Below are positions 1 to 64,000 of a DNA stretch of 64,000 bases, piece by piece. Numbering within the stretch: the stretch's first letter is position 1; each line of letters starts with the position of its first letter. Source of the stretch: Mytilus californianus (lineage: Eukaryota); NCBI RefSeq assembly GCF_021869535.1, contig NW_026262690.1, positions 110,608,001 through 110,672,000 of the forward strand. Direction: 5' to 3'. The position numbers and the translations under genes are program-made. The notes under the pieces are model-generated. The model made no database searches. It was not told the origin of the DNA and was given only the letters and a program-made list of their open reading frames with translations.

Positions 1-120
1 ACGTGTAGGTTTATTCTTCTATATTCAGAGGTTATAAGAAGAGTCTCGGAGAACAAAGGTGCACGTGTAGGTTTCTTTACTTTTATTCAGAGGTTATAAG
101 AGGCGCGGAAAACAAAGACA
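1..120 (+). repeat. Two copies of a 62-bp unit at the window edge
   Basis: acgtgtaggttt...attcagaggttataag...aacaaag repeats at 1 and 63. Confidence 0.7.
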
Positions 121-3100
121 ATTCGCAAAGGAGAACGATCTTATGATGTAAGGCGAAGTAAGTAGTAATTTTTATCTTATAAAAAGGGGGTACTTTCAAT
201 TTAGTTTCGAGATGAATGAGATATTGGAAAGAGGCCAAGACAAATTGCGCAAATAATTCCATATAAATATATGTTGCAAATAAAAAGAAAAAAAGTATAA
301 TATATTAGTCAAATTTGAAAGTTTTAGCTGTAATAATATATATCTTCCTTCATAGATCTTTATAGCTATTCGCTCTATTTTTCAGAGAAGACAGAGAAGA
401 AAAATCATAAAAAAATCAAATTAAATTGGTGTTAGACATTATAACCCCTACATTTACTAAAAGTACTTGTTTTCCGGTAGATATAGATTTCATTCAAAAA
501 GTTTTACTTTGGTGAAAGTTGTGAATTAGTGAAATTTATATATTATTTATATTAATATTATAAGTATACTTAATTCTAAAGAAAGTGATGCATACCAGTG
601 ATATCAAATCAAATCAAAATGTTTTGAAGATTTCCACCAATTTTAATTGTATTTGAGTTTTTTGCAATTTGTGTAAACATAATAGTTACTATTCATTTGG
701 ACGATTAAATATATACATCTACATGATCGAAACATTATTTAAAATCTGCTTGAGGTTCATAAAAAATCTAACAACTTATCTTCTTAATAAATCAGAAAAA
801 AAACCAGATGAGAATCAGCTCTCTCAGGCCCGTGACGACGGATTAATGCATTAAATTTTTTATTTTACATTTACGTATTTGTTATTTATTTGAACTTAAA
901 GGACACATTAAAGATCAAAAGACGCTGATAAAGTACTGACGTAAAAACTTGTAAAAGTCAACACATTCAACAATTTTATCTTGAAAACCTATCAGATCGA
1001 CACAGGTTAAAACCAGTACTTGGACGTTATAGTGGACATAACAACAAAACTATGTACATATCATCACCGAATTATGTAGATAAAGCCATTACCTTTGTGA
1101 TTTATTAATTAACAAGCTATAATATTCCTCCTGGACAGTTGGTCAAAATAATGAATAGACTTGTTTGTTTTTGTTGACATTCAGTGCAATTGTATTGCTT
1201 TGATTTACCAGGGGGGTTAAACGGGTACGCAAGTCGAGTGGAGTTAGCCTGAAAATATAGAGATTTATGATAGGATTTTCAAATTAAATGACAAAGATGA
1301 GAAATGTTTCTCTAAGGGTCAATATCAGTCTACTTGCATGTGGTCTATATTGATATAAACTTCCCGCACTTTTGTCTTGAATACAAAATCAAAGCGTATG
1401 GTGTAAGAATTTAAACGAAATAAGAGCAAGTACTATGGAAGACAAGTGTACACAAACAAATCAAATATCAAACAGCGATTATGGTTCCAAAGGGGAAAAT
1501 ACATGTAGTCCTGATTCATTGTACATGTAGATATTACTTAGATTATTGAGAGAAATGTTTTATCTTTATCATGATTATAGAGGGTCTGGATGGGGGTCCT
1601 TCACTTCTGTATTCTTTAATTTTTAGGCCGTTTTTCTCTATTCTTTATACTTTTTGCCCATTATTCTCTATTCGTTATACTTTAGCACCTCATCATTCTC
1701 TAGTCTTCATTTTTTTTTGTACATGTTTCTCTATTCTTTATATTTTTGCCCATTCTTCTCTCTTCTTCCCCATCCCCACCATTATTAATTATAGAGAAAA
1801 ACTTGTTTGTCGTATTCACATATAAGAATGCTTGAAGGCGAATATGATACCGTCAAGAAGAAGAGCAGCAATGAAAGCTCCGTTTCTTTGATAAATTTGT
1901 TGTTTTTAGATAGACATTCATTCCATTGTGCATTCTTTCCCAACCAATAACACAATTTCAATTTCAGTTCTTCCATATTGATCGACAATCACAATAACGA
2001 ATACTTAACATGTGTGCTTTTATGTTTAGAATAATTGTACATTTTACAGAACATGAAATTGAATTACATTTTCATTTGAATCCGCATATTACTTTCACTG
2101 TTTGTTTAGAGTGCAACAAAATAAGATAAAACCAATAAAGATCTCTCTGGGAATCCTTTGTCTGTCCCGCACATTTCAAATATGAATGATAAAAGGAAAT
2201 TCTGGAGTGCGTAAATTAATAGAATGTGTTCTAATATCCCAATATTGCTAGTTTTGATATTTTATACAACTTTTATACAAAAACCTTTTTTGAACAAATG
2301 AATGAATGAATTTAACATTTCTGGAATTCTTTTGTATGACTATACTGTAGAGTAAGATATCAAAGACCCCAGCATGTCAAAATGTGCCATTGTAATTGAA
2401 ATCCCCTTTTTTGTGAAACTATGTTTTTCCCCTCCTCACGTCACATTTTTCACAATTTTTTTTTATTGCAAACAAACATTAAAAATCATAAATGAAACTG
2501 ACTAACTGCTGAAATATTCGACTACAAAAGCTTCTTTTTTTTTTTACAAAAAATGGTTGTTCACACCATCGTCCTTTAGTCTTAACAGATTATTATCTCA
2601 TTAGCTATACTTCCTTATCTCCTTATCATGTTTTATATCTTTAACAAAAAAATATTGAGATATTTGGATGGACTCTTTGCAATGCATGCGTAAACATGCT
2701 GTTTCTACCAATGATAAGGATATTATTCAAATGAGATGTCAGATTTGGCCATGGAAATAAGATTTTATATCTTTTATATGTATCTCCGTGTATCAATTTA
2801 TCCAGAAAAAAATCTTAGTTAACTATAATTTGCTTTCTGTACATCGAAACTTGCATCTGAAGTACATATTAGCAGTGTAATTACCAATGGGTGTCGTATT
2901 GAATACTTCTATTGACAATAATATTGATCTTATTTTAGAATTTGATAGATAAAGTGGCATCCTTATATCAATGGTCTGTCAGATACGAACCGTTTTATTT
3001 TATAACCGAGAAATAAGTTTGATTAATTCTGTACCATATTACAGAGCCATTAATCAAAAGTAGGTGAAACAAAACCTGTACTCGCTTGATACCAAAAATC

Positions 3101-3297
3101 AATTGAATTACGCGTTGAAAAATGCAATTTTGAGTAATTTGTGGTTGTTATTTTTAGGTATATGGAGCTGAGATATAGAAGATGAAATCTGACACTGTTA
3201 AGATGTAATGAACAGACATACTGTAAACAAATCACTACACGATTATATTGTAAACTTCCATGTGTGTTAGACACGCGCATCAGCACGGTCGAGAATA

Positions 3298-3475
3298 ATG
3301 AGTCGGCGTGCCAGTTTGTATGCTAAACAAAATCCAACCAAACCTCGACCTAAAGTTAGATTTTCCGATGAATTAGTCTTCTTGGATAATATAAAGGAAA
3401 ATGATATTCCAGCACTTGGATCAATGTTACGGAGAGCAAGTCTTCAAGTTGATATTAGTGGAATAAATGATGCAG
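3298..3475 (+). CDS. PPP1R27: PPP1R27-like PP1 regulatory subunit, coding exon 1 (MSRRASL...KVRFSDELVFLDNIKEND...INDAG)
   Basis: ATG in ataATG context; RVxF motif KVRF (aa19-22) followed by an LVFLD-type helix as in PPP1R27/MYPT N-termini; donor GCAG|GTCAGT at 3475/3476, phase 1, matching exon 2. Symbol assigned by recognised architecture, no database search. Confidence 0.85.
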
Positions 3476-3492
3476 GTCAGTACAAAAAAAAA

Positions 3493-4230
3493 GCAAGAAA
3501 TTCTGATTTAGGTAAGCACACTGGGCTTTTTCATGAAAGGAAAACCAGCAAGTAAATTCTGATTTAGGTAAGCACGCTGGGCTTTGTCGAGAAAGGAAAC
3601 CAGCAAGTAAATTTTGATTTAGATAAGCACACTGGGCTTTGTCGAGAAAAGGAAACCAGTAAGTAAATTCTGATTTAGATAAACACACTGGGCTTTGTCG
3701 AGAAAAGGAAACCAACAAGTACATTCTGATTTAGGTAGGTACGCTTGGCTTTATCATGAAAGGGAAACCAGCAAGTAAATTTTGATTAGGTAAGTAGACT
3801 GGGCTTTATCGAGAAAGGGAAACCAGCAAGTGGATTCTGTTATAAGAAAGTACGCTGGGCTTTGTCATGAAAGGGAAACCAACAAGTAAATTTTGATTAA
3901 GGTAAGTACACTGCATTGGTTTTGTCTTGTAAGGAAACCAGCAAGAAAATTCTGATTAAGGTAAGTATACTGTACTTTTGTCATGAAAAGAAAACCAGCA
4001 AATAAATTATGATGTACCGGTAGGTAAGAACACTGGGGTTTTTCATGAAGGGCAAAACTACCAATAAGCTATGACGTACTGGTGGGTACGAATGCTGGGT
4101 TTGTCATAAAAACTACAAGAAAATTCAGACGTACCGATTAGTAAGAACGCGGGGGGTTGTTTATTTAATGCAAAACTACAATTATATTCTATTGTACCGG
4201 TAGGAAAGAACACTAGGGTGTGTTCATGAA
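3493..4230 (+). repeat. ~56-bp minisatellite at the start of PPP1R27-like intron 1
   Basis: Unit ~gcaagtaaattctgatttaggtaagcacactgggctttgtcgagaaaggaaacca, about 12 copies, decaying 3'. Confidence 0.9.
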
Positions 4231-4499
4231 AAGTACATGGGTCTTTTGTCTTTATATTAGTTGTTTGTTGTGCCTTGTTCCGATCCCACGAGTCAAACCA
4301 TTTCCAACTGATTTTTACAGTTTGTTCTTATGTTGTGTTGTTACAAGTAGTTACTATCCCAGATTAGGGATATTTCTGCTCACAAACATGTTTAACCCTG
4401 CATAATTCTATGTGTGCCTGTCCTCAGTCAGGAGCCTGTAATTCAGTGGTTATCTTTGTTTGTTGTCTTCATATTTTGTTTTGTTTTATGGTATAGTTG

Positions 4500-4850
4500 A
4501 CAACGGATATCTAAGACGTCATTCAGTGGACAGATATCTAACACGTCATTCAGCTATCCGATATCTCACACGCTAGTTAGTAAACAGATATCTCACACGT
4601 CATTCACCAGTAATATCTTCTACGCTATTCAGTTAACATGTATCTCAAACGCCATTCAGTAAACAGATATCTCACACGTCATTCAGCAGACATGTATCTA
4701 ACTTTTTATTCAAAAAACATAGGTATTTTCCATGTCTGTCAACAAACACGGATCGCTCACATGTCATTCAGTGGACAGATATATTATTACATGTCATTCA
4801 GAGGCCATGTATCACACACGTCATTCAGTAGTCAAATATCTCATGCAGAT
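4500..4850 (+). repeat. 27-bp degenerate minisatellite
   Basis: gatatctcacacgtcattcagtaaaca-type units at 4506, 4533, 4560 and 4587 onward. Confidence 0.8.
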
Positions 4851-5151
4851 GGAAGAGTAAACAGTTGTCTGACCATGATTTGCAAATGATATTAACCCAC
4901 ATACCCAAAACAAAAATCAGAGGTATCATTTTTGAAACAGTTGACGGATATATAGATACATATTTAAAGAACGATATTTCACACACGAAATATAAATGAC
5001 ACACGATGTTCATCGAACGCCCCCCTTTTTTACCCCAATCCTTATTACTAGTATCTCCCGCGTTGGTTATGTAGTTGATGCATTATCAAAACTGTGGAAA
5101 ATCGGTTCATAGTTGATATGAGTTTGAAATGATTTTGTTATGATTTTTAAG

Positions 5152-5302
5152 GTTTAACGCCATTGCATCAAGCAGTTCTAGATGGAAACTTAATGGCAGT
5201 AAGATTACTAGTAGAACACGGTGCAAACATCAACAAACAAGACGACGATTACTGGACCCCTTTGCATGCCGCATGTGCAGAGGGACATGCCGAAATAGCT
5301 CA
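5152..5302 (+). CDS. PPP1R27: PPP1R27-like coding exon 2, ankyrin repeats (GLTPLHQAVLDGNLMAVRLLVEHGANINKQDDDYWTPLHAACAEGHAEIAQ)
   Basis: Acceptor tttttaag|GT at 5151/5152 and donor CA|GTAAGT at 5302/5303; two canonical TPLH ankyrin motifs; phases fit exons 1 and 3. Confidence 0.92.
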
Positions 5303-5574
5303 GTAAGTAAGTTTTGATTTTACTACCTTTTCCTTTGCTGGAACTTTTAAGAATTATATTGGGGATAAACTAAAACTTTTGCCCAAATTTTTTTTTCTGT
5401 GTAGATAGTGCAAGACATCTTTGATGAAACGTTCTAAAATTCACTCTAATCTTTTGAAAAGATAATATTTGTACCAATGATTCCATTTTTAATTTCCATA
5501 GTGATTCAGAGCCCGAACTAAGATACAACTTAAGCTCCGACTTAACAGGGGACAGTGTGATCACGATCTATAAC

Positions 5575-5762
5575 AAGTGGCGGATCAAGAATTGTTTAAA
5601 GGGGAGTGTAATTCCCGATAATTGTATAACGTGAAAACAATTTTGAACGATTTTTTAATAAACATTTATGTATATCGTGAAAAACATGAGATTCAAATAA
5701 AAATTGGTCGATCAAATGGGGGCGTACGCACCTTACCACAACCGACCTTGGATCTGCCACTG
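5575..5762. mobile_element. MITE with AGTGGCGGATC/GATCTGCCACT termini
   Basis: TIRs related to the 12.5 kb copy; ATAAC at 5570-5574 and 5763-5767. Confidence 0.75.
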
Positions 5763-5913
5763 ATAACAGAACTTGCACATTTCTCCTAGTAATGAACTTC
5801 TGATTATTCTCATCAGTGTAGGTCTTAAAATAATTCAAAACCAATGTAAACTATAAAATAAAAAATAAAGATGATTGTATATTAGGGTAAGCCTATTAGA
5901 TGACATTTGAGCA

Positions 5914-6048
5914 NNNNNNNNNNNNNNNNNNNNNNNNNNNNNNNNNNNNNNNNNNNNNNNNNNNNNNNNNNNNNNNNNNNNNNNNNNNNNNNNNNNNNNN
6001 NNNNNNNNNNNNNNNNNNNNNNNNNNNNNNNNNNNNNNNNNNNNNNNN
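5914..6048. other. Assembly gap (135 N)
   Basis: Run of N. Confidence 0.99.
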
Positions 6049-6254
6049 GACAAATGTATAATGTCAAAAATGACAAATTGTAGATATTAGAGTTGTCTTT
6101 CTTTGACCAGCTAGGGTAACATTTAATTATCCGGTGTGTTTGTCAAGTGATTAGATAAGATTTCACTGTTATAACATCTTATTTATGTATGTGCAGTGGA
6201 ACTAAAAATTAAATATTACGGATCAGGTCATACGTTTGCCCGTGGTTTAGCATA

Positions 6255-6720
6255 AAATGCTGTGTTAGCTTTTGCCATTACTTGACGTCCGTCGTCGTCG
6301 TCGTAAACTTTTAAAAAAAATCATCTCCTTTGAAACTGCTGGGCCAAATGTTACAAAACTTTACCTGAATGTTCCTTACGGGAATCTAGCTTAAAAAGTT
6401 ATATCAAGGGATTTGATCCGTCAACAAACATTGCTGCTTTTGCTTAAAATAGAACATAGGGCTAAAAATGCAGTTTTTGGCTTATGTCTCAAAAACTAAA
6501 ACTGTCATGATGTAAAACTGATCAGCAGGCCAAACAAGGCTTCCTTCTATTGAATTTTTAGAAAAAAAGAACCATCAAGTTAACGTCCCTGAAATGTCAA
6601 TTTTTAGCATTTCATTCTTGGCTTATATCTAAAAGCCAAAGCAGTAAGGGCAAAACTGACATATGATAAAAATGATCAACAGGTCAAGGTCTAACTCAGG
6701 GAATTTTCAGGAGTTATTGT
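6255..6720 (+). mobile_element. Truncated HINE-type fragment in PPP1R27-like intron 2
   Basis: cgtccgtcgtcgtcgtc microsatellite and core (aaaatagaacataggg) shared with the 60.3 kb element. Confidence 0.6.
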
Positions 6721-8169
6721 TCCTGCTATGTCAGCTTTTATCAAATGTCGAATTATGTGCTAGTTGTGTACTTATTTTCTTTAAACGACATCCACGGTTA
6801 GATGCGTATTCTGATTAGAAATATACGGCAGAGTTCTTAAGTCATGATTTATTCTGCTTTGTATAATATAAATGAGATGGATAACTTTGATAAATTGGTT
6901 TTTTAATTATGTCTTTCATGTCCGTCAATTATGCGGTGTGCTAATCAATTTATTAAAAAGTCCAGGTCACTGAGGAGAGTGGATTCAACAACTGCATAAT
7001 ATGTACATACACAATGTATATAAATTCATGTCTTTCTTTATTATTTTGTGATTTATTATGTAATATTTATTTTGTTTTCATGTATGCTATCAACCCCATT
7101 GGGGTATAATAGTGCATTTTAAAAAAAAAATGGTATAATGAAACCAAGGTGAGAATTCTATACAGGCGTTTTAGCGTCGTCATAGCCTACATGGTCTTGT
7201 ATATTTTAGAATTGTGCATCCTTCATAGCATATGTTGCAATTATATCCTAAGAAGATGCGTCCCATAGATAATAATATCATACTTACACCAGTCAAGTAC
7301 AGATAACCTAGTTAAATTATATCTCTTTGAAGCTGAAACCGTTAAAATTTTGTTGATATGAAATAGCTGCGAGCAGTCATCAGTTTAATACAAAAATGTC
7401 TGGTTTGAAATGAAGCCAAATTATAACAAAATGGAATTTATGCGTTACAGTGTGTTTATAATGATATAAAGTTAATGCATTTTCCAGCACTATTTACACA
7501 ACATACATATGGTTCAATCTGTACAACAGTTATCTGTGTTGGAGGGCCGACTCAGCCTATATGTACTCAACAACTGCAGTGATAGACCACTGCTTTGGCT
7601 TGAAAGTTCCATTTAGCTGGCACCATTTTTAACAGGAATTTTATGATAATTGCCTTAAGATTGACTGTGATACATGCCGTCTTCATTGAACTATCTGTGA
7701 CTAAACATTATATACTACTCAAAATTAACAATGGATTGAAATTCATGGAAAATGTTTTAAGCTTAAAAACTAAAATAAAATGTATTTGGTTGATCAAAAA
7801 ACGGTTAGTCTCTTTTATAAATGACTCTTAAATACACTTTATTTGGTTGATCTGAAATATCGCACCAGTATTTATTTATTCGATAACGCTTTCTAAAATG
7901 TCTATAATGAATACATAGTCCAAGAAAGGTGATGAAAAAGTCTCTTTGAATAGCGGTAGTTGAATTTTTGTTGAGAATATCACATTGAGTTTTAATGAAG
8001 ATTTCAAAGGTCATTGAAGTACGAATCTGTCTTGGCTCCCCCCACCACCACAACCATCTCCATAATCACCTTTCTTCAAATGTCCTAAAGATTTTTTTTT
8101 TCTTCATTTTTATTTATTATTTGTACCATGTACGTGTGTATAATAATATTCTATGTGTTCAATGTGCCA

Positions 8170-10385
8170 CCCACCTAACTTAGAGTAACATATCAATGTG
8201 CTAACCACTTAAAAGGAATATATCAATGTGCCACCAAGTTAAGAGGAAAATATCTTTGTGCAACCCGCTTAAGAGAAATATATCAATTTGTCACCCACAT
8301 AAGAGGAATATCGCAATGTGCCACATACTTAAAAAGGAATATGTAAATGTGCCACCCATTTAAGAGTGATATATCAATGTGCCACTTACTTAAGAGTATT
8401 AAATCAATATAAAAGGAATATATCAATGTGCCACCAACTTAAGAGTAATATATCAATATGCTACCCATTTCAGAGTAATATATCAATGTGCCACCCACTT
8501 AAGAGTAATATATCAATGTGCCACTCATTTAAGAGTATTAGATATACATAAGAGGAATATATCAATGAACCACCCACTTAGGAGTAATATATCAATGTGC
8601 CAGCCACTTAAGAGCAATATATCAATGTGCCACCCACTTAAGAGTAAAATATCAATGTACCAGCCACTTAAGAGGAATATATCAATGTTCCACCCAATTA
8701 AGAGGAATATATCTATGTGCCACCCACTTAGGAGGAAAATATCTATGTGCCACCCGCTTAAGAGAAATATATCAATTTGTCACCCACTTAAGAGGAATAT
8801 CTCAATGTTCCACCCACTTAAAAGAAATATTTAAATGTGCAAACCACTTAAGAGTAATATATCAATGTGCCACTCACTTAAGAGTATTAAATCAATATAA
8901 GAGGAATAAATCAATGTGCCACTCACTTAAGAGTTTTAAATCAATATAAGAGTAATAAATCAATGTGCCACCCACTTAAGAGTAATATATCAATGTGTCT
9001 TCCACTTAAGAGTACTAAATCAATGTGCCACCCACTTAAGAGTAATATATTAATGTACAACCCACTTAAGAGTAATAGATCAATGTGCCACCCACTTAAG
9101 AGTAATATATCAATGTGCCACCCACTTAAGAGTAATACATCAATGTGCCACCCACTTAAGAGTAATATATCAATGTGCCACCCACTTAAGAGTAATATAT
9201 CAATGTGCAACCCACTTAAGAGAAATACATCAATGTGCCACCCACTTAAGAGTAATATATCAATGTGCTACCCACTTAAGAGAGATATATCAATGTGCCA
9301 CCCACTTAACAGTAATATATCAATGTGCAACCCACTTTAGAGTAATATATCAATGTGCAACCCACTTAAGAGTAATACATCAATGTGCCACCCACTTAAA
9401 AGTAATATATCAATGTGCCACCCACTTAAGAGTAATACATCAATGTGCCTCCTACTTAAGAGTAATATATCAATGTGCCACCCCCTTAAGAGGAATATCT
9501 CAGTGTGCCACCCACTTAAAAGAAATATTTAAATGTGCCAACCACTTAAGAGTAATATATCAATGTGCCACTCGCTTAAGAGTATTAAATCAATATAAGA
9601 GGAATAAATCAATGTGCCACTCACTTAAGAGTTTTAAATCAATATAAGAGTAATAAATCAATGTGCCACCCACTTAAGAGTAATATGTCAATGTGTCATC
9701 AACTTAAGAGTAATAAATCAATGTGCCACCCACGTAAGAGTAATATATCAATGTACCATCCACTTAAGAGTAATATATCAATGTGCCACCCACTTAAGAG
9801 TAATATATCAATGTGCAACCCACTTAAGAGAAATACATCAATGTGCAACCCACTTAAGAGTAATATATCAATGTGCTAACCACTTAAGAGAGATATATCA
9901 ATGTGCCACCCACTTAAGAGTAATATATCAATGTGCAACCCACTTTAGAGTAATATATCAATGTGCCACCCACTTAAGAGTAATACATCAATGTGCCACC
10001 CACTTAAAAGTAATATATCAATGTTACACCCACTTAAGAGTAATACATCAATGTGCCTCTCACTTAAGAGTAATATATCAATGTGCCACCCACTTAAGAG
10101 TAATATATCAATGTGCAACCCACTTAAGAGTAATACATCAATGTGCCACCCACTTAAGAGTAATACATCAATGTGCCACCCACTAAAGAGTAATACATCA
10201 ATGTGCCACCCACTTAAGAGTAATATATCAATGTGCCACCCACTTAAGAGTAATATATCAATGTACCATCCACTTAAGAGTAATACATCAATGTGCCACC
10301 CATTTAAGAGTAATACATCAATGTACCATCTACTTAAGAATAATATATCAATGTGCAACCCACTTAAGAGTAATACATCAATGTG
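8170..10385 (+). repeat. 30-bp satellite, about 70 copies (ATGTGCCACCCACTTAAGAGTAATATATCA), in intron 2
   Basis: Exact 30-bp periodicity, more homogeneous in the 3' part. Confidence 0.97.
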
Positions 10386-11247
10386 TACTCAGGGAAACTC
10401 AAGGGTTATATATAAATGTGCCATTCGACTTTACATCGAAAATGTCATTCCTTTAAATCATCAAAAATGTTTGCATGGAATAAATTTATATGGATTTTAA
10501 AGTTGTTCTAAGGCAAGAAAATGAATTGAATACCAAATGATGTAAGAACGATAACTCTAATTATATTGTCTTGCTTGTCTGTCCAGTATTTACATAGTAC
10601 GTAGTTAAATATTCCCTGTATGCTGTTCTTTTATTTCATAAAATGTTAACATGACCTAAGATACAGAAAACTGTATGAGATGTTGGTATGAGAGATCCTC
10701 TTGTATTTTATAAATATTTCTGCCAAATATTTAAGAATCTACTGATCTGTCGAAGGTGAACGTCTGTAGATGTCCTTTTTATTTCATATGCTTATATTTT
10801 TTGCTCTTGTCATACATATCACAGGTGCTTGAAACAGGATATTGATTCTGGAAACAGTTACAGTCATTCACCTTTTTCTGTGCGAGTCTTCACCATTAAT
10901 TCTCATTCCACTATCCTATACTCGACTGGGGATCAGGAAGAATTAATAAGGTCATACATATAAATCATTAAATAATGTAATTGTGCTTAAACTAAGGTTG
11001 CATCTCCCTTGGGCAAAGTTGACCTTTAACTGTTTTAGCTGTTCTATTTAGGCCCACGGTGATCTTAATGCTATCAATGGTTTTATAGTCTTTGTTCATG
11101 GGTGTACCTCATTGTATACGCAGGTGGAGCGCCCACGAGGTCACAGAAGCTAACATTGTTGGGCTTACTTTGTAGTTTTAGCCCTGTATAACTCTCTTTA
11201 TCAGACGCAGAATGTCAATCGTAGAAGTGTTACGTTTATTTAAGACG

Positions 11248-11345
11248 TATAGAATAGAATAGAATATTTTTATTTCCCAAATTACAGGGTCCATAACGGA
11301 CATAAAAATCAGTTACAATTGATTAACATAATTGATAATCGTATA
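11248..11345 (-). mobile_element. LINE 3' tail remnant
   Basis: (TAGAA)n followed by atatttttatttccc...gggtcc, resembling the tail of the 23.4 kb copy. Confidence 0.5.
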
Positions 11346-11848
11346 TATATTATAAAAACATATTGATGTGACAGCATGGAAGAATTTATCATCCTTTACG
11401 ACTGACAAAGTCTGATCAGCAAGGTATCCCATCTACATGGCATCATACATCGTGTACTGTGTTACTAACCTAGGTAAAGCCAACGAGGAAGACAAACACA
11501 TATATATTTTATATAGCCTAGTTGGTCGAATGGTCTAGGTGGTTGGACATAGTGCAGGCCGTGGAGTTGCCACAATGCCAAAGAAGCATGGTTTCTAAAG
11601 AAAAGACAAAAATTTGCTACCACAATTTGATTTGAGACGAACTTTGCCTAATTTGTTACTATCCGATGGAGTATGTCAGTCGTAAAGTTGTCACATATTC
11701 CGACGTGTATATTAATATATGGTTATTGACAAAAGCACGTGTTGTGAGCTGCTGTGCGCAAGGAAATCATATAATTTGTTTTTATTATCAAGATCATTAG
11801 GAAACCACAAAGTAGATAAAATAATGAAAAACCTTTTTTTTCCCACAG

Positions 11849-12020
11849 AATATTACTGGACCATGGAGCCGATAGGACCATACTTACCGATGAAGGAGAG
11901 AGACCTTTAGATTTAGTAGATCCTTCGGATTTCGCTACTATACGTGTCATGCTGGACAATAACAAACAAGAGGAAGACTCGCAGACTAGTGAAGATGATC
12001 TAGACGATTGTAATTCATGA
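11849..12020 (+). CDS. PPP1R27: PPP1R27-like coding exon 3 (ILLDHGADRTILTDEGERPLDLVDPSDF...DDCNS*)
   Basis: Acceptor ttttttttcccacag|A at 11848/11849 completes CA+A=Gln; the LLDHGAD...GERPLDL ankyrin end resembles the PPP1R27 C-terminus; TGA at 12018-12020; total CDS 501 nt = 166 aa. Confidence 0.9.
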
Positions 12021-12489
12021 CGTGAAATCACAGAAATCAAAGTATTGTCGGGCAATGAATGACAGTGAAACTTTCCTTGTTTCAAAATCCACAACGTACA
12101 TGTATATCTCCGTTCATTTTATTCTAGACATAACAGATGTTTATGTGTCACAGTTTATTTCAACGGGTAAATGAGAAAAACAAGTTATGATTTATCATTT
12201 AGAATGTACATTTAAAAACATTTGAAATTAACATAAAGCTGTCCGGGTTCAAAAGTTTCAGATTGTTCATTTGCCTGCAGGAAAGTTGTGAAATTAAAAA
12301 GTATTCGTTCTTGGAATAGGATCTACATCATGGAAATCTGTTTCAAGACTTTAATCTATCTTATTGATGTTCAAACCCTGAAATTTCGATATTGTCTCCA
12401 CAGCGAAAGTAGGAACGGGAAATTATGTTAAGTTTTTAATTAAGCTCAATTATCATCTTTTTTCAGTTTCTCAAAAATAGAAATATAAC

Positions 12490-12631
12490 CAGGGGCGGAT
12501 CCAGCCATTTTTTAAAGGGGGTTCCAACCCAGGATAAAGGGGGGTTCCAACCATACCTCCCAACTCAAAAGCATTGATCGTCAAAAAAAGGGGTGTTCCA
12601 ACCCTCGGAACACCCCCTGGATCCGCCACTG
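12490..12631. mobile_element. MITE with CAGGGGCGGATCCAG/CTGGATCCGCCACTG termini
   Basis: Clear TIRs; ATAAC on both sides (12485-12489, 12632-12636). Confidence 0.85.
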
Positions 12632-13547
12632 ATAACAGTTGATATTATGATTCAAAATTCATCACAAATATGACAAAATCAAGTTCTACATGGCAGTTGT
12701 TTTTCACTTGTTTAGTTGATTGATAGCGTTTTTAATTATGTCAGTTTTTATGGACTTCCCCTTTTTGAATTTGCCTTGCAGTCAGTATGTTTGTTATATT
12801 TTTTTATTACAGATGTTTACACTAGCTGTTTATAATTACATGGCGTTTTTCTGGGACTTAATAATTATCATTTTACCTCACGAATTAAACCATCACAACT
12901 TATTCATTTGATTGTGTACAAAGTGCATTAAAGTTGAGTTTATTGTCTGTAAGGTGGACCGTGAAATCGTTCACTGCTATCCAATATAAGGTACATAGAA
13001 ATCGAACGTATTTGTTTGGGTGAAGAAACTTTTTTTTTACATTAGAGTTGTCTATCTTTTATCAGAAAAGGTACTTTAACGGAAGGCAGCAATTCTTTGT
13101 TATATTAAAATGTTTTCTATTTTGTTTTTTCAATGACCAGAATGGTTTTAGATGGGTACAGTAGTTTTATGCCTTGTTTAATTTCCACATTTTAATCGTT
13201 CATTTTTTTTTTTAGAACTTTACATATTTAATAGGCCATGTACGCCTATTAAATATTAATAAATATTGTAACTATTGTTATTTTATTATTTTTCTACACA
13301 CTTATTTACATACACAATTTCCGTTTACCGTTCATTGAATCCTGCAATAACAATTACATGTATAAACAACAATATAATGATGACGTTTACATTTACATGA
13401 AAATAAAACAAAAAATACTAAACATACAACACTAAATGAACTTTAGAAAATTCAGTTTGACAACCAACGAGACAATACTTGACAGTGGTTGTCGTTGGTT
13501 GTTGTCGGTCCTTATTGATTTCTACGTTTAAATGTAGACGTTGATTT

Positions 13548-13822
13548 GTATGCCCCCACCGTAGGCAACTTTTTAATTAAATAAGTTTAATTCCGTCCGT
13601 CTTTCCGTCCTTCCGTTCGTCCCATTTTCGTTTCCGCAATCTAACTTAGGTTTGCCTCATGCAAATTTTATGAAACTCATACACAATGCTAAGAACCAAA
13701 AACTAGCAGACAGGGTTCGAATCTAGGCAGTGAGTCACTTACCTTTCTAGAGTTATGCCCATTTTAACTGGGAAAATTGTAAAGCTTGAACGGGGGCATT
13801 CGTGTCCTCAGACACATTCTTC
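13548..13822 (+). mobile_element. Short HINE-type element
   Basis: 5' tatgccccc and 3' gggggcatt subTIR, (CCGT)-like microsatellite, terminal hairpin gtgtc-ctca-gacac, T-rich flank. Confidence 0.7.
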
Positions 13823-14009
13823 TTTTATTTCTCTTAAATTATTGTTTCAAATTTTTTTATCATAGGGCCATTCATAACTTACTACAGTAACTACTTGGCT
13901 TTCAAATTTTTCGGTTTGATTGTAATCCAGAAAAGCGCTTCGGAGGCACCAACATTATAAGGTGTTACTTTCATTCACTATACGGTATCGGTTTTGATGA
14001 TTGTTGCAG

Positions 14010-14307
14010 TACGGAAGCCCATTTAGGACCTTCCAAAAATATAATTTGAATTCGAAATCACGAATTTAAATCGTTATCACGTATTGTATAATTTGTTATA
14101 ACAGATTAGATTTGTGATAAAGAATTGGTGGAAATCGTTATAACCGATTTTATAATTCGTAATTACGAATTAAATTCGTTATCACAATTTTTTGTAATTT
14201 GTGATAACGAATTAAAATCGTTATAACGAATTGTATAATTTAAAAATAGAAAATCGTAATTTCGAATTCAAATTATATTTTTGGAAGGTCCTGAAAGGGC
14301 TTCCGTA
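14010..14307. mobile_element. 298-bp foldback MITE with TAC...GTA termini and 7-bp flanking direct repeat GTTGCAG
   Basis: About 50-bp TIRs (TACGGAAGCCC...TTCCAAAAATATAATTTGAATTCGAAA); GTTGCAG at 14003-14009 and 14308-14314. Confidence 0.9.
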
Positions 14308-15904
14308 GTTGCAGACTGTACCATATTCTGTGTTTGTTTAGTTTGCATCCTTGTTCTTTGGTTTATGGGGAATGGTTGTCTCGTTAGCTATCATAACACA
14401 TCACCACATGTTTATATTGTTAGCAGTATAAAGGCATACTTTTATAGAAAAAAAATATCGCTAATGTAAACGGGATTCTTCAATGTTAAGCTGGTTCTCG
14501 GCTGACTACTACACTTTGTTCGAGTGTAGCGTAATACAAGCGGATTCCAGTTTACTTCAATGTTTGGCACGTTCTCCACAAGGACGCTATTGGTTACGGG
14601 TTCCGAAGATCTATAGTAACAATCAAAACAAATTACAATTAAAACAGAGTTGCCATGCATATGTTATCGTTTCCCTGTAAGTATTGCAAACGATGAAAGC
14701 AACAGACTAAATAGTTTTGTTAAAAGGAGTTAAAGATGTTTCTATGCGAACAAATACCATTTCTGATCGGATTTTAAACAACTTGGTATCTATTGAGGCA
14801 GAATTGTCACAGGCTTATTTGTTTATTATGTTATATTTTTGTTGTGTCGCGTTTTCATTTTCATGATGATATAAACACAAGTATTACTTTTTGTTCATAA
14901 ATTTGCTATATGTTTCAACCAAATTGAATTGTAAAAAATTATTATAGCTGTTCATATCAAGAGAAAACAAAAACGATTGATGATAAAACTATGACCAAAT
15001 AAACAAATATACATTACACAAATCTGGGTCTTTAACACCTGGTTTTTCAAATTCAACAATAAATGCCTTCAAAATAAAATGTATAGCAAAAAAAAAAAAA
15101 AAAAAAGAAAGGTGACGAATACTTTTGGCCATGCGCTATAGGTCAGAGACATTCAAGAAATTAATAATAAACGATTTTTGTTTGTTTGTCAAAAAGACCA
15201 CAACCCGACCAAAGAGCAGAAAACAGCCCAAGGCCACCAATGGGTCTTCAACACAGCGAGAAAATCCCGCACCCAGAGGCGGGCTTCAGCTGGCCCCTAA
15301 ACAAAGATGTGTACTAGTTCAGAGAAAATGGACGTCACACTAAACTCCGAAACATATAAATAAACCAAAAAAAAAAAAAAAGATTTTTTTCTGATAGAAG
15401 GTGATTTGATAGAAAGTTACTAAAACGATAGTCAAACTGAATTAGTAATTGATTTTATGCGATGTTTCCCGAAGAATTTTCAATTTTAAGCAATTGTAAC
15501 TGTCTTGGTTGACCAAGAGAATATTGGCACTTATGGTCAAGTAAACATTTGTATAGAAAGCACACAAAATTGGCGAATTGAAAATGGACTTCCATGATTT
15601 TAAGAACAAACTTAGAGTTGATCTTAAGTTTGTCTAAAAATTATCAAGTTGTCAATTTCAAATCCAATCTCTTAGGTAATTTTAAAGCAGTATTTTATTT
15701 ATTCAAATTGCATGGTTTCAGATAAACCCGTATAAGGGTAATTCCATGCATGTTTTTTCCCTCTGTTACTAGTTACATTGGTCTTGTTGAAATGTCGTCT
15801 GACAAATCCACAGGCGCTTGGCTACAAGATTTCGATATTGTAATTGTCTTTTTTTGCACTAAAATTTCCATTTCTACTTTTATATAATTTTCCACATATT
15901 TATC

Positions 15905-16435
15905 TAAAATATTATATAAAAATAAAAGTTATGTTGTATGATTGTTGGTATTCCGAGTCCAAATGACGTGGATATAAGCGTTTATAGGTCACTTTACGAC
16001 ATTTAACAAAGAGCAAAACACATTTCGCATAGTCAGCTATAAAAGGCATTGACATGACAAATTATGAAACAACTGAAACGAGAAGACCTACATTTTTTTT
16101 TTAAAATAATAAACCGAAAAACAAATATGACAAACAGTAACCAACGACAACCACTAAATAACAGGTTCCGGACTTATTCAGGTAATTACAGAATTGGACG
16201 GGGTTAAATATGTTTATAAGCGCTCACAACTCCCTAACCTGGGACAGAATTGTAACCGCACAACATAAGAACAGACTGTAAAATCAGTTGGAAATGGCTT
16301 CACTCATCAGATTGACACGAAGCACAAAACAACTAATATAAATACTAAAAGACAAAAAGTACCGATCTACGAGAACTCGCAGTTATAGAAAGTTAGTTCA
16401 AAGCCATAAAAAAATAATAAATAAATCATGTTCTT
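15905..16435 (-). repeat. Long copy of the dominant dispersed repeat family (family A)
   Basis: Shares motifs (ggagcctg..ttcagtggttgtcgtt; gttgaaggccgtac..tgacctata; gagttgtctcattggc..tcataccacatcttc; gcgagtactctcagatc) with partial copies at about 4245-4480, 15170-15365, 19706-19895, 21555-21800, 21853-21911, 25945-26262, 33150-33830, 40385-40695, 40815-40900, 41985-42480, 44395-44465, 49770-50000 and 53935-54020. Confidence 0.75.
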
Positions 16436-16746
16436 TCAGACCTTGTGTTGAGTGAATTTATAACTCTGATTCAATCCCTCATCTTACTATCCAGACTAAT
16501 ATACATGTGACAAAATCGACTTGTATTTTAAATTAAACTTTCTAAGAATGGTTATAACCATGTTCGCAGAAAATTGATAAAAAAAATTAATTTCCCTCAA
16601 TTATCTATATGTGGGCTGGCTCACAATTATGTTAAGACTGTTTTATACCAAGTCAGGAATATGACAGTTGTTTTCCAGTCGTTTGATGTGTTTGAGTTTT
16701 TGATTTTTTTAATTTTCCTTTGAGTTCGGTATTTTTGTTATTTTAC

Positions 16747-16798
16747 TTTTTATACGACCGCAAAAAAATTTTTGTGATCGTATATTGGTATGACGTTG

Positions 16799-16836
<38 letters not shown>

Positions 16837-19022
16837 CGGCGTCGTCCGAAGACACATTGGTTTTCGCACTCTAACTTTAGTTTAAGTGAATGGATCTCTA
16901 TGAAATTTTACAACAAGGTTCAATACCACAAAAGGAAGGTTGGGATTGATTTTGGGGGTTATGGTACCAACAGTAAAGGAATTAGGGGCCAAAAATAAGC
17001 ATTTTTGTAACTTCCAGACATAACTTGTGTGTTAGTGTATGGATCTCTCTGACATTGTACCACAAGGTTCCATATCACAAAAGGAATGCTGGGATTGATT
17101 TTGGGGGTAATTGCCTCAAAATTTTAGGAGTTAGGGGCCAAAAAAGGGGCAAAAAACAAGCATTTTTCTAGTTTCATGACAATAACTTGTGTGTAAGTGT
17201 ATGGATCTTTCTGAAATTGTACTACAAGGTTCCATATCACAAAGGGAAAGCTGGATGAGTTTGGGGGTAATTGCCGAAACGTTTAGGAATTGGGGGCCAA
17301 AAAGGGGCCAAAAATAAGCATTTTTTCTAGTTTCCAGACAATAACTTGTGTTCAAGTGTATGGATCTCTCTGAAATTGTACTGCAAGGTACCATACCACA
17401 AAGGGAAGGCTGGGATTGATGATGGGGGTAATTGTCTCAATATTTTAGGAATAAGGGGCCAAAAAGGGGCAAAAAACAAGCATTTTTCTAGTTTCAGGAC
17501 GATAACTTGTGTGTAAGTGTATGGATCTTTCTGAAATTGTACTACAAGGTTCCATATCACAAAGGGAAAGCTGGGTTTGAGTTTGGGGGTAATTGCCCTA
17601 AACGTTTAGGAATTTGGGGCCAAAAAGGCGCCAAAAAACAAGCATTTTTCTAGTTTCCAGACAATAACTTGTGTTCAAGTGTATGGATCTCTCTGAAATT
17701 GTACTGCAAGGTACCATACCACAAAGGGAAGGCTGGGATTGAGTTTGGGGGTGATGAATCATAAGGGGATTTCTGGGGGGGGGGGGGGGGGGGGGGTTTC
17801 CTTTTTTTTCTTTTTTTTTTCTTTTTTTTTTCTTTTAAAATTTTCCATTTTAAGTTGGTTGTTTCTGATTTATATTTAAAAGCAAATAATAATGATATGG
17901 TAGGAGAAACACACCAAACAGGATGTGTAAATTATTATATAATAAGTATTGTGCAATAGCAAGAAATTTTCAATTGCACAGTATTGCACAATAGCAAGAA
18001 ATCTTCAATTGCACAGTATTGCGCAATAGCAAGAAATCTTCAATTGCACAGTATTGCGCAATAGCAAGAAATATCCAATAGCACAATATTGCGCAATAGC
18101 AAGAAATTGTCAATTGTACAGTATTGCGCAATAGCAAGAAATATTTAATTGCACAGTATTGTGCAAAAGAAGATACTTCGTATAAATTTCTTATTTCTTG
18201 ACCAATTTCAATGGGGTTTTATTCTTGAATTCTTGGGGTTCTTTAATATGCTGAATCTAACAGTGTATTTAGTTTTTGGATTTTGGGCCCCGTTTTTAAA
18301 TTGGTCCACATTGAGGTCAAAAGGGTCCAAAATTAAACTTTGTTTGATTTCATCAAAAATTGAATTATTGGGGTTCTTTGATATGCCGAATCTAACCGTG
18401 TATTTAGATTCTTAATTTTTGGTTCCATTTTCAAATTGGTCTACATTAAGGTCCAAAGGGTCCAAAATTAAACTTAGTTTGATTTTAACAAAAATGAATT
18501 CTTAGAGTTCTTTGATATGCTGAATCTAAACATGTATTTAGATTTTTGATTATGGGCCCAGTTTTCAAGTTGGTCCAAATCGGGGTCCAAAATTAAAATT
18601 TGTTTGATTTCAACAAAAATTGAATATATGGGGTTCTTTGATATGCTGAATCTAACCATGTATTTAGATTTTTGATTTTTGGGCCCCGTTATCAACTTTG
18701 TCCACATTGAGGTCAAAAGGGTCCAAAATTAAACTTTGTTTGATTTCATCAAAAATTGAATTCTTGGGGTTCTTTGATATGCTTAATCTAACCATGTATT
18801 TAGATTTTGGATATTGGACCATAATAGGTGAATGTCCAATTTAAAATTTTTAAGTTCTTAGACCACATTCATTCTGTGTTAGAAACCTATGCTGTGTCAA
18901 ATATTTAATCACAATCCAAATGCAAAGCTGTATCAAGCTTGAATGTTGTGTCCATACTTGCCCCAACTGTTCAGGGTTCGACCTCTGCGGTCGTATCAAG
19001 CTGCGCCCTGCGGAGCATTTTA
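16747..19022 (+). mobile_element. Large HINE/Helentron-associated (DINE/pearl-like) non-autonomous element
   Basis: T-rich ends; 5' TATACGACCGCA and 3' TGCGGTCGTAT subterminal inverted repeat; (GTC)n microsatellite at 16800-16836; internal ~160-bp, 35-bp and ~130-bp tandem blocks; GC-rich terminal motif then T run. Confidence 0.8.
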
Positions 19023-19084
19023 TTATAAAAGTAATAAATCGAATAATCTTTTGATTTCAAAACTCCAAAAAAATTCGGAACCGT

Positions 19085-19665
19085 AAGATTTAGTTTTTTC
19101 CTTGATCCGTCCGTCCGTCTGTCCGTCTGTCTGTGGATCCGAAACAGTGAAATGCTTTCCGGATAAAATTTTGCGTTTTCCTTGCTGAATTGAAACGAAA
19201 CTTATAGCATTTCAAGATATGGGGACGGAGAAGAAACCTAATTATTTTTGGGCCAATAGGTCAAAGTCCAAGGTTGCTGTTACTGAAATTATTTTTAAAC
19301 AAATGATATCCGAATGAAATCTTGTGTTTCCTTCGTGTAATTGGAATGCAACTTATACCGATAGAAAATATAGAAAACGGAAAGAGGGATTTTGAATTTT
19401 GGGTCAATTGATCAAATTTTAAGGTTGCTGTTCATACACTAGAAATGTTTTTAAAAAAAAATGGTTTCCGGATGCTTACTTTAGTTTTCTTTTTTGATCT
19501 AAACAGAAACTTGTATAGATGGACTCTTAAGAGTATAGACTGAAACTATAAAATATAAGATGAATTTGTTGTTTCCAACAACATACACAAGTTATAGATA
19601 GTCGAAAAGGGACAAAGACAATAGAGTTTGAGGTCAATAGGTCAAGGTTAACTTTTTTGTTGAGG
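19085..19665 (+). mobile_element. HINE-type fragment with (CCGT/CTGT)n microsatellite
   Basis: Microsatellite at 19107-19133 followed by degenerate ggtcaa-containing core repeats. Confidence 0.5.
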
Positions 19666-20329
19666 TCACAATCGCAATTATACACACCTATTTAGTCTTA
19701 GAAGCATGATTTTTTTTATGAGTTGTTATTTGGTTTGAACTAGCTGTCAGTAACTGCGAGTACTCTCAGATCTGTACTTAGTTTTTGTTGTTGTGGGGAT
19801 GTATAAGTACCCTGCCACGTCCACTCTGTGTTTTTGTTAGATGTGATTCTATTTGTATCCATCTGATGAGTTAAGTCTTTTTCAACAGATATATTAATGA
19901 AGGACGACATGGGTTCATATCACCAGGTAACTTTCCGTAAATATGTTTGTTACGGTATTATTTAGTATTGTTTTACTTGTACTAATATTTTGTTCTATTC
20001 TTTACCTGTTTAGTGCTTCTTACTCAATTGTTCTTGCACGTTCGTCTATGTACCTCTTGTTTTCTTCTCAATCATACAAGTATTATTGAGTGAAGTGCTT
20101 TTTAATTGATTATTATTTACCTCTATTTTTGATTTCTCCATAATACCAGCAGTATTGAGTTTAGTGCTTTTCAATTGATTTTAAATTCTTCTATGTACCT
20201 CTTGGTTTTTTTTATCCGTGATATCTGTATTATTGAGTTAAGTGCATTTTATTCACTTCCGTGTAACTTTTGTTGTGTTCTCCATTATTGTAACATGTCT
20301 AAAGGCGTTTAGAACTTGAGATTAACACT

Positions 20330-21445
20330 TGTCTATGCATGGATGATTTAGAGCTTTACAGTATTACTTGTCTACGAGCGATTGAGAGCTTTACAGTATT
20401 ACTTGTCTGTGGGCGATTTAGAGATTTACAGTATTACTTGTTTATGAGCGATTGAGAGCTTTACAGTATTACTTGTCTATGGGCGATTTAGGGCTTTACA
20501 GTATTACTTGTCTATGGTCGATTTAGAACTTTACAGTATTACTTGTTTATGGGCGATTTAGAGCTTTACAGTATTACTTGTTTATGGGCGATTTAGAGCT
20601 TTACAGTATTACTTGTCTATGGGCGATTTAGAGCTTTACAGTATTACTTGTCTATGGGCGATTTAGAGCTTTACAGTATTACTTGTTTATGGGCGTTTTA
20701 GAGCTTTACAGTATTATACTTGTCTATGGGCGATTTACAGTATTACTTGTCTACGAGCGATTGAGAGCTTTACAGTATTACTTGTCTATGGGCGATTGAG
20801 AGCTTTACAGTATTACTTGTCTATGGGCGATTTAGAGCTTTACAGTATTACTAATCTATGGGCGATTTAGAGCTTTACAGTAAAACCTTTGGGTAATTTA
20901 GAGCCTATCTATGGGTGATTTCGAGGTTGAAAGTAACACTCGTCTATGAATGATTAAAAAATTGACCGAAACACTTGTCTATGGGCGATTTAGGGATGGA
21001 AAGTAAAAACACTTGTCTATGGGTGATTTAGGGATTGAAAGTAAAAACACTTGTCTATGGGCGATTTAGGGATGGAAAGTAAAAACACTTGTCTATGGGC
21101 GATTTAGGGATTCAAAGTAAAAACACTTGTCTATGGGTGATTTAGAACTTGACAGTAACACTTGTCTATGGGTGATTTAGAACTTGACAGTAACACTTGT
21201 CTATGGGTTATTTAGAACTTGACAGTAACACTTGCCTATGGGTGATTTAGAACTTGACAGTAACAATTGTCTATGGGTGATTTAGAACTTCATAGTAACA
21301 CTTGTCTATGGGTGATTTAGAACTTGACAGTAACACTTGTCTATGGGCGATTTGGAACTTGACAGTAACACTTGTCTATGGGTTATTTAGAACTTGACAG
21401 TAACACTTGTCTATGGGTAATTTAGAACTTGACAGTAACACAGGT
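20330..21445 (+). repeat. 34-38-bp satellite in three variant blocks sharing cttgtctatgggYgatttag
   Basis: 35-bp units to about 20880, 38-bp units about 20975-21125, 34-bp units to about 21445. Confidence 0.92.
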
Positions 21446-22339
21446 CTATTGTTTTAGACCGTATGTTTACCTGTAGATGTCTTTAATATTATTGTCATCC
21501 TGTTGTTGTTGTTTTGCGGTCTCATTTACGTATAGCAAAACTCTCCTGTTATTCAATAGATATAGGAAGATGTGGTATGAGTGCCAATGAGGCAACTCTC
21601 CATCCAAGTTACAATTTATAAAAGTAAACCATTATAGGTCAAGGTACGGCCTTCAACACGGAGCATTGGCTCACACCGAACAGCAAGCTATAAAGGGCCC
21701 CAAAAAATTACTAGTGTAAAACCATTCAAACGGAAAAACCAACGGTCTAATCTATATAAAAACGAGAAACGAGAAACACGTATGAACTTCAAGCATGCAA
21801 ACCGTCTGGAAACCAACTAATAAATTCCAAAAAAAAAACACGACATATAGCCAATTGTAACTTGGATGGAGAGTTGTCTCATTGGCACTCATACCACATC
21901 TTCTTATATCTAATAACAAACAGGTCAGTCAGAATACTGATGATAAGCAGAAATAACACTAGTCTGTGTAAGTGAAACCCGCGCCCACTCATTGGCTAGA
22001 AACGATTAGTACTACTTCTTACTTCGATTGATTTACCTAAACAATCCATGTAAACAACGCACTTTTTCCCCTCAGTTTCTGCAGCTAGTGGAACATTTGA
22101 GAATAATATTTTTCTTACTCGTAAAGTTGACCCCGAACAAAAGCATATGTTTTAGACAATTACATTACAGTTCCGCCAGTTTTGTTTTATGGGTACGAGG
22201 GCAAAAACAAAACAAACATTGGGATGGTATTGTATATATATATGCAATACAATGTCCTCAACTGGAGGGAAATGAGGTTCATGATTCTTCACTTATATGA
22301 AGACAACCAGGAGTTCAGTTGAATTTTCAATTGAAAATA

Positions 22340-24570
22340 ACGATGCATTTTTAAACGCCCCTTTTTAATACTTTATTTTCTTTTATTTTCTTGTTAGTTC
22401 CTGGTTCTTAGAGGTGAAATAACCCTATTAGCATGTGTGTGCCGTTTCTGCGCTCGACTGATAACCTGTTACTTGTTCGTTCCTTATTCGCTTTTTAAAC
22501 GTTGCCACTTTTTAATGATTTGTTTTTATTCCTTAGTATGTCTCTGGTGTAAGTTCCGGTTCGGATGAGTTCAAATTATCCCGTTAGCACATATGTCCCC
22601 GTCTCCGCGCTCGATTGATACCCTGTAACGTTTTCGCTTCTTTATTTGTTCCTTATTAGATGTTTTTACGTTGCACCTTTTTATGCTTTATTTTATTTTA
22701 TTTTCTTGTCTTTGGTGTTAGTTCCTTGTTTGAAGAGGAGAAATAACCCCATTAGCGTATGTGTATCCGTTTCTGCGCTCGACTGATACCCTGTAACATA
22801 TTCGTTCCTTATTCGCTTTTTTATACGTTGCCCCTTTTTAGTGATATCAAATAAGTAGCGAATAAGTAACAGGATATCAGTCGAGCGTAGAAACGTGTAC
22901 ACACGCGCTGACAAGGTAAATTAACCTCTTTGAACAAAGAACTAACACCAGAGACAAGAAAATAAAAGAAAATAAAGCATTAAATGTGTTACGTATGAAA
23001 TTCGAATAAGGAACAAATAAGTAACGAATAAGTAATAGGGTATCAATCGAGCGCAGAAACTGGTACATATGCGCTAACGGGGTAATTTTAACTCCACGAA
23101 ACCATAATTAATTACAGAGATATGAAAAGAAATAAAAAGAAATCAATAGAAAGGGGGAACGTATAAAAAGTGAATAAGGAACGAATTAGTAACAGGGTAT
23201 CAGTCGAACGCAGAGAGGGGACAAATGCGCTAACGGTGTAATTTCAACTCCCCGAAAACACAACTAACATCAGAGACATGAAAATAAATAAAAAGAATTC
23301 ATTAAAAATTTGGATTAATCAGTCGAGCGCAGAAACAGGTACATACGCGATAATAGGGTAGTTTTAGCTCTACGAACCAAGAACTAACACCAGAGACAAG
23401 AATATAAAGCATTAAAAAGGTGCAACGTATAGAATAGAATAGAATAGAATAGAATATTTATTATTCCAATCAAGGGCCCTTGATGGGCAGCATAACATGT
23501 ACACATAAAACAATACATCATGATTTGTAACAGAAAAACATTTTTATATATTAAAATGAAACATTAAAAAGTTCAGACAGATGTTATTATCTTCATTCTA
23601 TAAAAAATCACATACATTTAATTCCAGGCAGGATGAGAACTATAAAATCATTACAATTATCATTGTTATTACATACATTAATTAACATTTCGTCTAACAT
23701 CTAGACATGTAATAATATAGCTCCCTAAATATTTAAGTATAGACAAATTTTCATTAGTAAATAACCAAACAAATTTTGCCTCATTTGAAAGATATATAAA
23801 ATTGGGACAGATACAGTTTATCTCCTTGAAAAATATCTCCCTATCATTATTGTATGCTGGACAACTAGTAATAAAATGTTGTTCATCTTCAACCAGATTT
23901 AGAGTACATTTCTTACAAAGCCTTTACTCTCTTTCTATATATAAAGTTTTATACCTTATAAAAATCGAATAAGGAACAAATAAATAGAGAATAAGTAACA
24001 GGGTACCAGTCGAGCGCGGAGCAAGGACATATGCGTTAATAGGGTAATTTCAACTCTCTGAACATAAAGTTAACACCAGAGACAAGAAAAGAAAAGAAAA
24101 GAAAACACGTATTAAAAAAGCGAATTAATAAGGAACGAATAAGTAGCGAATAAGTATTAGGGTTTCAGTCGAGCGCGGAAACGGGTACATACACGCTGAC
24201 AGGGTAATTTCACATCTACGAACCAACAACTTACATCAGAAAAAAGAAATGAAAAGAAATCATTCAAAGGGAGCAACATATTTAAAGCGAATAAGGAACG
24301 ATTAAGTAGCGAATAAGAAACAGGGTATCAGTTGAGCGCGGAAACGGGTACATACACGCTAACAGGGCAATTTTACCTCCTCGAACCAATATCTTACACC
24401 ATGCAGAGTCGAGAAAATAAAAGAAAGCATTAAAAGAGGACAACATATTAAAAGCGAATAAGGAACGAATAAGGAATAAGGATAAGTAACGAATAAGAAA
24501 TAAATAACGAATGGGTAACGAATAAGGAATAAGTAACAAATAGATAACGAATAAGGAATAAGTAACCAAA
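22340..24570. repeat. ~160-bp satellite with an orientation switch at about 22845
   Basis: GCGCTCGA at 22450, 22607 and 22775; TCGAGCG-type at 22881, 23047, 23204, 23323, 24010, 24169 and 24332; ends in aataagtaacg micro-repeats. Confidence 0.9.
23430..23956 (-). mobile_element. LINE 3' fragment inserted in the satellite array
   Basis: Minus strand reads RLCKKCTLNLVEDEQHFITSCPAY...KFVWLFTNENLSILKYLGSYIITCLDVR, homologous to the 56.6 kb ORF; (TAGAA)n tail at 23430-23456. Confidence 0.85.
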
Positions 24571-25289
24571 TTGACGACCCTTAAATATATCCATTTACTT
24601 ATATTTTTGAGACCAATTAAATCTGTCAATTACCTTGCATACAATTGTGTCTTCAGCTTAAACCAGTGCTTTTTATTATATTCCGATCTGCATTTTTTCC
24701 AACCAACCACCAAAAAGGTTGATTTGCTTTCCGGGTGGCATAAAAAAAAACCACAGTGTCTAGTCAAAGAAAAATAAATAGTTTCCCATGGGGAAAGTTT
24801 CTCCGACAGTATACTATATTGATTTTATTTCGTAACGACAAAGGAGATATGTCAATATATTAGTACATATATATCATACGAACTTGACCGTTAATTGAAC
24901 CTAGGTATAAAGACAGGTTGACCCATATATATTAATTAATCAATATTGTATGACTTACATTATTGCATTTTTACATCTTTCTGTGTTGCTGATTGCAAGC
25001 ACCCACAGTCCAAACTTATAACTACAATTCTAAAATGGTTTTACTTAGTATCAGATCCACAAAACCGAACTAAATATGAGAAATGGAAATATAATGATTT
25101 CCCCTTTATATACCTCAGTGACCAGGTCATAATGACAAACCTTCGTCCTCAAATAAACCGAGGATTAGCACTTAATACTCAGAATAAATATATCATTTAT
25201 GGACATGTCCTATCGTCGTACTACTTGTATTTTTGAGCTTGAGAAAACAAGAAATTGGCAATAAAAAAAGCGTTTATGTTTATATGTTA

Positions 25290-25386
25290 GATAGACAGTG
25301 TTGTTTCCAAAAGGTCACGTTGGGTCAAGTTGTCAGACTGACCACAGGTATATACTGGTCAGACATAGCCTAAACAGAAGGTAAGT
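25290..25386 (+). other. Candidate non-coding first exon / strong orphan 5' splice site
   Basis: GAAG|GTAAGT full consensus donor followed by T-rich intron-like DNA; start coordinate approximate. Confidence 0.3.
25312..25327 (+). promoter_or_regulatory. DR4 nuclear-receptor element AGGTCA-cgtt-GGGTCA
   Basis: Exact motif in non-repetitive-looking DNA, about 55 bp upstream of a consensus donor GAAG|GTAAGT at 25380/25381. Confidence 0.5.
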
Positions 25387-26585
25387 CAGTTTTATCTTTG
25401 ATTTCTCATTTTAGAATTTTCTTACTTATCACTTCTTAAAATATTTAGATGCCGGAGATTGGACATTCAAAATAAAGAGACGTATAAAAAATATGTAAAA
25501 CATATTAAGATTTGAAAATACAGCCACGGTTTATTACGTAAACATGTTTAGTGGCGATATGTGATCTTAAAAACGTCCAAGTTAATAAGTATCATGTAAC
25601 ATGAAAATCTACAAAAGAGAAATCGACTTAACAATAATCAAACTTAACTTCCCTGTTGTGAAAAATATAGGTATGTAGTTTAGACTGGTAAGAGAGTTTG
25701 CTTGCAGAATTTATTTTCATTGGAAGAATTAAACTATTACATATAATGGTCTTATCTATCATGAAATATTTATTTCAAACTTTAACATTCAGTCATGAAT
25801 ACGGGTAAGGCCAAAACATATATACTTGTTTCTTGGCCCCTGGTAGAAAAATATGCTAGTTAGATAGGTAAAACTATTTTATTCGGAAAAATATTTTCAT
25901 CCTTATGTAAACGTTCTGGACATTACCTGCCATGAACCAAAAAACCATACTTCGTTTAAACCCGCTACATTTTTATGCACCTGTCCTAAGCCAGGAGCCT
26001 GTTGTTCAGTGGTTGTCGTTCGTTGGAGTGGTTCATAAATGTTTCTCGTTTCTCGTTTTTTACATAGATTAGACCGTTGGTTTTCCTGTTTGAATTATTT
26101 TACACTAGTCATTTTGGGGCCCTTTATATCTTGATGTTCGGTGTGAGCCAATGGTCCGTGTTGAAGGCCGTACTTTGACCTATAATAGTTCACTTTTTAC
26201 ACATTGTGACTTGGATGGAGAGTTGTCTCATTGGCACCCATACCACTTCTTCTTATTTATATTAACTATATAAAGTGTGTTATGGAGGGGGGAGGCTAGG
26301 CAGGAAAAATTAGGGAGGCAGGAAACTGATATATATACTTCTTGCCTCAGAGAATTTACTATCTACATGTACCGATGGTATATAAATTTGATAGTACCTT
26401 ATAGGGCTGGACCACCCATTACCATTCCGTTACTGTGTGATGTCGTAGAACTGGTTCTGACTTAATTAATTTAATAGAAGTAACGCAAAAGCTTACGAAA
26501 ATGCTTTTACATATTCATATTACATGTTAAAAATGTTACGATTAAAAATAACCGTAACACTCGTATATACGAAATATTTTTTTAA

Positions 26586-26790
26586 GGTCAAGGTACATTT
26601 GATGTGCTGTGTCGCAGATTTTGGTAAAATTTTGCATACATCTTTGGCTCGTTGAACTATAACTGAAAATCAAAAAATATAATCTCCTTTACATTCTGAG
26701 AAATACTATTGAAATTAACTCTTTGAAAATATGTGAACATTTGTATAGAAAGCTCATAAAATCGGCGAATAACGTTCTTGTACCTTGACC
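26586..26790. mobile_element. TTAA-flanked (Kolobok-type) MITE
   Basis: TTAA-GGTCAAGGTAC ... GTACCTTGACC-TTAA. Confidence 0.8.
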
Positions 26791-27084
26791 TTAAGCGAAA
26801 CAAAATGTCAATGGTACTTCTAATACATACATAATGATTCATTTTGACCCTCTTTAAGAACATCATATGTCATTGTTTCTACGTAATTTTTTTTTTTTTA
26901 AATTCATTACTCATTTTCACACTAGATGTGTAACTGAATTTAGTCCTTTTTTGGTACGGAAGCAAATATATAATATCGTTTTTTCAACATTTTTTTAAGG
27001 TCAGTATTAATTGTTTTCGCGCTTAATTCTTACATTAAATGTCTTATTTTCACAAATAATGCGTCCCGTTTGTCCTTATTGTTC

Positions 27085-27395
27085 TAAAAGTAGTCACAAA
27101 GTACCGATCTGAGAGTCCTCGAAAAGACCCAAAGTACCGATCTAAGAGTACTCGCAGAGCCACAAAGTACCGATCTAAGAGTACTCGCAGAGCCACAAAG
27201 TACCGATCTAAGAGTCTTCGAAAAGACTCAAAGTACCGATCTGAGAGTACTCGAAGAGACTCAAAGTACCGATCTGAGAGTACTCGAAAAGACCCAAAGT
27301 ACCGATCTGAGAGTACTCGAAGACTCAAAGTACCAATCTGAGAGTACTCGCAGAGACACACAGTACCGATCTGAGAGTACTCGCAGTTACTGAAA
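27085..27395 (+). repeat. ~30-bp minisatellite aaagtaccgatctgagagtactcg...
   Basis: About 10 copies abutting a family A segment. Confidence 0.9.
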
Positions 27396-28113
27396 GCTAG
27401 TTCAAAGCCAATAACAACCACTAAAAATCATGTTTCCAAAACAAATTTCGCCGGTATTGTATTGCACAAAAGACAAAACCACAACTAAGTACTGCCATAT
27501 CAATGAATAATTGTAGTTACTGAGAGAAAGCAATCTGTTGATCCATATAAAAAAATCACGGCTTTTTATACTATAATACCGCACGATGTTCTTTCAAGTG
27601 GACTTTATACATCTATTCCATGCAATGCCAAAAATAAATTTGTACACAGAGTTTCAAAATAAAGGAAGACTTGTTTGAAGAGGTTGAAAATTCAATCGAC
27701 ATTAACTACCCAAATTTTAACATCGGTGAAAGACTGAGAATTGTGACAGCTTTTTCAACTCAAATATAGAAATGTACACTTTGAAATACCACATAGCCCT
27801 TATGGTTGTTATTAGAATATCAAATAATAGTAAAAATATGATAGCTGGCTTAACTTCTGATGCATTTCATTACTTAGTAATATAATCTTACAGTTGCGTA
27901 CAGCATGCTGTATAGCTTTGTATACAAAAGGCAAAAAACAATGATTTGCAATGTGAGCCTCCCCTTATAAAACTGGCTCTTTTGAATCAAACATAATTTC
28001 CGTAAGAAGAACATTCTGAAAAGTTACACGTCCATTGTATTTATCATAAATTTCACCCAATGTTTTGCTGCAGGATACCCACTTAAACATCATCTTGAAA
28101 ACATCAAAATGCG

Positions 28114-28248
28114 CAGGCGCGGATCCAGCCATTTTGAAAAGGGGGGGAGGGGAGGTGGGGGTCTTACCACCGGAACATAATGGAACGTTCACATGATTAA
28201 AATATAACAATAACAAAAATAATAATACCCCCACTTGGATCCGCCAAT
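28114..28248. mobile_element. Degenerate MITE of the GGCGGATCC family
   Basis: caggcgcggatccagccattttg ... ttggatccgccaatg. Confidence 0.65.
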
Positions 28249-28324
28249 GAATACGAGAGGTAATATATAATGGATAGAGCTATGTGTGATAAGATAGTCC
28301 TGTGTTTGACCTAAAGACTTATCA

Positions 28325-28560
28325 TTTTTAACCGGATTTTCGAAGTAAAAATCGGTTATTGATTTGGGGATGTACGATGGGCGGGCGGGCGGGCAGGCGG
28401 GAGGCTGCCAAACAGTGTCCGTTCATTTACATGAAAACGCTTTGAAGAAATGTTTTCAAATTTAGATATGTTGTTTCCTGTGATTAAATGAAGGTCAAGT
28501 TCAATTTTCATGATTTTAGCTTTTCTCGTTGTTCAGTTATAGCCCTTTCCCAAGAATTCA
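28325..28560 (+). mobile_element. HINE-type 5' fragment with (GGCG)n microsatellite
   Basis: tttttaaccggatttt...aaaatcggtta hairpin then gggcgggcgggcgggc and a core-like segment. Confidence 0.45.
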
Positions 28561-29338
28561 ATTTTTGAAAGATTTTTGACATTGTATTAATGATAAATGA
28601 CTTTTTGGATTTTTTTTCTTTTCTTTGGTAAAGTGTGGTAGATTTGTTTGTTATTCTGTATAAACTGATTTTCAGAATGCTATATACATGTATATAATTT
28701 TTTTTATGAAGTGAACTCCTTTACTTAGATAATAATCTATTTTTATTAAAGAATATATTTCATTACATTTACATTGTGTAGATAAAGTTGCAGATCTATA
28801 TTAGTTTGTGACAAATGAAAGAAAAAATATTTGGAACTATTAATTATATTTGATTATAATTTGAAAATAGATATACATTGCGTTACATCATATCTAATTT
28901 TAGAGAACTATTTTTAGTGAAATCATATCTAATGTTAGAGTACTATGTTAAACCATATTTCTGTTCAAAGGGAAATAACCCAAACTTATTCCATGAACCA
29001 GTAATGATAACATCAACATTTCTTTATATCTATTTTTTTAAGTCATGTGTGTTATGAAGGTAGATGTCACAGTTGTTATGTGGTATTTTTGTTGTGAGTG
29101 TTAATGTTTAATTTTTACATGATCCTGTTTGGGGTTCAGATTTGCAAATATCATTTTTATTATTAATCAAATAATAATCTATAGATATTCAATTACAATC
29201 CAAATTCAGAGCTGTTTTAATCTTAAACAAGTCCATACTTGCTCAACTGTTCAGGGTTCGACCTCTGTAGGAAAATCCGGTTTGCTGTCACTCGACAGCC
29301 TCTTGTTTACTAATCGATCGATTTTCCCCCCATGTTGT

Positions 29339-29543
29339 GGGTCTCATTGGGGTCTAAGCGTGACCCGGGATTGCCGATTTTTTGTAAGCGTGACACGTGA
29401 AAGTCATATTATTGTGCCGTGAAAACGGGAAATGAAGTCTAGCGGGACACGGGAAATTACAAAAAAATAAGAATTGCTTGGATACGGGAATCTGACAAAA
29501 CAGTAAGCGGGATCCGGGATCAGAACCCCCCAATGAGACCCCC
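29339..29543. mobile_element. MITE with GGGTCTCATTGGGG/CCCCAATGAGACCC TIRs and 8-10-bp target duplication
   Basis: (cc)catgttgt directly repeated at 29329-29338 and 29542-29551. Confidence 0.85.
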
Positions 29544-30384
29544 CATGTTGTTCCTTGTCAGTTTAAAATGTGTGGGAAAAGGGAGACAATTCTAATTACA
29601 TAAAACGCATTTGGAAATCATCATCAATTACTAGTATTAATTACACGGAATGTAAAAACAGGGTCTGTGTGGTTGTTTACGTCCCCATCTTAAAGAAGGA
29701 AAGTAAATTCAAGACCCCCACCCCAAAAAAAAAATAAATCTTTCAATACTTTTATTCTTTACAACAAACAGTACATTTTCTATTTGAAATATTATTTTTT
29801 TGATAAAATAGTGCACAAGTATTGGAAATAAAGCTTCAAGTGGGGAAGTTGTTTGTGACTACAGGGAACTGTTAATTGAGATCTGAATGACATTCAGTAC
29901 ACTTTCATTAAATTTCAGCACATTGTTCCTATCCATTATCATAGAAGTTATTCAATTAGCTGCAGATAATATTACTTTTCTGAAAGAACATGTTGAAATT
30001 TAAGATTTTTTCTGAACAATTGAGCCGAGCGGAACGAGGCGAAAAACATAACATGATGTCTTTCCTGCCAAAAAAGTTATATTTTCTTTATTGTAAGGGA
30101 AAGCTTCGATCACAGTTTGGTGTGGGTCGCCTGACTACATATCTCCAGGTCACAAAGGAAAATTAGTCACGTTAAGACATATTAAAAATGCCACACTTGA
30201 CTCCTAGATATCATCTGGAACCATTGAAATATATGCTCAATCATGAGTTTTACGATTAATCATGTAAGTAAACAACTTTTAATATTATCAGTGTGTTTAT
30301 TATAAGGAAAGGGGTATATTATTAAGAAAACATTCGAGAAAAAACCTGCAAACATTGAAAGACATCAAACCATTATTCCGGCCT

Positions 30385-30840
30385 AGTATTATATGAATAT
30401 TTTATTTGCAAATGCATACAGAACATGCTATGGCAATACATAATATATACACAATGTGACAAAAGACTGATAACAGAGAACAATACAATAATAACATAAC
30501 TAACCAATAATATCAGATCTAGCTTTCCATGCATTCTTTAAATAGTTACAGAGCTTAATTGTAAGCGATCTAGAATTAGCTTTCAACAAACAAGATAGTT
30601 TAAAGATATTAGGCCATGAACAATAATAGCGTGGCAGAAAAAAAATTCTAATTGCCCTATATGCTGGACATACCAATACAAAATGGAATTCATTCTCAAC
30701 ACATTGCATTTTACAATATACACATAAACGCATTTCTCTTGGTATATCAGAGAAGCGTTTATGTGTATATTGTAAAATACACACATACACATAAACGCAT
30801 TTCTCTTGGTATATCAGAGAAGCGACCAACTTCAACATTT
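30385..30840 (-). mobile_element. LINE ORF2 C-terminal fragment with a local ~48-bp duplication
   Basis: DIPREMRLCVYCKMQCVENEFHFVLVCPAY motif; duplicated segment at 30720-30826. Confidence 0.8.
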
Positions 30841-31689
30841 AGTTTCAAAGTACCACTTCGTAGTTTTGTAGGAATGTGAACATTATTAATAAAGCTTAAA
30901 TAATTTTCAAGACAAAAATCAAACTTTATACTTCTATATACACTTAATTATCATTATTGTCATTCTTCATATCCAACAAACAAACAGAAGATGGTCATGA
31001 CTCACATGTACAAAACATCTAACATTGAAATGAAGTTTGAATAAAAAAAATCATGACACATTAGTTATAGATATGACGTCTAGACGAAAAAATAAATGGG
31101 TAAATTTTAAATTATCAACAGTTATTACTGAATCAAGTGTTAGACACTTCTGTTGAATAATCAGATACTGATTTAGAGAATTCACCAAATAAACTATAAT
31201 TTTTGCATGTTTGAAAAACAGAATGGCTAAAATATTGTAATTTTTTTTTCGTTGCCCCCTCTAAAGTATTGAAAAATTAGATACCCCCCTTTCCATTCCC
31301 AAAATGTGTCAACCCCCTCCTTTTTTCAGGTTACAAATGACCAGTCCCTTATTGTTCAAATTAAAATTATGCATTCTGTTGATGAGGTAAATATGTGGTT
31401 TTGTTGACTTTTGAAAAACTGATGTTCACTGAGCCCAACAGTAAGTTTTGTTTTATCCAAAATGAAATTCATATAGAAAAACCAACTAGAATAATACCGA
31501 TATAGTTTATTGCAGGACATAATATTTATTAACTTAGAGGCCCAGTAAGGGCGATATATGCAAATGCATATTAGATTTTGAAACATAGGACACTTTGAAG
31601 CCTGCACAAACTTATGCATTATATAAAAGAGAATAGGTTTTAGCGTATTATAACAAAAAAATGGGAACACACGTTTTAATTCAAGGAGA

Positions 31690-32300
31690 CAGATATATAA
31701 AGTCGATTTTTAGTCTAAAATATGCCTTTAAAGCCTCGTTACATATAGTTCAGTCTAACACGAATCCCTTAATATGTATAATTAGAAACACATTCAATCG
31801 AGTTATTCTGTAGCAGAAAATAGCCTGATTCTTCTACCAGCCTTATTAAATATAACATCTTTGATTTTTTAATATTAACCTTAAGACTCTTGTCAGCATA
31901 GTATTTTTCGAACTGTATAAGTCAACTTTGAAAGCACTTTACTGATGTTGATATGATCACAAAGTCATCTGCATACATCAAACAATTTATTTTCTCTGAG
32001 TGAAAGGAAACTGCATCCAAATAAGATTCAATATAATATGAAAAATCATTCATAAATATGTAAAATAAAGAAGAGCTGAAATTGTTCCCTTGTCTTACAC
32101 CTTACTTAATGCTAAATGAATCAGTGAGAGAACCTCCAACACTTACACATGAAAATTGCTTTACTATGTTTATACACATCTGATATAATAATAAAAAAAA
32201 AACCACACAGTACACTGTACCGACGTTCACATTGATAACTAGTAATTTTAGTTTTAGACTTACATAAATTACACTATCAAAAGCTTTATTGAAGTCTACA
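31690..32300 (-). pseudogene. Degraded non-LTR reverse transcriptase fragment
   Basis: Minus strand gives CFVDFNKAFDSV, GVRQG and NCLMYADDFVII motifs with stops. Confidence 0.85.
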
Positions 32301-33226
32301 AAACAGGTATAGATGTAAAGATAAGAAGATGTGGTACGATTGCCATTGAGACAAATTTCCACCAGAGACCAGTAAATGTAGACAGCTCTCTCACACCACG
32401 CAAAACAACATGGCTCTATATAAGGGCATACACCACAAGAACGCATACATGTCAAAGACTAATCCAGATGTCAATATCGTCAATATCGACAATTTCGACA
32501 CGACATCGGATTGATATCGAACAACTTATACACTTATGACATATATATAACCAGGTGTCGATTTCGATGACGACACAATGACAAAACCTGATGTCGATTT
32601 CATAAAAAAAAAAAAAATAGGACATATCAAGCTGATCAAATTAGGACCGAATATAGAGATTGATATAGGGTGAGATGATGGCTGAATTGTAATCAATTTA
32701 TTTTGTTCCCATTGTATTTATACAAGACAATCTAGTGGTTTCCTCTCCAAATTACTGTACCCTTTAGAAAACAAATTCCAATTGGTTGCATAACGTTGAC
32801 ATGGTAATTTAGCCTAGGTGATAAATACCGGTAAGTGAAATATGGTTACTTACAAAGATCATGAAAATACAGATATAGTACAAACATTACTATGTAAAAT
32901 TTAAATCCATGGGATGTGAACTGCTTCATATTTCAAACAGAGAAAGCATGGTGTATTTATTGGTTGAAATAAGATTTTAACTTGATTTGAATAGTTTTGA
33001 GTACTCTTAGATCGGTACCATGTGATTTTGTGTATTTGTTGTTATGCTTTGTGTCGATAAGTATAGTCATTTTAAACGGATTTTTTACATTGTGTATTTA
33101 ATATACTATTTATATATTGATGAAACACCACCGTCCTAGAATTAAGGGAAGGGTTACCCTCATAAACATGTTTAATAAAGCCACATTCTCAATGTTAATG
33201 ACCCTACACCGGAGTTCGATGATTAA

Positions 33227-33609
33227 GGATGTTCGCTCCTCTTGTTTTTGAATTTTTGCCAGATATTCGGAATCCTCTTGTTTTATCCATGTAGTGCCAT
33301 TAAGAATTTTGCCCGCTAACCTCTACTTTTCTTTTCATAATTTTATTACAGTTAAAAAGGCCATATTTGAAAATCCTATAAAATCCTTGTTATTTTTCGT
33401 AGTTTTTGAAAGAAAAATGGTGCCAATGTTAAATGTATGAAAAGTCTAGAGAGAATCATTTACCGCCAATTTTTCAATGGCTTATATCGAAAACAAGCAC
33501 ACGGACCCTTCATTTTTTTCTGCTTTTTTAGTTCCTTTATTTATTTACTTATCAATTTATAACAGTCTTTTAAAAAGGTTGTTATTTTGAAACAGAGTAG
33601 CGAACATCC
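33227..33609. mobile_element. TTAA-flanked (Kolobok-type) MITE nested in a dispersed repeat
   Basis: TTAA-GGATGTTCGCT ... AGCGAACATCC-TTAA; purine-purine termini. Confidence 0.85.
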
Positions 33610-34019
33610 TTAAATGGTTGTCGTCGGTTTCTGTCTGTCATTATTGATTTTCGTTTATCATGCACTTAGACATCAATTAGAATGTTTGTTTTCCCGTTTG
33701 AAATATTTGACATTTTGTCATGCAGATATTAGTGTTGCCCTTTGTTGAAGACTGTACGTTGACCTATAGTTGTTGACATCCTCATTCTTGGTTTATTGTC
33801 TCATTGGAAGTCGTACAACATCTCTTTATCTTAACATTTAATTATAATACGTTATTTTGATTGGCTAACAGCAATCTCGCGTCATTCTGAAATTAACCTT
33901 CATTTTCAAATTGAAATGTAATATTCATGACGATACGAGCTTCCACAATAAAGTGCACAGGTAAATAAAAAAAAAACTTGATAGAAATCGTGTTTTCGTG
34001 ATCCTTGCAAAAAAAATGT

Positions 34020-34170
34020 AATTATAAGTATTGAACGCTTCTTTTAGTAATTTTATAGGGTGTAAATTAATCGATGAACGTGCGTACATTTTTAGAATCA
34101 TACAAAATGTACTTCGGTCAACGCTTTTACACCCCAATAAATTTACAAAAAGAAGCATTCAATTCTTAAA
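34020..34170. repeat. ~45-bp inverted repeat pair, probable end of a non-autonomous DNA element
   Basis: ataagtattgaacgcttcttttagtaattttatagggtgtaaa versus ttttacaccccaataaatttacaaaaagaagcattcaattcttaa. Confidence 0.65.
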
Positions 34171-35889
34171 TAAAGGTACGTAAACTAAACTAAATGAAAT
34201 GAATAGAGAAAGAATTTATGAAGGATTTTTTTATATGGAATCGATATCGACATCTTTAACATATAGGAGAAACTAAATTGCCTATGTAGATAACTATAGC
34301 AGATAGACATTTGGAACATAATTTGTCGATATCGACTCATGTCGTCGACATGGAAATACCGATAAACTCATTGCAAGAACAAACCAGTTGAGGAAGCTTT
34401 TAAAAGTCTCATTGGAAATGCAATATTTTTTTGTTATCTTTATTTGAATAATTATAGATATCAAACATGTCTAATTAAATACATGCTACTTTGTGTATAT
34501 TATGCATGAAATATTTGCGACTTGACTACTAGCAATTGAGCAAATCAATCTATTTAATTTCGTGAGAAAACTTTTCTACGATCCCACCATAGTCTCCTTA
34601 TCTTTACATTGTTAATTTGCTAAATGTAATGAAGAACATATAAACTAAACTATACAAAATGAATAGAAATCGTCCAGAAGATTTTTTTAAATGTCGATAT
34701 GGAATCGATAGTCGATATCGAGAGCTTAAACATATAAACCAGGAGAAACTAAATTGTCTTTATGGCCAACTGTATCAGATAAACACATGGGACATAAACA
34801 TAAGGCGATGAGAAGACTGGCGATAAAGAATCGATATCGACACTTGTTTTAAATGTATACAAAGTATACAAAATTAGAGTAAATCATTGTGAGGAAATTC
34901 AATTGTCGATATCAACAACATAAATAAACGATTCATTTAGGCGGAGAAAACATTGTCGATGTCGAATCGATATCGTCGATGTCGAATCTATATCAGCGAT
35001 ATCGACAACTTAAACAGTTTAACCAAAAGAAACTGGAAGAAAATATCATCAGAGTTCTCGTTCACACTAATTTAATTATCTAGATAATTAAATAGTGAAT
35101 GTTTTCTTTGCCATTAACATGATTAAGGAAGATTGCCAGTTTCTTTAGCTGGCAATGAAATATTTCGTCCACAGTAGAAAGAAGATTCCGGAAATTATTT
35201 GCCCAAGTGTCCGAATCAATGTGGGAAGAGACATTTTTTTGTTTTTACTATCCTGAATAATATTTATTAATCAACTGTCAGCATTTCAAGTTTCTGTAGC
35301 ATGAAATTGATGAATTACTTTATTTAATCTTTCTACATTTGTTGTAGATTCTTTTTATTTAATATTCAGCTTTAATAACTGACGAATATGAAATCGATTG
35401 AAAATTAGTACTTTTAAGCAAGGACAGAACATTTAACAGTTTGATATAGGTGGGCGACCTAAAGATTTTTTTTATATAAATAGGGGCGATACTGTTGTAT
35501 GTAAGGAAAAACTGGTTGTGACCAGGTGTTGTTCATCAAAGATTAATTGCAATTGATTCTATCATCATTTAATATCATGCAGCTTATTGTTTCGTTCATT
35601 AAAAAGTCATTTACACTGAGGAGTCCCCGAGAGTGGACACCAAACCTGCATAAGTATTTATACTTTTTTTTACTATCGGTATATAATGTTTTAACATTTT
35701 TTAATTTTTGCATTGTATAATTATATGTATTATCAGAAGTCCATTGTCCATATGCCTTCAATCCCTCCGGGTATAAATGTGTATTAATTAATAATAAAAA
35801 AATATTCAAATGCCTTCAACCCCTAGGGGTATAAATGTGCATTTCTTTTGTTTAAATATAAAGTTAATCAGTCTAGTGTATCTTGATAT

Positions 35890-36096
35890 GAGGGTCTGGA
35901 TGGGGTTTACAGAATAGAGAATAATGGGCGAAAAATATAAAGAATACAGAAAAATGGACCAAAAAATAAAGAATTGGGAATAATGGGGTACTAAAATATA
36001 GAGAATAGAGTATAATGGGAACCACATATAAAGAATAGAGAAAAATAGCCTAAAAATTAAAGAATACAGAAATGAAGGACCCCCATCCAGAACCTC
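35890..36096. mobile_element. MITE with GAGGGTCTGGATGGGG TIRs; further copies at 1580-1780 and 57805-57961
   Basis: 16-bp TIR pair; the internal ttctctattctttata repeats align with the two other copies in opposite orientation. Confidence 0.85.
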
Positions 36097-37429
36097 TGAT
36101 ATCATATTATGTAATTACAATACGTACAATTTCAGGTTTCTTAAATTTCATTAATGTGTTGATAGGTATATCATAAGATTTCACTTTATGACGTTTGTGT
36201 ATTTGTTGAATATGAAATCGATTGAAATCAAATACTTTTTATGTTCTACTTCGCGATGCTTATACGAACATAAACATTGTCTTAATAATGCATAAATTAC
36301 ACCCATAAGAAGGTCAAAGGCATAACAATTACATGTATAAACAACAATATAATGATGACATTTACATTTACATCAATATAAAACAAAATATTAAACACAT
36401 AACACAACAAATGACATCAAGTGCCACCTGTCCTCAGTTCCATAGACTGTTTAATAAAGGAGCCTAACGATTTCACTTGCTGACTATAGTACTTGGATTT
36501 AGAATATATTTCATTTTACTTTCAGAAATATGCAAAAACTATAAAGCATTGTCGCCAAAGCTCCGAATAAATGTACATATATCTTCAATCAGAAAGAGAT
36601 AATTCTATGAAATAACACAGTATAAATGAAAAATATGATCAGTGAATTTTTCTCGACATAAGAAAGGCTCTAAATCCAAAGGTTTATGTGTGATAAAACC
36701 GAATTACTCAAATTGTATGTAAATATTTATACGCCAAAATTAAGAAATGAATTTAACAAGTACATCCTATTTTACAGTGTGCACGATAGGTGGTGGACCT
36801 AACGTGTTTTTCGATTAAAAAAAGGGAAGTTATTGTTGTATAAGAAAAAAAAAGATGGTCTGGACCAGGTGTTGTTGGATATTGTGGTGAGTACCAATCC
36901 GTGATTTGTGTGGTCCTCTTGTAGATGGAAAGGATTCAGGATGTTGATGGTGTTGACTGGCTATCTTTTTTTTTTTACATTTCTTTGCCATTGAGGAAAA
37001 AGGCATTTTGTGGTGTCTGTAGTTCTGCCAGCTATGTATACGTCTAAATATGAAAAGCCCTTATGTTCATTATTCACGAATCGCTTGATGAAATTAGAAA
37101 CAGCGATTTTTATTTCAACATTATTGTTTTTTCTCATTATGTTTATTTTCAAGAAAATAACGTTTTCATAACAAAATATAAAACCGTCAGTCGAAAAGGC
37201 TACACAGATACTTTAATGAAGAAATACAAACCATTCCAAAAAGCGGGTGAATTAAGGTCCTTCGGAAGAGTCATCAGTTCTTGCCCCCGAGAAGTAACAG
37301 TCGCCGTGTCAAACAAATTTGTGTTTATCTTCCATGTCGTCTTTTTCAGCTCAACTCGCCCTAAGGATTTGAGTCCGTCGCCTTCTAAAGGGAACTTTGT
37401 TAAAAGTTGACGAGTCGATTATTATTTTT

Positions 37430-38260
37430 TTAGATAGAGCAATTAATTTTATCCGTATTGCAAAAAGTAAAAACCCTGACGGGTTAAAATACAAACATTA
37501 CATGAACATAAGAAACATACAACACATGAAAAAATTTTAAACAAGTCAAGTTAATAATATATCAGTATACAGATAATTGACCAATATGGACCTCATTTTC
37601 GCAACTCCATATGCATTGATTACTTGATATAACCCACAACATTAGACACAATAACTTTATTGGGATCTGAAATAGTTAAAAAATTTAGAGTTTAAGTCAA
37701 GTTTAAGTCAAGCTGGTTAATATTAGGATAAAGGGTTTTAATTGCATTTATAATGGGATTTCTAATATTACTGCTGATTAGGCAATGAAGGAAAAAGTGT
37801 TCCTCATCATCTAAAATTTTACAAACTTTACAAACTCGATGTTCTCTTGGAATATTCTTGTATCGAACTATTTCAATTTCCAAGTTATGGTCACTTAAAC
37901 GGAATTTTGTTAAAGGTTGACGACTATTAAAATTTTAGATTGTGCAAGTAGTCTGCCAACTTAATTTCCCTTTTTCAAGTTTACTATAAAGGTAAAGTTT
38001 TGAACTGTTATCTATATTTGAAAGTTTTTCAAGCGTGATTTTATCATACTAACAATATGTTTAATAGATTTTTTAAGTAAATTTTTATTGGTTTAAAAGG
38101 TTTATCAAAATCAACATATTCTTCTTCATCAATATTAATTTATGTAAAGATGCGCTTTGCAAAAGTATCTCAAGTATATATTCCATCTTCAGACATAGAC
38201 TTATTTACTTTGAAAGCCTCTTTAACAAGATTGTCTATTTCCTGATAATGAATTCTACAA
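37430..38260 (-). mobile_element. LINE 3' fragment
   Basis: EIEIVRYKNIPREHRVCKVCKILDDEEHFFLHC motif in ORF 37692-37883; boundaries approximate. Confidence 0.75.
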
Positions 38261-39004
38261 AAATATAAAATATAAATTACACAATTTACACAATTTACAT
38301 AAACACACATTTTAAAAAATGTATTATCTGGTCCTCCTCGTGGCTGAGTATACTAAACAGTGATCCAGATGCAGCCAGTAGTCACAAAGGGCAAGCGCTC
38401 AAACGTCATTATGTTTATTATCAAAACTGTGCAAGATTATTTGGATTTGAAAAAAAAATTATACTGATGCAGCCTCTATAACAACTTGTTACGATACTCT
38501 GCTAATTAATCAATCATAAAGATAAATAAAGAAAATGGTATGATATACATATAACAATTAAGCGCCCCACCCAAGTAGCCCTCTCCCCAGACATTTATTT
38601 GACCACATCATTAGTGTTCTTGATTGATATCACGTAAATCATGTATATCAATATATTGTATATTTGTACAAAGGTTGAGTGACAGGCAATACTAGAACAT
38701 TGATCGGGTCATACGTACATAACTTACACAGGTATAACGGCCTTACACGACCTCGGTCAGGAGGTCGCATGTATATTGGCCTTGTCACGGTGCATTAGAA
38801 ACGATAAAATAATTCACCAACAGTGCAATTTTTCTGTAGTAAAACTGCCCGGATGGATGTGTGGAGAGCGACATCATTCTTTTGTTTTCGTTTTTACATA
38901 TATTTTTTAACACTTTGGTGTTATTTCATTTACCTATAACTTTTATGAAAATATGGATATTTAATAGTTCTTAGTTACTTGCTGAAAATTCAATGTTATT
39001 TTAA

Positions 39005-39257
39005 GGGAGCTGCCATTTGATTTTTATGGCGGGCTAGGATGAAAAATTTTGTCCTGCCTTTTTTTTTAGTTGTAGTCTCTGTCCTGCCTTTTTATTTTTC
39101 ACTCTATTCGGTCCTGCCTTTTTTTTTTGAGTTTATCCTGACTTTTTTTTACATAAATTGTCATCCTGCCTTTTTTTTTACTCAAAACTCCTGTCCTGCC
39201 TATTTTTTTCAAATTTCATCCTAGACCCCCCCCCCTAAAAATCAAATGGTAGCTCCC
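39005..39257. mobile_element. PIF/Harbinger-type MITE
   Basis: TIR GGGAGCTGCCATTTGATTTTTA / TAAAAATCAAATGGTAGCTCCC with TAA on both sides; internal tcctgcctttttt subrepeats. Confidence 0.85.
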
Positions 39258-39739
39258 TAAATGTAAAAAAGTCTTAACAAAAATATCGAACTGGGAGGTA
39301 AATTCTAAAATGGGAGAAGTCCATAAAACCTGACAAAATCAAACGTTGAACTATATCAACCAATGAAACGAATGGAAAACAACTGTCATATTCCTGACTT
39401 GTTACAGGCATTTTCCGAAGAAAATGGTGGGTTGAACTTGTAAAACAACTTCTCATATTAGCTGGAATAAAACAACAGAACAGTTTAGTAATTACTGACC
39501 CGCTTTTAAAAATCATATCTCCTTAGTTATACATACTAGTATATATATATCTAGTCAAATGCGTTTTGTTAAAATATACTTTTTCACTCATTTGGTCTTT
39601 TGGAAAATGTTGTTTGTGCTGTATTTGGACCCCTCTACCAAGAAATTTGTTTTGCATGCACACGTATAAAAATTGCGGTTTTTATTCAACACAATCATAG
39701 GTTTGAACGTTGTTTTCAATTTAGACTTGTATATATATG

Positions 39740-40020
39740 TAGGTATACACTGTTATATATGGATAAACTCATCATAGATACCAGGATTAAAATTTTATAC
39801 TCCAGACGCGCGTTTCGTCTACAAAAGACTCATCAGTCAAAAAATAAAAAAAGCCAAATAAAGGTCGAAGTTGAAGAGCATTGAGGTACAAAAAAATTCC
39901 AAAAGGTTTTGCAAAATACATATAAGGTAGTCTATTCATGGGGTAGAAAATCCTTAGTATTTCGAAAAATTCAAAGTTTTGTAAACAGTTAATTTATAGT
40001 TATTACCTTATCAAATGAAC
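39740..40020 (-). mobile_element. Retrozyme-like non-autonomous repeat body carrying the hammerhead
   Basis: Non-coding segment around the hammerhead core; boundaries approximate and based on recognition of the repeat type. Confidence 0.45.
39800..39840 (-). ncRNA. Minimal type I hammerhead ribozyme core (retrozyme/Penelope-like relic), stem I damaged
   Basis: Minus strand reads CUGAUGA-GUC(UUUUGUA)GAC-GAAA-C(GCGC)G-UC: intact core, 3-bp stem II, palindromic stem III, NUH site GUC; stem I pairs poorly. Confidence 0.75.
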
Positions 40021-42834
40021 CCGAGAAGAAAATATAAGGTTCTGCTTAGTAGAAACTGTATACGTAGATTGTAATAAAAGGCCCAGTAAAAAATACAGCT
40101 TAAGATTTTGGTTGAAATTTGGCGATTTACCGGGCGTGTTCACGTTAATAGTTGCTATTTCAAAAGGTAGGGCCTTCATTTCTTACGCGCACCTGGACCT
40201 TTTTCAAAACGAAGTACTTATTCAAATCTTTACTCACGGAAACTAAAAGTATAACAGCCTCGTCGTGTGTGTACTTAAACAATTAACAATATTAAGTTGT
40301 ATTTCTAAATATATGTTACCAAATTATAAGCGCACATAACTGAATTTTTTATTAATAATGGAGTACTAATATAATGGGCGCCCCCTAACATGTTTAACCC
40401 CGCCACATTATGCCTGTCCCAAGTCAGGAGCCTGTAATTCAGTGGTAGTCGTTTGTTTCTGTGTATCATTTTTTTTTTCGTTCATTATTTTGTACATAAA
40501 TTAGGCCGTTAGTTTTCTCGTTTGAATTGTTTTACATTTGTCATTTCGGGCCTTTTATAGCTGACTATGCGGTATGGGTTTTGCTCATTGTTGAAGGCCG
40601 TACGGTGACCTATAGTTGTTAATTTCTGTGTCGTTTGGTCTCTTGTGAAGAGTTGTCTCGTTAGCAGTTATATCACATCTTCTTATTTTTATACTGATAA
40701 AAAAAGAATACGAAAGATAAATCAAATCAAACATCAAACTTCCGGAATCAAAACTGTGGGTTTCTTTGGGGTTCTTTCTTTGAAAAATAAAAAAAACCCC
40801 AATTTGATATAAAAATAAGAGGACGTGGCATGATTTCCAATGAGACAACTCTCCACAAGAGACCAAATGACGTAGTAGAAGTTAGCAACTTTAGGCCACC
40901 GTGCGGTTATTTGTAAAAATAAAATAAAATTGTCTTCAAGAGCAATGCATGATGTTTTGTTATTGTCGATATATATATATATAATTTAATGATGATAATT
41001 AAAATATATTAGTTTCGACTCTTTAATATTTGAATTTCAAAAATGTAATTAACTTTCAATTTTCACCTTGGTAATGAAATTTGTCATACTATTCTGACAT
41101 GATATTGATCAAACCATCCTTCATAATCTTCATTTTAATATACATGTATGTCATAAATGATTCAGATAAGTCATAAATGGTAAGAAACAAAAACGGAACA
41201 TCATGAAAATGTCAAACATTTCAAAATATTTTTTTAGATGTTGTTTATTTAAGTCTCGTCTGCTTAAATCAATGTCTGTCTGTGTCGTTTTTTAAATTAG
41301 TCTGTATCTGTTTTTTGTTGTTGTTGTCTTTTCGGAAATGCTGTATATACATCAAATAGACAGCAACTACACAATTAAAATCCGTATGTACCATGTATAC
41401 AACAAACAATTATAGCCAGTATGTGCAATGTGTACAGCAACTAAACAAGTGAAACCAGTATGCACAATGTATACAACAATCAAACAATTAAAACCAGTGT
41501 GTTACAATTTAAACACCCAAAAAATCAAAACCAGCTTGTACTATTAAAAAAACAACCAAAAAATTAAAACCGGTCAAACAATTTCCATTCTCAATTTTAT
41601 AATGTATACAACAACCAAACACTTAAAACTAGTATATGCATCAGTTAGACAGTAACCGAACAATTATAACAGGGGTTCTTAAATTCAAAATTAGGTTTAT
41701 GCGTTTTTCAGCTGACTTTTGTGCAATGTATCATTTGATTAATAGCTACTTACAATCAATTTTGGTTGGTCCAATGCACTAGTTCCATGATTTGCGATTT
41801 TTTTAATTTTTTTGGCATTTATGGAATAACCATTATTTTTTTTGTAAAAATTATTTCCGTACTCCATGTATACCTTACAACAAAATAATTTTTATTTACC
41901 TGTGTACGTTATTTTATTTAGCGGCATTTTGTCCAAGGTTATAGTTGTCTTTTTGATATTGTTTTACATCTAACCCCCTTGTTTTATTAATTTTGTATTT
42001 ACATTGTGTCATAGATCAAATTTATTCGTTCAGTGTATGTTCACTTGTTTTTGTTACTATGTCTTTTGATTGAGTTAAGCCATTTCAATTGATATTTTAT
42101 AGTGTGTCTTTCTTTGTTGTGATGTTACACTATTGTTTCAGGTAGGGTGAAGGTTGCCGCCTATTAAAACGTTTAAACCCGCTGCATTTGTTTGCACCTG
42201 TCCTAAGTCAGGATCATGATGTTCAGTGGTTGTCGTTTGTTGATGTGGTTCATACGTGTTTCTCGTTTCTCGTTTTTTATATAGATTAGACCGTTGGTTT
42301 TCCTGTTTGAATGGTTTTACACTAGTAGTTTTTGGGGCCCTTTATAGCTTGCTGTTCTGTGTGAGCCAAGGCTCCGTGTTGAAGGCCGAACTTTGACCTA
42401 AAATGGTTTATTTTTACAAATTGTGACTTGGATGGAGAGTTGTCTCATTGGCACTCTTACCACATCTTCTTATATCTATTTGTTTAGTTGGTACAATTTA
42501 TTACCATTTTTTGAATATTTTGGGAATTTTTTGTATGATATGTCGGAATTATGATCCGTCTCTCTAGTGCTAGTGTATATCCTTAATTACCGTCAGGCTA
42601 CGATAAAAAAAAAAGGATATGATATTTGTGATATCTATGAAACTGGATTTTTCTAGTAAATCGCTTACTGATTGAACAATTCTTATACTTCAGTCTAAAA
42701 TATGCATTTGTGGTACACAATTATATTGCTACTACCTCCTTTATGGAGAATAAGCATGCTGTTTGTGTTCCAATTTAATTATTTTTTCCTCAATTAAACC
42801 GTACTGGTCAATCAATATAATGTACGCGATGTAA

Positions 42835-42850
42835 GGGTCATCTCAGGTCA
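42835..42850 (+). promoter_or_regulatory. DR4 element GGGTCA-tctc-AGGTCA
   Basis: Exact motif; upstream of the CCAATGATTGG double CCAAT box (about 42952) and the DR5 at 43018. Confidence 0.5.
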
Positions 42851-42939
42851 GGCTACTATACATCTTCATTAGATTTAACATTGTTGGTGTGTTTTTTGTG
42901 AGGTTTTAAGTTTTTTCCCATGGTCGTGCATGCAGATGT

Positions 42940-43117
42940 CGTCCAGACTAGATCCAATGATTGGTCAAGAAGTGACGGACATTACGTCTCGTTGTATAAG
43001 TTGTAAGTGGACGGTGATGACCTGCCGATGACCTGTCTGTTCTGTTTATAGGATTATTAAGTTCAATATTCTATTTAATCTTATCCAAAGATTTAAAGGT
43101 TTTCTGACACGGTAAGA
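42940..43117 (+). other. Candidate promoter and non-coding first exon of gene 2
   Basis: CCAAT box, TGACG motif, DR4 and DR5 elements, donor ACG|GTAAGA; gene 2 exon at 52546 has an acceptor and so needs an upstream exon. Confidence 0.4.
43018..43034 (-). promoter_or_regulatory. DR5 (RARE-type) element AGGTCA-tcggc-AGGTCA
   Basis: Plus strand reads TGACCT-gccga-TGACCT; donor ACG|GTAAGA at 43111/43112 lies about 80 bp downstream. Confidence 0.55.
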
Positions 43118-43215
43118 ATAAGTACTAACACTAATTTTTAAATTTAAGTAATTGCAGTATATAATATTTTTTCATTATTTATTATCGTTTTTTTATTTAT
43201 TTATGTATTTATCTT

Positions 43216-43345
43216 NNNNNNNNNNNNNNNNNNNNNNNNNNNNNNNNNNNNNNNNNNNNNNNNNNNNNNNNNNNNNNNNNNNNNNNNNNNNNNNNNNNNN
43301 NNNNNNNNNNNNNNNNNNNNNNNNNNNNNNNNNNNNNNNNNNNNN
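43216..43345. other. Assembly gap (130 N)
   Basis: Run of N. Confidence 0.99.
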
Positions 43346-44088
43346 TTTAAAATTTTGATCAGTTTACTGTTGTTGTTTTTTTTGTTGAGTGTTCGTGTTT
43401 GGATAATCAATTTTTTATTTTATTTTAGCGTAAATCAGTGACCAAACTTTATTTTTGTGTTTTAAATTAAAAGAGTTTTATTAGAATTTCATATATATTT
43501 TCTTTAGTTTTTAATGAATCTATGCCAGCCAGTGCATTACTGAAAAAGACGAGAAATGAATTATTGTGCAAAATGGAAATATCTAAAATTTAGTTTCTTT
43601 AAAATGAATGCAAAATATGGCATGCATGCAGTGGCGGATCAATCATTTTCAAAAATAAGGGAGGTGACAGTAAAAAAAATAGTTCTTAAAACACAAATGT
43701 TCGGCCATAAGGGGGATCGAACAACCTCATGTCTCACAGTATCCGTCTCCATGCATACACACAATTTTTACATAGTGCTGCCTTACATGTCACTCTTTTG
43801 CCATTTCTGTATTCAGGAAAGTTGCAGCCTTATTTTTTCTTGATAAAAAAGTAGGCACGAGTTAGATCCCCCCAGAATAGTTAGGTTATCCTGTCATCTA
43901 TGATAAGCATTGGGTCAACACGTTCCTCATATTGAAAGTTTTACTTTGAAAGAAGAATGTCTCTACTGATGTCATCATAGATAACTTTATCAGCTAAATT
44001 GTACTGTTCATTTAAGGTCCGTTTCGGTCATATAGTTCCATACTTATTCAGGTATTCATACATCCTTGGTTTTCAAATGTTTGGATTT

Positions 44089-44132
44089 GAGCGTTCCTGG
44101 TGCAGGTTAATCCAGAAAAGCGCTTCGGAAGC
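44089..44132 (+). ncRNA. Degenerate hammerhead relic of a second family
   Basis: GCGUUC-CUGGUGC-AGGUUAAUCCA-GAAA-AGCGCU-UC-GGAAGC: stem I pairs 5/6 and stem III is palindromic, but the core has two substitutions; a partial copy sits at 13923-13947. Confidence 0.5.
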
Positions 44133-45269
44133 ACGAAATATATAACGTGGCATTTTCATTAAAAAGAATTAAAGGAGATGTGGATATAGTTTAAGTAGAC
44201 GAATTAATAGAATAATCAAGAGACATCTAGAGGGCATCATGCAGTCTCTTCAACGACAGACAGATGTATATACAACATTATATCAAGCTCCAAATCGTCC
44301 CTAGTCTAAAAGTTGTGATTAAATTCAGTGAACAGAAATTTTCAAAGATGTGCCATCAACTCAAATTCTAAAAAAAAACATATATAAATAATATAAAACA
44401 ACCACGGACGAGGTTCCTGACTTAAAACAGACACATAAATATGTGGTGGGGTTAAACTAGTTTGTTTATATTTTTTGTTGATATTTTGTTTTAGATCACA
44501 AATCTCCCCCTTTTTAATGTCGATTAGTGAGATACACAAATAACAAACAATTCATATATATGTATATATTTTTATCTCGATCAGTAGATTAGCAAAGAGA
44601 ACAAGTAAACCAGAACCATAAAAGCACAAATTAAAAATAACGATATAAAAGATAACAAAAAACAGAAAAATAATAATAAAGCATACTGATGCTTGCAGTT
44701 AATGAAAGCAAGTTTAAAGTACTTACCTAAACTGCTGATAAGAAATCATGTCGTTCTGCATCTAATATTGGTTGCTGTATAAGATTTCAAAACTCATGTA
44801 AAAGTAGCCTTTTTGAAAGTGCGTTGCATTGGTAAATTTGAACTTTTGTAGAATAATTAAATAATTGATATGGAAATCTACACAATGAGATTGGAAGTTT
44901 TGTTATCAAAATAAACAAGTTATATTTTAGAAAGGGGAATAACTCTTATAACAAATTTTGCATTTTTAGACTTAAACTGGTTCTCAGCTGACTACTACAC
45001 TTTGCGTAGCATAAATACAAGCGGGTTCCAGTTTATTTTAGACTGAATCATAATCATAATTTGGGAAATAAGCCAAACAAATGGCCCGGATATATGAAGT
45101 TTTAGCACCTCGTCACAGTTTATCTATGTCTGACCCAAGCAATATAATACACACAAAAATCGACGGATAGTACATCTTTTCCGAACAGTCACTTCAAACT
45201 TATGTGATACAAAAGCATTCTTAGTAGAGTATTATTCCTAAAGGGGGCATTTCTCTGAAATTTTTAAAG

Positions 45270-45605
45270 GGAAGGGGACCATTTAATAGTATTTATATCT
45301 TATTCTTAAAGGGGACCATTTTACAGGAGTATTAATATCTTATTATTAAAGGAGGACTTATTCTTTAAGAGGGACTACTAGTATTTTATAGTGGTATTAA
45401 TACCTTATTCTTCAAGAGGGACTACTAGTATTTTATAGTGGTATTAATACCTTATTCTTCAAGAGGGACTACTAGTATTTTATAGTGGTATTAATACCTT
45501 ATTCTTCAAGAGGGACTATTTATAGTGGTATTAATACTTTATGTTTCAAGGGGGACTATTTTAAAGGAGTATTAATACCTTATTCTTCAAGGGGGACTAT
45601 TTATA
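45270..45605 (+). repeat. ~48-bp minisatellite (ggtattaataccttattcttcaagagggactactagtattttatagt)
   Basis: Three near-identical and several degenerate copies. Confidence 0.85.
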
Positions 45606-47090
45606 TTGTTGGAAGTGTTTACATCAGCACAATATCAGACTATATCATTTCAGTTTCGATGATTGATTGATTGATTTTCAGTTTAACGTAATTCTTTCAA
45701 GTATTTGGGATAGAAGAAAAAGGGAAATGTTAAACAAAATAGCTGCAATTGTCAGAGCATGGACAGCCAAAAAAAAACTCAGTCGAACTGAGTGACTCTT
45801 TAATGCTGCACCCGCCGAACTAAGTTTGACTCTTTGATCCTGAAAAAATGCTTTGTGTTAATATCTTTATAGGTTAAACTTTTTAACTGTTTGGTGTTTG
45901 TTTTACGTCACAACCATTTAAACACCAGTCTGAGACTGAGACCGACTGGTACTGACAAAAAAGTCATCACTTAACTTAAGTGTCCGTTTTGGTTTTTTTG
46001 TTGTTGTTTTTTTGGTAAGTTAGTTTATATTTTGTTCGGTTTTTGTGTTTGTTTCTTTATTTTTTTTTGCTTTATTTTGTTTCCAATTAGATTGTTCCTT
46101 TCCTTAAAATCTTCATTTTCTTTATATCATCTGGTTGTTCTGTTTTATACTGTTCATCCTGCAATTGAACAGAAAGCAATATAATGCTAAGATTCATGTA
46201 CCTAATTGTGAGTCAAATGATTGAGATTAAAACAGGGGGAACAATTTTAACACCACCTCATAAGTCTCAAGTCCGAACTTATCATCGGTTGTCTAATGTC
46301 GTATCCTAATGTTTTTGGGGTTTTTATTAAATATTAAAACTCGGGAGTGGACGATTTAGAGCTTGATAAATTGACATATTATTGTGTCAGCATCTTCAAA
46401 ACTTATACGGGTTATTTGTAACTAGGTTATTGATCATTAATGACTAGGCGGAAAAACAACTCTCATATCAAGGACACTTTTCCAAGGTTCCGGTGACTGT
46501 GACATGAACTCCAGAATTTCAATATTCTTATCCATTTTATAAATTAAACATATACAATCTCCACTGTGAGCAAATGCAGTAGCATTTATTTTTATATTCG
46601 AGTCATGTTGACATACATGAATAATAAGTGGTCATCTAATGTATTTTATTTTCTTCTTTTTTTGGGTGATTTTTTTTAATATTTTGAAAGGCGTTTACGG
46701 GAGGAAAGCATTCTGTTCTTTGGTTTGAATATGCTGAGGATATAGGCTTATTCACATCAACTCCCAACCCCCTTTTTATTTGTATTGTTCTGACAATGAA
46801 TATGTACTTATATACAATAGTATTGATTAAATTAAAATCTGTGAATAAGAATAATTTGACCGTTATTGTTAAATGATAACATTGTCTGGTTTAAAATATG
46901 TCCTTCTTGTAAATTTCTTCAAAATTAAGCGTGTTTGTATGATTTATTGATTATTGGTTTCAGTATGACCCTACCGCGCATGTCAGGGTCATCCGAGGAT
47001 AAGTTCATCTGAGGTAAATACCGAGTTCATCTAGCGGACAAATAGCTATTTTTACATTGATATAAGCATTGGAGGTACATTGAACAGTAA

Positions 47091-47107
47091 TGACCTGACG
47101 TTGACCC
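47091..47107 (-). promoter_or_regulatory. DR5 (RARE-type) element GGGTCA-acgtc-AGGTCA
   Basis: Plus strand reads TGACCT-gacgt-TGACCC; further half-sites near 46966, 46986 and 47279; donor AAG|GTAAGC at 47353/47354. Confidence 0.55.
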
Positions 47108-47229
47108 AAAGATTTCAATGCTTTTTTACCGTTCCAAAGCCTTCCAACTGGCAAAATAATGCATTAATCCTTTTACCTTTGTACAAAGCATTCAATAAAA
47201 TCTTATTTTGTTAAGAAAATGGGATCGTA

Positions 47230-47359
47230 TGTAACTTTACGTAAAGGTCGAGAGAGTGGTCAGACCGAACCAGACTCGAGGGTCAATACTCTGACATTGG
47301 GTTAGGTAAATATCTAACACAGCCCACCGGCATTTAATATGTAGACACTAAAGGTAAGC
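47230..47359 (+). other. Candidate second non-coding first exon of gene 2
   Basis: Locally GC-richer, half-site rich, donor AAG|GTAAGC followed by T-rich intron-like sequence. Confidence 0.35.
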
Positions 47360-48479
47360 ACTTCATTATTTTTTCAGTTTATTTGTCTTTTTTAAACCCT
47401 AATTACAAAATTAATTTGAGATAACCTAAGATTAGATGAATTAGTTCACTAATTATGTATTTTTGTATTTATTTATTTATTTATTCATTTATTTGTTTTT
47501 ATTTTTACAGTATTTGAAATATCATCAGGTTTATATATTTTAGAAAAAGGGGTATATTTTGCTTTTCAAGTATCTTTGATACGTATAAAAAGAGATATAT
47601 ATGTCATATTTCTGATATTTTCATTTTACGAAATAGGAAATATAAAATATGTAAAGGCAATAGAATTATTTTTAAATGTACTAGGAAGTCAAAATGTATT
47701 GTCAGATGTAATCAAGTATATATTTCAAGGTTCATAAAATTCTTCAAAGCAATATTGATTATGTATATGTTGCAAGTATTGAAAAGGGAGCCGTTATTAA
47801 AATACTCAACAGTTTGAGAAAAAAAAAACACAAATAAATCGGCGTTGAAATAAACTGAGAATCATAGCATGAAAAAGGTTAAACAACACTGGCATGCCAT
47901 GGGAAAAAGGAAAAAAAGACGACAAATAACAGTCCAAAAAATTATTGAAAAAGAAAACAAAAGTTGGAGGAACATTAACACTACTAAAATATTGATATTT
48001 TAAATAATTTATATAAGCTTTCTTTCTTATCTATTTATAATATTATTTTGATTTGTTTACTTACACTTTTCATTAAATTTTATAGAAACAAGTTGATTTT
48101 AATTTCAAAATAAATTACTACTTACTATGCATTTTGTGTTAGGCCATGCCAAATTTATGTGTTGTAATTCGTATTTTTTTCAGGGATGGGCCAGCAATAT
48201 TTATTTTCTTCGTAATGTTTTAATAAGCAGTTTAAAATTCGCTAAAGGAATATTTTGATACTTTTATTCATCTGTTAGGATTTTATTGAGACAGAGAAAT
48301 TAATTTTTGAATTTTTTTAATTCCAAATTCCAGAAAAAGGGAGTGAAAATTAAGGAACAAATTGGCGATAAATTGGGGTTTAATTATTTTTTTTCGACAA
48401 TTTATTGCAGGAAATATTTGGATTAAGCATGAAGAGCAACAATTTTTAATTGACTTGACACAGTTTTAACTTTGAATAT

Positions 48480-48720
48480 TGTATGACCTCAATTTAACAT
48501 TAACTATTTGACGTGGCCTTTTTTTTACTTTGAATATTGGTATGGCCTTTATTTTAACTGTGGATATTTACGTGGCCTATATCAACTTTTGACGTGGCCC
48601 CGATTTAACTTTTGGATAATTGGCATGGCTTCACATTAACTTCGCATATTTGGTGTGGGCTCACCTTAGCTATTGATATTTACGGGGTCTAACTTTAACT
48701 TTGGATCACGTTTACTATGG
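48480..48720 (+). repeat. Degenerate ~20-40-bp repeat (taactttg...tggcc)
   Basis: Recurrent aacttt and gtggcc motifs. Confidence 0.5.
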
Positions 48721-48994
48721 ATGTTTACTATTGAGAAAAGGGTGCTTTTATACATAAAATATGTGTTTAACTCAAGATTGACAGAGTAGAAGATACAGTT
48801 ATCCCAAATCAATTTTACGTTTTATATTATATTGATTTACGAGAGGGTATTACTTTCCGAAATTAATTTTACATGTAACTTCATATTGACTGAACTGACA
48901 TACTAACTCTCTTCCTGATTGAATACGCTTGAAATATTTGGCACTGGACATGAAGTAAACCAAATTTATACACCAAGCAGACAATATAAAGGAA

Positions 48995-49700
48995 TTACAC
49001 ACACCGAGCAATGTATCTGTAATTACACACATGGAGCAATATATCATCAATTACATATATGGAGCAATGTATCATCAATTACATATATGGAGCAATGTAT
49101 CATCAATTACACACATGGAGCAAATTGTCATCAATTGCACACATGGAACAATTTATCATCAATTACACACATTGAGTAATGTATCATCAATTAAACACAC
49201 TGAGCAATGTATCATCAATTACACACATGGAACAATGTAACATCAATTACAGACATAGAGCAATGTATCATCAATTACACACATTGAGCAATGTATCATC
49301 AATTGCACACATGGAGCAATTTTATATCATCAATTAGACACATTGGGCAATTTATCATCAACTACACACATTTAGCAATGTATCATCAGTTAAACACATT
49401 CAGCAATGTATCATCAATTAAACACATAGAGCAATGTATCATCAATTAAACACATCGAGCAATGTATCATCAATTAAACACATCATGCAATGTATCATCA
49501 ATTACACACATCGAGAAATATATCAACAATTACACATATGGAGCAATTTATTATCAATTACACATATGGAGCAATTTATTATCAATTACAAACATTGATC
49601 AATGTATCATCAATTAAATACATGGAGCGATTTATTATCAATTACACATATGGAGCAAGTACACACATGGAGCAATTTATCATCAATTACACTCAGTCAG
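48995..49700 (+). repeat. 28-bp minisatellite (atggagcaatgtatcatcaattacacac), about 24 copies
   Basis: Units start at 49031, 49059 and 49087 onward. Confidence 0.93.
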
Positions 49701-50771
49701 CAGTAATTAATTGTCTAACGTATACTAGTAATATATTTTCAATTTCTCTTCAATTGTACTTTGTGTTTTTAGTATATCTGATAAGTTAAGTCCTTTACAA
49801 CTGATATTTTAGGTCTTATGTTGGGCTGTTACACCACTGTCCCAGGTCAGGGGAGGGTTGGGCGCCCGCAAACATGGTTAATCTCACCATATGTTGTATG
49901 TGCATGTTCGAAGTGAGGAGCCTGTAATTCAGTTGTTGTCGTTTGTTACTGTTACTGCAATCTGTTTTGCTTATTGTTGAAGGCCGTACGGTGACCACTC
50001 GTTTTCTTTTATATCCTCAAAGTAAGGAAAATTATATCGACGCCCAACTTTATTTGCTCCCCTCTACTCATAAGTATATTCCGCCGTCTATCCTGAAACG
50101 GTTACCCGTCCCTACCGATTATTTCTGTGACGTATAGTTATTGCTTCATTGACTGTAATATATACTACTAAAAAAGTTTAGCAACTCAACTTCTAACTGA
50201 AAATAAAGTAAAACAAAATCTCGATTTATCTTCCAATTTTGTGATTTCTTATTAATTCTTTTTATTCTTCAATCATTTGTGTATTCAAAATTACTTCAGT
50301 TCTGGTGTTCAAATTTCAGACAGCTACACTGTTAGGAAAGGGGTCAAAATTGAAAGTAAAAATTTTAACATTTTTTCATTGGTCTAGTTAAAAAAAAATG
50401 CATATAACGCACAAAATTGACGAAGTGGTGAATCTGATGGCATGATTGATTACAAATAAACAAAAAGTAACTTTCCCTCACAAAAAAGTGAAAAATAAAT
50501 TGGGAGGGGCGCTTTTTTTTACACCCCTCCAAATCTATATCATAATTTTGTATTTTTCTTCTTTAATCAATTCAACATCCTTTTTAAAAAACATGAATGC
50601 TGCTATTTACAGATCATTTTAAGCATTTTCTCCAGAGATATGAGACCTCAAAATCTGACCCCCATTTATCACAATGGAAATGTTGCAAACATTTCTTTGA
50701 GTAGTATATAATGGTGCCCAAAGGGGAAAGAGAATGAACCCTATACAATATAAGCTGTAGTGCTGAATACC

Positions 50772-51109
50772 AGTAATACCTAGCCTGGGATCCTGGTTGA
50801 CTGCTGGACAGTTACTGACACGAAGAGGAGGTTTGGCCAGGATGCTAGGCTATAGTAGTACCTAGCCTGGGATCCTGGTTGACTGCTGGACAGTTACTGA
50901 AACGAAGAGGAGGTTTGGCCAGGATGCTAGGCTAAAGTAGTACCTAGCCTGGGATCCTGGTTGACTGCTCGACAGTTACTGACGCGAAGTGGAGGTTTGG
51001 CCAGGATGCAAGGCTATAGTAGTACCTAGCCTGGGATCCTGGTTTACTGTTCGACAGTTACTGACGCGAAGAGGAGGTTTGGCCAGGATGCAAGGTTATA
51101 GTAGTACCT
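50772..51109. repeat. Four GC-rich 82-bp units, each bounded by 16-bp inverted repeats
   Basis: TAGCCTGGGATCCTGG at 50781, 50863, 50945 and 51027, each paired with CCAGGATGC(T/A)AGG(C/T)TA. Confidence 0.9.
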
Positions 51110-52584
51110 CGGCAGTACGGAACACTTGTACACGATTGGTTACCACAACTGCATCCTGTTTGACAGATTTCGTCTCTACCTTTTGATATTTTTGATACAA
51201 AAAGGGGGAGGTTTGAGTGTACTCACACAAAAATCGAGGTTAACCCCGCCACTAGTTATATTACGGACGTTGTCAGTAGTTATCTTTTATGCTTATGTTC
51301 AAGTTTTTTTTCCATATGAATTAAAGGAGATATATGACATACGTCTATGACGAGACAGCAACCCAGCGACAAAAATAGGGAACAACATAAGTCAAGTGTC
51401 TATACAATATATTGTCTATTGTTGAAGACGTCAAGTTGACATTTAGGTTTTTTTTGCTGTATCATTTGCGTGTATATCAAATTCGTATCATGGAGTATTT
51501 ATATGGACATATATGTCTATGAATGTCAATAATTTTAAGGTAGTACATATATTCCTCAGATCTGTCAAGTACAACTCGTAATCACATGTAAAAAGTTCAT
51601 TTATTTTAGGTCAGGATAGAAGTCACGTGATCAAACCATAAGATGATAATTATATGATGCCCATATTTCTTTCGGTAAAGCATGCTAATACTAGCAGTTG
51701 TTTTGATATGTTTTATAAAACTTTCAGCAAAAATTGAATTGATGACAAACTGAGCAAACTTTTCCGGATACTGTCCATTTTATTTGCTTATTTTTATTTT
51801 GTTACCTCAGTGGGTTTTTATTCAGTTATATCTTGGCCAAGCTATGTACCCCCGGGGACTGGTAATTCACACCCATTTACCATTTTCGTTCACGAGTTAT
51901 TGGACTTTGTACGTTAATAAAAGTTTTGACACTGACGTTGTATCAGTACTTTAAGGATTGGTGGAGGTTCCAAACACAGAGCTATGTCTGATGGAAAGCT
52001 TTGTAGCTACAATACTCAAAAAACAAATGTTGTTCTTGAGAGATATCTGATTATAGCTCTGAGCGGAGAAGACATTTCATTCCTTTGCGTATTTAATCAC
52101 ACGTAGACCTGGTACTAATTGGTCCCAGCATATACTTAGGATTCGTTACCAACTTATCAGGGTACCAGTTCCCGACACCACATGCAGGGACTCGGTTAGC
52201 GGATATAGAAAAAAAAACATTTTAATTAATGCTATTTGCCAAAAAATCGTATTTCCTGTTAATTTGTATTAAATTATTATCTTATTAACGTTGACATCAA
52301 TATTTGTTTGTTTTCAAGCAATGTGCAGTATCGTGACTATCCATATCCGTATACTGAATAATCCTAGGAAATGCAAATAGACAAAAAATACGAAAAAAAT
52401 TCAAATAACATTGATTTTCAGTAAAGCTTATATCCACTAACGGCCCGACACAAAAGATAATGTCCTGGATGCACCTCTAACTAAATTGGCGTTGAAAAAT
52501 ACATATAAAGTGAAATGAATTATCAAGTTTCTTATGTAATTTCAGATGAAATGGTGATTGTGATTAAAACTGTGATATTCAAAT

Positions 52585-53486
52585 ATGCCGCCACCTAAAA
52601 AGCCCAAAAATGGCCCAATTACAATGGAACAGTTTATGGAGAGAGGTGATTTGAGTGACGATGATCGCTCTCGGAAAGAATCTTTTTCGGGTGAATCAGA
52701 TGTTAGTGTCTCTGGACTCTCCACTAGAAGACCGTCGGTTTGCAGTAACGAAGGAATCGATACATTCACTAACCAAGCATTTTCAGATGACAAATCACCA
52801 GGTCTAAAACTTCTACGAGATCTCATCTTAAAGAAGCAGGAAGCGACAAAAGATTTCAAGGATGGAATTTTACCAAAAAGTGAGAATAACACTTTAAAGA
52901 ATGGAATGACAGAAAATAAATGTGATAATGGGGGTCTTCCTCCAACTGTGGAAGAATATGACAGACTTAATTCTGACAAAAAGGATACATGTCGAAGTAA
53001 TTCATCTGGAAGTCCCGTCCTTCTTTCTGGAGAGGAAAAAATGTCTCTTTCACAAACTATACAAGAAAGTATCAGTAAAAATGAAAAGATTTTAAACAGT
53101 ATAGTTGTTTCTTCGTTAATGCCAACAGTTCCGAGGCCCCAAGGAATACATTCAATGTCTGGTTATCTCTCTCCATACTTGTATTCACGCTCAATGTCAG
53201 TGAGTCCGTATTTATCAAACGAACCTCGAGATTTGAGTACTAAGCTACATACAAATTCCCGTTTAACTGACAGTTTGTACGGCAGTGATCCTGTGTCGGC
53301 ATATGGAACTGGACAATACGGACAAGTCTCCCCAGAAAGAAAAGAATTTCTGAATTCCAGGAAAAATTTAGTGGGGATTTTAACAGAATCCCGTTATGGA
53401 CAAAATTCAGTTGGTCTGCGAATTCCTTCTTCAATCCATGAGAGAGATGCTTTTTCTTTTTATTTAAATGGATTTGATTCCGCAAG
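52585..53486 (+). CDS. First coding exon (300 aa) of an unidentified gene, probably a transcriptional regulator; Ser/Pro-rich, NLS-like PKKPK, PxDLS motif (PRDLS)
   Basis: Long ORF in AT-rich DNA; acceptor tttcag| at 52545/52546; in-frame TGA at 52573-52575 before the ATG; donor CAAG|GTAAGC at 53486/53487 (phase 2) just before the ORF stop. Confidence 0.85.
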
Positions 53487-54936
53487 GTAAGCTAACTTTC
53501 TTTGAATATGAATACCTCTGTTTTGATAGCTCTTGATATATAATAAACTAATCTAAACTCTATTGCAAAAGGATATAACGGTTTTGTTAACTTGACGTCG
53601 AGGGGTGAAACGGTGCATATTTTTTTTATTCGTTATAAAAATAATAAAATAAATAAGCTTTATTTAGAGTCGGCATGGTTTACAAAAAAGTCATAACTTA
53701 AGCTTTATTGAGCTATTAACCGATACTCTTCGTTTGAGTTGTGTTACATTTTATCATACTAGGTTACTATACGAGAAGGGATTGCTCATTGTAAAAGACC
53801 CTTTATTTTATTTATCATTTGTATGGCATGAAACTGCGTGATTTTTATGCAATAGTCGGTAAAGGACCTCACCAGAGCTCATGTTATATTTGTTTTTGTG
53901 TACATATATGCCGACTTTAAATACTTTTTTATTACTTACGTATCTATAATTACTTACATCCACATCCTTTGGTCTCCGATGGATACTTGTCACATTGGCA
54001 ATCATATCACATTTCCTTATCTAATATGCAAGTGTCTCAAACTCTTCAACGATGAGAATATAGAATTGTCTTAATTTCTTCACGTTGTCTATTGCTTTTG
54101 TACATGATTTAGTTTGAGTTACTTCCCTTAGATTACAATTTTACCAAAAAAAATGGATAAATGCATAATTTCTAAAATTATGATTACATTGTACCTGATT
54201 TAGTTTGAGTTACTTCCCTTAGATCACATTATTATATAAAAAAAATGGATAATAATATCTTTGTAACATTATCAATGCGAGTATTGGTATATTACTGAAT
54301 TATTTCTCAGTAAAAATTGTAACTTTTCATTTGTCCTCTTATATAAAATGTGTCTGATTATTGAAAAATGACGATAACTGAAAGGTGTTTTATTTACTGA
54401 ATGTTAGCTGATTTTTTTTCCCTCGGTAAATTCTTAAAGTGTTTCATTGGTCCTTTTATAATAAATTGTGGTTATTGAGTAGTGAAGATATAACAGAGGG
54501 GATATTGAAACTCTGATGTATTAGTCCCAGGTTACAAGTGCTGTATGGTAAACGTGTGGATACTTTAACAATGTGCAATGCAAATAACATAAAACTTTTC
54601 AGAATGTTATCCACCAAATTAAAGGGCATTCAAGACCTAACAATATTATTGGAACAATCATTTTACATAACAATTTAGCATATTGGTCACATTCTTATAA
54701 TGATTTTAGATACAATTTACACATATAAAAATATTAGACGGGTTGATGTTGTGCAGTCTTTTTTGTTGTTGAGGTTTAAGACGTTACCCATAGTGCCCTA
54801 GGAAGCGATGCAACTCTTATGCAGAAGTCACCTAGTCGTTGTTTTATGGCGAAATTCCTTCTAGTTACTATTGCAGATCAGTAAAAGACGCATCTAACTG
54901 TGAGGAATATTTATATTTATTTAACATAGGGACTTG

Positions 54937-55797
54937 TACTGACGGGCTTTAAAAAGGCAACACAGAGTTTGGTTATTTTTTTTATGAACCATTTCTTTGA
55001 ATTAATACCCACACTTAAATCAGTAAAACATTTTGCATTGGCATAATGCCGAAACTGAGCAATGAACATCTGAATCGGGTCACAAAAATGTTGCAGGCAG
55101 GAACACACCAGCGTGCTATTGCTGGACAATCTCACGTCAGAAACTCCTTATATATACAGTCCTTCCAACAACGATACAAGCAGGCTGGATTTGTTATTGA
55201 CCACCCATGACCAGATCAACCTGTAGTGACAACTCCACGTCAATAAAATTTCATTACTCAACGCCATTTGAAAGACAGGTTTACTACTGAAACGTCAATT
55301 GCTAACTAAGTCGTCGTATGCCATGACAGACACATTCACGCCATACATATTTTCATTATATACTGAAAATCAAATACACTAGAATCGACTGCAGAGAAAC
55401 ATTTTAAGGCCTAAGGTTTAAACCGATAAAATTGCCTTTATAAGACTGTAATGGGTGAGACAGAGTTCATATCAAAAGGGACAAAAAAGAATGCAAAACA
55501 TGCCCAATAGAACTGGTTGACTCTTGTGTCAATCATTATGGTGCTAGTTACAAGCAGTCACTGCCTTCGAGGTGACGAGTCCATTGATAAGAAGAAACCC
55601 AGGGTTTCAGTGCATGCCACATGATTTGTACATTAAACTTGACGTAATCAATTCAACTTACGAACTGCAATTTTTATTTAGACAATGAATTAATGTGTGA
55701 AATTTATGTTTATACATTTATCTATGCAAGTATTGCATATTTAAAAATGAAAATTGAAAAGATTAATCTGGTGTTGCGTTTTTAAGGTCCGTCAGTA
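54937..55797 (+). mobile_element. Internally deleted Tc1/mariner element with a transposase pseudogene fragment
   Basis: TIRs TA-CTGACGGGCTTTAAAAAGGCAACAC and GTGTTGCGTTTTTAAGGTCCGTCAG-TA; from ATG 55046 reads MPKLSNEHLNRVTKMLQAGTHQRAIA...DHP*PDQPVVTTPRQ*NFITQRHLKDRF, a Tc1 paired-like HTH N-terminus with stops. Confidence 0.85.
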
Positions 55798-56369
55798 TAT
55801 AGCTGTCGACGTTACTAGTGTTTAGTTGGGGCTGTATAAATTCCACATAACAATTAACTAAATGCTGTAAGTCGGACGCCCCCAATGGAGGCTTAGTTAG
55901 AAAATTGATTTACTTTATAAAGTTTGTGGAAGATCAGGTTAAATCTGGCAACGACGACTTAAAAATGATTATACATGTATATGACCAAAACTTAATATAA
56001 TTGTAAGTAAATTTGTATGATCTTTCAAGTTATCAGGCAGTACTTACTTATTTAATATGCACAAAGTGTACCAAACTTACGGTAGAGAAGGTAAAAGAGG
56101 AGGAAAAGGTACGGCGAAGTATTACGTGGCGGGCGGGTGCGGTTATGAAATTGGAAATATACAATAATTGTTAGTCAGCCATGTTGCCTTATTACTCTGG
56201 TTGAGATAGTTATGTACCTATGTATGAATGTGGAGAAAATAGTGAATAAAGTTAGAAAGTGATATACGAGTTACACAGTTTCAGATATATTTATCCTGAG
56301 CATGATCTTCAGTGAGAGAGCACTTTTGTTTTTAGATTCATTATAGTTACATCTGCAATTGTTATATAA

Positions 56370-57165
56370 GATAAGATAAGATAAGATAAGATAAGAATTT
56401 TATTAATCTAATCAAGAACCCATAAAGGGCATCATTTACAACAATATTAAGCACAATATGATTGGAAAAAAGAAAAACTATATCCTAATATAATACTATC
56501 ATATATTGGACAGGATCAGAGCCTAACACATCATGTGTCTTACATAACATTAACAATAATTGCATAATAATTTTATATATTTTGTATCCACCTGGATCTT
56601 ATTTCTAAACACTTAATTATATAATTGCCTAGGCACATAAGAGTTGGTAAATGCTCATTTGTGAACAGCCAGAAATATTTTTTATCCTTGGGTAATTCTT
56701 TAAAATTATTACAAAAACTGTTTACTTTATCCCATAATAATTTTCTCTGTTCGTTATATAAAGGACAACTTACTGTGAAATGGGTCTCATCTTCAATAGA
56801 ATTTGATCCATGTGATAGGCAGTGATGACATAGACGCTGACTTCTCTCTATGTATTTTTTACTATACCTATCTTTCTCAATTTTAAGATCATGTGCACTT
56901 ATTCTCAATTTACATATAGCTCTTCTTATATTAAAATCTTTAATTGATAAATAAGCCTCCTTTACGAAGTCAGTCTTGAGGTTGAAATAATTTTCTAATT
57001 TACTATTACCTTGTGATAAGGTATCAGATCTTTTGACCCCCCAAAATGTTTTAAAACTGTTACAAAGTTTACATTTTACAAATTTAATGAATCTATTGAG
57101 CTTTGTATTCAAATTTTGTATATCAAGTGATTGAAGGACATATCTCATAGATGCATATATTAGTT
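56370..57165 (-). mobile_element. 5'-truncated LINE 3' end: ORF2 C-terminal Cys/His region plus (TTATC)n tail
   Basis: ORF 56573-57148 contains ICKLRISAHDLKIEKDRY...RLCHHC...IEDETHFTVSCPLY; (GATAA)n at about 56368-56395 on +. LINE clade not determinable. Confidence 0.85.
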
Positions 57166-58719
57166 GATAGGAATTTTGTTGACGTGAACATCAGAGACAG
57201 CACCCTCTTTTTTTTGTCATTATTACAATTACATATTCCTTCAGGATTCCAATATTTTATCCAGACTTGAAATATTTTATTGTATAACGCATATATTATA
57301 TTCTATAGGAATGTGCCTACGGTAATCAAAATGTACAACATATACAAAAAACACGACAAATAATGTAAATAAAACATAATACACAACAAGGAATAATTAT
57401 CCGTATGCAATAACCAGTATACTAAAATATGTACTTTAAGTTAATTTCTGTCGCATTTATATATAAATGGGTTAAGAATCTGGCGCTAAAAATTAAAAAG
57501 GTTAAACATTAGAGCTAAAACATCAGATTTTTCCCTCTCGATAAATGATGTCAATGCGTTAAAATTTACTCCGCTGGTAAACTGCGTGTAGGCAGGAACA
57601 TATATATGTTAGATATACTGTTCCCAGGTGTAGGGTACAAAAATGTATGTAGGGAAGTTCATGATTGCTCAATAATCTTTATATTATTTTGGTCGGTCGA
57701 AGAACAAAATACATCGTTTAACATGTGTTCAATCTTTATTAAAACATAAAACATAACTTTGAAGATTCAGTTTGAAAGAAAAAAAACATGGTTAGCCATT
57801 AAGGTAATTGTCTCTGAAAAAGGGGGTCCTTCATTTCCGTATTCATTAAAATTTAGGGCATTTTCCTTTATTCTCTATTCTTTATATTTTTGTTCATTTT
57901 TCTCTATTTATTATTTTTTTTACAATTTACATTCCCTATTCTTTAAACCCCATCCACACCCGTAATGGTTGTCGTTGGTTCTTCTTCTTCAGATATGTAC
58001 AGTGATTACGAACTGTCTGCTAAAATTGCTTTTTCAACCTAAAGCGGGTCGTAGGTTTTCTCTTTTGAATTAAATTTTGTACTGAATATCTCTATAATAT
58101 TTAAGAGTGATGACACGGACCTGGAATAAGCAACTCTTGTCTGTCGTACCTTGTACGGGATGGTAGAATACAACTTGTTCTTAAAAATATCACTCTTCAA
58201 AAGGAAGGTGATTTTAGTCTAATATTTTTTATGAAACTTTTTCCAGAACTCGAAAGTTAAAAGCAATGCTGAAATTTGTTTGCGGTACGACAATTTCCCT
58301 TGTTTGTAAACTTTATTTTAACTTTAAAAGAACTAAGCAAAAGTCCCGACACATGGGCTGGGTAAGAAATAAAATAGTAAGTTTCGTCTGCTACGACGTA
58401 GCATAATAGTTAATACGCTTGTCCAGTCTTGACGTTTACAATTACAAACTGACCAGGTCATAAGATTAGATGGTTACGGGTCACTTCACACTGACCAAGT
58501 AGCTTGTGTAGTGGCTGGAGTACACAGGTGAATGACCAATGTATTGACCAGCATATCGGTCGAATAATTTTATTTTATGATGAAGATTACTGAAACTTTC
58601 TATTTTTAAAAGATAAAAAAATAATATTTGTAAAGTTGTTAAACGACTTTGAGTACAAAATACATGTATGGAGAATATTTTCCTTGGAATGTAATACACA
58701 AACTGGACTTAGTAATGCT

Positions 58720-58853
58720 ATGGCCGAAAGGTTAAATTATCCTGATGAAGATTATGAAGATGCTCTCACAGTTTTAAAAGGATTTTCTGATAATAATTTT
58801 GGAATTGGTGCTGTTATAAGAATTCTAACAGATTGTGGAAATAATATGTCTGG
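58720..58853 (+). CDS. Candidate alternative N-terminal (or cassette) exon of gene 2: MAERLNYPDEDYEDALTVLKGFSDNNFGIGAVIRILTDCGNNMS
   Basis: Protein-like composition; GCTATGG start context; donor TCTGG|GTATGT at 58853/58854 in phase 2, compatible with the exon at 63816. The 5' boundary is uncertain. Confidence 0.55.
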
Positions 58854-58944
58854 GTATGTAGAGTGGTTATGTAACTTTTTGTGCATGTCTGTCTGTGTAG
58901 CCTGCAGAGATTTGTAATGGACTATAGCTAATGCAGGTCACCTG

Positions 58945-59660
58945 TGTACAATACACACATAACAATGAATCATTTCACCTCTTTTATCATACTTATGTAG
59001 TGTCAAAATAATTGAGCTTTTGTAAGTTTATTTTAGATACACATATACAAATTAAAAAACAGAATTTTTGCTGAAACTGCAATATGTGCAACTTAATGTT
59101 TGGATGCACAGATGAAAACTTGAAAAAAAAAGTAGTTGAATAATTTCCGGTTGAAGATTGTTGATGATGTGGGAAGAAAAAAATGGTTAATTAATAATTT
59201 GAAAAATTAAAAGAATGAGGCGATTGAATGCAGTTAACTGGAAGCAAGCTTTGAAAGTTGTCAAAGAACTGGATGCCTTCTCCCTGTGTACAAATTATAC
59301 ACACATAACAATGAATCATTTCACCTCTTTTATCATACTTATGTACAAATGTAGTGTCAAAATATTTGAGCTTTTGTAAGTTTTTTTTAGATACACATAT
59401 ACAAATAAAATAACAGAATTTTTGCGGAAACTGCAACATGTGCAACTTAATGTTTGGATGCACAGATGAAAACTTGAAAAAAAAAAATTTTATTCAGAAA
59501 AAAAAGTAGTCGAATAATTTCCGGTTGAAGATTGTTGATGATGTGGGAAGAAAAAAATGGTTAATTAAAAATTTGAAAAATTAAAAGAACAAGGCGATTG
59601 AATGCAGTTAACAGGAAGCAAGCTTTGAAAGTTGTCAAAGAACTGGATGCCTTCCCCCCC
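58945..59660 (+). repeat. ~340-370-bp tandem duplication directly after the 58.8 kb exon
   Basis: 58945-59285 and 59286-59660 align closely. Confidence 0.9.
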
Positions 59661-60351
59661 CCCCCCAAAAAAAAAATTATTGTGTATCCCATACATTTGA
59701 TAATTTTGATTAGTATTTAATGGATTATTCCCTATAACAATTATTTCAACAACGCAACAGAAGGAATACTTTAAATGTGTTATATACATGTTACATGGTA
59801 AATAAAAGTGCTCCTGTACCATGTGTACCCATTTGGAATGTTATCAGTAAAAAAAATCTCTAATTTTTTTTTAAATATGTGGGAATGCTTGAAAAGAGTT
59901 GGTGAAGTGCATCACTATTTAATTGTGTCTGTTGTATCAGGTAGAGGACATAAGAGATTTTTAAATTGTTTTAGTCATGTTTTTCCAGAATTATTGAAAA
60001 CAGGAGTTATCTACCTTTATTTAAAATTTTGAATCAATTAGATATATATAAACCTAATTTAGCTATATTAAAAGGAACAAGTGGGGGGAAAAATGAAACT
60101 ATAAGATACAAATGTACTTTCAGTGGTATTTGTATACAAGTTATATATTATTAGTGCACATGTACTTTCTCCAAATGATTTTTAGTATTTAAAAAAGAAT
60201 ACAAATGTACTACATCAGAAATGAATACATAAACTTCATTAATTTATACCAGGTTGAAGTTGAATATATATACTGTTTTCTGGGTCTAGAAGTGAAAGCC
60301 ACTGTTTGAATCATCTATACATCCTAATTTTTCTAACTGAAATCACTTTTT

Positions 60352-61616
60352 TTTTTTAGCTCACCTGGCGTCCGTCGTCTGTTGTTGTTGTCGTCTGTTA
60401 ATTTTACAAAAGTCTTCTCCTCTGAAACTACTAGACCAAATTTAACCAAACTTGGCCACAATCATTATAATGGTATCTACATGTAGTTTAAAACTTGTGT
60501 CCAATTACCCTGCCTGTCCACCAAGATAGCCAACATGGCTAAAAATAGAACATAGGGGTGAAATGCAAGTTTAGCCTATTATTTTAAAAACCGCTATAAA
60601 TAGAGAAAATCTGACGGAAGCAAAAACGTTGAGAATGTTGAGCTCTACCTTTTGTACATTTCCTTCAAAACTGTCAGACGACAACTTTTTATAGGAGTAC
60701 AGTAGTTGCCCTTAAATGATGAATTTAACCATTTTAAAAATTTTTTGCCTATTATCTCAAAAGTTATAATAGATAGCCAGAAACTTTCAAAAGCAAAAAT
60801 TATAAGCAAGACCAGATCTACAAATAAGTCAAATATGATCAAATTCGTCAGACGACTCCTTATTAGAGATATTTCCCTTTAACAACGATTTTAACCAATT
60901 TTTTTGGTTATTGCCTATTATCTTAAAAACTATCATAGATTAATAGAATCTTTAATAGGTAAAAATGATCATCACAACAGGATCTACGAATAAGTAGCAT
61001 AGCCAGATCTTCAATCGACTCCTTATTAGAGTTATTGCCCTATAATGAAGATTTTTACCAAATTTTTCCATTTTTGCCTAATATCTTAAAACCTATAATA
61101 GATAGATAGAAACTTTAAGAAGCAAAAATGATCAACAAGCCAAGATCTACTAATAAGTCAAACATAACAGAAATTGTTAGTCATCTCCTTATTGAAGTTA
61201 TTGCCCTTTCATGACGATTTACCCCATTTTTGCCTATTATCTTGAAAGCTGTAACAAATAGGTAGAAAATTCAAATAGCACAAATGATCAACAAGACCAT
61301 GAAGACAAGATCTACAAATAAGCAATAATGGCCTAAATCTTCAGTTGACTCGTTATTTAAGTTAATACCCTTAAATGATAATTTTTAACATTTTTATACA
61401 TTTTTTGCCTATTATCTTGAAAACTATAATAGATAAAGAGATAACTTTAACAAGGAAAAATTATCAACTGGATAAGATCTACAAATATGTCAACATGACT
61501 GAAATTGTCAGTTAACTCTTAATAGAGTTATTCCCCTTTAATGATGATTTTTACTAAAAAGTGGCCACTGTTGAAGATGCAGATGAGCGACACAGAATCA
61601 TTCTTTAGACTCTAGT
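60352..61616 (+). mobile_element. HINE-type element with degenerate internal core repeats
   Basis: 5' tttttagctcacctg and 3' cagatgagcgac subTIR, gtc/gtt microsatellite, about 5 core repeats, ends tctagtttt; related fragments at 6255-6720 and 63460-63630. Confidence 0.75.
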
Positions 61617-62719
61617 TTTTTTTTTATTGAAGCCAAATAAATTCATCCCATTTAATTAAACTTTTCAGAAAATTAATTATGAATCTTTTTGAATATATAT
61701 GTAAAACAAATTGTAAAATAAGAATAAGGTTACTGTGTACAAATTCTAATGAAGCTACTTAACCACACTCTTAGTTAGGTTGTTCAGTTACACATGTACA
61801 AAACATTTTTGTGTGGTGTTGGAAAAAAAGAAATTATTACCAGTGTTGACCACTCTGCATATATCTTTAATATTTTTGAGTCATCACACTGGTCATTGTA
61901 CATGTGTTGCTGTTTAATTTATGTATACCCCATATCTTTTATATAGAGTTTGTCTTTATTGTTGTCTTTCTCTCTTTTGTTACAAATTACAATTTTACTG
62001 TTGAATGTCTTTTCTTTCTTTAAATATCACTATTGATCAGAAACATATTAGATCAATAAAAATATCTAGTGACAAATTCTTTAGATAGGAAATCTATTCC
62101 TGTCACAGTGTTGTTATTGCTGACTGTATTCTCCAAAGACTATTCCAAGACCTTTTACTTGACATTTTTCTTTAGACTGTCTTCAGCAACTTATTTTTAG
62201 ATAGTACTTGTCCTTGAATGTAAACTTTTATACAAGTATCTTACAAACCTTTGGATGGAACAAGGGAATTTAGTTCTAAACCAATCACCAGTCCCCCATT
62301 TTCTGAATTCATTATGATACAGACTTTGTTGGATACAAATTTATGGAATTGTTGTTTTGTATACAAATAGAACAAACTCCCTCTATGATATTTATCTCAA
62401 CTTGTATACAACTTACATATATTAATAGATCAGTAAGTTTTTTTTAGAAGATTGACATAAAAAGTTTTTTTTAGAAATTTGACATAAAAAGGTTGTTTTT
62501 TTTCATTTCTGTAAACATACATCTGGTGTTTTGATTATTTGCTTTTATTTAAACTGATTTTCTGTGATAAAAGGTTCATGTATAAATTTAAATGTACAAG
62601 AAACTTGGTAAACCAGATAAAATAATTAAGAAATAGTTATATTCTAGTTTCCATAGTAATATTGATAAGAGTTTAGAAAATGTGAGGTCATACAGTAGCC
62701 AGCTGCACTTTGTAATCAT

Positions 62720-62734
62720 AGGTCAGTTTGACCT
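62720..62734. promoter_or_regulatory. Perfect IR3 palindrome AGGTCA-gtt-TGACCT (ERE consensus) in the intron before exon 63816
   Basis: Exact consensus match; an extra AGGTCA at 62685-62690. Confidence 0.45.
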
Positions 62735-63032
62735 TTTCACACTGGAAATGATATTTAATTGTAGAAATGCATTAATTTCATGTCAGTAATATTTGATCTA
62801 CTTGAGAAAATCTATTTAAATGTTGATATCTCTCTATCATCAGGCCTGACCACTACTGTAACAGTTGGTGTATTGTTATTTCTTATCTTTTTGTTTTCTT
62901 ACCATTGATTATTCATTTTTATTTTAGTTTTGATCTTTGAAGTGAGGATTTTCATGGTATCACATATAAAACAAACACAGATGGCATTTTATACATTCCC
63001 ACCCCCCAAATATACATGTGTATCAGCTGAAA

Positions 63033-63459
63033 ATTAAGGGAGTGTTTTCAGACTTGATCTGTTATTTAATACAGTCGAATCCGCTTAAGATGGATTGTCA
63101 GTATATATTTCCTGAGATAGAATTTTCTTATACTTTGCCGAAATGAAGATTTTACTATGCTTTTTTCAAAAATATAATAAAAAGTATCGGTCACCATGCT
63201 ATTTTTCAAACTAAATGTCGTGTAAAATTGCCAAAATTTGAATAGATTGTTCATGAAAAAAACATTTTTGTGAATAAAAAGAAATCTATGAGATAGAATT
63301 TTGAAATAAAATATGAGAAGATAGGTTTTATAATATGCTTTAAGAAAATAAAAAGAAAAAATGGTTTCACCAACTTGTTTTCTTTCTATAAGTAAAAAAT
63401 GAAAATTTCACTATCATTCCAGTATAAAAATTTTACTATAAGAGTTATCTCCCCTTAAA
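63033..63459. mobile_element. Possible TTAA-flanked MITE
   Basis: ttaagggag ... ctccccttaa ends; TIR short and imperfect. Confidence 0.4.
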
Positions 63460-63640
63460 TGGCCAAGTTGGAAAATTGATTCTTAAAAAACACAAAAATT
63501 TGTGGCATACAGGTTATATTATTAATAATTATGTCCTCAATCAGCATTAAGGTATCTAGTTTTAAAACATTGTCTAGGGATCTGGCCAGCCAACCAACAT
63601 GGCTGTAATGGCTGAAAATAGAACATAAGGACAACTTAAG

Positions 63641-63829
63641 CAAATATGTATATTAAAGGGATTCCTTAAGCAGATATTTATATTACAGGGAGTCCTTGAG
63701 CAGATATTTATATTACAGGATCTGAGGATTCCATAGACAAATATATATATTACAGGGATTCCATAGTCAAATATTTATATCACAGGGATTCCATAGTCAA
63801 ATATTTATATTACAGGGATTCCATAGACA
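63641..63829 (+). repeat. 30-bp minisatellite spanning the intron/exon junction at 63815/63816
   Basis: Six copies of caaatatttatattacag|ggattccatag; the last copy runs into coding sequence. Confidence 0.9.
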
Positions 63830-64000
63830 AGCTGAGCCTGAAGGATGACAGCCTTGCCGGAGGTTATCCTGGGGGATATTTACTCCCCCATATGATGCCT
63901 AGTCAGATTCCGTCCTCAACAACATCTCCGCACGATGGTCGGATGTTAACGATGCTTGATGGCTCTTTATCATTCACCAATACTCACAAACTCAAGCACG
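63816..64000 (+). CDS. Downstream coding exon of gene 2, truncated by window end (DSIDKLSLKDDSLAGGYPGGYLLPHMMPSQIPSSTTSPHDGRMLTMLDGSLSFTNTHKLKH...)
   Basis: Acceptor atttatattacag|G at 63815/63816; 61 open codons to the window end; GC rises relative to the flank; one leading nt completes the phase-2 codon from either upstream exon. Confidence 0.75.

What the first reader, a model, noticed from the sequence alone, without database searches (positions are those of the whole stretch)
25312..47359. DR4/DR5 nuclear-receptor elements at three candidate alternative promoters upstream of gene 2
Seen: four exact RGGTCA direct repeats, DR4 at 25312 (AGGTCAcgttGGGTCA), DR4 at 42835 (GGGTCAtctcAGGTCA), DR5 at 43018 (minus, AGGTCAtcggcAGGTCA) and DR5 at 47091 (minus, GGGTCAacgtcAGGTCA), plus an imperfect DR5 at 24885-24901. 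Each cluster lies within about 55-280 bp of a strong + strand donor with no coding exon (25380, 43111, 47353), and the gene 2 exon at 52546 has an acceptor that needs an upstream partner. A rough estimate assuming about one-third GC gives roughly 0.04 expected DR1-5 hits per window; this is understated because local transposons also carry AGGTCA. Established: DR5 and DR4 are the canonical RAR/RXR and TR/RXR (LXR/RXR) spacings, and vertebrate RAR-beta and TR-beta are induced through such sites. Inference: a multi-promoter, nuclear-receptor-responsive locus in a mollusc, possibly autoregulatory.
Basis: partly seen in the sequence, partly recalled or inferred. Interest (0 to 1): 0.78.

Follow-up and report, generated by a model that had tools for sequence, protein, structure and literature searches.

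The report
Receptor-site clusters upstream of mussel ER gene
The four direct-repeat motifs are real and sit in unusual clusters of nuclear-receptor half-sites beside the mussel estrogen-receptor gene; one cluster is almost unchanged between mussel species, but no RNA data yet show that any cluster is a promoter.

Summary
Observation confirmed. The two DR4 and two DR5 RGGTCA repeats, the three GGTAAG donors and the acceptor at 52546 are all where stated. They far exceed chance (0.02 and 0.00 per spacing in shuffles).

"Gene 2" is the mussel estrogen receptor (ER, NR3A). Exon 52585-53487 encodes its long N-terminal A/B domain.

- P3, with its DR5 and donor, is 97-99% identical to related Mytilus loci. 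That is more than the coding exon (89-97%); the background is 45-85%. It is single-copy.
- P4 is 98% conserved.
- P1 and P2 lie beyond the fetched flanks and could not be tested for conservation.

Promoter use is unproven: the one true RNA run had no reads on this gene.

Assigning DR4 to TR or LXR and DR5 to RAR is unsafe, because oyster TR binds DR0-DR5.

The best autoregulation candidate is a different site: a perfect consensus ERE in an intron (62720-62734). It keeps its position in Mytilus, Pinctada, Tegillarca and, with one mismatch, Pecten.

Verdict: partly supported; a new member of a known kind.

The parts
24885..24901 (-). Imperfect DR5 (GGTTCA-5-CGGTCA) at the edge of cluster P1
   Evidence: Read; GGTCA cores listed
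25119..25129 (.). Palindrome TGACCAGGTCA in P1. With its TAA flank it is identical over 14 nt to the copy in P4
   Evidence: only two exact copies in the window (25119 and 58450)
25312..25327 (+). Exact DR4 AGGTCAcgttGGGTCA, centre of cluster P1 (GGTCA cores span 25119-25361)
   Evidence: No copy elsewhere in the window or in the fetched loci. Conservation not testable
25380..25385 (+). Consensus donor AAG|GTAAGT, 53 bp downstream of the P1 DR4
   Evidence: No RNA evidence
42835..42850 (+). Exact DR4 GGGTCAtctcAGGTCA in cluster P2 (cores span 42806-43033)
43018..43034 (-). Exact DR5 AGGTCAtcggcAGGTCA in P2. Matches the P3 DR5 and its flanks at 17 of 20 positions
43111..43116 (+). Donor ACG|GTAAGA, 77 bp downstream of the P2 DR5
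   Evidence: No RNA evidence
43216..43345 (.). Assembly gap (N) in the presumed intron after the P2 donor. Continuity not verifiable
46896..47445 (+). P3: conserved non-coding block, 96.9% identical to L003 and 97-99% in its core. Candidate promoter plus non-coding first exon of the long ER isoform
   Evidence: Single-copy DNA depth. No ORF of 50 aa or more. No RNA family or stable hairpin
46966..46991 (.). Everted pair TGACCC-14-GGGTCA inside P3, invariant in L003 and L004
47091..47107 (-). Exact DR5 GGGTCAacgtcAGGTCA inside P3, invariant in L003, L004 and L010
47353..47358 (+). Donor AAG|GTAAGC inside P3. The surrounding 22-mer is invariant in L003, L004 and L010
   Evidence: The X1 contig runs through it unspliced, but X1 may be DNA
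52543..52584 (+). Acceptor (TTTCAG; exon starts at 52546) and 39 nt of 5'UTR before the start codon
   Evidence: conserved in L001, L003, L004 and L010. An in-frame stop lies upstream of the ATG
52585..53487 (+). First coding exon of the long ER isoform (A/B domain, begins MPPPKKPK). The donor GGTAAG is at 53486
58446..58595 (+). P4: fourth GGTCA-core cluster (6 cores in 100 bp), 98% conserved, just upstream of the exon that carries the short-isoform ATG
58675..58854 (+). Exon shared by the long isoform and the short isoform. The short isoform starts MAERLN (ATG at 58720), as in the M. galloprovincialis 489-aa 'estrogen receptor alpha'
62720..62734 (.). Perfect consensus ERE (IR3) AGGTCAgttTGACCT in a conserved intronic block (62646-62945), about 1.0 kb upstream of exon 63721
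   Evidence: Positional counterparts in Pinctada, Tegillarca and Pecten

Best explanation
The window holds the 5' half of the mussel estrogen receptor (NR3A) gene.

Shown:
These are the only such clusters in the 64 kb.
- The two clusters that can be compared between species are under strong purifying selection.
- GGTCA-containing 6-mers are the most enriched words in the locus's conserved non-coding DNA.

Inferred:
- The clusters are cis-regulatory modules bound by nuclear receptors. The direct repeats would be bound by RXR partners or other receptors that bind direct repeats; which ones cannot be told from spacing in a bivalve.
- P3 is most likely a promoter plus a short untranslated first exon. 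Its conserved donor (47353) would splice to the conserved acceptor at 52546 to give the long isoform.
- P4 is most likely the proximal promoter of the short isoform.
- P1 and P2 are probably further modules of the same class, either alternative promoters or distal enhancers. This would parallel the multi-promoter 5' region of vertebrate ESR1.
- Self-regulation by ER would run mainly through the perfect, deeply conserved intronic ERE at 62720, not through the DR4 and DR5 sites.
For: - Motifs and their excess over chance.
- Gene identity: a 722-aa relative, 95% identical over the exon, has zf-C4 and ligand-binding domains. Its best solved relative is the oyster ER ligand-binding domain 4n1y (E = 1.5e-84). 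Sources name the relatives estrogen receptor.
- Acceptor conserved across mytilids.
- P3 is 97-99% identical to L003, against 89-97% for the coding exon and 45-85% for the background. The DR5, the other half-sites and the donor are invariant in L003, L004 and L010.
- P3 has single-copy DNA depth. The X15 contig shows no differences over 47050-47407 but 8 in the next 204 bp.
- Unbiased 6-mer test on 1.2 kb of conserved non-coding blocks: the five most enriched words all contain the GGTCA/TGACC core. RGGTCA is seen 10 times against 1.05 expected, p = 2e-7.
- Exactly four windows hold 5 or more cores per 300 bp, against 0.02-0.14 expected. No simulation reached four.
- The motif TGACCAGGTCATAA is shared only by P1 and the conserved P4.
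- GGTAAG is rare on the + strand (17 copies), yet follows each of P1, P2 and P3 within 53-246 bp.
- A long-isoform mRNA with a 5'UTR of at least 144 nt exists in another bivalve.
- Literature: nuclear-receptor genes commonly have several untranslated first exons (PMC3692471). ESR1 has 8 (PMC5472281). Mollusc ER binds the consensus ERE (PMC3778743) and is constitutively active (PMC3886901).
Against: - No transcript evidence. The only true RNA run (X21, about 6% of it read) had no reads on exon 52546-53049 or on P3, so no junction or start site was seen.
- The X1 contig 47279-47451 crosses the P3 donor unspliced, though X1 may be DNA.
- Conservation of P1 and P2 could not be tested. They lie 9.5 and 27 kb upstream, across an assembly gap whose join is unverified, and P1 could serve another gene.
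- L003, L004, L005 and L010 come from closely related species, so they amount to about one independent comparison.
- CpG content does not mark any of the clusters.
- A single GGTAAG within a 550-bp block has about a 15% chance of being incidental.
- No binding data exist for any site.
Confidence: 0.55

Rival explanations
1. The clusters are enhancers or silencers of the ER gene, not promoters. The GGTAAG donors are incidental, and the true untranslated first exon lies elsewhere, possibly outside the window.
For: - No reads or start sites at the donors.
- P3 conservation runs about 90 bp past the donor and about 450 bp upstream of it, as in an enhancer block.
- The X1 contig is unspliced across 47353.
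- CpG content is unremarkable.
Against: - Three of three upstream clusters have a rare consensus donor on the gene's strand within 53-246 bp.
- The P3 donor and its flanks are invariant.
- P3 is the only strongly conserved block in the 9 kb upstream of an acceptor that needs a partner.
Confidence: 0.3
2. Only P3 and P4 are functional. The DR4 and DR5 motifs at P1 and P2 are chance or repeat-borne half-site clusters with no role at this gene.
For: - P1 and P2 are untested for conservation.
- The window is rich in repeats. Copies of a ~310-bp interspersed repeat lie within 360-570 bp of both.
- Some repeats carry AGGTCA.
Against: - The repeat copies do not overlap the motifs.
- The P1 and P2 cores have no second copy in the window or in about 300 kb of related loci.
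- Clusters this dense are expected 0.02-0.14 times per window, and both testable ones are conserved.
- P1 shares a 14-mer with P4, and the P2 DR5 matches the P3 DR5 at 17 of 20 positions.
Confidence: 0.2
3. The conserved P3 block is something other than a receptor-responsive element, for example a non-coding RNA gene or a module bound by factors unrelated to nuclear receptors.
For: Function was inferred only from motif content and conservation.
Against: - No Rfam family or tRNA.
- No window with a folding z-score below -2.
- No ORF of 50 aa or more.
- GGTCA-core words are the top enriched 6-mers across all conserved blocks.
Confidence: 0.07

Closest known systems
Human ESR1 5' region: several promoters and untranslated first exons spread over about 150 kb (PMC5472281); the same layout is general for nuclear-receptor genes (PMC3692471)
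   Same: Orthologous gene family (ER). The first coding exon has an acceptor a few tens of nt before the ATG that needs an upstream non-coding exon. Several candidate upstream donor-bearing blocks are spread over 5-27 kb. A second, shorter N-terminal isoform also exists.
   Different: Use of the mussel upstream exons is not shown by any RNA. The mussel gene also has a long A/B exon (about 300 aa) with no Pfam match and no relatives outside bivalve ER genes in the searches run.
Autoregulated receptor promoters with direct repeats: oyster TR promoter with an atypical DR5 bound by CgTR (PMC4692385); vertebrate RAR-beta2 DR5 and TR-beta (from my own knowledge)
   Same: Direct repeats of AGGTCA-type half-sites beside the start of a nuclear-receptor gene. 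The bivalve precedent shows such a site can be bound and can repress.
   Different: Here the gene is ER, whose own DNA-binding domain prefers IR3 palindromes. The DR4 and DR5 sites would therefore mediate cross-regulation by other receptors, not self-regulation. Oyster TR binds DR0-DR5, so spacing does not name the partner.
Consensus estrogen response element AGGTCAnnnTGACCT, and proposed ER/ERR autoregulation in Mytilus (Nagasawa et al. 2015, Gene 564:153; title seen in reference lists, text not held)
   Same: A perfect IR3 lies inside the ER gene itself. Mollusc ER binds this consensus in vitro (PMC3778743).
   Different: The element is intronic (62720), not in the 5' flank, and keeps its position across four bivalve orders or families. 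I could not check whether the 2015 paper or Tran et al. 2016 already describe it.

Membership tests
DR4/DR5 hormone response element (RXR-heterodimer type) | Two RGGTCA half-sites in direct orientation, spaced by 4 or 5 nt | tested here: met
   two exact DR4 and two exact DR5
DR4/DR5 hormone response element (RXR-heterodimer type) | Element retained at the orthologous place in related species | tested here: inconclusive
   The P3 DR5 is invariant in L003, L004 and L010. The P1 and P2 elements lie outside every fetched flank
DR4/DR5 hormone response element (RXR-heterodimer type) | Spacing specifies the partner (DR4 = TR/LXR, DR5 = RAR), and the site is bound and confers a ligand response | not testable with these tools
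   No binding or reporter data. Oyster TR binds DR0-DR5 with order DR3>DR2>DR5>DR0>DR4>DR1 (PMC4692385), so the rule may not hold in bivalves
Alternative promoter with untranslated first exon of a nuclear-receptor gene (ESR1-like) | The downstream gene is a nuclear receptor, and its coding exon has an acceptor in the 5'UTR | tested here: met
   ER ortholog; conserved acceptor 39 nt before the ATG
Alternative promoter with untranslated first exon of a nuclear-receptor gene (ESR1-like) | RNA that starts at the block and is spliced from its donor to the common acceptor | tested here: inconclusive
   RNA run X21 has no reads on the exon or on P3. The other runs are DNA or of unknown kind. No Mytilus mRNA contig of the long isoform turned up in the protein collection
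Alternative promoter with untranslated first exon of a nuclear-receptor gene (ESR1-like) | Donor and surrounding block under constraint | tested here: inconclusive
   Met for P3. Not testable for P1 and P2
Autoregulatory estrogen response element | Palindromic IR3 of AGGTCA half-sites within the ER locus, conserved | tested here: met
   (perfect and invariant in four Mytilus loci); the only IR3 with 1 mismatch or fewer in each of the Pinctada, Tegillarca and Pecten loci, always 0.8-1.6 kb upstream of the exon before the DNA-binding-domain exons
Autoregulatory estrogen response element | Bound by the receptor, and changes transcription of its own gene | not testable with these tools
   Only general evidence that a mollusc ER binds the consensus ERE (PMC3778743)
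   P3: DNA depth 53.8 and 21.3, equal to the single-copy baseline of 55.4 and 17.8, while a true repeat at 49650-50050 reaches over 100,000. P1 and P2: no other copy in the window or in ten related loci, but genome-wide copy number was not measured

The most novel reading that the evidence does not exclude
Bivalve ER genes may carry an ancient self-activating circuit. A perfect ERE is kept at the same intronic position since before mussels, pearl oysters, ark clams and scallops diverged. It would work together with GGTCA-rich modules at each alternative promoter, which take input from RXR-partner receptors. A constitutively active, ligand-independent receptor would then set its own level through positive feedback, gated by other receptors. 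This would also offer an indirect route for the reported induction of mollusc ER mRNA by hormones and endocrine disruptors.
Probability: 0.3. Interest if true: 0.65.

Novelty: new member of a known kind. Interest (0 to 1): 0.5.

Why it matters
What the ligand-independent mollusc ER regulates, and why its mRNA responds to estrogens and pollutants, are open questions in mollusc endocrinology and ecotoxicology. This locus gives concrete sites to test:
- a 550-bp conserved upstream block holding a DR5 and a splice donor;
- three similar half-site clusters;
- a perfect ERE kept at the same intronic position across distant bivalves.

These allow direct tests of ER self-regulation and of cross-talk with RXR, RAR, TR or ERR by EMSA, reporter assays, ATAC-seq or ChIP. 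The work also shows that vertebrate spacing rules should not be used to name the partner receptor in a bivalve.

Tried and rejected
- **RNA test of the junctions.** The true RNA run had no reads on the gene. X15 and X16 proved to be DNA, and X1 is of unknown kind. The junctions therefore remain untested.
- **Reaching the P1 and P2 orthologs.** Four Mytilus loci were fetched with the maximum 10-kb flanks. All gene ranges start at the ATG, so the flanks end at about window 43.3-47.7 kb. An exact look-up of a 33-aa ORF across P2 found nothing. No upstream gene was found that could serve as an anchor: Pfam on ten ORFs gave no match.
- **5'UTR comparison.** The 5'UTR of a distant bivalve's long-isoform mRNA (L006) does not align to the window.
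- **Shared origin of the three candidates.** They are not copies of one another or of anything else in the window.
- **CpG content.** Observed/expected CpG does not distinguish the clusters.
- **Non-coding RNA gene at P3.** Rfam, tRNA and hairpin scans gave nothing.
- **Gene identification by quick routes.** Pfam and Atlas searches on the 301-aa exon alone were uninformative. Identification needed the exhaustive representative search.
- **Key papers.** Nagasawa 2015 and Tran 2016 are not held.


Full report
**1. Observation**

The DR4s are at 25312 (+) and 42835 (+); the DR5s are at 43018 (-) and 47091 (-). Dinucleotide-preserving shuffles give 0.02 and 0.00 matches.

Half-sites are somewhat over-represented in the window: 66 against 40 expected. 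Using the real counts I expect about 0.037 hits per DR spacing, or about 0.18 for DR1-5.

The full spacing spectrum is still striking. Every close pair with a spacer of 12 nt or less has a classical receptor arrangement:
- one DR2 (19631);
- two DR4;
- two DR5;
- one IR3, a perfect consensus estrogen response element at 62720-62734.

The three donors are real. GGTAAG occurs only 17 times on the + strand, six of them in one tandem array. Three copies follow the DR elements by 53, 77 and 246 bp.

The assembly gap 43216-43345 lies in the presumed intron, 105 bp after the second donor, and touches no motif. I could not verify continuity across it and did not try to fill it.

**2. What gene 2 is**

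The 301-aa ORF at 52585-53487 has no Pfam match and only unnamed exon-sized relatives in the word search. The exhaustive representative search found a 722-aa protein that is 95% identical over the exon. That protein has:
- a C4 zinc-finger DNA-binding domain and a ligand-binding domain;
- the ER-type P-box CEGCKA;
- the oyster ER ligand-binding domain 4n1y as best solved relative, E = 1.5e-84.

Sources name the relatives estrogen receptor in Mytilus galloprovincialis, Pinctada, Pecten, Tegillarca, oysters and gastropods.

The window therefore holds the 5' half of the mussel ER (NR3A) gene. Other agents' notes call this genome California mussel; I did not check that.

Exons in the window:
- the long A/B exon, 52585-53487, whose donor GGTAAG is at 53486;
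- an exon at 58675-58854;
- an exon from 63721.

A 489-aa M. galloprovincialis 'estrogen receptor alpha' starts at MAERLN inside the 58.7 kb exon; in the window this ATG is at 58720.

A spliced mRNA contig from another bivalve encodes the long isoform with a 5'UTR of at least 144 nt.

**3. The acceptor**

The ATG at 52585 is preceded by an in-frame stop and by TTTCAG ending at 52545. In a mytilid with only 68% protein identity, and in three Mytilus loci, similarity holds from the ATG back to exactly this acceptor and then falls away.

**4. Conservation**

I fetched related ER loci with the maximum 10-kb flanks:
- L003 (GCA_905397895.1);
- L004 (GCA_036588685.2);
- L005 (M. galloprovincialis, GCA_900618805.1);
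- L010 (M. galloprovincialis, GCA_965363235.1).

In a syntenic alignment of window 43.3-54 kb with L003, identity in 100-bp bins is 45-85% in most non-coding DNA and 89-97% in the coding exon. It is 97-99% across 46946-47345.

This block (46896-47445, 'P3') is the largest conserved non-coding element in the 9 kb upstream of the exon. The following are invariant in L003 and L004, and the DR5 and the donor 22-mer also in L010:
- the DR5;
- an everted pair at 46966-46991;
- GGGTCA at 47280;
- a TTACGTAA palindrome;
- the donor with its flanks.

P3 is single-copy. DNA depth is 53.8 and 21.3, against a baseline of 55.4 and 17.8, while a true repeat at 49650-50050 exceeds 100,000. The same-species DNA contig of X15 has no difference over 47050-47407 but eight in the next 204 bp.

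P3 has no ORF of 50 aa or more, no Rfam or tRNA match and no stable hairpin.

The four Mytilus loci come from closely related species and count as roughly one independent comparison.

**5. The motifs are parts of larger clusters**

An unbiased 6-mer test on the 1.2 kb of conserved non-coding blocks ranks ATGACC, CTGACC, TGACCA, GGGTCA and AGGTCA as the five most enriched words. All five contain the GGTCA/TGACC core. RGGTCA occurs 10 times against 1.05 expected, p = 2e-7.

I then scanned the whole window for 5 or more GGTCA cores per 300 bp. This gives exactly four clusters:
- P1, 25119-25361;
- P2, 42806-43033;
- P3, 46857-47106;

Simulations expect 0.02-0.14 such clusters, and none reached four.

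The two clusters that can be aligned are 94% (P3) and 99% (P4) identical to L003. P4 lies just upstream of the exon that carries the short-isoform ATG.

The clusters also share sequence. TGACCAGGTCATAA occurs only in P1 and in P4. The P2 and P3 DR5s agree at 17 of 20 positions including flanks.

P1 and P2 have no second copy in the window or in the related loci. The ~310-bp interspersed repeat copies nearby (25953-26263, 42170-42480) do not overlap the motifs.

By analogy P1 and P2 are probably functional modules of the same class. Their own conservation could not be tested, because every fetched flank ends at about window 43.3 kb or later.

**6. Promoter use is not shown**

The only true RNA run (X21, about 6% of it read) had no reads on the ER exon or on P3. 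The gene is silent in that sample, so no junction could be seen. X15 and X16 behave as DNA.

X1, labelled RNA only by a guess, has a contig that runs unspliced through donor 47353. This is weak evidence against splicing, and only if X1 is RNA.

No Mytilus mRNA contig for the long isoform turned up in the protein collection. 'Three alternative promoters' therefore remains a hypothesis. It is best supported for P3 (conserved donor, the only strongly conserved upstream block) and untested for P1 and P2. The clusters could equally be enhancers.

**7. Which receptors?**

In the Pacific oyster, TR interacts with RXR but binds DR0-DR5 in the order DR3>DR2>DR5>DR0>DR4>DR1. Its own promoter carries an atypical DR5 through which it represses itself (PMC4692385). 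Spacing therefore does not name the partner in a bivalve.

ER itself binds IR3 palindromes. A gastropod ER binds the vertebrate consensus ERE (PMC3778743), and mollusc ERs are constitutive activators (PMC3886901). The DR4 and DR5 sites would therefore mediate cross-regulation by other receptors, not ER self-regulation.

**8. A better autoregulation candidate**

The perfect ERE at 62720-62734 sits in a conserved intronic block (62646-62945, 95.7%). It is invariant in all four Mytilus loci.

In each of three distant bivalve ER loci, the only IR3 with one mismatch or fewer lies at the equivalent place, 0.8-1.6 kb upstream of the exon before the DNA-binding-domain exons:
- Pinctada: GGGTCAgagTGACCC;
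- Tegillarca: AGGTCAtctTGACCT;
- Pecten: GGGTCAgacTGACCG (one mismatch).

Chance expectation is about 0.02-0.03 exact IR3 per locus. The flanks do not align, so only the element itself is retained.

This suggests an ancient self-regulatory ERE. Titles of Nagasawa et al. 2015 (ER/ERR 'autoregulatory capabilities' in Mytilus) and Tran et al. 2016 (oyster ER gene induction) show the idea has been raised. The papers are not held, so I cannot say whether this intronic site is already described.

**9. Comparison and verdict**

The layout resembles vertebrate ESR1, which has multiple promoters and eight untranslated upstream exons (PMC5472281). It also fits the general rule that nuclear-receptor genes carry several 5' untranslated exons (PMC3692471).

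This is a nuclear-receptor locus with conserved receptor-type elements and probably several promoters. Promoter use, the partner receptors and the status of P1 and P2 remain open. The autoregulation idea fits the intronic ERE better than the DR4 and DR5 motifs.
- It is a new member of a known kind, of moderate interest.

Noticed in passing
window 62720-62734; L008 17235; L009 17606; L007 20450: A perfect consensus ERE lies in an intron of the ER gene. It is invariant in four Mytilus loci. A single IR3 sits at the equivalent place (0.8-1.6 kb upstream of the exon before the DNA-binding-domain exons) in Pinctada, Tegillarca and, with one mismatch, Pecten. Only the element is retained, not its flanks.
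   Followed up: yes
window 58446-58595: A fourth GGTCA-core cluster (six cores in 100 bp, 98% conserved) lies directly upstream of the exon with the short-isoform ATG (58720). It shares TGACCAGGTCATAA with the 25.1 kb cluster.
   Followed up: partly
window 49650-50050: Very high-copy repeat. Summed contig depth exceeds 100,000 in two DNA runs, against about 55 and 18 elsewhere. The only RNA reads laid in the 6-kb stretch fall here, all of them running on into unlike sequence.
   Followed up: no
window 21555-21787, 25953-26263, 40386-40692, 42170-42480; also L003 19440-19598, L004 4328-4598, L005 14627-14786: A ~310-bp interspersed repeat family (72-93% identical among the in-window copies). 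Copies lie a few hundred bp from both P1 and P2 but do not overlap the motifs.
   Followed up: partly
window 16747-19018; L010 5556-7590; L003 38000-39191: A block of tandem arrays (periods 162, 35 and 135 bp) recurs at different places in the ER loci of other Mytilus species. In M. galloprovincialis it lies between P3 and the coding exon. This points to a mobile or recombining satellite-bearing element.
   Followed up: no
window 26582-26597 and 26779-26794: Perfect 16-nt inverted repeat TTAAGGTCAAGGTACA with 181 nt between the arms. Each arm carries a TNAAGGTCA-type extended half-site. It could be a small inverted-repeat transposon.
   Followed up: no
window 30500-32455 (-) and 56573-57148 (-): These ORFs have reverse-transcriptase-like and C-terminal cysteine-rich motifs that look like LINE fragments to the eye. 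Pfam gave no significant match.
   Followed up: partly
window 8159-10385: A 30-bp minisatellite of about 75 copies that creates long spurious ORFs on both strands.
   Followed up: no
window 63637-63825; P0007 residues about 361-415: The 30-bp tandem array overlaps the exon that begins at 63721. The related 722-aa gene model contains a duplicated DSIDKLSLKDDSLAGGYPG segment there, so copy number probably varies between species or between gene models.
   Followed up: no
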